This document shows, one piece after another, positions 1 to 32,000 of a stretch of 32,000 bases of DNA (position 1 is its first letter; every line of letters begins with the position of its first letter). The notes below the pieces were generated by a model. The model made no database searches and was not told where the DNA came from. It worked only from the letters and a program-made list of their open reading frames with translations. Source of the DNA: Nanobdellota archaeon (GTDB lineage Archaea; Nanobdellota; Nanobdellia; Woesearchaeales; SM23-78); the NCBI GenBank assembly GCA_038046485.1, contig JBBSWA010000033.1, forward strand, positions 9,632 through 41,631. The letters are read 5' to 3'. The position numbers and the translations under genes were made by a program.

Positions 1-65
1 TCTTTGTTGACGACCCCCTCATACAAAAAGTCTACCCAGAAGTATGCAAACCGATTACTTTCCAT

Positions 66-665
66 ATGGAAGCAGAAATAGACCGCGTTCAGGCATGGGT
101 AGAATCTCATGATGCCTATTTAGGTATGCATATCTGCATTGGGATTTTAGAACAGGCCACCACTGATGAAGATTTTAGAAAAAACCTAGTGGCTATCATT
201 AGCAGAGTCTATCATGAATGCGACCATATCTATTTTCCAAGCCATACTGCTGAAATCGATACGATCAAAAAACGGATGTTATACCAGATGGACGAAGCTG
301 AAATCAGAGCCTTTAGCAAGCAAATTGCCTACCTCTATTTTTCTATACTTCCTGGAAAACCTTTTAGCTATGATACCTTTAAAGATTATATAATAAAACA
401 CTGCTCAGCAGATAAAGAATACTATCTCATCCAATTTCTAGAATTCTTCAAGAACCCTTCAGAAACTCCTTTCAAAAAAAGAGAAGCCATCGAGTTTGCA
501 GAAGAAGTGACAATGGGGCAGCATCCTGAATTTACTAAAGACACTCTCAGCCGCACATTTAGACTTTACATGCAATACATCACCCTTTTTGTGGCTTATC
601 TCAACCAAACTAAAGAAATCGAAGATGCTGGAGAGGTACCTGATTATATGAAAGAAGTTTTATGA
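66..665 (+). CDS. hypothetical protein (199 aa)
   Basis: ATG-started ORF with no competing long ORF. I recognise no motif. Confidence 0.5.
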   Translation: MEAEIDRVQAWVESHDAYLGMHICIGILEQATTDEDFRKNLVAIISRVYHECDHIYFPSHTAEIDTIKKRMLYQMDEAEIRAFSKQIAYLYFSILPGKPFSYDTFKDYIIKHCSADKEYYLIQFLEFFKNPSETPFKKREAIEFAEEVTMGQHPEFTKDTLSRTFRLYMQYITLFVAYLNQTKEIEDAGEVPDYMKEVL

Positions 666-688
666 CTTTTTTATTTTCAACCTCGATT

Positions 689-725
689 TATAAACCATCA
701 ACGCAAATTATATAAACCATCGACG
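689..725 (+). promoter_or_regulatory. two tandem copies of TATAAACCATCRACG (689-703, 711-725) upstream of tldD; candidate TATA box plus operator
   Basis: Direct repeat with a 22-nt period and 1 mismatch. It contains TATA-like TTATAAA/TATATAAA 20-45 nt upstream of the ATG at 734. Confidence 0.4.
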
Positions 726-733
726 GAAACCTG

Positions 734-2161
734 ATGAAGATGGATGAAGATCTCGTACACTTTGCGATTCAATTCTTAGAAAAGAAGGGGTGCAGCTATG
801 TGGAAGCAAGGTTGGAAGAGAGCGAGGGACATGACTTTATCCTGAAAAATGGAACGATTGACCTTGCAGGGTATGGCCAAGTTCAAGGCCTGGGTGTGCG
901 GTTCTTACTTAAAAATAAACTCAACTTTGTGAGCACGAATGAACTGCAACGAAGCGCGATTCAACAAAAACTGCAGACGGCCCTGCATCACGCCCAAAAA
1001 GCCCAACGATATTCGGAAGAAGTTACTTTAAGCATGGAAGAGCCCTATCAAGACAGGTATGTTGTAAAGGCCCAGGTTGACCCCCAGAAGTTAGATCCTG
1101 AAACTAAAATTCGTTTTTTGAAAGAACTCGATCAAGACTTGCTTGCAACGGGCGTTCAAATGCCCAGCCGCTACTTGCATTACACTGATAGTCAGACAAC
1201 TGAATATCTAGCAACGCGCGAAGGCATCCGCCTGACTCAAACAATTCCCAAAGTACACTTCTTTTACAATTACATCATTCAAGTAGGAAAAGAGACCAGC
1301 CAAAAATTCTGCGAGTACGGAGCAACACAAGGCTGGGAAGGACTCCTTGGCTGGAAATTAAACCAAGTTTTACCTGAACAAGCCAACGCCTTGTATAAAA
1401 ATGTCACCGAAGGAAAAGCGGCTCCTAAAGAGAATTTGGATGTTGTTGTAAGCCCTGAAATGACTGGCATTATGGTCCATGAAAGCGTAGGACACCCCTA
1501 TGAAGCAGACCGCATTCTTGGTCGCGAGGCTGCCCAAGCCGGGGAGAGTTTTATTACGCCTGAGATGATTGGCAGCCGCATTGGAAATGACTGTGTTACG
1601 GTTTGTGATGATCCCACCCTACTGGGGGGATATGGACACTATAAATACGACAATGAAGGCGTACGCGCTCGGCGTAAATACTTGATTAAGAAAGGAATGA
1701 TCCATGAATTTTTACATAACCGAGAAACCTCTGCGGCCATGAATCACGGCAAAAGCAATGGCAGCAGCCGGGCAACGGACTATGACAAAGAAAGCATCAT
1801 CCGCATGAGCAATACGATCTTGCTTCCTGGAGAGTATAAGGATGAAGAAGAACTCTTTGAAGGCATCAAACTCGGTGTTTGGATCAAGAATTACATGGAA
1901 TGGAACATTGATGATAAACGATTGAATGCACGCTATACTGGAGCTGAAGCCTACCTGATTAAAAATGGGAAGATTGCCGAACCGGTACGAAACCCTACTC
2001 TTGAGATTACAACTCCCAAACTATGGAGCAGTGTGGATGCGGTTGCACAAAATAGTGCGTACTATGCTGGGAACTGCGGCAAGGGAGAGCCCATGCAAGG
2101 CATCCCTGTCTGGTTCGGCGGACCGAGTATGCGCCTACGCAATTTGAAGTTACGAACGTGA
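734..2161 (+). CDS. tldD: TldD-family metalloprotease
   Basis: 475 aa with an HExxxH-type site (GIMVHESVGHPYEAD) and the typical C-terminal GxC...GxP...P region. It is paired with a PmbA paralog downstream. Confidence 0.9.
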   Translation: MKMDEDLVHFAIQFLEKKGCSYVEARLEESEGHDFILKNGTIDLAGYGQVQGLGVRFLLKNKLNFVSTNELQRSAIQQKLQTALHHAQKAQRYSEEVTLSMEEPYQDRYVVKAQVDPQKLDPETKIRFLKELDQDLLATGVQMPSRYLHYTDSQTTEYLATREGIRLTQTIPKVHFFYNYIIQVGKETSQKFCEYGATQGWEGLLGWKLNQVLPEQANALYKNVTEGKAAPKENLDVVVSPEMTGIMVHESVGHPYEADRILGREAAQAGESFITPEMIGSRIGNDCVTVCDDPTLLGGYGHYKYDNEGVRARRKYLIKKGMIHEFLHNRETSAAMNHGKSNGSSRATDYDKESIIRMSNTILLPGEYKDEEELFEGIKLGVWIKNYMEWNIDDKRLNARYTGAEAYLIKNGKIAEPVRNPTLEITTPKLWSSVDAVAQNSAYYAGNCGKGEPMQGIPVWFGGPSMRLRNLKLRT

Positions 2162-2179
2162 TAACTATGAACTCGATTA

Positions 2180-2352
2180 TATTTAGCATCTGCAAAATTC
2201 TTGCTTCACTTCCTGTAAGAGCTGCGTTCCCGTATGGAGTGCTCAGAAATGTTTGCATTTCTGGCACGCCAAGAGCTTCGCTCTTGAGCGCAACCCCTCG
2301 CAACGCTCCCACTGTGTTTACTCAACGAATTTTGCCCGGAGGATGCTAAATA
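2180..2352. ncRNA. structured intergenic element, copy A (unclassified family; ncRNA or MITE-like)
   Basis: Closing stems are TATTTAGCATCT/GGATGCTAAATA and GCAAAATTC/GAATTTTGC, separated by a 3'-side bulge. It has core blocks GCTGCGTTCCCGTATGGAG (2221-2239) and GCGCAACCCCTCGCAACGC (2288-2306) and two internal hairpins. It is homologous in architecture to copies B and C. Confidence 0.55.
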
Positions 2353-2358
2353 AATACC

Positions 2359-3678
2359 ATGGAAATCCTACCTTATTTACTAAAAAAACTACAGCAACTT
2401 GGAGCAGAAGATGTTGTCTTACAGTACAATGAAGAAGAAAGCACCCTGCTTAAGTTTGCGAATGATAAACTGGTGAATCATAAAAGCTGGACAGCAACGG
2501 GGACGGGCATTTTTGTTGCTTACAAAAAAAGAATTGTTTCGACTTCACTCCATGAGAATACAACTCAAGCAGCGGATGCCATTGCCAAAAAAACCATTGA
2601 ACTTGCTAAATTATCTGAGCCAAATCCGAATTACCACGGAATTGCGCAAGGCTTTAAGACGCGCCCTCCTGTCGAAGAATTGTATGACCCTAAAGTCAAA
2701 GACGCAGAACTGGTAGATATCTATCAAGAAAGCCTACAAAAAGCTCAACAATATGGTGCTACGCGAAATAGCGGCATCTTACAAAGCCGCATTGTCAAAA
2801 CCAATCTCCTTACGAGTGGTGGAATTGAAGCTAAGGAAGAAAAAACAGGATTGTATTATAGCATTCGAAGCTTTACCGACAAAGACGCTTCAGGCCATGG
2901 GGTTGCTACGAGCAATATGCTAGCTAAGTTTAAACCACAAAAAGCGGCACAGGAAGCAGCTGAGACTGCTGTAGATGGAAAGAACCCTAAATCAGGAATA
3001 GCTGGGAAATATGACATCTTGTTTCATCCTCACCCCATCTCCCATGTCTGGGAAAATATTGGACAAAGTGTTAGCCCCTACAATGTCGATGCAGGCTTCT
3101 CCTGCCTGAAAAATAAAGTCGGGGAAAAGATTGGCAGTGACTTGGTTACCTTACATGATGATGCCCGTCTTAAGAATGGATTTCATAGCACGGCGTTTGA
3201 CGCAGAAGGAGTCCCCAGCCAAGATACTTGCTTGATCAAAAAAGGCGTGTTTCAAACTTACTTGCACAATACGAGTACCGCTCACAAGTATGGTGTGAGC
3301 ACTACCGGAAATGCCGGACTGCTTTCTCCTGAGCCTTCTAATTTAGTTGTTTCACCCGGCGATCAGACGACCGAAGAAATGATTCAAGGCATGAAAAAGG
3401 GACTGTATGTGACGAATGTATGGTATACTCGTTTTCAAAATTATGAGAAAGGAGACTTTTCGACGATTCCTCGCGATGGGCTCTTCTACATTGAGAATGG
3501 CAAGATTCAATATCCTGTCAAGGAGTTACGTATCAGTGAAAACCTTCTTCGGATCCTAAAGAATGTGATCGCCCTTGGACGAAAAAGCGAACAAGTCTAC
3601 AGCTGGGAAGTGAATACGCCTACCCTTACCCCGCATGTGCTAGTGAAGGATTGCAATGTGACCAAGCCGACGGCCTAG
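2359..3678 (+). CDS. pmbA: PmbA/TldE-family protease subunit
   Basis: 439 aa paralog of TldD that lacks the HExxxH site. It shows the typical tldD-pmbA pairing and a C-terminal GxxxxxG..P.L.V motif region. Confidence 0.88.
   Translation: MEILPYLLKKLQQLGAEDVVLQYNEEESTLLKFANDKLVNHKSWTATGTGIFVAYKKRIVSTSLHENTTQAADAIAKKTIELAKLSEPNPNYHGIAQGFKTRPPVEELYDPKVKDAELVDIYQESLQKAQQYGATRNSGILQSRIVKTNLLTSGGIEAKEEKTGLYYSIRSFTDKDASGHGVATSNMLAKFKPQKAAQEAAETAVDGKNPKSGIAGKYDILFHPHPISHVWENIGQSVSPYNVDAGFSCLKNKVGEKIGSDLVTLHDDARLKNGFHSTAFDAEGVPSQDTCLIKKGVFQTYLHNTSTAHKYGVSTTGNAGLLSPEPSNLVVSPGDQTTEEMIQGMKKGLYVTNVWYTRFQNYEKGDFSTIPRDGLFYIENGKIQYPVKELRISENLLRILKNVIALGRKSEQVYSWEVNTPTLTPHVLVKDCNVTKPTA
3656..3678 (+). repeat. 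left copy of 23-nt direct repeat (pmbA 3' end) flanking the TA cassette
   Basis: ATGTGACCAAGCCGACGGCCTAG, compared with the copy at 4229-4251: 21/23 identical. Confidence 0.85.
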
Positions 3679-4005
3679 CTATTCAGAAAACCTTGTTTTT
3701 AAAGAATAAAGCCGCTTCCTAAAATTTCTATAGGCCTTATCATGTTTATCAATGACTAACATCCAAATCTCATTTCCTAAAATATAATAAATCAAACGGG
3801 TATTTGAAGTGATCTCTTCTCGATAACAATTTGAACCACCTGAGAGATGCTTTAACCTAAGTGGATTTGCCTTAATCTTTTCTTTCTTAGCCTCAAAAAT
3901 TTCGATATCATTCTTGGAAAGCTTACCTAAATCCTTAAAGAACTCTGAATGAAACCTAACTACGAACTTTCCCAACCTTAACCCCTCTCTTTTCAAGATA
4001 GGCAT
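3679..4005 (-). CDS. RelE/ParE-superfamily toxin (start uncertain; possibly an internal TTG near 3973)
   Basis: C-terminal LKHLSGGSNCYREEITSNTRLIYYILGNEIWMLVIDKHDKAY resembles archaeal RelE. It overlaps the 3' end of a small upstream partner ORF. Confidence 0.7.
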   Translation of the reverse strand: MPILKREGLRLGKFVVRFHSEFFKDLGKLSKNDIEIFEAKKEKIKANPLRLKHLSGGSNCYREEITSNTRLIYYILGNEIWMLVIDKHDKAYRNFRKRLYSLKTRFSE

Positions 4006-4165
4006 AATACTCTTTCTCCGACTTTCCTTTCTCTCTACCCGTGTCTATATCTAGAATTCTTTGCCTTACCTTAACATCTAGGGCCATCTCTACATCATCA
4101 ATTAACATTTCTACATCAGACAGGATCTTCGTAAAAACTTGCTTAGGAATAACAATCGACTCCAT
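3956..4165 (-). CDS. putative antitoxin (69 aa)
   Basis: Small ORF immediately upstream of and overlapping the toxin. The acidic helical N-terminus (ILSDVEMLIDDVEMALD) is typical of RelB/Phd-like partners. Confidence 0.55.
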   Translation of the reverse strand: MESIVIPKQVFTKILSDVEMLIDDVEMALDVKVRQRILDIDTGREKGKSEKEYYAYLEKRGVKVGKVRS

Positions 4166-4228
4166 AACCTACAAGAAGCGATGATCCCTTAAATAGTTAT
4201 CGGGATTTTAATTGACCTAGTTACTGTC

Positions 4229-4251
4229 ATGTGACCAAGCCTACGGCGTAG
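4229..4251 (+). repeat. right copy of 23-nt direct repeat (duplicate pmbA 3' end)
   Basis: ATGTGACCAAGCCTACGGCGTAG. Both mismatches fall on third codon positions, so it still reads VTKPTA-stop. Confidence 0.85.
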
Positions 4252-4440
4252 GCAGACAAAATTTATAAGGAAGACACCCGTTCATGAATTGTATAGATTA
4301 TAAGGATAATAAGAATGATCTTATGTGTCTCAAAAAATAAAATCATCATCACCCTTGTACTCTTACTCTGCTTATCCCTCTTTGTCAATTTCTTCCACCC
4401 CAAAAATAAGGGGAAAGCTTTAAAAATACTCCCCACAAAG

Positions 4441-4452
4441 TTTATATATAAA
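4441..4452 (+). promoter_or_regulatory. TATA box for pan
   Basis: TTTATATATAAA is centred about 28 nt upstream of the ATG at 4474, which suggests a leaderless or very short-leader mRNA. Confidence 0.5.
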
Positions 4453-4473
4453 GGGATCTATACCTAATCTTAC

Positions 4474-5643
4474 ATGAGTGACCCTTCTGATGCCGTTGTT
4501 AATGCCGACCTAAAGGCAACCTCTGAAGGTCCGGTCTTCTCGTTTACCACGACTTCCGGGCTTAACCTTGAAGAAGAAAATAAGCTATTGCGCGAGACGG
4601 TTCACCAGCTCAAAGAAGAAGTGAACAAGTATCGAACGCCTGCCCTGATGCTGGCGGACGTTGTAGACTTAATGGATGGCAAGGCCGTCATCAAAATCCC
4701 CAATGGAAACAAATTCCTTGTTGAAATTGCCGGACACGTCCAAAATGTGGCCCCCGGCCATTCTGTTCTCATCGAACAAAAAAACCTCACCGTTGTGGAT
4801 AAGATTGAAACCAACACCAAATTCCATGCTGAAAAGTTTGTCATCATCGAAAAACCCAATGTACCCTGGAGCCAAGTGGGTGGCTTAAAAAGCCAAATCG
4901 TTGACATCAAAGAAGTCATTGAACTCCCCCTCACCCACCCTGAACTATTCAAGAAAGTAGGCATCACACCCCCTAAAGGTATCTTGCTCTATGGACCACC
5001 TGGAACGGGGAAGACCTTACTTGCCAAGGCTGTTGCTTCTAGCGCTCACTGTACCTTCATTGAAATTGTGGCTTCTGAATTGGTTCAGAAGTTCATTGGA
5101 GAAGGCGCCAAACTTGTAAAAGAGATCTTTGAACTTGCACGCGCCAAAGCCCCAAGCATTGTCTTCATTGATGAGCTCGATGCCCTTGCTGCACGAAGAG
5201 TTGAACTCGGAACCTCGGGCGAACGCGAGGTTCAACGCACCTTCATGCAACTCCTTGCTGAATTGGACGGATTTAAACCCCTAGATAATGTTAAGATCAT
5301 TGGCTGCACCAACCGCAAAGACATTTTAGACCCAGCTATATTAAGACCTGGACGGCTTGATCGACTCATTGAAGTGACACACCCCAGCAAAGAAGGCATT
5401 TGCGATATCTTCAAGATCCACAGCCAAAACATGCGCTTCCAGGCCAACCTCGTTCCTAGCAAATTTTTGGATCACCTTGAAGAATTCTCCGGCGCTGAAA
5501 TCAAATCCGTATGCACGGAAGCTGGCTACTTTGCCATCCGAGCAAGCCGCACGGTCATCAATGAACAAGACCTCAAATCCGCCATTCAAAAAGTACGAAA
5601 AGAAGAAAATACGAGTAATGATTATTTAGGGATGTTTGGCTGA
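4474..5643 (+). CDS. pan: proteasome-activating nucleotidase (AAA+ ATPase)
   Basis: N-terminal coiled coil (LEEENKLLRETVHQLKEEVNKYRTP), an OB region, Walker A GPPGTGKT, Walker B IVFIDELDA, and a second region of homology. Confidence 0.92.
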   Translation: MSDPSDAVVNADLKATSEGPVFSFTTTSGLNLEEENKLLRETVHQLKEEVNKYRTPALMLADVVDLMDGKAVIKIPNGNKFLVEIAGHVQNVAPGHSVLIEQKNLTVVDKIETNTKFHAEKFVIIEKPNVPWSQVGGLKSQIVDIKEVIELPLTHPELFKKVGITPPKGILLYGPPGTGKTLLAKAVASSAHCTFIEIVASELVQKFIGEGAKLVKEIFELARAKAPSIVFIDELDALAARRVELGTSGEREVQRTFMQLLAELDGFKPLDNVKIIGCTNRKDILDPAILRPGRLDRLIEVTHPSKEGICDIFKIHSQNMRFQANLVPSKFLDHLEEFSGAEIKSVCTEAGYFAIRASRTVINEQDLKSAIQKVRKEENTSNDYLGMFG

Positions 5644-6353
5644 TTTCTAAAATAATTTCTTAGTGCCTCTTCCAACGCTGATTTTTCTGTTTGACTATTG
5701 CAAAAACCGTTTGAATTGCTAAGATCTGGTGCGTCAAAGTGTTCCTGCCTCATCAACCCCGATTCTGGATGGATTGTTTTCCAAATCCCCTTTTCAGATA
5801 AGTCTAGCCTTTCTACTAAAGCCCCACTTCCACCTCTTCTCAATCGAAAGTTTGCGTCCTCCACCCAAAGTGAACAAGCAACTTGATGGTCTAAGTCATA
5901 CAATTGAGAAGCCGCACACGCAAAAACCGCATTATGACCATAAGGGATTGAATGCCACGAAGCTGGATGTGGAGGTTCCTGAATTTTTTTTGCATCTTTT
6001 TCATTGAGTAATATTTTTGTCACTAAACCTGTATCTGCTAAACGAGACAGGTAATTTCCCTCCCGAGATTCCCTTGTTTTAATCGATAAAGCCTGCTTTA
6101 AGGCCTCACTTAATGGATCTTTTCCTTTTACTCCACTATGTCGAGTATACGCCTCTTCTTGAGATAAATGTGCAGCACCTAAGACTTCTCTGAACCAATC
6201 TGCACACCCATTGCTCAATCGCTTTACTAGAGGATCCAAAAGACCTGCCTCTAAAACAGCTTTATATGCTTCTGCAGAAGGTTCAATACGCATTCTAAAA
6301 AAGACTAATAAATCCAGGTCATTATAAAGATTATTATGCCAAAACCTAATCAT
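5622..6353 (-). CDS. hypothetical protein (243 aa)
   Basis: ATG-started ORF 17 nt downstream of trm5 on the same strand. It overlaps the pan 3' end by 22 nt in convergent orientation. I see no recognisable motif. Confidence 0.5.
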   Translation of the reverse strand: MIRFWHNNLYNDLDLLVFFRMRIEPSAEAYKAVLEAGLLDPLVKRLSNGCADWFREVLGAAHLSQEEAYTRHSGVKGKDPLSEALKQALSIKTRESREGNYLSRLADTGLVTKILLNEKDAKKIQEPPHPASWHSIPYGHNAVFACAASQLYDLDHQVACSLWVEDANFRLRRGGSGALVERLDLSEKGIWKTIHPESGLMRQEHFDAPDLSNSNGFCNSQTEKSALEEALRNYFRNQPNIPK

Positions 6354-6370
6354 TCCAGGATGCTATGAAG

Positions 6371-7420
6371 TTATCCTACTTTTGCATCGACGCAGAGCCT
6401 AAAGAGGCGCTGGCCGACTTGGCCGCACTTGACCAGGCGAAGAACACGACAGGATCTGTTGAGCGCTTTACAGGCTGCCCTTACCTTCTCTTTTGCTTGG
6501 TCCAACTCGCCCTCTTTTTCGATGTCGTAGAAATGGATGATGGCGTCTGGATTTGCAACAGACAATGCAAGGGTTAAGAAGGCCTCTGCGGAATGTGGAA
6601 GAGGCATGAGGATGCGATCAAACTTTTCGTCTAATTTAGGAAGGACTTTTCTTACATCCCCTTCATAGAAACGCACGTTTTTTACCTTGTTCAACCGGAT
6701 GTTTTCCTGCGCATATCGATGACCTTGGGGGTTGAGTTCAATGCCAACGATTTCCTTTGCTCTTGATTTTTTTGCAAAAACAACCGGGTAAACCCCGCAA
6801 CCGGAGAACATAACCAAGACCTTTTCATTGGGTTTAATTTGCTCGGCGATGCGCTTGCGATCCTCACTTAACCTGGGTGAGAAATAAACGGTTTCTACAT
6901 TTACGTGGATACGGACGCCATTTTCTTTATGGGTGGTTTCACGTGTGTCTTCTCCAGCTAAAAAGGCGAGTTTCTGAACACGAAGCTCCCCCTCATGCTT
7001 ACCTTTTTGAAGCACTGTTTTGATGCTTGGACGCGATTGCAGCAGGTGCTTAGCAATCAATTGAGCGCGCTGTTGCAGCTCATTTGCAACCTCAATGATC
7101 CCGATGTCCCCGACAACATCCAAAGAAGACTTGACCTTTGCTAATTCCTTCTCTGAAAGCTCTTTTTCTAATGAAGACTTCAGGTCTTGCGCTTTTAACC
7201 GGCGCGCTTTTAACTGAACCTCCACAAAAGGATACTTAGAAGTAAAACGTTTTAATACTGGAAACAGAATACAGGCCGGTTGCTTTGCAACAGCACTATC
7301 GTGCTGAGCTCGGCAAGGAACTTGCCTCGCAACCGAGTACCGCTTATCTAATAAGCCTTTTTTCATCAAGAACTGCTTGGCCTTTTCTGCTTCTTTTAGG
7401 GGGACCTTTATCGCTAACAT
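6371..7420 (-). CDS. trm5: Trm5/Taw2-family tRNA methyltransferase (Met-10 type SAM MTase)
   Basis: VLVMFSGCGVYPVVFAK...GIELNP...DRILMPLP motifs. The start was moved to the ATG at 7420 (MLAIKVPLKEAEK); the track ORF begins at an upstream GTG at 7465. Confidence 0.78.
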   Translation of the reverse strand: MLAIKVPLKEAEKAKQFLMKKGLLDKRYSVARQVPCRAQHDSAVAKQPACILFPVLKRFTSKYPFVEVQLKARRLKAQDLKSSLEKELSEKELAKVKSSLDVVGDIGIIEVANELQQRAQLIAKHLLQSRPSIKTVLQKGKHEGELRVQKLAFLAGEDTRETTHKENGVRIHVNVETVYFSPRLSEDRKRIAEQIKPNEKVLVMFSGCGVYPVVFAKKSRAKEIVGIELNPQGHRYAQENIRLNKVKNVRFYEGDVRKVLPKLDEKFDRILMPLPHSAEAFLTLALSVANPDAIIHFYDIEKEGELDQAKEKVRAACKALNRSCRVLRLVKCGQVGQRLFRLCVDAKVG

Positions 7421-7464
7421 GTTATACTGGGAAGAAAAGAAGTTTAAAAAGTTGCGTGTAAACA

Positions 7465-7839
7465 CTACTTCTTCCTATATCCCAAAATCTTATTATACTG
7501 AGCATGATCACAGATTTCAAAGACCACACTGATTACTCTAACTTCATCTCCGATTACATAATACAAAAGTCTCCAAAATTGAGACAATTCCATTCGAAAT
7601 AAATTTGGTAGGTTTTCGAATTCCTTTGGCCAAAGACGATGCGGCACCGGATCACCGGTAAATGGATTTATTTTAAGGATGTCCAATGAACGATGGATGC
7701 TCTTTAACAACTGTACATCTAATTTAGGGGGTGTCTTGCCCTGTGCTTCAACAGAATTAATAGAAGCTTCTAACTTTGCTAATGCTTCATCTGCTATCCC
7801 TATAACCTGCACTGACTTAGCCTTATCTCTTAATTCCAT
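7465..7839 (-). CDS. RelE/ParE-superfamily toxin-like protein (124 aa)
   Basis: NPFTGDPVPHRLWP...NLFRMELSQFWRLLYYVIGDEVRVISVVFEICDHAQYNKILGY matches the ParE/RelE C-terminal pattern. It overlaps the upstream partner by 10 nt. Confidence 0.62.
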   Translation of the reverse strand: MELRDKAKSVQVIGIADEALAKLEASINSVEAQGKTPPKLDVQLLKSIHRSLDILKINPFTGDPVPHRLWPKEFENLPNLFRMELSQFWRLLYYVIGDEVRVISVVFEICDHAQYNKILGYRKK

Positions 7840-8096
7840 GAACGGCCCTTACGCAAGATTGCCGCTATATCTTCTTTAGGTGTAGCAATCCATACGACAC
7901 CCTCTGGTGTAAATTCGATTTTTCCGCTTTTCTGCAAATAAGTTAGAATGACTTTGAGGGTATTGTGGTTGACTTTACGAGGCAAGCGACGCTTTAATTC
8001 AGCTATTTTTATGACTTCTTTTTCTTTTTGAATGGTGTCCTCTACCATTTGGACCGTGTCTAGAGTGGGACTGTGTAGCTTAAGGAGCTGTTTCAT
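7830..8096 (-). CDS. small winged-helix-like DNA-binding protein, putative antitoxin
   Basis: 88 aa, located upstream of and overlapping the toxin-like gene. It has an RRLPRKVNHNTLKVILTYLQKSGKIEF wHTH-like segment. Confidence 0.5.
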   Translation of the reverse strand: MKQLLKLHSPTLDTVQMVEDTIQKEKEVIKIAELKRRLPRKVNHNTLKVILTYLQKSGKIEFTPEGVVWIATPKEDIAAILRKGRSWN

Positions 8097-8148
8097 CGTT
8101 ATTTACTTGTAACTAATAGATACATACTTATAAACTTTTTGATTGTAT

Positions 8149-9015
8149 TTATATTATAATCAAAATCACTCCTGCGAGCAAAATGCAACATGCCAAGACC
8201 CGATGTGAAAGACCCTTTTCGTGATATAATTTACCCCCCAAAAATGTTGCGAACAATGTTGAAAGCCGACGCGTCGGAAGAGCCAGGCTTACTGGAGCCA
8301 ATGAAACCCCGACCAAGTGCAAGGTGATGGAAGACAGATGCAAGAACGATACCAGGAAAGTCAACCAACCATACTTTTTTAGATCTGATCTTACCCATTT
8401 CAAGCGATACAAAAAGGCATCCAAGATGATTAAATCCAGACAGATAAATACCCAAACAAAATATACATACGTCAAGGCGGCCACTGCATGCCCGAACAAG
8501 TACTTTTCAAACGTCGATACAGCACTGAACAACACCAACGCCGACAAAAGACAGATCATCGGAGAAGAAGAAAACAACTTCTGCAAAGGAGCCAAGAGAT
8601 TTTTATGAGAGATACCTTCCAAGATGTATGCGCCAATGATCAGGCACACCACCCCAACTCCCTGCAACCATGAAAGTCGTTCACCTAAGAAAAAATAAGC
8701 GAACACCACCAAGAACAAAGGACTCAGGTTAAATAAAGGCTCCATCACCGATATTTCCAGATGCTTCAAGGCCTTAATCTCCAACCACAAACTAATACTT
8801 ATGGTTAATGAAACAAAAAAGATCAACAACAAAACCGGCCAGGAAGGGAGCTTAGGAGCAAACGGAGCGACGATCAACAACAAGACTAACGTCGTAACTG
8901 CCCTCGTCGACAAAAACTCCAAAGAATGCTCCTTAAACAACAACTTTTTCGTCCAAACATCTGCGAGTGCCAATAGAAAGGCACCGGACAAGACGTAAAC
9001 ATACCATTCCATCAT
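8149..9015 (-). CDS. EamA/DMT-superfamily transporter
   Basis: 288 aa with about 10 hydrophobic helices and the two-EamA-repeat organisation. It is a tandem paralog of the neighbouring gene. Confidence 0.8.
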   Translation of the reverse strand: MMEWYVYVLSGAFLLALADVWTKKLLFKEHSLEFLSTRAVTTLVLLLIVAPFAPKLPSWPVLLLIFFVSLTISISLWLEIKALKHLEISVMEPLFNLSPLFLVVFAYFFLGERLSWLQGVGVVCLIIGAYILEGISHKNLLAPLQKLFSSSPMICLLSALVLFSAVSTFEKYLFGHAVAALTYVYFVWVFICLDLIILDAFLYRLKWVRSDLKKYGWLTFLVSFLHLSSITLHLVGVSLAPVSLALPTRRLSTLFATFLGGKLYHEKGLSHRVLACCILLAGVILIII

Positions 9016-9887
9016 CCCACCACCAAATACACTCCCAACAACATCAAACCACAGGACAAGAATCTATGTACAAGCCTATGATCATGAAAGAAACGCCCCC
9101 CTATTAACACATCAAAAATCGTATATAAACGAGTTATTGGCACCAGTAAAGAAACATACGCCAAAGGAAGTGCAGAAAAATAAAAATAATTCGCCAACAT
9201 ATCAAACGCCGCTGATAGTAAAACCCAATGTCCCCCTAAACTCCAACTCATCTTTACATCCTTAAACCCTCCGTACCATAAAAAAGTGAGACCTATAAAG
9301 TTTAGAACGACCAGCAAACGCTCCAAGAAAAACAATGAAAAGGCATCAACGGGAGAAAAGGAAAGCCCGACTGTCTGAGGACTTACAAATATCTTATCAA
9401 AAACTTCGGACAACCCATACAATATGCTCGCTGCCAAACCGAACAATAAAAACTTTTTATCCTTCCATAACACATGGAGATTATCTGAGCAGAGCCATAT
9501 CCCCCCACCTACCAGGCAAAAAATGCCAAGGTAATGAATTGCTTTTAATTCTTCGCCCAAGAGAAAAACTCCGAAGAACAAAACAACCAACACACTTAAA
9601 TTCTCCAAAGGAATGTACTGGGAAACCTCCATATGCCGCAAAGCCTTGAACGCCAAGACCAAAGCCGAAACCCACAACAAAGAATCTACAAATAACAGCA
9701 CATACACCAAAGGTTCTAAATCCCAAACCACCCTACCTGAAAATGGAAGAATTAAAATCAAGCCAATGAGAGAAAATAAAGTGATGTATTGAATTGCATG
9801 CTGCTTAAACAATACTTTTTTACCCAAAACCACATGCACCGACCAGCACGCAGCTGCCAACAAACCCAATACATACCAAGGAAGCAT
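9012..9887 (-). CDS. EamA/DMT-superfamily transporter
   Basis: 291 aa polytopic membrane protein with a 4-nt overlap with the downstream paralog. Confidence 0.8.
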   Translation of the reverse strand: MLPWYVLGLLAAACWSVHVVLGKKVLFKQHAIQYITLFSLIGLILILPFSGRVVWDLEPLVYVLLFVDSLLWVSALVLAFKALRHMEVSQYIPLENLSVLVVLFFGVFLLGEELKAIHYLGIFCLVGGGIWLCSDNLHVLWKDKKFLLFGLAASILYGLSEVFDKIFVSPQTVGLSFSPVDAFSLFFLERLLVVLNFIGLTFLWYGGFKDVKMSWSLGGHWVLLSAAFDMLANYFYFSALPLAYVSLLVPITRLYTIFDVLIGGRFFHDHRLVHRFLSCGLMLLGVYLVVG

Positions 9888-10928
9888 CTAGGAACCCCCA
9901 AAAAAATCACTCAATCCCTTCTGCTGCTTTGCCGGACTCTTGCTTAGCTTATCCAAAGATGACTTCACCCTTTCCCGGCTAAAGCCATGCTCCTCCACCA
10001 AGACCTTCAACACCGCTTCCTCATTTACCGGCCTCCACTCCAATTTATACTCTTTTGACGTTGGGATGTTCTTGAACGTATCAAAGACTTCCTTCCAAGA
10101 AAAGGAGAAGAAATCATCCCACTTGGCTTCCTTGAACAAGGCTTCAAAATCCATCTTATACTGCTTCACCATCTTTAATGCATTTTTTGGACCGATTCCT
10201 TTGATACCGCCAGGATTGTAATCAGTACCTACCAACATGGACAAGACGATTAACTGGTCCTGAACGACTCCTAGATGATTGAGATTGTCTGACAAGGAAA
10301 GAATTTCTGGGACGACCTTTTCAAAGGCAAGCTTTCCCACCTTTTTTCTCTTCTCACTCAAGGTTAAGTTTTTTATGAAACGCGAAGCACCGAACAAAAA
10401 ACAATCTGCGTCTTGACTTACAATGGCATAGGCGTCGCCTTGTTTTACCATAAATGCGGCCTGAGCTTCTCCCTCTGAAGGTGCTTGGAGCCAAGGAATG
10501 CCCATGGCCGAGAGGAGCTCTTGCGCCTCGTGCACCATTTCTGTTGTCAGGCGCGAGGTGCGCGAGGCAAACTTGCGCATGGACTCTGTATCCTCCGCTT
10601 CCTTTGCTACGTCGTACTGCTTTTGCGCCTCCACCTTCAACCCATGACGACGCTCCTGCTCCTTCTTCTTTAAATCAGGCACTTTTCCGTCAAAGACAAA
10701 AATAAGCTTGATGTTGTACTCTAGGAGACGCGAAAAACGCATGAATAAACCCATCAAGTGACTGGTCACACGACCTTTGCTATCCATCAGCGGTGTACCA
10801 TCCTGATTGCGAATCGAACTTAGAAACTGATACAAAATGTTATACGCATCAACAGCCAACACCTTACCATTTAAGTCCTCGATGGCCACCTGCTTTGAAA
10901 CTAAGAGGTCTGTGATTGCAACGCCCAT
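9888..10928 (-). CDS. fen1: flap endonuclease 1
   Basis: MGVAITDLL...AVDAYNILYQFLSSIRNQDGTPLMDSKGRVTSHLMG, SQDADCFLFG, and the GTDYNPGGIKGIGPK H3TH motif. The start was moved to the conserved MGV at 10928; the track extends it to 10988. Confidence 0.92.
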   Translation of the reverse strand: MGVAITDLLVSKQVAIEDLNGKVLAVDAYNILYQFLSSIRNQDGTPLMDSKGRVTSHLMGLFMRFSRLLEYNIKLIFVFDGKVPDLKKKEQERRHGLKVEAQKQYDVAKEAEDTESMRKFASRTSRLTTEMVHEAQELLSAMGIPWLQAPSEGEAQAAFMVKQGDAYAIVSQDADCFLFGASRFIKNLTLSEKRKKVGKLAFEKVVPEILSLSDNLNHLGVVQDQLIVLSMLVGTDYNPGGIKGIGPKNALKMVKQYKMDFEALFKEAKWDDFFSFSWKEVFDTFKNIPTSKEYKLEWRPVNEEAVLKVLVEEHGFSRERVKSSLDKLSKSPAKQQKGLSDFFGGS

Positions 10929-10950
10929 TGCATCTAAAGCGAGAGGGTGG

Positions 10951-10958
10951 TATAAAAA
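10951..10958 (-). promoter_or_regulatory. TATA box for fen1
   Basis: TATAAAAA is centred about 26 nt upstream of the ATG at 10928. Confidence 0.45.
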
Positions 10959-10972
10959 GTTTACCGCGAAAT

Positions 10973-11095
10973 GGTTTAGCATCTTCAAAACTCGTGATGA
11001 TTACGTTGAGGGTTCTGCTGCCCCGAATGGGGCGTCCCCCGCCAACGAACCTAAAGATTTCTATGGAAGGAGTTTTGACCTTAGGATGCTAAACC
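10973..11095. ncRNA. structured intergenic element, copy B (minimal version)
   Basis: Closing stems are GGTTTAGCATC/GATGCTAAACC and CAAAACTC/GAGTTTTG. The core blocks GCTGCCCCGAATGGGG (11017-11032) and GCGTCCCCCGCCAACG (11032-11047) directly abut. Confidence 0.55.
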
Positions 11096-11130
11096 TTCTT
11101 TACCTCTTCTGAAAAACTATTAGGATCACA

Positions 11131-11138
11131 TTTATATA
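11131..11138 (+). promoter_or_regulatory. TATA box for the desaturase gene
   Basis: TTTATATA is centred about 26 nt upstream of the ATG at 11161. Confidence 0.5.
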
Positions 11139-11160
11139 CCCTATTTCTTATTGACTACTT

Positions 11161-12138
11161 ATGGACTATCCGGCCCTACGAAGACTCATTGAAGAAAAAG
11201 GGCTTCTTAACAAAACCCCTGGGTATTACATCCGTACAAGTGCTATCCTTGTTGCTCTCTTTACCGGCACCTGGATTATCTATTATTACGTCCGCAATTT
11301 TTATATCCAGATTGGTATTGTTTGCCTGCTTGGATTCTTAGGCTTTCAATTTGGACTGCTCGCACACGATGCCGGCCATCGAGCGGTTTCCACCAAAAGG
11401 TGGCTCAATGAAACCATCGGATACCTCTCTTTAACCTTCATTAACGGGATCTCCATCCACCACTGGGAAACCAAACACAATGCTCACCATCGATCTCCTA
11501 ATTTTAACCCGGGAGACCCCGACATTGAACAAGTCTTTGCCTATGACACAACCCAAGCACGTGCACGAAAGGGCCTCCTCAAGTGGATTACTAAACATCA
11601 AATCGCCTTTTTCGTGCCCTTACATGCCTTAAGTGTATTTGACATGACACGCACTTCCTTCCAACATGTTCTTTTGCGATGTCCTTTCAAACGAAAGATG
11701 ATTGAACTCATTGGACTTCTTATGCATCTCGTGCTTTGGATCGGCATTCCAAGCTACTTCATCGGATTTTGGAAGGCCGCTTTGCTCTATGCCATCGGGA
11801 CCCTTGTACGCGGGCTCTATGCCTCCTTGGTCTTTGTACCCAACCACGTCGGAATGCCCCTTCCAAAACCAACAGATAAATTGTCTTATCTTGAAAAACA
11901 AGTCATCACGGCACGCAACCTAACCCCCTCCTTTTTCAAAGACTATATCTTTGGAGGTCTTAACTACCAAATCGAACACCACCTCTTTCCCAATATGTCC
12001 CGTAAATACCTCAAAAAAGCAAAAACAATTATCAAGAACTACTGCTTAACCAATAAGATTCCCTATAAAGAAACTGGATTCTTTACGTGCTACAAAGATG
12101 TCTTCACGCATATGTCCCAAGTGGGGAAAGCGGCTTAA
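11161..12138 (+). CDS. membrane fatty-acid desaturase family protein (front-end type His boxes)
   Basis: Three His boxes (HDAGH, HNAHH, QIEHH) with hydrophobic spans between them. There is no cytochrome b5 domain. Confidence 0.88.
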   Translation: MDYPALRRLIEEKGLLNKTPGYYIRTSAILVALFTGTWIIYYYVRNFYIQIGIVCLLGFLGFQFGLLAHDAGHRAVSTKRWLNETIGYLSLTFINGISIHHWETKHNAHHRSPNFNPGDPDIEQVFAYDTTQARARKGLLKWITKHQIAFFVPLHALSVFDMTRTSFQHVLLRCPFKRKMIELIGLLMHLVLWIGIPSYFIGFWKAALLYAIGTLVRGLYASLVFVPNHVGMPLPKPTDKLSYLEKQVITARNLTPSFFKDYIFGGLNYQIEHHLFPNMSRKYLKKAKTIIKNYCLTNKIPYKETGFFTCYKDVFTHMSQVGKAA

Positions 12139-12187
12139 ATTCCCTTCCTAAGCGCACACTGCTATCTTATATACCCTAAGGAAAAAG

Positions 12188-12238
12188 AATATAAGCAACT
12201 CAGCAATATAAGCAACTCAGCAATATAAGCAACTCAGC
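12188..12238. repeat. three perfect tandem copies of the 17-mer AATATAAGCAACTCAGC
   Basis: Read directly at 12188-12204, 12205-12221 and 12222-12238. Confidence 0.95.
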
Positions 12239-12309
12239 ATTTCTTTTTAGCAAAGGGACGCCATTCTAAAAATTTAGTAGGTGGCATACATGAAAAACAA
12301 AATTTATAG

Positions 12310-12398
12310 CAACAAACTTTAATATTCGGATAAAATTGTAAAGTTTGTTGAGATATAGGAAATCCTTAAAATATACGAAAATTAATGTGATTTCCTAT
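12310..12398. promoter_or_regulatory. two inverted repeats bracketing a TATA-like sequence upstream of the vWA gene
   Basis: CAACAAACTTT (12310-12320)/AAAGTTTGTTG (12340-12350) and ATAGGAAATC (12355-12364)/GATTTCCTAT (12389-12398). TTAAAATATA lies between the second pair. Confidence 0.45.
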
Positions 12399-12659
12399 AA
12401 TTGTCCAAAGAAACACTTTTACTTGTCCTTATCGCTGGAATCGTGACTATCACCGCCATCACCACTAACCCCATAACAGAAAAAAATAGGGGAGGAAAAG
12501 TCACTCTCAGTCCAACCGAACCTGTCTCGCAAGATACACTCTCCAGCACAGGTTCTATACTCTCTCAGACAAAAGGGAGATATAAAAAGTTCACCCCAAA
12601 AAATACAAATCTACTCGAGAAACAAAAAACTTATAAATCTCTCAACCAGGAAATGCGCT

Positions 12660-14888
12660 GTGACATCTCGGAACCTTACCCCACAGCTCACCATCGTAGC
12701 CCTTGTAGCGGTTGTAGCCATTGTTATCCTTCTGAACCTTGCTGGAACCTCCTTAAGCCCGGACGGCACGATTGGAGGAGAAGCGATTAAGAAACCAAAA
12801 ATTAAACCTCCCATCAACCTCCCGCCCGCAACCCAACTCAGTACGTCCAATACTCCCTTACAGCAAGTCACTATTGTCACCCCCACTGGGACTTATTTCC
12901 TAGCTGTCGACCAAGCAAGCCAACAAGCCTGCAACGGAACCGACTACTTATCTGTAGTAGACGTCAGTAGCAGCATGAACGACCCAGTAGGAAACGGTGC
13001 AGAGACAAAAATAGAACGTGCCCGAAAAGCGCTGGACTTCTTCCTCAGCAAAGTAGCAGGATACGCGCCACCTGACCAGGCAGGCATCGTCCGATTCTGG
13101 TCCATGGCTGAACTTGTGCAAGCCCTCACCTCCGACATCCCCCTCGTACGCAACAAAGCCGCCGCCCTCACCACCCTTTCAGGGACCAACATTGGTGCAG
13201 GACTCAGAATAGGCCAACAACAATTGGACACGCAAAACGTGCAGAAAGAAATCATGATCTTATGGTCAGATGGAGAACCAACCACCTGCCCAGACGCTGG
13301 AGGCATGGACTGCTGGCAGTACGCCCGACAGCAAGCCGATCAGGCCAAAGCAAAAGGCACGGAGATCTATGCACTTGGACTACCCCCAATAAAAGTAAAA
13401 AGCAAAGAAGAACAACTGCTAAAATACATTGCCAACGACCCCGACGAAACGCACTACTACCTGATCGGAACTGACTTTTCCAACCTTGAAGCTATCCTTG
13501 ACAAAATCCATGCCAACTACTGCAAATGCGGCAATGGTAAAGTAGACCCTGGCGAGCTCTGTGACGATAACAACACAAATTCTGCTGACGAATGCCATCA
13601 ATGCGTGCCTACGTACTGCGGCGACAAAATCATTCAAAAACCCAACGGAAAACACACAGGAGGGCCGAAAAACGACGGCTATGAGGACTGCGATGACGGC
13701 AACACCAATGCAAGCGATGGCTGTTACGGCTGCATGACCACCTATTGCGGAGATGGAATCGTACAAAAACCCAACGGAAAAAAGACAGGCGGACCTAAGA
13801 ATGACGGGTATGAGGACTGTGACAACGGGCCGGCTGGAAGCGCGACCTGCACTAAGAACTGCACTAAGATTCAGACCATCTGTGGCGACTCTATAGTTCA
13901 GAAACCCAACAGTTTAAAAATAGGAGGACCAAAAAACGACGGTTATGAAGAGTGCGACGCTGGACCAAGCGGAACTGCCAGCTGCACCAAAAACTGCATG
14001 CTCATACAATGTGGAAATGGCCGCCTAGACCCTAACGAAGAATGTGATGACGGAAACACAAACGCTAGCGACGGTTGTTACAATTGCAAACTCACCTATT
14101 GCGGAGATGGAATCGTACAAAAACCAAACGGAAAAAAGACAGGCGGACCGATGAACAACGGCATCGAAGTATGTGATGACGGAAACACCAATCCTACTGA
14201 CTTGTGCGGCAACAACTGCGTACAAACCTATTGTGGCGATACAATTGTACAGAAACCCAACGGAAGAAAACTAGGCGGACCCAAGAACGATGGCTACGAA
14301 GATTGCGACGCTGGAGTTGCAGGATCCACAACGTGTACGAAGAATTGCACCACGCCTCCAAAATGTGGAAACGGCATTGTTGAAGCTGGAGAAGAGTGCG
14401 ACGACGGAAACGCTGTTAACACAGATGCCTGTATGAATAGCTGTAAGAAAACCTACTGTGGCGACGGAATTATACAGAAACCAAACACACAAGGCAAAAA
14501 CGAAACGTGCGACGACGGAAACAATGTGCCTAATGACGGATGCACGAACTGCACCAAAGACCTTACCTTGAGCGTCAATTGGGCATACTATAAATCTACT
14601 TGTGGCACAAACAACATCCTAATAGAATGGAGCACCACCATGGAACAAGACACCGTCGGATTCAATGTTTTATGGAGCGACAACAAAAACGGACAATACA
14701 TCACCGTAAGCCCCTTCATCTACGCCACCGGAAGCGGAAGCAACTACCAATGGACAGACACTAACACCGATGCAAGCCCCATCACACCCAAAAAAGGGAT
14801 CTACAACTGGTATAAGGTGCAAGAAATATCTACTACTGGGCAAGGGGACGAAACAACACCATTCACAACAGACCACATCTGCCAGTAA
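12660..14888 (+). CDS. secreted/anchored vWA-domain protein with about 12 Cys-rich CxxCDDGN-type repeats
   Basis: GTG start (no ATG or other start codon in frame after the stop at 12474). N-terminal hydrophobic anchor LTIVALVAVVAIVILLNLAG. MIDAS DVSSS...GTNIG...SDGEP. Repeats such as CGNGKVDPGELCDDNNTNSADEC and YCGDGIVQKPNGKKTGGPKNDGYEDCD. Confidence 0.85.
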   Translation: MTSRNLTPQLTIVALVAVVAIVILLNLAGTSLSPDGTIGGEAIKKPKIKPPINLPPATQLSTSNTPLQQVTIVTPTGTYFLAVDQASQQACNGTDYLSVVDVSSSMNDPVGNGAETKIERARKALDFFLSKVAGYAPPDQAGIVRFWSMAELVQALTSDIPLVRNKAAALTTLSGTNIGAGLRIGQQQLDTQNVQKEIMILWSDGEPTTCPDAGGMDCWQYARQQADQAKAKGTEIYALGLPPIKVKSKEEQLLKYIANDPDETHYYLIGTDFSNLEAILDKIHANYCKCGNGKVDPGELCDDNNTNSADECHQCVPTYCGDKIIQKPNGKHTGGPKNDGYEDCDDGNTNASDGCYGCMTTYCGDGIVQKPNGKKTGGPKNDGYEDCDNGPAGSATCTKNCTKIQTICGDSIVQKPNSLKIGGPKNDGYEECDAGPSGTASCTKNCMLIQCGNGRLDPNEECDDGNTNASDGCYNCKLTYCGDGIVQKPNGKKTGGPMNNGIEVCDDGNTNPTDLCGNNCVQTYCGDTIVQKPNGRKLGGPKNDGYEDCDAGVAGSTTCTKNCTTPPKCGNGIVEAGEECDDGNAVNTDACMNSCKKTYCGDGIIQKPNTQGKNETCDDGNNVPNDGCTNCTKDLTLSVNWAYYKSTCGTNNILIEWSTTMEQDTVGFNVLWSDNKNGQYITVSPFIYATGSGSNYQWTDTNTDASPITPKKGIYNWYKVQEISTTGQGDETTPFTTDHICQ

Positions 14889-14910
14889 AAAAGCGCCCAG
14901 GCCCGGACAT

Positions 14911-14929
14911 TCAGAAAAACCATTTCTGA
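14911..14929 (+). other. TCAGAAA-N5-TTTCTGA hairpin just downstream of the vWA gene
   Basis: 7-bp perfect stem 23 nt after the stop. It has the same stem sequence as hairpins inside elements A and C and at 17380-17402. Confidence 0.5.
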
Positions 14930-15001
14930 TTCTTCGTTTGAACCGAGAATCCCAGAGGGACCGGTTGACTTCTGCCCTGAAACCTACGGTTCCAGGGTGC
15001 T

Positions 15002-15090
15002 CAAAAATTGTAAACAATTTTTGGCATGTCGGATTCCTTAAGAACTATTACATCTCAAAAATTGCTTAGCAATTTTAGCATGTCGGATCC
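15002..15090 (+). repeat. 54-nt-period tandem duplication: hairpin CAAAAATTG..CAATTTTTG followed by GCATGTCGGAT(T)CC
   Basis: Copies at 15002-15037 and 15056-15090, read directly. Confidence 0.8.
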
Positions 15091-15222
15091 ATTAAAGGAC
15101 TCCGCCACTTCAAGACCGGCGCACTTTCCTGTGTTGGACAGAAAACCATCCATCATACCAGATTATGCGACCTGGGCACACCCCTGAAAAAGAAGCTTTG
15201 CTTTTAAATACTTACGTTGTCT

Positions 15223-16074
15223 TTACGATTTCTTATGATTCTTGACCCAATCATTGAGCTTAAACTTATAATATCCGAAAGCCAATTTCAAATTGCCCTG
15301 CGCTACCTTCATCCCTTTAGGACTTGTCAGGATATGCGCCTCCTTCAAAACCGTTTCAAATGTCTTTGTGAAAAAATTCGATTCCATACCAATTACGAAT
15401 GACCTTCTCTTGCGAATTCTTTCCAAAAATTCTTCTACTTTTACCTTGCCCTCCACTCCTGTTACTGTCTTTCCTAAATCTCTTACTAGGTGCCCGTCTG
15501 AACCTCCAATCAAGCCCTTGCCCCCCTCCACTGCCCATTGATAGGCTTTATTATTCATCTTCTTTAAAGAATTTGTATTTAACACTTCCACACAATCCAG
15601 ATTCTTCATAAAATCTTTCTTTAATCGCGAGGTCTGTATCCCCACATAACTAAAATACGGATGAGCCGCCCCGACCAAGCAATTTATTCCCTTCAATTTG
15701 TCTAATAAATCCACTGCAGAGATACTTAGACTTAAGCTTTTATCCATAAAAGGGCGCATACACTTATTTTCCAACTCCAATAAATCTGATTTTGAATACG
15801 GATACGCCAATATGTGAACTCCTTCCTTGCTCTTTAGTTCAACACCTGGCACTACAAACACATCCTTTTGAGATAATGCCATTAATGAGCCTTGTACTTG
15901 ATTATGATCGGTTATAGCAACGCCCATCCCTAACTTTTTACATCGTTTTAAAATCTTACCAATATCACTTCGACTATCATATGAGTACTTTGAATGAAAA
16001 TGCATATCCGCCAAGGTGTAAGCTGAAAGATCTAACTTCTTTGGCTTTGCCCGAATCATCCCCTGCTTACCCAT
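15223..16074 (-). CDS. PHP-domain metal-dependent phosphoesterase
   Basis: Typical PHP His/Asp motifs: DMHFHSKYSYDS, AITDHN, GVEL..HILAY, AAHPY, EVLN, GGSDGH. Confidence 0.83.
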   Translation of the reverse strand: MGKQGMIRAKPKKLDLSAYTLADMHFHSKYSYDSRSDIGKILKRCKKLGMGVAITDHNQVQGSLMALSQKDVFVVPGVELKSKEGVHILAYPYSKSDLLELENKCMRPFMDKSLSLSISAVDLLDKLKGINCLVGAAHPYFSYVGIQTSRLKKDFMKNLDCVEVLNTNSLKKMNNKAYQWAVEGGKGLIGGSDGHLVRDLGKTVTGVEGKVKVEEFLERIRKRRSFVIGMESNFFTKTFETVLKEAHILTSPKGMKVAQGNLKLAFGYYKFKLNDWVKNHKKS

Positions 16075-16096
16075 TCATTTAAAATAAACGGGCAGC

Positions 16097-16105
16097 TATA
16101 TAAAA
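16097..16105 (-). promoter_or_regulatory. TATA box for the PHP gene
   Basis: TATATAAAA is centred about 27 nt upstream of the ATG at 16074. Confidence 0.45.
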
Positions 16106-16244
16106 TTTCTCCACCTAGCTTAAAGAGAAGCTTCCCTTGCGTTTATATAAAACAAGACCTCTTTCTTAACCCCACTACAGAAACCTTTTTAAACCCCTTC
16201 CAGATCACCTGTCTATAACCACTATTATAGAATTCATCGTGGTT

Positions 16245-16296
16245 ATTGAGCATGCTCAGAATTCCACTCACTTATGCTCAATTGGCGGAATTCTGA
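16245..16296 (+). promoter_or_regulatory. interleaved inverted repeats in the rpl37ae leader
   Basis: ATTGAGCAT (16245-16253) pairs with ATGCTCAAT (16274-16282). TCAGAATTCC (16256-16265) pairs with GGAATTCTGA (16287-16296). Confidence 0.5.
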
Positions 16297-16316
16297 CATT
16301 AAATAGGGCATGTACA

Positions 16317-16568
16317 ATGACACAAAAAAACCTCTATGGTTCTGTAAAGCGCTTTGGCGCACGATACGGCCGAAGGCTACGAGAAAAGCTCGGCAAGGTT
16401 GAACAAGAGCAGCATAAGCTCCATAAATGCCCTTACTGCCACTTCATCAAGGCTAAACAGCTTGCTGTTGGTATTTGGGAGTGCCGAAAGTGCGAGAGCA
16501 AATTCACCAATAAAGCTTATACGGTAGGCAAACTTACCCCGATCAAAGTTATTGTCCAAACTGAATAA
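16317..16568 (+). CDS. rpl37ae: 50S ribosomal protein L37Ae (eL43)
   Basis: GSVKRFGARYGRRLR...CPYC...WECRKC zinc ribbon. The start was moved to the ATG at 16317; the track uses an upstream GTG at 16239. Confidence 0.9.
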   Translation: MTQKNLYGSVKRFGARYGRRLREKLGKVEQEQHKLHKCPYCHFIKAKQLAVGIWECRKCESKFTNKAYTVGKLTPIKVIVQTE

Positions 16569-16609
16569 TATTCGAAAAGATTAGAACATTCATATTTGAG
16601 GGATCCAAC

Positions 16610-16747
16610 ATGAGCGAATACAAATGTTTCTTTTGCAATAAAATCGTTGCGCCACAACACGTAAAGAAAAAAGTTAGATGCATCTATTGCGGCAGCAAGA
16701 TCCTATTCAAAGACCGCGTAACGGCTACCAAAGTGGTCGCCCGCTAA
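16610..16747 (+). CDS. rpoP: DNA-directed RNA polymerase subunit P (Rpo12), 45 aa, below the track size cutoff
   Basis: MSEYKCFFCNK...VRCIYCGSKILFKDR zinc-ribbon pattern. A GAGGGAT Shine-Dalgarno-like motif lies 6 nt upstream. The position after rpl37ae is the conserved one. Confidence 0.8.
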   Translation: MSEYKCFFCNKIVAPQHVKKKVRCIYCGSKILFKDRVTATKVVAR

Positions 16748-16749
16748 AC

Positions 16750-16983
16750 ATGTATACTGCTGAAATCCTTGTAAACACTAAAGCCAATCTTGAAAAGATA
16801 TTCCAAAGCGAAGAAAAAAATATCAACGAGCGAGCCCAGTATACCTTAACCAAAAATAAAGATGTGCATGTCTTTCGCATTGAAGCAAAAGACGCAACGG
16901 CCTTACGCATCGTTGTTGGTAGCATCACCAAGGTCCTAAGCGTACATGAAAAAACATTGGAGGTCATCGAAAAAAATAAATAA
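16750..16983 (+). CDS. pcc1: KEOPS subunit Pcc1-like protein
   Basis: 77 aa with FRIEAKDATALRIVVGSITKVLSVHEKTLEV, which resembles the Pcc1 C-terminal helix. It has the conserved position between rpoP and pfdB. The start is 2 nt after the rpoP stop. Confidence 0.68.
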   Translation: MYTAEILVNTKANLEKIFQSEEKNINERAQYTLTKNKDVHVFRIEAKDATALRIVVGSITKVLSVHEKTLEVIEKNK

Positions 16984-16985
16984 CC

Positions 16986-17348
16986 ATGAACCCCCAAGAA
17001 CAAAAACCGGACGCTGAAACGGAGAACAAGATCAACCAGTTATCCATGCTCGAACAAAACCTGCAAAGCGTTGCCCTTCAAAAACAACAATTCCAAAATC
17101 AAAACCTTGAGATTGAAAGTGCCCTCTCCGAACTTGAGGGAAGCGAAGAAGCCTTTAAGATCATCGGAAACCTCATGGTTAAAATTACGAAGGACAAACT
17201 CAAGAGCGACCTTTCCAACAAGAAAGAAACCGGGCAATTACGCCTTAAGTCCCTCGAAAAGCAAGAATCCATGTTTCGAGAGAAGACCAAGGCCCTCCAA
17301 GAAGAGATCCTCAAGCATATTCAAACAGGAGCTCAAAAAAGCTCCTGA
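16986..17348 (+). CDS. pfdB: prefoldin beta subunit
   Basis: 120 aa coiled coil-beta hairpin-coiled coil pattern (LQSVALQKQQFQNQNLEIESALSELE...FKIIGNLMVKITKDKL...). Confidence 0.85.
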   Translation: MNPQEQKPDAETENKINQLSMLEQNLQSVALQKQQFQNQNLEIESALSELEGSEEAFKIIGNLMVKITKDKLKSDLSNKKETGQLRLKSLEKQESMFREKTKALQEEILKHIQTGAQKSS

Positions 17349-17353
17349 ACCAA

Positions 17354-17432
17354 CAAAAATCGCAAGCAATTTTTGGGGCTCAGAAACCTAAATGGTTTCT
17401 GAACTTTGAGAACCAAAAAAAAGTTCTCAAAG
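17354..17432 (+). other. three consecutive hairpins between pfdB and the UPF0147 gene
   Basis: CAAAAAT/ATTTTTG (17354-17375), TCAGAAACC/GGTTTCTGA (17380-17402) and CTTTGAGAAC/GTTCTCAAAG (17404-17432). Confidence 0.6.
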
Positions 17433-17475
17433 AACCGGGGAAAAAATCCGAGTCATAACAGAGGTGAAGGGGAAC

Positions 17476-17784
17476 ATGAATACACAAAACGAAGTGCAAG
17501 ACGCACTTAGCAACCTAATCGGTGACAACAGCGTACCTAAAAATATCCGCAGCCGTCTGGGCATAATCCTGCAGAACTTGGGGCATACGCAAAACATACA
17601 TCTTCAACTCAACCAGAGCCTCTCTGACTTGGACGACATCAGCAATGACATCAACTTGCCGCCCTTTGTACGAACCGAGCTTTTTAGCGTTCTTAGCCTG
17701 CTTGAAAACATGAACAACCAGCTTGTGAGTTTGCCCATTCAAGTCAAAGCGATTGTCAAAAAGAAACACGTTGTACAGCATTAA
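17476..17784 (+). CDS. UPF0147-family protein
   Basis: DNSVPKNIRSRL...LDDISNDINLPPFVRTELFSVLSLLE matches the archaeal UPF0147 pattern. The ATG at 17476 is preceded by GAGGTGA at 17460-17466; the track starts at the GTG at 17464. Confidence 0.8.
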   Translation: MNTQNEVQDALSNLIGDNSVPKNIRSRLGIILQNLGHTQNIHLQLNQSLSDLDDISNDINLPPFVRTELFSVLSLLENMNNQLVSLPIQVKAIVKKKHVVQH

Positions 17785-17786
17785 TT

Positions 17787-17815
17787 TTATTTTTTTTCTG
17801 TTTGTATTTTTTATT
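17787..17815 (+). terminator. oligo-T rich terminator region
   Basis: Runs T8, T6 and T3 directly after the stop codon fit the archaeal oligo-T terminator pattern. Confidence 0.45.
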
Positions 17816-17818
17816 TGT

Positions 17819-18048
17819 GTTTGTTTAGCATCTTCAAAATCCTCTATTATAACTCTATAAGCGCTGCACCCCCGTAAGGGACACACAGAAATTCAACGGA
17901 TTTCTGGTGCAGAGGAATGAAACATTCCTCGCACGAGGAGTTCAGAACTCCTCTGTGCCAGAAATCGTTCGACGATTTCTGTGCATCCCCGTGCAACGCG
18001 CTTAATAAGCACATTGCATGGATTTTGACCTGAAGATGCTAAACAAAC
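17819..18048. ncRNA. structured intergenic element, copy C (expanded version)
   Basis: 17-bp closing stem GTTTGTTTAGCATCTTC/GAAGATGCTAAACAAAC and a second stem AAAATCC/GGATTTT. Core blocks are GCTGCACCCCCGTAAGGG (17863-17880) and GTGCATCCCCGTGCAACGCGC (17981-18001). Four hairpins lie between them. Confidence 0.6.
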
Positions 18049-18071
18049 CAACAAACGATGCTCGACAGAAA

Positions 18072-18644
18072 CTATCTTTTCCTTAAGACTTTCTTTATCA
18101 GAATTGAATTGGGGATGAATACGATGTCTCCACTTGAAGTGCGAATCTGCGTGTCAAGCAGGCTTACTTCTATGACTTTACCTTTGATCCCTTCCATCTC
18201 GATTTGATTGCCCACACTAATCTTTTGCTTGGTGTGGATGGCAAACCCGGCCGTGAGGTTTGGAACCAAGTCCCGAATGGCCAAGGCTGCTGAAATCATG
18301 ATTAAGACGATCACACCAATTGAGATGGCGTTTAAGACGGCAGTTGTAAGACCTAGACTATTCAAGAATAAGATTACGGTCACAAAGTAAACAATAAAGG
18401 CTGAAAAACTACTTAATACCTTGGAGACTGAAACCTTAATCCCCACGGTTTTCTTGAGCGCAGCATCCATATCCAACTCATCAAGAACCCTACGAACGAA
18501 ACGCCCTAAGAGCTTACCCAAGATGAAACCGACGAGCAAGATGAGGATGGCGAAGGCTAACCGGTTCAAATAAGGGTTTAAATTGCTGTATACTTGCTCC
18601 ATCCAAGGCATAACGGATCCAACTGGGGATTCAACTGATTCCAT
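18072..18644 (-). CDS. small MscS-like mechanosensitive channel protein
   Basis: Three TM helices followed by GNQIEMEGIKGKVIEVSLLDTQIRTSSGDIVFIPNS, the MscS beta-domain signature. Confidence 0.78.
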   Translation of the reverse strand: MESVESPVGSVMPWMEQVYSNLNPYLNRLAFAILILLVGFILGKLLGRFVRRVLDELDMDAALKKTVGIKVSVSKVLSSFSAFIVYFVTVILFLNSLGLTTAVLNAISIGVIVLIMISAALAIRDLVPNLTAGFAIHTKQKISVGNQIEMEGIKGKVIEVSLLDTQIRTSSGDIVFIPNSILIKKVLRKR

Positions 18645-18667
18645 TTTATGAACAAATCAGCTCTGGA

Positions 18668-18674
18668 TTATAAA
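18668..18674 (-). promoter_or_regulatory. TATA box for the MscS-like gene
   Basis: TTATAAA is centred about 27 nt upstream of the ATG at 18644. Confidence 0.4.
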
Positions 18675-18753
18675 GATTGTCTTGCTTCTACCCTATATTT
18701 TCTATATAGTTCATATTTATTATTTACTTATATATACTCAATTATTACCTATT

Positions 18754-18840
18754 TAACTAAACTTTTACCTATTAGTACAAATTATTATCGTATTTTTTAC
18801 TTAATTAACTAAATATTTACCTATTAGTACAAATTATTAT
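18754..18840. repeat. AT-rich 52-nt-period direct repeats
   Basis: TAACTAAACTTTTACCTATTAGTACAAATTATTAT (18754-18788) versus TAACTAAATATTTACCTATTAGTACAAATTATTAT (18806-18840), 33/35 identical. TACTTAATTA recurs at 18797 and 18849. Confidence 0.85.
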
Positions 18841-18947
18841 TTTAACTATTACTTAATTATACAAACTATTATACCTATATATACAAATAAAAAGACTTAT
18901 AAATACAAAGACGTCAAAAACCGCCAATTAAGAACAATGAGCGGTTT

Positions 18948-19511
18948 TTGAGCGTGATCAGAATTTCTAAGGAAATTCTGACACTTAAAAAGACCCCATT
19001 AGCGAAAAACGGAGCTTGCGTGAAGGAAATAGCCCCCAGCAAAGACAAAGTAATTGAGCAACTGCGAGAGAGCTACGCTGCGCTTCGAGAACAACACAAC
19101 CTCACCTACGAGGAAATTCTAAACCAACTCCAAAGCGTAGAAACTACCTTGCCCTGCACCATTTTTAGTTCAAGCCTAAGCAGCCTTGAAACCATCACCA
19201 AATATCTCAAAGAAAACCAGCACTTCACCCTCAAAGAAATTGCGCAAAAACTCAATCGCACGTACCGCACGATCTGGGGGGCGTACCATGCCAGCTTGCA
19301 CAAACATCCTTCTGGTTTAACTGCAATTCCCACCCCCTACCACATCCCCCTTTCCCTTTTTTCTGAACGCAAACTAAGCATCCTTGAAACCATCACCCAC
19401 CACCTGCGCTCGACACACCACCTGCGCTACAGTCAAATTGCTAAAATCCTACACCGCGATCCTCGAACTGTTTGGACAACAGAATACAATGCGAAAGGAA
19501 AACTCAAATGA
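18948..19511 (+). CDS. tandem helix-turn-helix protein (two sigma-70-region-4/LuxR-like repeats); non-ATG start
   Basis: Internal repeat LSSLETITKYLKENQHFTLKEIAQKLNRTYRTIWGAYHAS / LSILETITHHLRSTHHLRYSQIAKILHRDPRTVWTTEYNA. The ORF contains no ATG codon. Candidate starts are TTG 18948 or GTG 18954. Confidence 0.62.
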   Translation: MSVIRISKEILTLKKTPLAKNGACVKEIAPSKDKVIEQLRESYAALREQHNLTYEEILNQLQSVETTLPCTIFSSSLSSLETITKYLKENQHFTLKEIAQKLNRTYRTIWGAYHASLHKHPSGLTAIPTPYHIPLSLFSERKLSILETITHHLRSTHHLRYSQIAKILHRDPRTVWTTEYNAKGKLK

Positions 19512-22333
19512 AAAAAAACCTTGATAGTGAAGAGAGAAAACGAGCAGATCTATCGGATCTCCAAGTCCAACGGCTGCGCGGTCTTATTACCAAAATAAAA
19601 ACAGAATATTACTACACCCTACGCCAGACTGAAGCTTTACGACAAAAAGCCAAAGAAGAGCAATGGACCAGCACAGCTTATCAGGAACGGCTATGCAAAG
19701 TATTAAACGGCAAAAAAAACCTGCAAAGTTACCGTGAACACCAAGAAAGTTTGATTCAGGAATACGAACACCAACTTATTGACTCGATCCACTCTGACCT
19801 TACCTCTCAAATCGCACCCTACCAGGTACAGAGTGTTTTCCAACGATTCCAGCAGGGATTCCAAGCAAATACCTATGCTTTGCAACACTACCTGGTTGAG
19901 CAAAAAGTACCCCACATCGCAGGACTCTTCCTACTCATTGTCGTTCTGGGATTTTTTACTTACACTGGATACGTCGCTAAAGATGCCGGCCTTTTCCAGA
20001 CGATTCCCATTGAAACCACCTTTACTGAAAACACGACGATTCCTCTTAACTTAACTGATCTAAGTAGTTTACGTGCGAATGGCCGTCTCATTGGAAAACC
20101 CAGTGTTCATCTCTATTTAGAAGCTGAGAATGGTCATACTCAAAAAACTCAACGCTATGTACTACTGGATGGAGATCGCCTGGGATTGGACATGCTTGCT
20201 ATTACTGGAAATGCTGTTCGACAAAATCAAGGCATTACCTTTGTATTTACGACCGACCAAGAAAAGTATACTATTGAAGAGATGGTTTACGTCGTCCTTG
20301 CCCCTTCGAATAGCTATTACTCGATGTATCTTACCGATTCGGATAACAATACGATCCCCATTGAAAGTCTGAACTTCACCGTGCAAAGACCAGGCGATTA
20401 CCAACTTGTTGGATTACTCACCCAAGATGGAGTAAGTGAACGGCTCGAGACTCGTTTCCACGTTGACGCTGCGCCTGAAACGGAAGGCACTACTCCTATT
20501 TCTTCCAAGAAAGCTACTGAAAAACCCCGAGGACTCTACAGCTTCCAAAACTACTGCCAAGAAAGCTGCCACCTCCCTACTGAATTGGTAGACCCTCGCC
20601 TCGTCATTGAAATCAATGACAACACCCGTGTTACACTCTACAACCTCACGTATAGTCAGCATACCCTTAATGAGCCCCCCAAACAAATCAAGAACATTCC
20701 TGATACTGTGAGTTACTTAGGCTATTCTACCCCTATAGATCTTAACTCTTACTTCCAAGATGAAGATGAACTTATTTATACAACGAGCGCAACTGAGTTA
20801 TCGGCTCACATTGAAAAGGGCATCCTTAATCTGCAAGGAAACAAAACGGGAAGCTACAGCCTCTTTGTCTATGCCAGCGATGGAAACGCAATCATCACCA
20901 GCAAACCCTTTACCATCACGGTAAAAGAACCGCCTATTCAGACTCAGCTCACCCTTAACTGTGAAGGTTGCAAGATGCACCAAACCAAAAGCTACACCGA
21001 GACTTGGGTTCGCCTGAATATTCAGAAAAATACGGACAGGAAAATAGGAAGCTTCTACCTAGACTTACCTGCGGGCTGGCGCGTGACCGACCCCAAAGAT
21101 GGCACGGTGAATGTCATCGATGAAAAACATCCGCGCATCCAATGGACCCTTAAAAAAGAATCGGATGTGATTGAGAAAAACTTCTATGCCCTTGCCCCGA
21201 ATACACAGAAGAAACTGCGACAAAGCTTCAGCCTTACTGTTGCTGACCAGAAACAAGACTATGAAGTGATTACCCACCCGACCCCGATTGACTTACGAGA
21301 AGAGGAAGATGAACTGGACCAGAGACTTGATGTCAACACAAGCATTAACACCACAGGCGATAATTATACTGTCACAGTTCACCTGCCTGATGCTGAAATA
21401 CGGCTTGAAAACGTATACGACCTGGAAGAAATACAGTCCTTGGACTTATTCACCCAACAAAACATCACTCTTAACAATCAGATCTACCTTGCTGCAACCC
21501 CCCTCATCCACTTAAACACATTCCAATTAAACAGCGCCACTTTCATTTTGCCCAAAACAAACCCTGTTAAAGCCCTTGCTGGATGCGAACGATGGAACAC
21601 AGGCACTCAAAGCTGCGAAGCCTGGAACCTTCTTAACACCTCCTTTAATGAAACTCCTACGACCCTTCAATTTACTGTGAAAAAGATTACGGCCTATGCT
21701 GGACTTGGAAAACGCATTGGTGAAATTAAATCGAAATATAAAACATCCAAGATTGGAGCGTACACCGACTACACACTAAACAATGAGACCTATGCCAACT
21801 ACACCCACCCCCTCCTGTATCCAGGCAAGGATAGCTTTAGCGCTGAATTCTGGATCCGCACCAACTCCACTAAAGACCAAACTTTCCTTAGCAGCGAAGA
21901 AGGACAATTCGAAACCTACTGGAAGATTGGAATGGACATGGCCCGGTACGGGATCCTTGCCATACGCCTCAGCAGCCAAGAAGGCGAAACAATCAAAGAA
22001 ATTCCAGACGCCCTTGTTGACGGCCCGCAAAGCTTTGGAACCACTCTACTGAATGATGGACAATGGCATCACCTCCTTGCGGTACGCGACCGCAACCAAA
22101 ACACGATCCTTGGGTATGTAGACGGAAAACTTGACCTCACCTATAATGACACCAGCACAGACATCATGGATACTGCAAGCCACCTCATCCTTGGCAGATC
22201 AAACCCGAACAGCGATGCAGGCTATGATGGCGAGTTTACCCTTATTGACCTCTACGACCATGCCCTTACACCTGAAGAAATGCAGAGCCATTACCAAACT
22301 CAAAAATCACTCTTTACTGAGGTGAAGGCATGA
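19508..22333 (+). CDS. single-pass membrane protein: cytoplasmic helical N-domain, TM, cadherin/Ig-like module, C-terminal LamG (ConA-like lectin) domain
   Basis: The ATG at 19508 overlaps the TGA of the upstream gene (ATGA). TM helix IAGLFLLIVVLGFFTYTGYV. Cadherin-like IDLNSYFQDEDELIYT...SLFVYASDGN. LamG pattern SFSAEFWIR...DGQWHHLLAVRD...LGYVDG...LILGRS...DLYDHALTPEEM. Confidence 0.8.
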   Translation: MKKNLDSEERKRADLSDLQVQRLRGLITKIKTEYYYTLRQTEALRQKAKEEQWTSTAYQERLCKVLNGKKNLQSYREHQESLIQEYEHQLIDSIHSDLTSQIAPYQVQSVFQRFQQGFQANTYALQHYLVEQKVPHIAGLFLLIVVLGFFTYTGYVAKDAGLFQTIPIETTFTENTTIPLNLTDLSSLRANGRLIGKPSVHLYLEAENGHTQKTQRYVLLDGDRLGLDMLAITGNAVRQNQGITFVFTTDQEKYTIEEMVYVVLAPSNSYYSMYLTDSDNNTIPIESLNFTVQRPGDYQLVGLLTQDGVSERLETRFHVDAAPETEGTTPISSKKATEKPRGLYSFQNYCQESCHLPTELVDPRLVIEINDNTRVTLYNLTYSQHTLNEPPKQIKNIPDTVSYLGYSTPIDLNSYFQDEDELIYTTSATELSAHIEKGILNLQGNKTGSYSLFVYASDGNAIITSKPFTITVKEPPIQTQLTLNCEGCKMHQTKSYTETWVRLNIQKNTDRKIGSFYLDLPAGWRVTDPKDGTVNVIDEKHPRIQWTLKKESDVIEKNFYALAPNTQKKLRQSFSLTVADQKQDYEVITHPTPIDLREEEDELDQRLDVNTSINTTGDNYTVTVHLPDAEIRLENVYDLEEIQSLDLFTQQNITLNNQIYLAATPLIHLNTFQLNSATFILPKTNPVKALAGCERWNTGTQSCEAWNLLNTSFNETPTTLQFTVKKITAYAGLGKRIGEIKSKYKTSKIGAYTDYTLNNETYANYTHPLLYPGKDSFSAEFWIRTNSTKDQTFLSSEEGQFETYWKIGMDMARYGILAIRLSSQEGETIKEIPDALVDGPQSFGTTLLNDGQWHHLLAVRDRNQNTILGYVDGKLDLTYNDTSTDIMDTASHLILGRSNPNSDAGYDGEFTLIDLYDHALTPEEMQSHYQTQKSLFTEVKA

Positions 22334-24849
22334 GACAAACTCTTCACCTCACCTTCCTACTAGTACTTCTAGTCATCCTGGTCCTTCTAGGCACTACCCT
22401 TGCAGAAGCTGCCAATGCCACGGTGGTATACAGAAGCAATACGGGCAGCTGCGCTTCCAACGCCTTGAACTGCCCCAAGATTCGAGCCTGGGATAGCACG
22501 GGTGGGGGAAGCTGGGGAAGCGCAGTTGAGTTGCCGACTGCCGGAAGCCCTGTTCGATATGCCGTCATCCGATTCAGCAATGTCAGCAGCAAACGAGCCC
22601 TTGTCACTTCGAGCGACGACGGCTTCCTCGACGGATATGTTTCGTACAACAACACCGCCTGGACGGTCACGAACAACATCGGTCAAGTGTTTGGAAGCAA
22701 CGCCGCCAAAAACGAACGACGATTTGACCTGCAATTCGAAACAGCAAGTGGAGACGCCGTACTAACCTATGCCACCACGAATTCCAGCGGAAACTGCGAC
22801 CTCGCGTACAAGGTATTATTGGCGAATGACACCAGCTGGGCCAACAGCGGCGAAACCTGCATTGACAATGACCAACGCACCCAAGATGACCAATCCAGCT
22901 ACATCAACATGGATCGCAACCCGTCTGATGACAGCTCTGAAATGGTGATGGCCAACCTCAATACCAACCTCTCCGATGTCACCGCACGAGTTTGGGATGG
23001 GGACAACTGGGGCAATCGAATGAATATCACCACCACGAGCTCCATTACCACCACTGAATCGCAAGATGTGGCTTATGCCAAGGATGGAAGCAAAGCGATG
23101 GTCGTTGCAGGGGATGGAGTGAACGGAAACGTCACAACCAAATACTGGAACGGGGCAAGCTGGACTACTACTCCCGGATTTGACATCGATACGGGCGATG
23201 CTCTCGACCTCAAATGGATCCACCTGAAAGCCGACTCGCTCACAGATGACTTGCAAGCCGTCTTTGTAGACAGCGGCAGTGATCTAGGAACAGCCTACTG
23301 GAACGGTGCCACTTGGGCCGTAACGCGCAATATCGATACTGCCGTGGACAGCAATGCGGCGCGACCCTCCGACTTTGCCTGGAACAGCACCAACAGCGGC
23401 GGAAAATTAGTCTTGGACACGGACACTACAGGCACTACACTCAGCCAACGCGGCTGCACCCCTCAATGCACCAGCGGCACCACTACGTTCTCCACGTACG
23501 CTGCCACCGGTGCTTGGCTCAACCTCTACCGCGTGCCTTATGATCCCCTCACAAAAGTAAGCATCCTTGGACTACGCCTCAACAGTGCCTTTGACCTGGG
23601 CAGCTTCGCCCAAGGCATCAATGGAAGCTACTATACATATGGAGACAACACCCTTACAGCCGATACAACCGTAACTACCTTTGAACCCTACAGCCTCGCC
23701 TTCCAAACAGCCTACGGCGGATACTCAGCCCCTTCCACTGTTTACACCCTCAACCAAAGCGCCTTCATCAAACTCGACAACAAAACAACAGATTGGGGGA
23801 ATCTCACCATTTTAACTGACACGGCCGGCGACCAAGCCGCAGGAGGAAGCTCCTTCGATATCACTAACATCAGCCTTGCTAATGGCCCCACACGACTCTT
23901 CGCCTATCTCCAACTCGCAGGAGGAGTGAACTACAGCGCCAACAACTACTACCGCATCTTCGTCACCAATAATGAGGACAATGGCAAACCCACCGCTCCT
24001 GATACAGGTATATTGCTTCCTTTCAAATACACCCACGTCATCCAGCTCAACAACAGCAAATGCCGCGTCTTCAACAACACCGGCGGAAAAGTCGGCAACT
24101 GCCAATATTACAGCAACAACAACACCCTTGAAATTGAAGTCCCCTTCAAATACCTCAACGTGACCAAAGGAGAGAGCTTGAACGTAACGTTTGAGACGGG
24201 CAACTGGACGAATCGCTATGACCTTGCGCCTTACAACAGCGGCTACATCCAGTTCCTCATCAACCAAACCAAGTACGAAACGTACAACTTTACTAACAAC
24301 ACCTACGCTAATTACTCAACAGACGATCCCCACCCATCGAATGGAAGCTTTAGCGCAGAATTATGGGTGCGAACCCCTGTCACTGCCGATCAGATGTTCA
24401 TCAGCAGCGGAGAGTACGACAGCATGGAGTACTACTGGCGCATTGGGATGATCTCTGCCCACACAGGCATCTTATCGATTAAGATGCAAGACGGAATCGA
24501 AGGCGGGGAATGGTGGGAGATTCCAGACCCCGGCGCTGAAAGCGGACAGATCATTGGTAGCAGCAGCTTGAGTGACAATCAATGGCACCACATCGCCTTT
24601 GTAAGGGACCGAGAACAGATGCGAGTCTATGGCTACGTGGACGGTGTGCCTGAGATCAACTTTAGTGACAGCAGTCGAAACGTGACAAGCAATGCCTCCA
24701 ACCTCGTCTTAGGTAAGTCCAACATTTACGCAGACCCTGGATTGGTAGGAAATCTAAGTGTAATCGGCACGTATAACCGAGCCCTCACGACAGAAGAAGT
24801 ACAAGATCACAACCTCACCCAACGAGAAGAAATCGAGGGAGAAACATGA
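22330..24849 (+). CDS. secreted protein: signal peptide, six W-x-G-x-x-W-type repeats (propeller-like), middle beta-sandwich-like module, C-terminal LamG domain
   Basis: ATGA overlap with the upstream gene. Signal peptide LLVLLVILVLLGTTLAEA. Repeats RAWDSTGGGSW, NNTAWTV, NDTSWAN, RVWDGDNWG, KYWNGASW, AYWNGATW at about 52-aa spacing. LamG pattern SFSAELWVR...DNQWHHIAFVRD...YGYVDG...LVLGKS...YNRALTTEEV. Confidence 0.85.
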   Translation: MRQTLHLTFLLVLLVILVLLGTTLAEAANATVVYRSNTGSCASNALNCPKIRAWDSTGGGSWGSAVELPTAGSPVRYAVIRFSNVSSKRALVTSSDDGFLDGYVSYNNTAWTVTNNIGQVFGSNAAKNERRFDLQFETASGDAVLTYATTNSSGNCDLAYKVLLANDTSWANSGETCIDNDQRTQDDQSSYINMDRNPSDDSSEMVMANLNTNLSDVTARVWDGDNWGNRMNITTTSSITTTESQDVAYAKDGSKAMVVAGDGVNGNVTTKYWNGASWTTTPGFDIDTGDALDLKWIHLKADSLTDDLQAVFVDSGSDLGTAYWNGATWAVTRNIDTAVDSNAARPSDFAWNSTNSGGKLVLDTDTTGTTLSQRGCTPQCTSGTTTFSTYAATGAWLNLYRVPYDPLTKVSILGLRLNSAFDLGSFAQGINGSYYTYGDNTLTADTTVTTFEPYSLAFQTAYGGYSAPSTVYTLNQSAFIKLDNKTTDWGNLTILTDTAGDQAAGGSSFDITNISLANGPTRLFAYLQLAGGVNYSANNYYRIFVTNNEDNGKPTAPDTGILLPFKYTHVIQLNNSKCRVFNNTGGKVGNCQYYSNNNTLEIEVPFKYLNVTKGESLNVTFETGNWTNRYDLAPYNSGYIQFLINQTKYETYNFTNNTYANYSTDDPHPSNGSFSAELWVRTPVTADQMFISSGEYDSMEYYWRIGMISAHTGILSIKMQDGIEGGEWWEIPDPGAESGQIIGSSSLSDNQWHHIAFVRDREQMRVYGYVDGVPEINFSDSSRNVTSNASNLVLGKSNIYADPGLVGNLSVIGTYNRALTTEEVQDHNLTQREEIEGET

Positions 24850-27800
24850 GGATGAATCCCCTAAGCCAAAAAGGATTGATTCTCTTTGTACTGGCAGCCC
24901 TCTTCTTCATCCTCTTCTCATCTGTGACAGAGGCTGCCAACGCCACAGCCGTCTACCGAAGCAACACCGGCAGCTGTGCCACGAACGCCACGAACTGCCC
25001 CAAGATCCGCTTCTGGAACAGTACAGGGAACGGTGATTGGAGCAACGAAACTGAACTGCCAACAGCCGGCAGCCCCATCGAATGGACAGTCATACGCTTC
25101 AGCAATGTTTCTTCCAAACGAGTGATTGTCACGCAAAGTGCTGACGGACAACTGGACGGCTATGTTTCATACAACAACACCGACTGGACCGTCACCAACA
25201 ACCTCGACCGAGTTCACAATGGAAATATAGCCGCCAAAACCAGGATGTTCGACGTGCAGTTCGAAACCAGCACCGGCAACGCCCTTTTAGTGTTCGGCAT
25301 TGGCAGTGCCAACGCAGCGTGTGACCTGGGCTACCGCATATTGCTGGCAAACGACACGAGTTGGGCCAACAATGGAACCAATTGTTACAATGACGTGAAC
25401 TTCGCAAACGACATGCAATACACATGGATTCATTCCGACCGCAATTACGCAGACACTAGCAACCAGATCATCGTCAGTGGTTTCTACGCAAACGGCAGTG
25501 ACATTCGGGCCTGGGTGTGGAACAACTCTGTATTCACCAACCCAAGAAACATCACCATGGTCTCCTCCTCGACGACCGGCCAGAATTTTGATGTGAGTTG
25601 CAGCAACACTGCAGGATGCTGGGTAGCTGCAGGAACCGATACAAATGGAAACGTAAGCGCACACAACTGGACAGGCAGCGCGTGGCAACAAACCCTAGGC
25701 TGCGACCCCACCAACGCCGGCCAGGACGTCACTTGGCTCAGTCTCAAAGCCGACCCCCTTACTGATGATCTCCAGATCGCTGTTTCGGACACCGGGACCG
25801 ACCTGGACGCGTGCTACTGGACAGGCAGCGCGTGGACCGCCGTCACCCAAATTGATGCCGACATTGATGGCACTACGACACGACTCTTTGACGTCGCTTG
25901 GAACACGTCAACCAACAGCACCAGTACAGACGCCAAGTTGATATGGGATACCGACACGACCGGCATTGGCCTACGCGTACGAAGCTGCACACCAGCCTGC
26001 AACAGTCAAACATTGGGCTCAGTGAGCAGCTACCCTTCCACTGGAAACTGGTTGTCTTTATACCGCGTAAATCCAGATCCCAATACGAACGTTGCCATGC
26101 TCGGCCTTCGCATGAACATCACCCCCTTTGGCATCGGCAGCTTCGCCATCCTAAATACAACCGGCAATTTCACCCAAGCGGGCACGTACGGCAACAGCAG
26201 CCTGACCAGCAACGCGTTCGTTGGCACTACGGAAGGAAGCTTCCTTGCCTTCCAACAATCAAGCGAAAACCGAAGTATGATCCCCTTTGTCACAGCCGTG
26301 CAAGCCCTTTCCAAAAAACTCCTCAACAACAGCGCCCTCAATGTAACTGCGAATGTGAGCAGCAGCGATGGACACAGTGTCTATACTGCCTATGCTACGG
26401 TCTATGCCCCCAATGGAAGCCTGTTCCAAACCCTTGCCCTCACCAATGGCGTTTCCATCATTTACACCAACGCCACGGAAAAATTCACCACCCTCCCCTT
26501 TGGAAACTGGCTTGTCAACATCTACGCCAATAACACCCGAGGCAGCTTCAACGACACGGAAAACACGACCTTTGCCATTTACCGCGCCCTGAACCAAAGC
26601 AAGACCATCACCATCGACGGAAACTTTGGCGACTGGGATGCCATTGTGAACACCACCGACCCCCTCACGGACAACACAGGCCCCATTGCAGGACAGCTCG
26701 CCGTCCACCGGCCCTACAATGGAAGCACTTCAGGCACAAACACCAATGCCAATGAAACGTATGATAACAGGCTCAATGACACTACGACCAAAATTGACCT
26801 GCTACTCAAAACAATATATAACGTAACTTATCAGCTACCAACTAAAACAACCCAAGGCCGCTTCTACACCACAATAGACTTTGATGGTGGTCCTGGAACC
26901 TCGTTGCGATTACAAGTCTATAATTGGAGCAATGGCACGTACCAGGCCTTCACCCTGTGCGCTAACCCAGTCACTTGTTCCGGAACGACAAGTTCTACAG
27001 ACGTAAGCCTAAACAACGGTTTAATCAACAGCACCGCCAACACCATGATTTTGTTTGACACCACTGGAGGCCCCACTACGGCTGACGTCAGCGACACCTA
27101 CATCAGCGTACCTGGCGGAACGTACGACTACCAAGGCATTACCAAACCCAGCCAGCCCATGAATGCAAGCAATGGCAGCGTCGCTATTGGAACCCCCTGT
27201 GCTTCCAACAGCGACCCTTACTGTGGGACTACACTCCAAGAATTTGCCACCAAAGAATACCACGCCGTTGCCCTTGAAAACAGCACCACCATGACACAGG
27301 TTTCATCCGGCACCAATTATGCCACTATGATCTTCCACTTCAACATCAGCGAAACTCGAGAAAACCCTCAAGAACTCACCCTGCGATGGATCGGAAGCTG
27401 GAGCGGAAACGGCAACCTCCAAGTTGGCTTCTACAACTATGGCAGCAGTGCATGGGATGGAGTATCCATTATAAGCGACAGTGCTTTCAAACCCCGAATC
27501 ATCAATGTCAGCAATGCCACCGACTACATCAATGACAACAAAATGGTCCACGTCCTCCTCCAAGGAGGCACGGGCATCGGCGGCAACCTCATCACCGACT
27601 ACGTCAGCCTATCCACCCTTGCCAAACCCAATCGAGACTTTGACCTCAACCAAGTCAAGCTGACCAACAACAACACCCACTTATTCGCGTACATGAAATT
27701 AAATGGCAGCGTCAACTTCAACAATGCCAGCCGATACTACCGCCTGTTTGTCTCCACCACGGAAAGCGGCCCCAACTCCACCACGCCCGAGACTTTCAAG

Positions 27801-30800
27801 CAACTGCCCTTCAACTACAGCTACCGCATCCAACTCAACAACTCGGCCTGCACCATTTTCAACAACAGCAACGTCACCCTCTCCGGCTGCACGTTTGCGA
27901 ATGATTCCGATGAGATTGAGCTTCAAGCACCCCTCTCCACACTTGATCTAACTACGGACAAAAACATCAACGTCACCTTTGAAACCAGCAGCGCCACCGA
28001 GCAATACGACACAGCACCTGACGCACAAAGCTTCCTTAATGTTTACCTGAATAATACTGTTGAAACACCTGCCCCCTGCGACAAACCCCTCACTGGAGAC
28101 TGGAATGTGAATAGCACACAAGTCTGCAACAACCAACTCATCAACCTCACCGGAAACTTAACGATTAACGGAACTGGCAATCTCACCTTCCACAACGTCA
28201 CGCTGATCATCAATGTCACGTACAATGGCACTTATGGCATCAATGTCAGCGGCACTTTCTTTATCAATCAAAGCAACATCACAGGCATCAACCAAACCAC
28301 CTGGCTCAGCAACCAATATACTTTCCGCACCTTCTCAGGAAGTAGCCTCACCCTTATCAACAGCAACGTCAGCCGTACTGGATGGACGAATTCCTTTGGG
28401 CGCCGAGGACTCGAAGCCAATGGAACCCTACAAAACTTCAGCGGAAACACCCTCGCCAGCAACTTCATTGGCCTCACGATCTACAGCAGCGGCAATAATA
28501 TCACCCAGAACACCATCCATAACGACCAAACAGGCGGAATGCTCTACGGCATCTACATACTTGGCGTAAGCGGCTACGCGCCCACCGCAAACCGCATCAC
28601 CAGCAACACCATACGAACCAATGGAACCAGCACCAAAGGCATACGACTCGAAACAAACGCCAACCAAACCAACATCACCGGAAACACAATAAACACCTGG
28701 GGAACCAGCAGCAGCAACATTGGAATCCTACTCACCACCAACACCGGAAACAACACCATCACCGCAAACACCATCAACACCAACGGAACCAACAACAACT
28801 ACGGCATCCAACTCACCACCAACACCCAAAACAACACCATCCAAGGAAACACCATATGGACCGACGGAAGCAGCAGCAGCAATCACGGAATCCTCCTATC
28901 CGGAACCGCCACCACCCTACTCCAAGGAAACCTCATCCAACACAACACCATCAACACCCAAGGAACCAGCACCGACATCGGCATCTACCTAATCACCAAC
29001 GTAAACCAAACCACAGTATACAACAACACCATCACCACCAAAGGAACCAACGACAACTACGGCATCAACTTTCTCATACAAGTAGGTAATAATACTATCA
29101 CTGGAAATACGATCAACACTGCTGGAACGAGTACCAACTACGGAATCTACCTAACCACCGACACAATCAACAATGCCATCACCGGAAACACCATCTGGAC
29201 AGACGGAACCATCAACAACAACTTCGGAATCTACCTACTAGGAACAGCAACCACACTAACCGACGGAAACATCATCCAACACAACACCATCCACACCAAC
29301 GGAACCGCTAGCAACTACGGCATCTACCTCAGCACCTACGTAAACAAAACTACCCTTCAAAATAACACCATCACCACACAAGGAAGAACAGGAGGAAACA
29401 ACTACGGAATCTACCTAACCACCGACACAATCAACAACAGCATCCAAGGAAACACTATAAACACCAATGGAACCGATACCGACTACGGCATCTACCTGAG
29501 TGACTCTGCTGACGGAAATGTCATTCAGGACGCTTACGTCAACACCACCCAATCCCCTGCCGTTGTCATCGAATCCAACCATAGCGTACTTTACAATGTA
29601 ACCGCCATCAGCAACAGCAGCAACGGCATCCAACTCAGCCTCAGCGCCTACAACAACACCATCAATTCCTCCTATGGATACAGCGAAACTGGAATCGGGA
29701 TCTACCTCTTACAAGACAGCCACAACAACAACATCAGCCATAGCACGGGCAACAGCACCCGCGGCGCAGGAGTACGCACGGGCAGCTACAACAACACCTT
29801 CATCAACCTAACCGCATTGACACGCTGGGGACAAGCCCTCTACTTCGGCTTTGCCAATGCCACAACTGTCATCGACCTTACTGCCCGAGCACCTGTCGGA
29901 ACAGGAGTCTTCCTTGCATACAGCAACAACATCACGATTCTTGGTGGAATGATCAACGCGAGCAACGGATTCAACTTCACCGACGCCAGCAATGACAACA
30001 ATTTCATTGACGTGAACCTGACCAATACCACTGCCGCACTGGATGTGTTCTTCAAAAGCACTGCAGCCGCAAACAGCGTGAACACCACCTTCCTCAATGT
30101 CACCTTTAGAAAGACAAACATTACTTACAGTTGTACGGGAGTCTGCACGTTTAATGTAAAATGGTGGCTGAATGTCAAAGTCAACACTTCTGACCAAACC
30201 AGCTTACAAAACGCCAACGTGACGATACGAGATGTAAATATAGCCCAACGGTTCACAGAACTCACCGACACCAACGGCCAGATCGTCATTAAAAACATCA
30301 CCGAGTACACCCAGACTGCGCTCAGCACCACACCTTTAACCAATTACACCATGAACGCCACCTCCCCCGACAGTGATATCATAGAACTGGAAACACCAAC
30401 CAGCCCGCACCGAAGCTTCAACCTCACCCAAAGCACTTACCTCTTTGTCACTTTCAGAGACACCTGTCAAGAACCCCTCACCGGCGAATGGAATGTGAAC
30501 AGCACCCAAATTTGCAGGAACAAAATCATCAACCTCACCGGCAACTTAACGATTAACGGAACAGGCAACCTCACCTTCCACAACGTCACCTTGATCATGA
30601 ACACCACATACAACGGCAGCAGCATGATCAACATCTCCGGCTACGCCACCATCAACCAAAGCAACATCACCGGAATCAACCAAACCGCCTCTCTCAGCTG
30701 GCAATACGCCTTCATCACTCGCGTCAAAAACGCCGGACCCGACCTCCCCAACAGTATAACCATCATCAACAGCCACATCTCAAGAACCGGATGGAACGAC

Positions 30801-32000
30801 GCCCTTGGACAGCGAGGACTCGAACTGAACAATACCCCTACCAACTTCAGTGGCAACAACATCACCAACAGTTTCATTGGACTAACCATTTATTCCAGCA
30901 ATACCTACATCCAAAACAGCAACATCACCGGAAATAAGTACGCCATCTACAGCACCCGCACAGGCGACAGCGTTACCAACCTCACCGTCCTAAATAATAA
31001 CATCGAAGCCTACAGCGCCTATGGAATATATTTTAACACCAACGTCAACAACAGCCTCCTACAAAGAAACACCATCACCACGTCTGGCAATACAGCCAAC
31101 AACTACGGGATCTACCTCTTCACTCAAGTAGGCAACAACACCATCACTGGAAACACCATCAACACCAACGGAACCGGCAGCAACTATGGCATCTACCTAC
31201 AAAACACCGCCAACAACAACAATCTCACCGGAAACACCATCAACACCGAAGGAGGAACCGCTGCCAGCAACAACTATGGAATCTATCTGACCGGAACAGC
31301 CACTACGCCTGTCATCAGCAACCTGATCCAACACAATGTCATCAAAACAAATGGAACCGCCACCAACTACGGAGTCTACCTCACTGGAAATGCCAACAAC
31401 ACGCTCATTCAAAACAACACCATCACCACACTCGGAAGAAACGGAGCCAACAACTACGGCATCTACCTGCAAAGTTACGTAGGCAACAACACCCTCACCC
31501 AAAACACCATCAACACCAACGGAACCACCGATAACTATGGCATCTACCTATCCACGATATCCACCAACAACAATCTCACCGGAAACACCATCAACACCGA
31601 AGGAAGCACCGCCACCAGCAACAGCTACGGGATCTACCTACGTGGAATCGACCAAGTTGGATTTGCGATCAGCCCCTCCATCAACAACCTCATCCAACAC
31701 AATGCCATCAAAACAAACGGAACCGACACCAACTATGGCATCTACTTCTTTACCAGTGTGAACCACACCACCACCACGAACAACACCATCACCACACTTG
31801 GAAGAAACGGAGCCAACAACCACGGCATCATCCTAAGCACTAATACAGGAAACAACACCATCGCCCAAAACACCATCAACACCAACGGAACCACGGATAA
31901 CTACGGAATCTACCTAACTACCAACACCATCAACAACAACCTAAGCGGGAACACCATCAACACCGAAGGAAGCACCGCTACCAGCAACAACTACGGCATC
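24846..32000 (+). CDS. giant surface protein, 5' part only (more than 2385 codons, open to the window edge): signal peptide, propeller-like module, beta-sandwich-like modules, two tandem parallel-beta-helix (PbH1/NosD-like) arrays
   Basis: The ATG at 24846 overlaps the TGA at 24847-24849. I read this frame codon by codon to 32000 without a stop. The N-terminus (EAANATAVYRSNTGSCATNATNCPKIRFW...) is paralogous to the 22330 gene. It has dozens of coils of the type NTI.TNGT..NYGIYL. It is not in the supplied ORF track. Confidence 0.9.
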   Translation, partial: MRMNPLSQKGLILFVLAALFFILFSSVTEAANATAVYRSNTGSCATNATNCPKIRFWNSTGNGDWSNETELPTAGSPIEWTVIRFSNVSSKRVIVTQSADGQLDGYVSYNNTDWTVTNNLDRVHNGNIAAKTRMFDVQFETSTGNALLVFGIGSANAACDLGYRILLANDTSWANNGTNCYNDVNFANDMQYTWIHSDRNYADTSNQIIVSGFYANGSDIRAWVWNNSVFTNPRNITMVSSSTTGQNFDVSCSNTAGCWVAAGTDTNGNVSAHNWTGSAWQQTLGCDPTNAGQDVTWLSLKADPLTDDLQIAVSDTGTDLDACYWTGSAWTAVTQIDADIDGTTTRLFDVAWNTSTNSTSTDAKLIWDTDTTGIGLRVRSCTPACNSQTLGSVSSYPSTGNWLSLYRVNPDPNTNVAMLGLRMNITPFGIGSFAILNTTGNFTQAGTYGNSSLTSNAFVGTTEGSFLAFQQSSENRSMIPFVTAVQALSKKLLNNSALNVTANVSSSDGHSVYTAYATVYAPNGSLFQTLALTNGVSIIYTNATEKFTTLPFGNWLVNIYANNTRGSFNDTENTTFAIYRALNQSKTITIDGNFGDWDAIVNTTDPLTDNTGPIAGQLAVHRPYNGSTSGTNTNANETYDNRLNDTTTKIDLLLKTIYNVTYQLPTKTTQGRFYTTIDFDGGPGTSLRLQVYNWSNGTYQAFTLCANPVTCSGTTSSTDVSLNNGLINSTANTMILFDTTGGPTTADVSDTYISVPGGTYDYQGITKPSQPMNASNGSVAIGTPCASNSDPYCGTTLQEFATKEYHAVALENSTTMTQVSSGTNYATMIFHFNISETRENPQELTLRWIGSWSGNGNLQVGFYNYGSSAWDGVSIISDSAFKPRIINVSNATDYINDNKMVHVLLQGGTGIGGNLITDYVSLSTLAKPNRDFDLNQVKLTNNNTHLFAYMKLNGSVNFNNASRYYRLFVSTTESGPNSTTPETFKQLPFNYSYRIQLNNSACTIFNNSNVTLSGCTFANDSDEIELQAPLSTLDLTTDKNINVTFETSSATEQYDTAPDAQSFLNVYLNNTVETPAPCDKPLTGDWNVNSTQVCNNQLINLTGNLTINGTGNLTFHNVTLIINVTYNGTYGINVSGTFFINQSNITGINQTTWLSNQYTFRTFSGSSLTLINSNVSRTGWTNSFGRRGLEANGTLQNFSGNTLASNFIGLTIYSSGNNITQNTIHNDQTGGMLYGIYILGVSGYAPTANRITSNTIRTNGTSTKGIRLETNANQTNITGNTINTWGTSSSNIGILLTTNTGNNTITANTINTNGTNNNYGIQLTTNTQNNTIQGNTIWTDGSSSSNHGILLSGTATTLLQGNLIQHNTINTQGTSTDIGIYLITNVNQTTVYNNTITTKGTNDNYGINFLIQVGNNTITGNTINTAGTSTNYGIYLTTDTINNAITGNTIWTDGTINNNFGIYLLGTATTLTDGNIIQHNTIHTNGTASNYGIYLSTYVNKTTLQNNTITTQGRTGGNNYGIYLTTDTINNSIQGNTINTNGTDTDYGIYLSDSADGNVIQDAYVNTTQSPAVVIESNHSVLYNVTAISNSSNGIQLSLSAYNNTINSSYGYSETGIGIYLLQDSHNNNISHSTGNSTRGAGVRTGSYNNTFINLTALTRWGQALYFGFANATTVIDLTARAPVGTGVFLAYSNNITILGGMINASNGFNFTDASNDNNFIDVNLTNTTAALDVFFKSTAAANSVNTTFLNVTFRKTNITYSCTGVCTFNVKWWLNVKVNTSDQTSLQNANVTIRDVNIAQRFTELTDTNGQIVIKNITEYTQTALSTTPLTNYTMNATSPDSDIIELETPTSPHRSFNLTQSTYLFVTFRDTCQEPLTGEWNVNSTQICRNKIINLTGNLTINGTGNLTFHNVTLIMNTTYNGSSMINISGYATINQSNITGINQTASLSWQYAFITRVKNAGPDLPNSITIINSHISRTGWNDALGQRGLELNNTPTNFSGNNITNSFIGLTIYSSNTYIQNSNITGNKYAIYSTRTGDSVTNLTVLNNNIEAYSAYGIYFNTNVNNSLLQRNTITTSGNTANNYGIYLFTQVGNNTITGNTINTNGTGSNYGIYLQNTANNNNLTGNTINTEGGTAASNNYGIYLTGTATTPVISNLIQHNVIKTNGTATNYGVYLTGNANNTLIQNNTITTLGRNGANNYGIYLQSYVGNNTLTQNTINTNGTTDNYGIYLSTISTNNNLTGNTINTEGSTATSNSYGIYLRGIDQVGFAISPSINNLIQHNAIKTNGTDTNYGIYFFTSVNHTTTTNNTITTLGRNGANNHGIILSTNTGNNTIAQNTINTNGTTDNYGIYLTTNTINNNLSGNTINTEGSTATSNNYGI

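Follow-up and report, generated by a model that had tools for sequence, protein, structure and literature searches.

The closest described systems to the elements considered here are the non-autonomous DNA transposons (MITEs) of prokaryotes, for which we took as points of comparison Correia/NEMIS in Neisseria, RUP in Streptococcus, SM1-SM4 in Sulfolobus and the MITEs of Haloquadratum. Conservation at a transposon end is usually greatest in the outermost 6-7 bp. Modular repeats with stable secondary structures and a variable number of internal modules are known from BOX in Streptococcus pneumoniae and from the Rickettsia palindromic elements, while PATE and REP/REPIN elements carry subterminal hairpins at each end, are associated with a Y1 transposase and have neither terminal inverted repeats (TIRs) nor target-site duplications (TSDs). 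Eight-bp duplications are made by the insertion sequence families IS66/ISBst12, IS6, ISL3, IS1595, IS256 and the ISH1 group (ISfinder).

The window, by which we mean the whole 32 kb stretch of DNA that was analysed, holds three copies of a single element family, all on the + strand, at 2182-2350 (copy A), 10975-11093 (copy B) and 17824-18043 (copy C). These copies are spaced 7-9 kb apart among housekeeping genes on both strands. We consider them, with a probability of about 0.8, to be copies of a MITE family of Woesearchaeales-type DPANN archaea. The family is new and would be mobilised in trans, probably by a DDE transposase, and it represents a known kind of element, folded unusually well, rather than a new RNA gene family. 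The parts of the three copies are as follows.

2165-2172: copy A, left TSD, CTATGAAC, a 7/8 match to the empty site CTATGGAC of comparison locus L255
2173-2181, + strand: copy A, decayed 5' outer arm, TCGATTATA (consensus GTATTTG), where the empty-site match ends
2182-2350, + strand: copy A, body with the fold and the shared blocks
2182-2197, + strand: copy A, 5' end
2221-2225, + strand: copy A, core GCTGC
2227-2239, + strand: copy A, hairpin P5
2239-2267 and 2268-2291, + strand: copy A, extra hairpins
2294-2306, + strand: copy A, C-rich strand and GCAACGC
2330-2350, + strand: copy A, 3' end including the bulge
2351-2356, + strand: copy A, 3' outer arm, TAAATA(C) (consensus CAAATAC)
2357-2364: copy A, right TSD, CCATGGAA, 5/8 to the left copy and 6/8 to the empty site, with a boundary ambiguity of 1 nt
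10960-10967: copy B, left TSD, TTTACCGC, 7/8 against the right copy
10968-10974, + strand: copy B, 5' outer arm, GAAATGG
10975-11093, + strand: copy B, body, the short form without extra hairpins
11094-11098, + strand: copy B, 3' outer arm, CCTTC, shorter by 2 nt than its 5' counterpart
11099-11106: copy B, right TSD, TTTACCTC
17817-17823, + strand: copy C, 5' outer arm, GTGTTTG
17824-18043, + strand: copy C, body with four extra hairpins
17886-17906, 17912-17930, 17936-17954 and 17959-17981, + strand: copy C, extra hairpins
18044-18050, + strand: copy C, 3' outer arm, CAAACCA
18051-18066: ACAAACGATGCTCGAC, directly after the 3' arm of copy C; from a reading of the sequence alone, it may be the end remnant of another copy

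Copies of the family are 115-235 bp long and have no coding capacity; they share no conserved ORF, and the ORFs that overlap them are chance frames. The first-pass annotation had reported three copies, and each of them does lie at the stated coordinates, on the + strand, and carries the exact 5' end TTTAGCATCT(K)CAAAA and the 3' end TTTTG(M)CC..A.GATGCTAAA. The consensus termini, GTATTTG+TTTAGCATCT... on the left and ...GATGCTAAA+CAAATAC on the right, are longer than was recognised at that stage. The TIRs are imperfect, with an outer arm of 7 bp (GTATTTG / CAAATAC in the consensus), a box of 10 bp (TTTAGCATCT / AGATGCTAAA) and an inner box of 9 bp (KCAAAAYYC / GRRTTTTGM) as their three segments. 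At least 10 copies contain GTATTTGTTTAGCATCTKCAAAAYYC together with its imperfect complement, and the left and right ends of the element pair over ~26 bp. The right end has 5-6 additional bases (CCNNA) between the two boxes, making the ends asymmetric and giving the folded single strand a one-sided bulge, which is conserved on the 3' strand opposite a wholly paired strand. The base that follows TTTAGCATCT forms a pair with the one that follows TTTTG (T:A in six copies, G:C in three), which brings the inner helix to 9 bp and the bulge to 5-6 nt. The closing helices and 3'-strand bulge first described are present, although their sizes needed correction. A similar adjustment applies to the outer extensions, in which compensatory changes had been noted: they are complementary, but rather than varying freely they are decayed forms of the 7-bp arm GTATTTG / CAAATAC found in most copies outside the window. 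Across the family the arms vary in sequence while complementarity is kept (GTATTTG/CAAATAC, TACGTG/CACGTA, GTGCAT/ATGCAC, GGTAGTGG/CCACTACC), and several copies with a perfect TSD have outer arms of unequal length.

Inside the ends, the window copies share the blocks GCTGC, CCCG-loop-GGG and CCCC..GCAACG, with no extra hairpins in B, two in A and four in C. These shared blocks and hairpin insertions had been correctly described, as had the GC-rich interiors (49-57%, against 29-50% in the 100-nt flanks and 45.6% in the whole window). The tandem hairpin modules also occur in a tRNA intron of a relative. Overall pairwise identity among the three window copies is 59-63%. The copies of the family are old and diverse (40-88% identity) and retain their ends and a fully foldable body.

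The elements are insertions rather than conserved genes, as seen from empty sites and TSDs, both of which the first-pass annotation had proposed looking for in relatives. All three window positions correspond to empty orthologous sites in relatives with flanking proteins 74-87% identical. From the tldD stop to the pmbA ATG there are 197 nt in the window and 5 nt in L255 (PmbA 87% identical) and L256 (74%). The fen1-desaturase spacer measures 230 nt in the window against 92-95 nt in L269, L272 and L273 (desaturase identity 82%, 87% and 76%, respectively), where the empty site of copy B reads TTTACCGA in L272 and TTTACTTG in L269 and L273. The UPF0147-MscS spacer is 287 nt in the window and 28 nt in L269, so that the site of copy C is empty there. 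All three window copies arose after the split from these relatives. Reciprocally, two relatives each hold one copy where the window genome is empty: a perfect CATGAGCG duplication borders the L269 copy (9497-9668), whereas CATGAGCG is present once at window positions 16609-16616, and the spacer corresponding to that of the L255 variant copy (~533-652) is just 34 nt in L001.

The TSDs, which the first-pass annotation had missed, are 8-bp direct repeats immediately outside the outer arms. Six copies have perfect duplications:

L245: GTTATTTC
L247: CTTTTTTC
L253: CAATTATC
L207b: CGAAAATA
L227b: ACGCTTCA
L269: CATGAGCG

Three further copies match at 7/8, among them L251 (GAAAGGAC / GAAAAGAC) and window copy B (TTTACCGC / TTTACCTC), and copy A has decayed to 5/8; for copy C no clean TSD is resolvable. 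Integration duplicates exactly 8 bp of target. The pmbA start codon (2359) lies inside the right TSD of copy A, and a second insertion, in L269, likewise duplicates the start codon of the downstream gene, which encodes a small Zn-ribbon protein; the elements thereby reshape 5' ends and operon spacers. The intergenic location of the copies, and the oligo-T tract 3' of which copy C lies, would also suit independent host regulatory palindromes (terminators, operators) or chance similarity. We give that explanation almost no credence, as it is already refuted by the TSDs and by the empty sites in the same intergenic regions of relatives; exact 16-mers, moreover, occur three times in 32 kb and recur in unrelated MAGs.

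Further copies, which the first-pass annotation had suggested seeking in related metagenomes, do exist, together with variant subfamilies, at unrelated loci in other Woesearchaeal/Nanoarchaeal MAGs. Copies are present in at least seven assemblies, with three in 8 kb at L207 and two in 3 kb at L227 besides the three in the 32 kb window, and additional copies, partial copies and ends-only remnants all occur. One subtype was found in unrelated gene contexts across different genomes. The two extra hairpins of copy A recur at unrelated loci, in L251 and, as the reverse complement, in L269 (9497-9668); their stems are identical across the three copies and their loops unrelated. In the variant subfamilies (L227 23-141, L255 533-652) the architecture, the bulge ACCTTAG and the C-rich strand are kept and the helix sequences are replaced.

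Each window copy folds much better than its dinucleotide shuffles, with z-scores of -5.7, -5.2 and -11.7 for copies A, B and C. Changes on both sides affect 22 of 38 pairs (7.9 in shuffles, 6-9 in slid controls; 0 of 500 shuffles reach 22), paired cells amount to 90.4% against 78.2% in shuffles, and the core covaries too, with 5 of 8 pairs in helix 3 changed on both sides. Covariation, which the first-pass annotation had proposed testing, is strong, and where a simple mobile element had been expected to show identical copies, TSDs and no covariation, the TSDs and empty sites are present but the copies are old, divergent and strongly covarying. The structural observation of the first-pass annotation is right, and the fold still requires an explanation. 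We consider that it matters, core included, and that the best reading is of a palindromic mobile element under constraint; covariation of this kind is also to be expected from palindromic DNA.

The preferred proposal of the first-pass annotation, a novel ncRNA gene family, is unsupported as stated, given the empty sites, the 8-bp TSDs and the lack of a strand-specific signal in either folding energy or the tolerance of G.U versus A.C mismatches. The MFEs of the two strands are similar, and in 8 of 13 copies the minus strand equals or betters the plus strand in folding; 14 mismatches are of the G.U type and 9 of the A.C type. The Rfam search that had been called for gave no match at the gathering score, either for the window or for 6 loci, and chance-level matches only in E-value mode. 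As regards a gene family in the Rfam sense, the elements show the covariation but have no curated match, strand signal or conserved genomic position. A related idea is that the MITE carries a functional RNA, in which a mobile element's conserved core (the closing helices with their one-sided bulge, the GC-rich P3/P4 helix, hairpin P5 and the C-rich strand) would be a structured RNA read from one strand and serving either the host or the element itself (as a cofactor of its mobilisation that binds protein or acts like a guide, for instance). Core covariation, the retained architecture of the variant subfamilies, the identical stems with unrelated loops and the GC-enriched interior would all fit. 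However, strand preference and an Rfam relative are absent, the copy flanks, read as sequence, have no consistent promoter or terminator, and template-switch correction in palindromic DNA yields an identical pattern; we regard this RNA as unlikely. Two RNA motifs were also rejected. The archaeal bulge-helix-bulge is a 4-bp helix flanked by two 3-nt bulges, one on each strand, whereas the present fold has its single 5-6 nt bulge on the 3' strand opposite a wholly paired one. In a K-turn, tandem sheared G.A pairs follow a bulge of 3 nt, and C/D-box sRNAs have boxes C (RUGAUGA) and D (CUGA); here the non-bulged strand reads CUU/CUG beside the inner helix with no GA, and UGAUGA occurs in few copies.

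The conservation of pairing rather than sequence at the tips, and of a bulge on one strand, would be explained if a recombinase or integrase acted on a snap-back folded DNA strand, in the way that attC sites and IS200/IS605 ends are used. Copies are also co-oriented within contigs (window +++, L207 ---, L227 ++), although the relation of orientation to skew is weak (7 of 8 loci) and the L269 copy, read on the syntenic strand, has the reverse orientation to those of the window. Tyrosine and HUH recombinases do not make a fixed 8-bp target duplication, and the attC R-box (GTTRRRY), an integrase and cassette organisation are lacking, making a structure-specific single-stranded DNA element very improbable. 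An integron attC site proper was rejected on the same ends without GTTRRRY, the absence of an integrase, the 7-9 kb spacing and the TSDs; an IS200/IS605-derived PATE or a REP/REPIN was rejected because the ends pair over ~26 bp and 8-bp TSDs are present. More broadly, the ACCTTAG-type bulge, the CAAAA helix, the covarying core, P5 and C-rich strand, and the tips that pair without conserved sequence could together form a folded single-strand module, of RNA or snap-back DNA, recognised in mobilisation. The family would then be a structure-guided archaeal transposon rather than a sequence-recognised MITE, and the tandem hairpin modules might be a separate class of mobile mini-hairpins; we hold this to be doubtful. 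Should the fold prove to be needed for mobilisation, the family would point to an unrecognised archaeal transposition mechanism.

The alternative raised in the first-pass annotation, a MITE-like palindromic element with protein-recognised ends, is the one that we favour. Small non-coding size, shared TIRs, a fixed-length TSD, insertion polymorphism and dispersed copies were all found. Counting against a MITE are the outermost 6-7 bp, which vary between copies with complementarity kept, the covarying internal helix and hairpin, which have no obvious role in the recognition of double-stranded DNA, the lack of a resolvable TSD in copy C, and the absence of a transposase domain or autonomous partner from the window and from the tested ORFs near copies. 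The fixed 8-bp duplication implies that a transposase acting in trans, most probably a DDE enzyme, makes a staggered cut in the target. Copies within one genome differ by far more than the time since insertion would allow, from which we infer that the shared features (ends, bulge, GC-rich core helix, hairpin P5 and C-rich strand) were maintained in propagating source lineages, and hence that they would be cis-requirements or fitness traits of the element. The foldback may join the two ends for the transposase or, alternatively, may render the insert harmless within transcripts. Compensatory changes and hypervariable loops can arise in DNA through quasipalindrome template-switch correction and breakage at palindrome centres.

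DPANN genomes are very small, and a repeat at about one copy per 10 kb thus burdens them to a notable degree and is useful for tracking recent changes in the genome. The window density of three copies in 32 kb corresponds to ~94/Mb, and a published census gives ~105 MITEs/Mb for a Woesearchaeal genome (PMC11602168). The family also provides a clean case of a mobile palindrome that mimics an RNA gene in covariation tests, which is relevant to ncRNA discovery pipelines.

The present family has an 8-bp target duplication in common with the insertion sequence families listed at the outset, and its consensus tip is GTAT, where IS66 ends start GTA(A); this resemblance can serve as a lead only, with no IS66/ISBst12, IS6, ISL3, IS1595, IS256 or ISH1 transposase found near any copy. 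Like integron attC sites, the elements have imperfect inverted repeats, structure conserved more than sequence, extrahelical bases on one strand, a variable, branchable central region and a shared orientation along an array, whereas attC sites are without TSDs, have R boxes, flank single-gene cassettes and need IntI. The varying hairpin number (0, 2 or 4) recalls the variable boxB units of BOX, although BOX and the Rickettsia palindromic elements are bacterial and unrelated in sequence, and BOX is without the clear TIRs and TSDs that the present family has. Unlike the prokaryotic MITEs named at the outset, the family has no known parent IS, its copies are highly diverged (~60% within one genome) with ends and fold kept, its right end carries a conserved 5-6 nt insertion, and its GC-rich core helix and hairpin covary while the extreme tips vary. 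Like them, it is small and non-coding, has TIRs and a fixed-length target duplication, is dispersed in intergenic DNA, varies between related genomes, folds as a long hairpin and appears to depend on a transposase acting in trans.

The three intergenic elements of the window, copies A, B and C, belong to a MITE family: they are small and non-coding, with inverted-repeat ends and a fixed 8-bp duplication, and they are dispersed and strain-variable. The first-pass annotation had proposed a novel ncRNA family, with a MITE-like palindromic element as the alternative; target-site duplications (TSDs) and empty sites at related loci bear out the alternative. The copies themselves are present as described:

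2182-2350, plus strand: copy A, between tldD and pmbA, with two extra hairpins
10975-11093, plus strand: copy B, between fen1 and a desaturase gene, the minimal form with no extra hairpins
17824-18043, plus strand: copy C, between the UPF0147 and MscS genes, with four extra hairpins

All three share the ends originally reported, 5' TTTAGCATCT(G/T)CAAAA and 3' TTTTG(C/A)CC..A.GATGCTAAA, and their interiors are enriched in GC as claimed. The proposed stacked helices with a bulge on the 3' strand alone also stand, but the base that follows TTTAGCATCT forms a pair (T:A or G:C) with the one that follows TTTTG, so that the inner helix has 9 bp and the bulge 5-6 nt. The outer extensions TA/TA (A), GG/CC (B) and GTTTG/CAAAC (C) are complementary, as had been noted, but they are decayed or variant forms of a longer arm: in aligned copies the conserved end reaches 7 bp farther outward, GTATTTG ... 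CAAATAC. With these arms the element ends read GTATTTGTTTAGCATCT ... AGATGCTAAACAAATAC, and variant tips also occur. The extra hairpins of A and C occupy one identical insertion point within the core. As single strands, all three are much more stably folded than their dinucleotide shuffles, with z = -5.7 (A), -5.2 (B) and -11.7 (C).

Further copies were sought by sequence scans of collections and with nhmmer profiles. A genome-collection scan (5' end plus GCTGC) returned at least 118 stretches, mostly chance, and among the matches listed only L135 (Woesearchaeota Bin_36), L207 (Nanoarchaeia SMAG_U8006) and L227 (DeMMO3_35) were real; a metagenome scan gave 12 stretches, four of them real copies. 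The additional DPANN loci are L135, L245, L247, L251 and L253, together with L207 (three copies on a single strand), L227 (two copies) and L261 (one decayed copy). Viral contigs scanned with a 16-mer and a 20-mer gave chance matches in coding DNA only, and plasmid and phage BLAST gave no match. Contigs from Hainich groundwater (well H51, 0.1 um filter samples included) encode a PmbA identical to that of the window; NCBI assigns it to a 'Nanoarchaeota archaeon', with Woesearchaeota as its relatives. Orientation of the copies agrees with GC skew at 7 of 8 loci and is contradicted by the copy at L269, a contig syntenic with the window; it is not relied upon here. Shorter, end-like sequences occur as well. 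L247 has a 43-nt ends-only hairpin (GCATTTGTTTAGC..GCGCTAAACAAATAC, 3071-3113) directly upstream of its full copy, L135 an ends-only remnant TTTAGATGCTAAAC (2108-2122) about 20 nt upstream of its own, and in the L207 organism the spacer between tldD and pmbA is taken up by three TATGTGCAT end-like fragments (L261 9893-10000).

Direct repeats of 8 bp adjoin the outer arms on the outside:

Target-site duplications of the family
L245: perfect, GTTATTTC
L247: perfect, CTTTTTTC
L253: perfect, CAATTATC
L207 4504-4628: perfect, CGAAAATA
L227 23-141: perfect, ACGCTTCA
L269 9497-9668: perfect, CATGAGCG
L251: 7/8
Copy B: 7/8, TTTACCGC (10960-10967) / TTTACCTC (11099-11106)
Copy A: decayed, CTATGAAC / CCATGGAA
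Copy C: no clean TSD

Related genomes supply the corresponding empty sites. The tldD-pmbA spacer measures 197 nt in the window versus 5 nt (TGAAACCTATG, TGAAAACCATG) in relatives whose PmbA is 87% or 74% identical, and the target duplicated at copy A is the octamer CTATGGAC, in which the ATG of pmbA lies. The spacer from fen1 to the desaturase gene is 230 nt long in the window versus 92-95 nt in three related contigs. One is the 17-kb contig L269, whose desaturase is 82% identical; in the other two, both shorter, the identity is 87% and 76%. TTTACC(G/T)N occurs once only in these spacers. The UPF0147-MscS spacer is 287 nt in the window versus 28 nt in L269. The polymorphism also runs the other way. 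Between CATGAGCG repeats, L269 has a 172-bp derivative of the A type (9489-9676 with the repeats; reverse orientation, four tandem hairpins) from which one outer arm and the CAAAA inner helix are missing. This octamer is single in the window (16609-16616), where a small Zn-ribbon gene has its start codon within it. L255, the relative with the 87% identical PmbA, has a variant copy (~533-652) in its RelA/SpoT-NUDIX spacer, which is empty in the window's genome (34 nt, L001 4393-4428). This variant has different ends (GGTAGTGGCT...GCCACTACC) and no clean TSD; its true ends may lie at an inverted repeat farther out, GTACAAAGT/ACTTTCTAC. Furthermore, the extra hairpins of A recur in the L251 copy, whose neighbouring genes are unrelated. 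Empty sites, reciprocal polymorphism and this unrelated context together identify the copies as mobile-element insertions.

The automatic fen1 ORF begins at TTG 10988, within copy B. The true start is almost certainly ATG 10928 (MGV..., 346 aa), to judge by the 345-aa gene of L269, which places copy B outside the gene and, as the first-pass annotation held, between two divergent TATA boxes. Beyond the desaturase gene, a 742-aa VWA/DUF4215 gene (12660-14888) absent from L269 lies before the PHP gene (region 12139-15222), with a 17-nt unit, AATATAAGCAACTCAGC, repeated three times in tandem upstream of it (~12189-12240). Farther on, two Laminin_G_3 proteins (953 and 839 aa) precede a plus-strand frame 3 ORF of at least 2408 codons (24777-32000), open at the window end and with strong GC and AT skew; Laminin_G_3 in the syntenic L269 gene (from 12170) suggests a giant surface protein.

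Copies A, B and C are only 59-63% identical to one another despite insertion after the split from close relatives, so they came from different source lineages, and their common features were thus maintained in those lineages. Covariation was assessed in nine short copies, two variant subfamilies among them. Standard pairs make up 90.4% of pair cells, against 78.2% in shuffles, and the compensatory change first noted in the stems is confirmed, with both-side changes in 22 of 38 pairs versus 7.9 after shuffling and 6-9 when the register is slid. A dedicated RNA read from the element might account for this fold, since both-side changes reach the core helix (5 of 8 pairs) and the architecture outlives the sequence in the variant subfamilies: L227 23-141 and L255 533-652 have TTTAGCATC and the core helix sequences replaced, yet keep the architecture, including the inner helix in L255, with the bulge (ACCTTAG / ACTTTAT; ACCTTAG in L255), hairpin P5 and C-rich strand. 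However, in 8 of 13 copies the minus strand folds at least as well as the plus strand, mismatches of G.U type (14) barely exceed those of A.C type (9), and the copies have no consistent promoter or terminator. Rfam gave no match above chance level, either at gathering score for the window and six loci or in E-value mode for each copy. With mobile insertions, no Rfam match and no strand preference, the ncRNA family lacks support. K-turn, bulge-helix-bulge, attC, IS200/605 and Y-RNA-like readings were dropped on sequence grounds, and a pseudoknot between the bulge and purine-rich linkers was, by eye, inconsistent across copies.

As mobile DNA, the element would instead carry a foldback that is selected on or regenerated. 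Such a foldback may bring the ends together, or ensure that a transcribed insert stays compact and does no harm. Template-switch repair of quasipalindromes, with centre-break revision, could yield compensatory changes and variable loops without RNA function. In A, L251 and L269 the stems of the extra hairpins are identical, and their loops are unrelated. A CAGAAAT-loop-ATTTCTG module with conserved stems and unrelated loops lies both inside and outside TTTAGCATC-ended elements (window 2244-2263, 17886-17906 and 17959-17981; L269 26-45 and 9589-9607; L273 1759-1778). Such modules, and the hairpin-rich L269 1-300 with its end-like fragments (CAAATAC, TTGACAAAGGATGC), may be small mobile hairpins of a separate class. 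The locus L273 also holds a tRNA-Ser(UGA) gene (1549-1723, minus strand), missed by default ARAGORN and Rfam and found by ARAGORN intron mode, whose 92-nt intron at 38/39 consists of three tandem perfect hairpins; four more tandem hairpins, the CAGAAAT...ATTTCTG module among them, lie right beside it (1735-1835). The window holds no tRNA or tmRNA, intron mode included.

The fixed 8-bp stagger suggests that a transposase, most likely a DDE enzyme, acts in trans. A Pfam search of 30 ORFs from the window, L135, L207, L247 and L251 detected no transposase domain, and the gene tables precomputed for six other loci list no transposase. A single-strand intermediate recognised by its structure would explain why the extreme tips vary yet pair (GTATTTG/CAAATAC, TACGTG/CACGTA, GTGCAT/ATGCAC), why unequal outer arms stand beside perfect or 7/8 TSDs (L207b, L227b, L269, B), why a 5-6 nt insertion is present at the right end of every copy, and why copies are co-oriented in each contig (window +++, L207 ---, L227 ++), but that mechanism is not known to yield a fixed 8-bp duplication. 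Duplications of 8 bp are made by IS66/ISBst12, IS6, ISL3, IS1595 and IS256, and IS66 ends start with GTA; a link to these families is a lead, not a result.

The MITE family is of interest chiefly because it marks recent change in the reduced genome of an archaeon and warns against relying on covariation to discover RNAs. In the literature on DPANN/Woesearchaeota MITEs and IS66 features, the sole relevant match was a MITE census (PMC11602168), in which a Woesearchaeal genome has 105 MITEs/Mb; the three copies per 32 kb of the window represent the same order of density. MITEs as a kind are already known, and what is new is this well-structured family.

What the first reader, a model, noticed from the sequence alone, without database searches (positions are those of the whole stretch)
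3656..4251. RelE-type TA cassette bracketed by a duplicated pmbA 3' end differing only at synonymous sites
The last 23 nt of pmbA (3656-3678, ATGTGACCAAGCCGACGGCCTAG) recur at 4229-4251 (ATGTGACCAAGCCTACGGCGTAG). The second copy lies immediately beyond the toxin-antitoxin pair, which is on the opposite strand. The two mismatches are CCG/CCT and GCC/GCG, so both copies read Val-Thr-Lys-Pro-Thr-Ala-stop. This is the signature of an integrating element that targets the 3' end of a gene and brings its own replacement terminus, as elements that integrate into tRNA genes do. Here the mobilised cargo is a roughly 550-bp TA module with no integrase visible in the window.
Basis: seen in the sequence. 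Interest (0 to 1): 0.65.

Follow-up and report, generated by a model that had tools for sequence, protein, structure and literature searches.

The report
Mobile toxin-antitoxin cassette at pmbA's end
A 550-bp toxin-antitoxin gene pair with no integrase of its own sits directly after the stop codon of the protease gene pmbA in a tiny groundwater archaeon, flanked by two copies of the gene's last 23-27 bases; other toxin-antitoxin cassettes occupy this same spot in distant relatives, which points to a recurrent way for such modules to enter chromosomes.

Summary
The last 23 nt of pmbA (3656-3678) recur at 4229-4251 with two synonymous mismatches, and none is expected by chance. They bracket a 550-bp RelE-fold toxin/antitoxin operon on the opposite strand.

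It is a real insertion. Two relatives (pmbA 78% and 87% identical) lack it. A third (74%) carries a homologous cassette flanked by a duplication of its own pmbA terminus.

A cassette 99.6% identical to that third one abuts a pmbA allele only about 73% identical, and identity jumps at the stop codon. This indicates recent horizontal movement to the same site.

Among about 92 DPANN pmbA loci, four have a terminal duplication (23-60 nt) that ends exactly at the stop codon. They bracket three different TA types. None was found at other genes in those loci, nor in 73 bacterial pmbA loci. One further contig shows three TA cassettes in tandem, separated by copies of another gene's terminus.

Repeat copies differ almost only synonymously (13 of 16 differences).

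Best reading: integrase-less TA cassettes that recombine at a gene-terminus att-like site, with the enzyme supplied in trans or by host recombination. The claim that the element supplies the replacement terminus is not supported.

I rate this a new variant of a known kind.

The parts
2359..3678 (+). pmbA (tldE) gene, 439 aa. It is the target gene and is intact; tldD lies upstream at 734-2161.
   Evidence: Pfam PmbA_TldD_3rd, E 1e-67. Orthologues at 87, 79 and 74% identity in related DPANN contigs.
3652..3678 (+). Repeat copy 1 (c1): the functional pmbA terminus, C N V T K P T A stop. The core 23 nt is 3656-3678.
3679..3975 (-). Toxin gene, 98 aa from a TTG start (the ATG-started ORF extends to 4005). 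RelE/ParE-superfamily fold. Its stop codon abuts the pmbA stop codon.
   Evidence: ORF; about 98 homologue clusters; every source-given name that states an organism is a DPANN archaeon, and several clusters carry PF05016; homologues at 58-64% identity pass the PF05016 cut-off; the profile hits E. coli RelE at E 0.009; model pLDDT 85; Foldseek matches to YafQ, YoeB, HigB2 and RelE with TM 0.65-0.83.
3956..4165 (-). Antitoxin gene, 69 aa, overlapping the toxin start by 20 nt. No family assigned.
   Evidence: no Pfam or NCBIfam hit; 67% identical orthologue in L086; homologues listed.
4166..4228 (-). Non-coding right end of the cassette. It holds a TATA-like box (ACTATTTAAGG on the minus strand, 4188-4198) 23-33 nt upstream of the antitoxin ATG, inside a block conserved with L086 (CCTTA[A/T]ATAGTTATCG, 4187-4202).
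   Evidence: alignment. That this is the promoter is inferred from position and from the known A/T-rich archaeal TATA box.
4225..4251 (+). Repeat copy 2 (c2): a non-functional copy of the pmbA terminus (C H V T K P T A stop). The core 23 nt is 4229-4251. It is contiguous with the ancestral downstream sequence.
   Evidence: One search shows collinearity with the L005 pmbA end plus its downstream region.
4252..4473 (+). Ancestral pmbA-downstream region: a promoter-like AAAATTTATAAGG (4258-4270) and a 50-codon ORF (4315-4467) that looks like the truncated N-terminus of the 317-aa gene following pmbA in L005 and L085. PAN starts at 4474.

Best explanation
Window 3679-4228 is a 550-bp, integrase-less RelE-family toxin-antitoxin cassette. 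It integrated immediately after the stop codon of the chromosomal pmbA (tldE) gene of a DPANN archaeon from groundwater. The two copies of the pmbA terminus that bracket it are the recombination junctions (attL-like and attR-like).

Shown:
- It is an insertion relative to empty-site relatives.
- Its left boundary is the pmbA stop codon, and its right boundary is a second copy of the terminus that continues into the ancestral downstream DNA.
- Cassettes of this family move horizontally and land at the same nucleotide position.
- Unrelated TA cassettes (ParE/DUF2683, HEPN-like/MNT) occupy the same position in distant DPANN lineages, each with a 23-60-nt duplication that ends exactly at the stop codon.

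Inferred:
- A circular or repeat-bounded form of the cassette carries one copy of a pmbA-terminus-like segment.
- It integrates by Campbell-type recombination with the chromosomal terminus. The catalyst is either a recombinase supplied in trans or host homologous recombination. Repeated integration builds tandem arrays.
- The similarity stops at the stop codon because only the coding part of the target is conserved between hosts.
- Once integrated, the cassette is retained because loop-out between the repeats removes the antitoxin gene (addiction).
- The operon is transcribed from its own TATA-like promoter, convergently with pmbA.
For: - **Insertion polymorphism.** L005 (pmbA 78-79% identical) and L085 (87%) have pmbA followed directly by the sequence that follows c2 in the window, with no TA.
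- **Same site, own terminus.** L086 (74%) has an orthologous cassette (about 80% nt identity) that starts right after the stop codon. It is flanked by a 33-nt duplication of its own pmbA terminus, which differs from the window's terminus at 6 of 20 aligned positions.
- **The duplications are young.** Synonymous sites between the window and L086 are saturated in pmbA, tldD and PAN (pS 0.71-0.86) and nearly so in the TA genes. Yet c2 is 91-100% identical to c1 within each genome. The duplications are therefore far younger than the split of the two lineages.
- **Horizontal movement.** L095 carries a cassette with 2 differences in about 555 nt from L086's. Its adjoining 88 nt of pmbA are only about 73% identical, and the switch falls within 6 nt of the stop codon. 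L096 is a contig made of just the cassette, broken near both cassette ends.
- **Recurrence and site specificity.** Terminal duplications that end at the stop codon occur in the window (23-27 nt), L086 (33), L008 (42) and L009 (60), with different TA cargo. A terminus-anchored scan of 1527 open frames in 92 DPANN loci found the pattern only at pmbA. It was found in 0 of 73 bacterial pmbA loci.
- **Tandem array.** In L097, three copies of another gene's terminus (DFQANLEGTDYCEGY-stop) separate successive TA cassettes.
- **Coding constraint on the copies.** 13 of 16 differences between repeat copies are synonymous or stop-preserving. P = 8e-7 if both copies are neutral and 3e-4 if only copy 2 is neutral.
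- **Composition.** Cassette GC is 0.34-0.39, against 0.44-0.47 in the flanking genes.
Against: - No recombinase was found. None is in the cassette or among the window ORFs scanned, up to 18.6 kb. None is among the families matched by at least 3 of 129 ORFs downstream of pmbA in 66 loci.
- No free or viral copy of the cassette or of pmbA was found in IMG/VR.
- The sequences to the right of the two junctions show no arm symmetry or shared motif of the kind expected at a tyrosine-recombinase core site (reading).
- The repeat in each genome matches that genome's own pmbA. That is also what a target-site duplication would give.
- Repeat length varies (23-60 nt).
- The key L095 contig is only 641 nt. 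It could be a strain mosaic within the identical cassette, so its copy 2 cannot be assigned with certainty.
- 23 nt is at the lower limit for homologous recombination.
- Nine homologous TA pairs in other contexts, and the window's second TA pair, have no flanking repeat.
Confidence: 0.5

Rival explanations
1. Insertion with long target duplication. The cassette carries no pmbA-like segment. An unknown break-and-repair or transposition-like process inserts it just after the stop codon and copies 23-60 nt of the recipient's own terminus. This is the process described for restriction-modification modules in bacteria.
For: - Each genome's c2 matches its own pmbA.
- c1 tracks the host in L095.
- The L096 contig ends just inside both cassette boundaries, as if both flanks differ between contexts.
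- There are no mobility genes.
- The published precedent is 45-420-bp duplications around RM units without mobility genes, some overlapping a gene's 3' end (PMC2853133).
Against: - The visible 17 nt of c2 in L095 equal L086's c2 and differ at 5 of 17 positions from L095's own terminus. The contig could be a mosaic, however.
- Differences between copies are biased towards synonymous changes even when only copy 1 is allowed to be constrained (P = 3e-4).
- The right edge falls exactly at the stop codon in five independent repeat families, and one gene is reused across distant lineages. A non-specific break-repair process does not predict either.
Confidence: 0.3
2. The classical tRNA-like model. 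A larger integrase-encoding element crossed over at the left edge of the repeat and supplied the new functional terminus (c1). c2 is the displaced host terminus, and everything except the addictive TA pair was later deleted.
For: - It explains the synonymous-only differences and why similarity stops at the stop codon.
- c2 is contiguous with ancestral downstream DNA.
- TA pairs are plausible last survivors of decayed elements (established knowledge of addiction modules).
Against: - L086 and L095 have nearly identical cassettes, but their c1 copies differ at 7 of 33 nt.
- The same minimal architecture, with the toxin stop within 0-6 nt of the pmbA stop, recurs in four lineages with three cargo types. 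Independent decay to the same end point is unlikely.
- No integrase-bearing element was seen at this site in about 90 loci. Flanks were limited to 3.5-5 kb, and rare families were not displayed.
Confidence: 0.12
3. One ancient insertion inherited vertically, lost in L005 and L085, with c1 and c2 kept alike by gene conversion.
For: The divergence of the TA genes between the window and L086 (toxin pS 0.59, antitoxin pS 0.73) is of the same order as that of the host genes. The left junction is identical in both.
Against: - It requires efficient conversion across 23-33 nt over a period in which synonymous sites became saturated.
- It does not explain the 99.6%-identical cassette next to a 73%-identical pmbA.
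- It does not explain unrelated cassettes at the same site in pmbA lineages only 45-46% identical, nor the L097 array.
Confidence: 0.06

Closest known systems
Insertion with long target duplication of restriction-modification gene units (Nobusato et al. 2000; Furuta, Abe and Kobayashi 2010, PMC2853133)
   Same: A small addiction-type module with no mobility gene of its own. It is flanked by direct repeats tens of bases long that are present once in the empty-site genome, and some of those repeats overlap a gene's 3' end.
   Different: - Those cases are bacterial RM systems at scattered, unrelated sites. The authors found no archaeal case.
- Here the cargo is TA pairs in DPANN archaea.
- The same gene terminus is reused across distant lineages.
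- The repeat ends exactly at the stop codon.
- The copies differ synonymously.
Integrative elements that target the 3' end of tRNA or protein-coding genes and regenerate it, for example SGI1 at trmE with 18-bp direct repeats (my own knowledge, not tested here)
   Same: Direct repeats identical to the end of the target gene flank the insert; the target gene stays intact; insertion is site-specific and recurrent.
   Different: Those elements encode their own integrase and are kilobases long. Here there is no integrase, the insert is 0.55-1.05 kb, and in the one informative pair the functional terminus follows the host rather than the element.
Integrase-less elements mobilised in trans: cis-mobilisable elements (CIMEs) bounded by att sites, and IMEX elements that use the host Xer system at dif (my own knowledge)
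   Same: att-like repeats without a recombinase gene. Tandem accretion at one site is expected, and a tandem array is seen in L097.
   Different: No helper element or recombinase has been identified. The site is a coding terminus whose DNA sequence differs between hosts, not a conserved dif-like palindrome.
Integron gene cassettes, including the TA cassettes of Vibrio superintegrons
   Same: Compact promoter-plus-ORF units of about 0.5-1 kb, each with one recombination site, which can form arrays. TA pairs are frequent cargo.
   Different: The repeats do not fold as attC hairpins (z-scores -1.15 to +0.88). There is no IntI and no attI. The repeat is a copy of a host gene's terminus.

Membership tests
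RelE/ParE-superfamily type II toxin | Sequence match to the family profile (Pfam PF05016 or related) | tested here: inconclusive
   The window toxin has no Pfam hit at E <= 1 and only a weak NCBIfam YafQ hit (E 0.048). Homologues 58-64% identical (P0162, P0186) pass the PF05016 cut-off (25-26 bits against 23). A family profile hits E. coli RelE at E 0.009.
RelE/ParE-superfamily type II toxin | RelE-like alpha/beta fold | tested here: met
   AlphaFold2 model with pLDDT 85.3 and pTM 0.75. Its best PDB matches are YafQ, YoeB, HigB2, archaeal RelE (1wmi_A, 3bpq_B) and E. coli RelE (4fxe_E, TM 0.70/0.83, rmsd 1.4).
RelE/ParE-superfamily type II toxin | Two-gene operon with a small upstream antitoxin gene that overlaps the toxin gene | tested here: met
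   The 69-aa ORF 3956-4165 overlaps the toxin start by 20 nt. The pair is conserved in L086 and in other contexts.
RelE/ParE-superfamily type II toxin | Toxicity that is neutralised by the antitoxin | not testable with these tools
   Requires an expression assay.
Site-specific integrative element (tyrosine- or serine-recombinase type) | Direct repeats (attL/attR) flanking the insert, identical to a single site in empty genomes | tested here: met
Site-specific integrative element (tyrosine- or serine-recombinase type) | Integrase or recombinase gene within the element | tested here: not met
   The cassette holds only the toxin and antitoxin ORFs. No recombinase was found among the window ORFs scanned, up to 18.6 kb.
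Site-specific integrative element (tyrosine- or serine-recombinase type) | The same element found at the same site in different hosts | tested here: met
   L086 vs L095: cassette 99.6% identical, adjoining pmbA about 73% identical.
Site-specific integrative element (tyrosine- or serine-recombinase type) | A free circular form carrying attP | not testable with these tools
   Needs read-level data. No copy was found in IMG/VR.
Insertion with long target duplication (Furuta et al. 2010 criteria) | Addiction-type module inserted without mobility genes; insert shorter than 20 kb | tested here: met
Insertion with long target duplication (Furuta et al. 2010 criteria) | Duplication longer than 30 bp | tested here: not met
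   The window repeat is 23-27 nt. The criterion is met in L086 (33), L008 (42) and L009 (60). The criterion itself is quoted.
Insertion with long target duplication (Furuta et al. 2010 criteria) | Both repeat copies derive from the recipient's own target sequence | tested here: inconclusive
   For: c1 and c2 match the own genome. Against: the c2 fragment in L095 equals L086's and not its own c1, and the differences are biased towards synonymous changes.
Integron gene cassette | attC site that folds into an imperfect hairpin; IntI nearby | tested here: not met
   The repeats and junctions fold no better than shuffled sequences. No integrase was found.
DNA transposon, MITE or casposon | Terminal inverted repeats and a short target duplication of fixed length (and Cas1 for casposons) | tested here: not met
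   The repeat finder reports no inverted repeat at the cassette ends. The duplication is 23-60 nt and varies in length. There is no transposase or Cas1.

The most novel reading that the evidence does not exclude
DPANN archaea may harbour a class of minimal mobile cassettes not described before. Each would be a TA operon plus a captured 20-60-nt copy of a host gene's coding terminus that serves as a portable attachment or homology site. They would integrate without a recombinase of their own, accumulate in tandem arrays, and favour the terminus of tldE/pmbA. That gene encodes half of a protease which in E. coli is implicated in degrading the CcdA antitoxin, so the preference would place the TA operon convergent with, and antisense to, a gene that could affect antitoxin stability.
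Probability: 0.3. Interest if true: 0.8.

Novelty: new variant of a known kind. Interest (0 to 1): 0.62.

Why it matters
How chromosomal toxin-antitoxin modules are acquired is still described as unclear (abstract of PMC13617665). These loci give a concrete, repeatable insertion signature: a cassette boundary at a stop codon, a duplicated coding terminus, and a preferred target gene. Anyone can search for this signature in DPANN and other genomes.

If the cassettes prove to integrate through a carried copy of the gene's terminus, they would be among the smallest site-targeting mobile units known. They would also be an archaeal counterpart of integron cassettes and of the "long target duplication" mobility proposed for restriction-modification systems.

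The finding also warns annotators that short in-frame copies of gene ends in these compact genomes mark insertion junctions.

Tried and rejected
- **Chance repeat: rejected.** None was expected in shuffles.
- **Assembly artefact: rejected.** The region is identical in four assemblies, and the L086 version appears in three datasets.
- **A wrong lead of mine.** I took the 1900-nt tblastn spans of L006, L007, L009 and L024 for pmbA plus an insert. They are the tldD C-terminus plus pmbA. L009 does have a duplication, found separately.
- **Weak matches dismissed.** Those in L102, L123, L134 and L135 lie in unrelated coding sequence and are chance. The 21-nt repeat in L099 is also chance.
- **attC or other hairpin: rejected**. 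**Terminal inverted repeats: none**. **tRNA or other RNA family at the site: none**.
- **A general property of this toxin family: no.** Nine homologous TA loci in other contexts, and the window's second TA pair, lack flanking repeats.
- **Viral or plasmid carrier: none found.** pmbA, the toxin family and a cassette motif are all absent from IMG/VR.
- **Integrase next to pmbA in other DPANN loci: not seen** among families shared by at least 3 of 129 ORFs. Rarer families were not displayed, so this is a weak negative.
- **More contexts for the L086-type cassette.** The last look-ups returned only the same strain or non-pmbA contexts.
- **Literature.** A search for pmbA as an attachment site found nothing relevant.
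Full report
**Observation**

pmbA (2359-3678, +; Pfam PmbA_TldD_3rd, E 1e-67) ends with ATGTGACCAAGCCGACGGCCTAG at 3656-3678. ATGTGACCAAGCCTACGGCGTAG lies at 4229-4251. These are the only two matches in the window at up to 3 mismatches, and none appeared in 100 shuffles.

Both mismatches are synonymous third-position changes, and both copies end in an in-frame TAG. In frame, the similarity may extend one or two codons further left (TGC AAT vs TGT CAT).

Between the copies, on the minus strand, are a 98-aa ORF (3679-3975 from TTG) and a 69-aa ORF (3956-4165) that overlap by 20 nt. The region is identical in four independent assemblies from Hainich groundwater.

**What the genes are**

The toxin has no direct Pfam hit. 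It belongs to a family of about 98 clusters. Every source-given name that states an organism is a DPANN archaeon, and several clusters carry PF05016. Members 58-64% identical pass the PF05016 cut-off.

The family profile's best solved relatives are E. coli RelE (E 0.009-0.02). An AlphaFold2 model (pLDDT 85) matches YafQ, YoeB, HigB2, archaeal RelE and E. coli RelE (TM up to 0.70/0.83). "RelE-type" is therefore justified at the level of fold.

The antitoxin has no assigned family. A block conserved with L086 (4187-4202) contains a TATA-like element 23-33 nt upstream of the antitoxin ATG. I infer this to be the promoter.

The neighbouring genes are housekeeping archaeal genes: tldD, PAN, Trm5/TYW2, FEN1, L37ae, Pcc1 and prefoldin. 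No recombinase was found among the window ORFs scanned, which reach to 18.6 kb.

**It is an insertion**

The GTDB relative L005 (pmbA 78-79% identical) has pmbA-stop followed within 12 nt by AAATATTTATAAGGAA and a 317-aa gene. The window has the same arrangement after copy 2.

L085 (87% identical) also lacks the TA. It has instead a 192-bp AT-rich segment with 13-bp terminal inverted repeats directly after the stop codon, followed by the same downstream sequence.

**The same site in a third relative**

L086 (74% identical) carries an orthologous cassette. The toxin is 85% and the antitoxin 67% identical, and nucleotide identity is about 80%. It starts right after the stop codon.

It is flanked by AAGGGATTGAATGTGACGAAACCAGTGGC (29/29), followed by GTGA in one copy and TTAA in the other. 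This is a duplication of L086's own terminus, not the window's. Again both copies read the same peptide and end in a stop.

Synonymous sites between the two genomes are saturated in pmbA, tldD and PAN (pS 0.71-0.86). A non-coding copy inherited from their common ancestor could not still match its own gene at 91-100%. The duplications are therefore young relative to the lineage split, unless they are continually homogenised.

**Horizontal movement**

L095 is a 641-nt groundwater contig. Its cassette differs from L086's at 2 of about 555 nt. The adjoining 88 nt of pmbA are only about 73% identical, and the last differences lie 7-8 nt before the end of the stop codon.

L096, from the same project, is a 526-nt contig that consists of the cassette alone. 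It is broken 6 nt and 3 nt inside the cassette boundaries, as expected where an assembly graph branches at both ends.

So one cassette lineage sits next to at least two divergent pmbA alleles, joined at the same nucleotide.

**Recurrence across DPANN**

I fetched about 90 DPANN pmbA loci and searched downstream of each for its own terminus.

Besides the window and L086, two Woesearchaeota genomes whose pmbA is only 45-46% identical show the same architecture:
- **L008:** a 42-nt repeat (36 nt perfect, plus CAT GTC against CAC GTT) around a ParE-like/DUF2683 pair.
- **L009:** a 60-nt repeat with 3 mismatches around a nucleotidyltransferase (MNT) plus a HEPN-like ORF.

L006 has a 16-nt relic.

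In all four loci the repeat ends exactly at the stop codon, and the cargo is convergent with pmbA, with its last stop codon overlapping the pmbA stop (L009) or lying up to 6 nt beyond it.

A terminus-anchored scan of 1527 open frames in 92 non-redundant loci found this pattern only at pmbA. 73 bacterial pmbA loci show none. A seed-based scan has limited sensitivity and missed the window's own repeat, so the counts are lower bounds.

**A tandem array at another gene terminus**

L097 was fetched because it carries a toxin 78% identical to the window's. It has three copies of a 42-54-nt repeat that, read in frame, is the C-terminus DFQANLEGTDYCEGY-stop of a gene not present on the contig.

The copies separate an MNT/HEPN-like pair, a MazE/PIN pair and a second HEPN-like/MNT pair. 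They differ by CAG/CAA, CTC/CTT, TAA/TGA and GGA/GGG, plus one non-synonymous change.

**Nature of the differences**

Pooled over the five repeat families, 13 of 16 differences are synonymous or stop-preserving, against a neutral expectation of 22%. P = 8e-7. P = 3e-4 if only the functional copy is constrained.

Leaving out the edges that I extended by eye, the count is 9 of 11, and P is about 0.003 by my own calculation under the same null.

Each copy has therefore spent most of its divergence time as, or tracking, a functional gene end.

**Mechanism**

These facts exclude chance, an assembly artefact, an integron attC site (no fold), and a transposon, MITE or casposon (no inverted repeats, and a long variable duplication). 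They make a single ancient insertion with gene conversion unlikely.

Three models remain.

(a) *Recombination at an att-like terminus copy carried by the cassette, with the enzyme in trans or by host homologous recombination.* This explains the reuse of one gene, the array, the synonymous bias, and the stop-codon edge, because only the coding part of the target is conserved between hosts. It lacks an identified enzyme and a free form.

(b) *Insertion with long target duplication.* This was described for restriction-modification units in bacteria (PMC2853133). It explains why each repeat matches its own genome and why c1 follows the host in L095. It predicts neither the synonymous bias, nor the exact edge, nor the site specificity.

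The 17 nt of copy 2 visible in L095 equal L086's copy 2 and differ at 5 positions from L095's own terminus. That favours (a) over (b). The short contig could be a strain mosaic within the shared cassette, so I do not treat it as decisive.

I rate (a) 0.5, (b) 0.3, (c) 0.12 and ancient insertion plus conversion 0.06.

Retention by addiction and convergent transcription into pmbA are inferences.

**Comparison with known systems and novelty**

The principle of an insert bounded by copies of a target gene's end is familiar from integrative elements and from the RM "long target duplication" cases.

What is new:
- the cargo (TA pairs only) and the host group (DPANN archaea);
- the absence of any recombinase from 0.55-1.05-kb units;
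- the recurrent use of the tldE/pmbA terminus across lineages whose pmbA proteins are only about 45% identical;
- the tandem array.

TldD/E is a protease linked in E. coli to CcdA antitoxin degradation (PMC5810440, PMC3497727). This makes the target choice intriguing, but that link was not tested here.

I class the finding as a new variant of a known kind, with interest 0.62.

Noticed in passing
L097:935-2717 (Logan SRR22388054_54210): Three copies of a 42-54-nt repeat (935-988, 1609-1651, 2664-2717) separate successive TA cassettes: MNT/HEPN-like, MazE/PIN, HEPN-like/MNT. A RelE-like pair follows. Read in frame, the repeat is the C-terminus DFQANLEGTDYCEGY-stop of a gene absent from the contig. 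The copies differ almost only synonymously.
   Followed up: partly
L085:6269-6461: A relative without the TA has a 192-bp AT-rich segment with perfect 13-bp terminal inverted repeats (GGTATAGATAATT) and an internal 12-bp palindrome pair, at exactly the same position directly after the pmbA stop codon. It looks MITE-like. No other copy exists in the 178 loci held when it was searched.
   Followed up: partly
window:4315-4467: A 50-codon ORF (MILCVSKNKIIITLVLL...) aligns with the N-terminus of the 317-aa gene that follows pmbA in L005 (6393-7346), and with the start of the same gene in L085. It appears to be a truncated remnant, so the pmbA-PAN spacer has also suffered a deletion.
   Followed up: partly
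window:7465-8096: A second minus-strand TA-like pair lies between Trm5/TYW2 and an EamA transporter gene: a 124-aa ORF with weak ParE-like and YoeB hits, and an 88-aa upstream ORF. It has no flanking direct repeat.
   Followed up: partly
L006:8031-8046: A 16-nt exact copy of part of the pmbA terminus (ATAAATATTACAAAGC) lies 1.1 kb downstream of pmbA in a region with few intact ORFs. It is possibly the decayed junction of an old cassette. The space between pmbA and the conserved glycosyltransferase gene differs in L006, L007, L009 and L024.
   Followed up: partly
L089-L094 (contigs carrying toxin homologue P0133): There is a presence/absence polymorphism next to a homologous TA pair. A 116-aa gene follows the toxin in L093 and L094 but is replaced by a 337-nt gap in L089-L092. 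An IS-type DDE transposase gene lies about 1.1 kb away.
   Followed up: no
window:12660-14888 and 19472-32000: These are large repetitive ORFs. One is a 742-aa VWA plus DUF4215-repeat protein. At least two very long ORFs (953 and 839 aa, and further) are built from 81-84-nt repeats rich in Asn, Thr and Gly. They are presumably surface proteins and produce many spurious repeat hits.
   Followed up: no
L008:593-2675: A tandem duplication of a gene of about 1.1 kb (about 88-90% identity over several blocks) lies upstream of tldD/pmbA in the Woesearchaeota contig that carries the ParE/DUF2683 cassette.
   Followed up: no
L007:5516-5519, L024:6904-6907, L098:3292-3297: Convergent genes with abutting or overlapping stop codons are common in these compact genomes, also where no cassette is involved. 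The zero-nt gap between the toxin and pmbA is therefore not diagnostic by itself.
   Followed up: yes

What the first reader, a model, noticed from the sequence alone, without database searches (positions are those of the whole stretch)
24846..32000. A giant ORF is missing from the ORF track
The supplied track shows only short off-frame and antisense ORFs from 24.9 to 31.8 kb. Yet the frame starting at ATG 24846 stays open for all 7155 nt (2385 codons) to the end of the window. It ends exactly on a codon boundary, and I saw no stop when translating it by eye. The translation is coherent throughout. It begins with a signal peptide (LILFVLAALFFILFSSVTEA). Next comes a roughly 330-aa module closely paralogous to the preceding gene. 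It then has IDGNFGDWD...LFAYMKLNG...YYRLFV beta-sandwich-like modules and long arrays of NYGIYL beta-helix coils. The track apparently needs an in-window stop codon, so the largest gene here is invisible in it.
Basis: seen in the sequence. Interest (0 to 1): 0.8.

Follow-up and report, generated by a model that had tools for sequence, protein, structure and literature searches.

The report
Giant archaeal surface protein gene
The "missing" ORF is a real 2892-residue gene, cut off by the window end, for a secreted sugar-coated surface fibre of a tiny groundwater (DPANN) archaeon; it is already in GenBank under a generic name, and it seems to be held on the cell by a small membrane protein encoded right after it.

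Summary
Observation confirmed. The frame from ATG 24846 has 0 stops in 2385 codons; the other five frames have 49-215 stops and shuffles reach at most 385 open codons. It is absent from the track only because ORFs that run off the window end are not listed.

Near-identical public contigs (Hainich groundwater) show the gene ends 1524 nt past the window, giving 2892 aa. It is GenBank MEK6963535.1, [quoted passage not shown].

Architecture:
- signal peptide;
- ~440-aa seven-blade-like beta-propeller with no Pfam model (1744 representative clusters);
- ~600 aa of unassigned beta-rich modules;
- two duplicated beta-helix shafts (NYGIYL coils, 27-36 aa each);
- a conserved ~240-aa C-terminal unit.

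It carries 184 N-X-S/T sequons against 104 expected and has no membrane anchor of its own.

It is gene 4 of a five-gene, 4-nt-overlapping operon: HTH regulator, two LamG proteins, the giant, then a 501-aa membrane-anchored Ig-like protein. In 9 of 10 related DPANN loci, a large, otherwise different protein ending in all or part of the same C-terminal unit lies just upstream of that anchor's homologue.

Best reading: an adhesin-like fibre displayed in trans on a conserved anchor. The gene is an ordinary member of a known kind. The cassette is the more interesting part, and the docking itself is inferred.

The parts
18948..19511 (+). Gene 1 of the operon: small cytoplasmic HTH protein (185-187 aa), the putative regulator.
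   Evidence: Pfam HTH_23 7.5e-8, Sigma70_r4_2 2e-7 and HTH_11. Homologues sit at the head of related cassettes in L008, L009, L012 and L011. No hydrophobic segment.
19508..22333 (+). Gene 2: 941-aa membrane protein. It has an N-terminal cytoplasmic part of ~128 aa, one TM helix (aa 129-147), an extracellular part and a C-terminal Laminin_G_3 domain.
   Evidence: Pfam Laminin_G_3 2e-16. Hydropathy scan. 65% identical orthologue at the same position in L008. 4-nt overlap with genes 1 and 3.
22330..24849 (+). Gene 3: 839-aa secreted paralogue (GenBank MEK6963534.1). Order of modules: signal peptide, propeller, ~170-aa beta module, Laminin_G_3.
   Evidence: 49% identity to giant aa 26-470 and 39% to aa 932-1071. 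Laminin_G_3 6e-16. Propeller profile 9e-224 (this protein is itself a member of profile A2). No TM helix after the leader.
24846..32000 (+). Gene 4: the giant ORF. The window holds its first 2385 of 2892 codons; the stop lies at the equivalent of window position 33524.
   Evidence: 0 stops. Shuffle control. Full length from L001/L004/L005. GenBank MEK6963535.1.
24846..24935 (+). Signal peptide (aa 1-30, MRMNPLSQKGLILFVLAALFFILFSSVTEA|A).
   Evidence: Hydropathy peak of 2.55 at aa 10-28. The -3/-1 small-residue pattern is conserved in homologues. No signal-peptide predictor was available, so cleavage is inferred.
24936..26255 (+). N-terminal ~440-aa beta-propeller with about seven blades of 50-58 aa, each with a W-x-G-S-x-W-type motif. 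Proposed distal binding head.
   Evidence: No Pfam or NCBIfam hit. AlphaFold pTM 0.85, pLDDT 75, all-beta with ~30 strands. Best PDB folds are the 7-bladed PLL/PHL and 6-bladed AAL fucose lectins (E 2e-9, TM 0.5-0.63, 12-14% identity). The family has 1744 representative clusters.
26256..28067 (+). Unassigned beta-rich middle region (aa 471-1074). It holds an Ig-like-looking module (471-589), then a module that is contiguous (~170 aa) in the paralogue but here appears split by an insert of ~325 aa (ITIDGNFGDWD ... insert ... FDLNQVKLTNNNTHLFAYMKLNG...YYRLFV).
   Evidence: Alignment with the paralogue and orthologue shows the insert. No Pfam, NCBIfam or PDB sequence hit. The AlphaFold model is unreliable (pLDDT 40), so the fold is not established.
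28068..30140 (+). Beta-helix shaft 1 (aa ~1075-1765): a cap (1075-1200), a regular array of NYGIYL coils (superrepeat ~113 aa, aa 1208-1620), then irregular coils.
   Evidence: Pfam Beta_helix at aa ~1189-1363 and NosD at 1246-1396. Self-comparison. Coil list with 27-31 aa spacing. DNA tandem repeats at L001:16344-16512.
30141..30452 (+). ~100-aa linker module between the two shafts (aa ~1766-1869).
   Evidence: Conserved in orthologue P0074 (1.2e-23). No family hit. Fold unknown.
30453..32000 (+). Beta-helix shaft 2 (aa ~1870 onward), a duplicate of shaft 1. Its cap is 66% identical to the first cap, and its superrepeat is ~122 aa (366 nt, 2.6 DNA copies at 78% match). It continues past the window to aa ~2520. 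After it come a ~135-aa module (aa ~2520-2655) and the conserved C-terminal unit (aa ~2651-2892), and then the 501-aa TM anchor gene (equivalent of window 33521-35026).
   Evidence: Self-comparison. Tandem Repeats Finder. Pfam Beta_helix at aa 1991-2159. C-terminal unit and anchor from L001/L004.

Best explanation
The ORF is the 5' 82% of an intact 8.7-kb gene of a DPANN (Nanoarchaeota/Woesearchaeota-type) archaeon.

Product. It encodes a 2892-aa (~310 kDa before glycans, acidic) Sec-exported surface protein that is probably heavily N-glycosylated. From N to C terminus it has: a lectin-like beta-propeller head, beta-rich spacer modules, two tandemly duplicated right-handed beta-helix shafts, and a conserved Fn3-like plus beta C-terminal unit. 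The shafts have about 24 coils each. At the standard 4.8 A rise per coil that is roughly 11-12 nm per shaft (inferred).

Anchoring. The protein has no membrane anchor of its own. Proposed mechanism: after export, the C-terminal unit docks non-covalently onto the conserved, sequon-poor, Ig-like, C-terminally membrane-anchored 501-aa protein encoded by the next, translationally coupled gene. The propeller head is then held tens of nanometres from the cell, where it binds glycans or glycoproteins on a host or partner cell or on a surface. The HTH protein at the head of the operon would control expression.

Shown: the ORF, its full length, its domain content, its sequon excess, the operon, and the conserved pairing of C-terminal unit and anchor across loci.
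Inferred: signal-peptide cleavage, glycosylation, physical docking, orientation, and the adhesion function.
For: Gene reality:
- 0 stops against 49-215 in the other frames, and at most 385 open codons in shuffles.
- Identical 2892-aa product on 5 contigs, including two separate sample assemblies, and in GenBank.
- Orthologue P0074 (3353 aa) matches nearly every module, ct1 being the exception.

Export and surface location:
- Hydrophobic leader with a conserved AxA-type site.
- 184 sequons against 103.8 +/- 8.1 in shuffles, z 9.9; cytoplasmic neighbours have 0.3-0.7 per 100 aa against 6.4 here.
- Asn 15.2% and Thr 15.9%, the composition reported for methanogen adhesin-like proteins (PMC11532034).

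Modules:
- Beta_helix and NosD hits above their cut-offs, two duplicated arrays and 22 regular coils.
- Propeller model with pTM 0.85, nearest to fucose lectins.

Operon:
- Five co-directional genes with 4-nt overlaps.
- The same five genes in diverged locus L008.

Anchoring in trans:
- No TM helix after the leader in the giant; the 501-aa neighbour has a signal peptide plus a TM helix at aa 367-385.
- Homologues of that neighbour in L009, L010, L011, L012, L014, L015 and L016 each lie 0-2 genes downstream of a large protein. Those proteins differ in their N-terminal parts (FG-GAP-like, beta-helix, unknown) but end in all or part of the same C-terminal unit.
- Matches independent of the profile: L013_821 6e-39, L013_190 4e-28, L014_235 8e-7, L015 4e-106, L016 2e-84.

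Conservation gradient against L008, consistent with a conserved base and a fast-evolving tip: anchor 75%, C-terminal region 62%, shafts ~51%, propeller 46%.

Other:
- Anchors are sequon-depleted (13 against 27.9 expected, 0 of 2000 shuffles as low) while cargo proteins are 1.7-3.6-fold enriched.
- 6 of 9 anchor family members give sub-threshold hits to WxLIP_HBD. That is the TM-anchored Ig-like partner proposed, from structure prediction, to hold WxL proteins on Gram-positive surfaces.
Against: - No direct evidence for docking. Both structure-prediction slots were used, so no complex could be modelled.
- The WxLIP hits are below Pfam's cut-off (20.6 against 28.9 bits), and the C-terminal module gives no hit to the WxL domain or to any family.
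- The leader's hydrophobic core is long (~19 residues). It could stay as an N-terminal signal anchor, as proposed for many methanogen adhesin-like proteins, which would reverse the orientation.
- Part of the Asn excess in the shafts may be structural (Asn ladders) and not glycosylation.
- The lectin resemblance is at fold level only (TM ~0.5-0.6, 12-14% identity), and beta-propellers match each other easily.
- No expression data. No oligosaccharyltransferase gene could be checked on this contig.
- L013 has a C-terminal-module protein but no anchor in the 8 kb that could be read.
Confidence: 0.6

Rival explanations
1. It is the main S-layer or cell-envelope protein of the organism. On this reading it is a large unanchored glycoprotein held by a smaller membrane-anchored stalk protein encoded next to it, as SlaA and SlaB are in Sulfolobales (own knowledge), and it is not an adhesin.
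For: - Secreted, sequon-rich, with no anchor of its own, followed by a TM-anchored Ig-like partner.
- Strong preference for C-ending codons compared with housekeeping genes in the same window (GC3 0.665 against 0.477). This could reflect high expression.
- S-layer proteins are also poorly conserved between lineages.
Against: - The cassette carries very different cargo in related genomes: 307 to 3353 aa, with FG-GAP-like, beta-helix or unknown N-terminal parts.
- The cassette usually starts with its own HTH regulator.
- One contig (L011) holds an anchor cassette and a second HTH-led large-protein gene.
- Long regular beta-helix shafts suggest a fibre and not a lattice former.
- No S-layer family was hit in Pfam or NCBIfam.
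Confidence: 0.15
2. It is a secreted polysaccharide-degrading enzyme, such as a pectate-lyase-like or tailspike-like depolymerase. It would use its beta-helix groove to cut host cell-wall or biofilm glycans, as proposed for the pectin-lyase-like proteins of Nanobdella aerobiophila.
For: - The right-handed beta-helix is the classic fold of such enzymes; Beta_helix and NosD hits.
- The irregular coils at aa ~1550-1765 and the caps could form a groove.
- Hypothesis in the literature for DPANN pectin-lyase-like proteins (bioRxiv 10.1101/2023.10.27.564410).
- L009 has a Pel9A-like beta-helix protein in the cassette.
Against: - Only generic repeat models hit. No lyase or glycoside hydrolase family was matched.
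- Most of the helix is a near-perfect repeat (coils 40-75% identical to one another), which is typical of structural shafts and leaves little room for an active-site groove.
- No catalytic residues could be identified.
Confidence: 0.12
3. It is anchored by its own uncleaved N-terminal helix, like many methanogen adhesin-like proteins. The propeller would then sit next to the membrane and the conserved C-terminal unit would be the distal tip, which binds the 501-aa protein of a neighbouring cell or acts as a cap.
For: - The hydrophobic core of the leader is ~19 residues, which is TM length.
- Methanogen adhesin-like proteins are mostly predicted to be N-terminally anchored (PMC11532034).
Against: - Small residues at -3/-1 directly before the conserved domain start are kept across diverged homologues: TEA, AEA, VDA, AYA.
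- The propeller is the least conserved part and the C-terminal unit one of the most conserved, which fits a variable tip and a conserved base.
- Small secreted proteins made only of the C-terminal module exist (L013_190, L014_235), which fits a docking module better than a tip.
Confidence: 0.1
4. The long open frame is an artefact: a mis-assembly of repeats, or a chance open frame in T-poor DNA.
For: - The region is T-poor (17% T) and repetitive, with a 366-nt period.
- Two public assemblies show a split or a fused gene model nearby.
Against: - Shuffles with the same dinucleotide content never exceed 385 open codons, and the other five frames are full of stops.
- The same 2892-aa product appears on 5 contigs, including two separate sample assemblies.
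- The repeats are only ~78% identical at DNA level, so they can be assembled.
- The split and fused models are caused by 10-N scaffold gaps.
- A diverged orthologue keeps the architecture.
Confidence: 0.01

Closest known systems
[quoted passage not shown]
   Same: Archaeal, very long, Asn/Thr-rich and repetitive, with right-handed beta-helix domains combined with beta-sandwich modules. They are predicted to be extracellular and to reach other cells.
   Different: ALPs usually carry their own TM anchor and repeats of the 'archaeal Big' domain. This protein has a cleavable-looking leader, no other TM helix, no Big-domain hit, an N-terminal propeller and a conserved C-terminal unit paired with a separate anchor gene.
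[quoted passage not shown]
   Same: DPANN origin, signal peptide, parallel beta-helix, dozens of predicted N-glycosylation sites, and a proposed role in contact with the host.
   Different: Those proteins are 908-1320 aa with 36-52 sites. This one is 2892 aa with 184 sequons, two duplicated shafts, a propeller head and an operon partner. No sequence relationship was tested.
Giant 'SPEARE' surface proteins of nanohaloarchaea (PMC10266531)
   Same: A giant Sec-exported surface protein of a DPANN archaeon, thought to mediate interaction with the host. LamG-domain surface proteins occur in the same genomes.
   Different: SPEARE-type proteins are 8880-9409 aa and membrane-bound. They are built mainly of Ig/fibronectin-like repeats with a VirB4/TraG-like ATPase domain and a neighbouring secretion ATPase. 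None of these features is present here.
WxL gene clusters of Gram-positive bacteria: small WxL protein, large protein with a C-terminal WxL domain, and WxLIP (two Ig-like domains plus a TM helix) (PMC10599100)
   Same: The gene-cluster logic is the same. Large proteins have variable N-terminal binding parts and a shared C-terminal module. Small proteins made only of that module occur (L013_190, L014_235). One conserved protein has a signal peptide, Ig-like domains and a C-terminal TM helix. 6 of 9 anchors give weak WxLIP_HBD hits.
   Different: There is no WxL domain hit, and the WxLIP hits are below threshold. The host has no peptidoglycan for a WxL-type domain to bind. The resemblance may be convergence.
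Seven-bladed PLL/PHL lectins of Photorhabdus and six-bladed AAL-type fucose lectins
   Same: These are the best fold matches of the N-terminal propeller model (E 2e-9 to 1e-7, probability 1.0).
   Different: Only 10-14% identity and TM 0.36-0.63. The query is ~100 aa larger. Binding-site residues were not compared, and no sequence family link was found.
NosD (periplasmic beta-helix protein of nitrous-oxide reductase maturation)
   Same: The Pfam NosD model matches the coil arrays above its cut-off (39 bits against 23.6).
   Different: The match reflects generic beta-helix coils. There are no nos genes nearby, and the size and context differ.

Membership tests
Right-handed parallel beta-helix repeat proteins (Pfam Beta_helix PF13229, pectin-lyase fold) | Significant match to the family model above the curated cut-off | tested here: met
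   PF13229 at 2.5e-19, 69.9 bits against a cut-off of 25.9, in 5 stretches. Both shafts hit separately (2e-15 and 3.3e-18).
Right-handed parallel beta-helix repeat proteins (Pfam Beta_helix PF13229, pectin-lyase fold) | Regular coils of about 22-30 residues with conserved Gly, Asn and Ile/Leu positions | tested here: met
   22 NYGIYL-type coils spaced 27-31 aa (one of 36, plus one 59-aa interval that spans two coils) in two arrays, with four-coil superrepeats of 113-122 aa.
Right-handed parallel beta-helix repeat proteins (Pfam Beta_helix PF13229, pectin-lyase fold) | Three-dimensional beta-helix | not tested
   Both structure-prediction slots went to the regions without any family hit.
NosD (nitrous-oxide reductase accessory protein) | Encoded with nosZ/nosF/nosY; a single protein of ~400 aa | tested here: not met
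   No nos genes in the window or in 10 kb downstream. The protein is 2892 aa.
   No hit in any tile of the giant protein at E up to 1. Both upstream genes hit at about 1e-16.
Methanogen adhesin-like proteins (ALPs) | Asn/Thr over-representation, length far above average, and repetitive motifs | tested here: met
   Asn 15.2%, Thr 15.9%, 2892 aa, 113-122-aa superrepeats. Criteria from PMC11532034.
Methanogen adhesin-like proteins (ALPs) | Archaeal Big-domain repeats and a TM anchor of its own | tested here: not met
   No Big-type Pfam hit above noise. The only hydrophobic segment is the leader, which has a conserved cleavage-type site.
Nanohaloarchaeal giant (SPEARE-type) proteins | VirB4/TraG-like ATPase domain, long Ig/Fn3 arrays, and a neighbouring secretion ATPase | tested here: not met
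   No ATPase domain in the protein or in the operon. Criteria from PMC10266531.
WxL clusters (WxL domain plus WxLIP) | C-terminal WxL domain on the large and small proteins | tested here: not met
   The C-terminal module gave no Pfam or NCBIfam hit at E up to 10.
WxL clusters (WxL domain plus WxLIP) | Partner with a signal peptide, two Ig-like domains (PGBD, HBD) and a C-terminal TM helix | tested here: inconclusive
   The architecture fits. WxLIP_HBD is hit by 6 of 9 family members (best 1.9e-5) and WxLIP_PGBD by 2 of 9 (0.09), all below the cut-off. A profile hit to CARDB-like 3idu/2kl6 has E 0.006.
WxL clusters (WxL domain plus WxLIP) | Genes clustered: proteins sharing the C-terminal module next to one anchor | tested here: met
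   9 of 10 loci have a C-terminal-unit protein 0-2 genes upstream of the anchor. Module-only small proteins occur in L013 and L014.
PLL/AAL-type fucose-binding propeller lectins | Beta-propeller fold similar to solved members | tested here: met
   Foldseek E 2e-9, probability 1.0, TM 0.50/0.63 to 6rgg_B. The model has pTM 0.85.
PLL/AAL-type fucose-binding propeller lectins | Sequence relationship and conserved sugar-binding residues | not tested
   Identity is only 10-14% in the structural alignments. Binding-site residues were not compared, and sugar binding cannot be tested with these tools.

The most novel reading that the evidence does not exclude
The giant ORF is the cargo of a surface-display cassette for which five literature searches found no description; it is present in several DPANN (Nanoarchaeota/Woesearchaeota-type) MAGs. 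Its parts are an HTH regulator, one or more large and freely exchangeable secreted proteins that all end in the same Fn3-like plus beta C-terminal unit, sometimes a small protein made only of that unit, and a conserved, glycosylation-poor, Ig-like membrane anchor distantly similar to WxLIP. This would be an archaeal counterpart of Gram-positive WxL clusters. It could be a general way for these tiny symbionts to mount and swap host-binding proteins. The ~440-aa propeller, which has no Pfam model and is also found in giant Nitrososphaera proteins, would be one of the exchangeable binding heads.
Probability: 0.4. Interest if true: 0.65.

Novelty: new member of a known kind. Interest (0 to 1): 0.4.

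Why it matters
DPANN archaea are thought to live attached to other cells, but how they attach is mostly unknown. The gene alone adds one more large, glycosylated beta-helix surface protein to a class already noted in methanogens, Nanobdella and nanohaloarchaea, and GenBank already lists it under a generic name.

Three further results are useful.
- About half of the protein belongs to families with no curated model. One is a propeller family with 1744 representative clusters.
- The protein's C-terminal unit and the neighbouring membrane protein recur together next to very different large proteins in other DPANN genomes. This gives a testable hypothesis for how unanchored giant proteins are held on the cell, and a search handle (the C-terminal unit and the anchor) for finding the surface repertoire of these organisms.
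- For the scan itself, ORF tracks that require an in-window stop will hide the largest genes at window edges.

Tried and rejected
- Word-index homology searches performed poorly on this Asn/Thr-rich protein. The propeller query returned only 6 hits and not even itself, and the middle region returned nothing. The exhaustive profile search was needed.
The single-protein scan found only two Micrarchaeota relatives at 34% identity.
- AlphaFold on aa 470-1075 with 4 sequences gave pLDDT 40 and pTM 0.27. The model was not used for fold search, so the fold of this region stays open.
- PDB sequence and profile searches of the middle and C-terminal regions gave only weak Fn3 hits (E ~0.05) for the first half of the C-terminal unit, and nothing else.
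- Apparent variants in public assemblies suggested a frameshift or a fusion: the giant gene split at 586 aa in L003, and the HTH gene fused to the 941-aa gene as '1116 aa' in L001/L005. Both are 10-N scaffold gaps.
- A C-terminal TM or sorting signal was looked for and not found. The protein ends ...ATVLFVARNS with no hydrophobic stretch.
- NosD function, LamG in the giant, and SPEARE-type ATPase domains were rejected (see the membership tests).
- WxL and WxLIP sequences could not be taken from the paper's supplement for a direct profile comparison, because the alignments are not held as text.
- No tRNA genes in the window.
- Five literature searches returned nothing describing this cassette. 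That is absence in the searched library only.


Full report
OBSERVATION.
Translating window 24846-32000 on the + strand gives 2385 codons with no stop, and the stretch ends on a codon boundary. The other five frames of the same stretch have 49-215 stops. In 200 dinucleotide-preserving shuffles the longest open run averaged 201 codons and never exceeded 385. Chance and the T-poor composition (17% T) therefore do not explain the frame.

The mechanical ORF list shows only ORFs of 211 aa or less in this interval. Its documentation states that ORFs running off an end of the source are not listed, so the 'missing' gene is a property of the track. The ATG at 24846 overlaps the stop of the preceding gene (ATGA) and follows a GAGGGAG motif.

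FULL LENGTH AND SOURCE.
The complete upstream paralogue (22330-24849) was found on public contigs from Hainich groundwater well H51. L001 matches window 19542-32000 with 2 mismatches, which cause one amino-acid difference in the giant protein (T2240S). There the frame runs on for 1524 nt to a stop, giving 2892 aa.

The same product is called on five contigs from the 0.1 and 0.2 um fractions. It is in GenBank as MEK6963535.1, 'MAG: right-handed parallel beta-helix repeat-containing protein [Nanoarchaeota archaeon]', and the upstream gene is MEK6963534.1, 'LamG domain-containing protein'. The rest of the window is archaeal: PAN-type AAA ATPase, FEN1, L37ae, Pcc1, prefoldin and Trm5/TYW2.

Two public assemblies seemed to carry a split giant gene (586 aa) and an HTH-941 fusion (1116 aa). 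Both are produced by 10-N scaffold gaps.

ANATOMY OF THE 2892-aa PROTEIN.
1. aa 1-30. A leader with a 19-residue hydrophobic core and T-E-A|A. Small residues at -3/-1 are kept in diverged homologues. Cleavage is inferred.
2. aa 31-470. This module is 49% identical to the upstream gene and has no Pfam or NCBIfam model. With a six-sequence alignment AlphaFold gives an all-beta model (pTM 0.85, pLDDT 75, about 30 strands). Its best solved neighbours are the seven-bladed PLL/PHL and six-bladed AAL fucose lectins (E 2e-9, TM 0.5-0.63, 12-14% identity). Tryptophan motifs recur every 50-58 aa, which fits about seven blades.
   An exhaustive profile search found 1744 representative clusters at E <= 0.001 and 345 at E <= 1e-30. 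The proteins reach 7926 aa, with up to 20 matched stretches per protein. Named members include giant hypothetical proteins of Nitrososphaera, such as NTE_01437, and Micrarchaeia.
3. aa 471-1074. No hit in Pfam, NCBIfam or PDB sequences. Alignment with the paralogue shows a ~170-aa module that is contiguous there. In the giant protein and in its orthologue the module appears interrupted by a ~325-aa insert.
4. aa ~1075-1765 and ~1870-2520. These are two duplicated beta-helix shafts. Their caps are 66% identical, and each has an array of four-coil superrepeats of 113-122 aa. There are 22 NYGIYL-type coils, mostly spaced 27-31 aa. Pfam Beta_helix (2.5e-19) and NosD (7.7e-10) both pass their cut-offs. 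At DNA level the second array has a 366-nt period with 78% matches.
5. aa ~2520-2655. A module shared with P0028.
6. aa ~2651-2892. A C-terminal unit made of an Fn3-like half and a terminal half. The Fn3-like half has the invariant motif F-x-N-R-T-P-x-F-N-W and weak Fn3 and Ig_Rha78A_N hits. The terminal half ends VPxxEPPG...F-x-A and has no family hit.

There is no hydrophobic segment after the leader.

Composition. Thr is 15.9% and Asn 15.2%, with a pI of about 4.9 and a mass of about 310 kDa. There are 184 N-X(not P)-S/T sequons against 103.8 +/- 8.1 in residue shuffles (z 9.9). Outside the regular arrays the figures are 136 against 58. Cytoplasmic proteins of the window have 0.3-0.7 sequons per 100 aa against 6.4 here.

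OPERON.
On the longer contigs five co-directional genes overlap by 4 nt each:
- an HTH protein of 185 aa;
- a 941-aa protein with one TM helix at aa 129-147 and a C-terminal Laminin_G_3 domain;
- the 839-aa secreted propeller-LamG paralogue;
- the giant protein;
- a 501-aa protein with a signal peptide, an ectodomain of ~340 aa, a TM helix at aa 367-385 and a cytoplasmic tail.

A convergent PIN/RHH pair follows. The same five genes in the same order and with the same overlaps occur in a diverged locus from another sample (L008). Identities there are: anchor 75%, LamG protein 65%, paralogue 62.5%, and for the giant 46% (propeller), ~51% (middle and shafts) and 62% (C-terminal region).

THE CASSETTE.
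Homologues of the 501-aa protein come from Woesearchaeota, Nanoarchaeia and Nanoarchaeota MAGs. In every locus that could be read they lie directly after large proteins.

Those large proteins differ from the giant in their N-terminal parts: FG-GAP-like in L009, unknown in L010, L012 and L016, and beta-helix in L015 and L014. They nevertheless end in all or part of the same C-terminal unit. L014's own giant shows only a weak trace of it (E 0.086); there the module sits on a separate 235-aa protein.

Matches that were not part of the profile:
- L013_821, 6e-39;
- L015 partial giant, 4e-106;
- L016_307, 2e-84;
- two small secreted proteins made of the terminal half only: L013_190 (4e-28) and L014_235 (8e-7).

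In total, 9 of 10 loci have a C-terminal-unit protein 0-2 genes upstream of an anchor homologue. L013 is the exception. The HTH protein has homologues at the head of the cassettes in L008, L009 and L012, and elsewhere on L011.

The anchors are depleted in sequons (pooled 13 against 27.9 expected; none of 2000 shuffles was as low). All cargo proteins are 1.7-3.6-fold enriched.

Six of nine anchors give sub-threshold hits to WxLIP_HBD and two to WxLIP_PGBD. A profile search of PDB gives a CARDB-like domain at E 0.006.

MECHANISM.
Shown: an intact, conserved, exported-looking, sequon-rich modular protein with a propeller, two beta-helix shafts and a conserved C-terminal unit; a translationally coupled operon; and recurrent pairing of that unit with a conserved TM-anchored Ig-like protein.

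Inferred: the leader is cleaved, the sequons are glycosylated, and the C-terminal unit docks on the anchor. The two shafts would then act as spacers. Each has about 24 coils, which at the standard 4.8 A rise per coil is about 11-12 nm. The propeller, the fastest-evolving part, would be the distal glycan- or protein-binding head used for attachment to a host or a surface.

Overall I put this reading at about 0.6. The gene and its surface location are near certain. I put docking in trans at roughly 0.5-0.6 and the adhesion role at about 0.5.

Rivals (details in the Rival explanations section):
- a SlaA/SlaB-like S-layer pair;
- a depolymerase;
- N-terminal anchoring with reversed orientation;
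- an assembly or chance artefact, which is effectively excluded.

COMPARISON WITH WHAT IS KNOWN.
The protein fits the class of archaeal adhesin-like surface proteins: Asn/Thr-rich, very long, repetitive and containing a beta-helix (PMC11532034). It also resembles the pectin-lyase-like, many-sequon extracellular proteins of the DPANN archaeon Nanobdella.

It is not a SPEARE-type nanohaloarchaeal giant, because it lacks the ATPase and the Ig arrays. It is not a NosD orthologue.

The cluster logic resembles Gram-positive WxL clusters: a small WxL-only protein, a large protein with a C-terminal WxL domain, and WxLIP with two Ig-like domains and a TM helix (PMC10599100). The WxL domain itself is not detected, and the WxLIP hits are below threshold. 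This is therefore 'works like', not 'is a member of'.

NOVELTY AND SCORE.
The reported finding is correct but ordinary. It is a real gene cut by the window edge, already deposited and generically named, and a new member of a known kind.

The added value lies in three things: the large propeller family with no curated model, the conserved C-terminal unit, and its pairing with a dedicated anchor. Five literature searches found no description of this pairing.

Interest is 0.4. If the display-cassette reading holds (probability about 0.4), it would deserve about 0.65.

Noticed in passing
window 12660-14888, 22330-24849 and 24846-32000, compared with ten housekeeping genes elsewhere in the window: Codon usage splits sharply inside one contig. 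The giant gene has GC3 0.665 and prefers C-ending codons (AAC 76%, TAC 80%, GAC 76%, ATC 81%). Ten housekeeping genes have GC3 0.477 and prefer T-ending codons (AAC 36%, TAC 37%, GAC 38%). The propeller-LamG paralogue and the VWA-DUF4215 protein side with the giant. Whether this reflects expression-linked selection or foreign origin was not resolved.
   Followed up: partly
L004:18676-20181 and its homologues in L008-L012, L014: The membrane-anchored partner proteins are depleted in N-X-S/T sequons (pooled 13 against 27.9 expected; 0 in the 501-aa protein), while every neighbouring cargo protein is 1.7-3.6-fold enriched.
   Followed up: yes
L001:7203-7212 (window ~19503-19541) and L003:8287-8296 (window ~26590): Runs of 10 N (scaffold gaps) in public assemblies create false gene models: a 1116-aa 'fusion' of the HTH and 941-aa genes, and a giant gene 'truncated' at 586 aa.
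   Followed up: yes
window 12660-14888 (+): A 742-aa protein with a von Willebrand A domain and five cysteine-rich DUF4215 repeats (1.2e-34), GenBank MEK6963524.1. It may be another extracellular protein and has raised GC (0.49-0.51).
   Followed up: no
window 11161-12138 (+): A fatty-acid desaturase family gene (6e-40) on an archaeal contig. This is unexpected for an organism with isoprenoid lipids and may be one of the bacterial-type genes often seen in DPANN genomes.
   Followed up: no
window 734-3678 (+) and 8149-9887 (-): Two tandem gene pairs: TldD/PmbA-type metallopeptidases (475 and 439 aa) and EamA-family transporters (288 and 291 aa).
   Followed up: no
L004:20207-20854 (-) and L015:3431-4095 (-): A PIN_2/RHH_12 toxin-antitoxin-like pair lies convergent and directly after the anchor gene in two related loci.
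   Followed up: no
P0057 (6719 aa), P0059 (7926 aa), P0014 (3221 aa, Nitrososphaera evergladensis NTE_01437): The propeller family with no curated model also occurs in giant proteins outside DPANN. Two proteins of 6719-7926 aa show about 20 matched stretches each. All named members are annotated as hypothetical.
   Followed up: partly
L004:21048-22358 (-): A 436-aa protein with a lipoprotein-like N-terminus (…LSGC), duplicated Cys motifs and a long Pro/Thr/Ser-rich linker. No Pfam hit and no sequons.
   Followed up: no
L012:11286-12923 and L009:9300-10889: Some cassettes carry extra parts after the anchor: a second anchor-like protein with an N-terminal extension (545 aa, 1.6e-138) in L012, and a 529-aa Pel9A-like beta-helix protein in L009.
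   Followed up: partly
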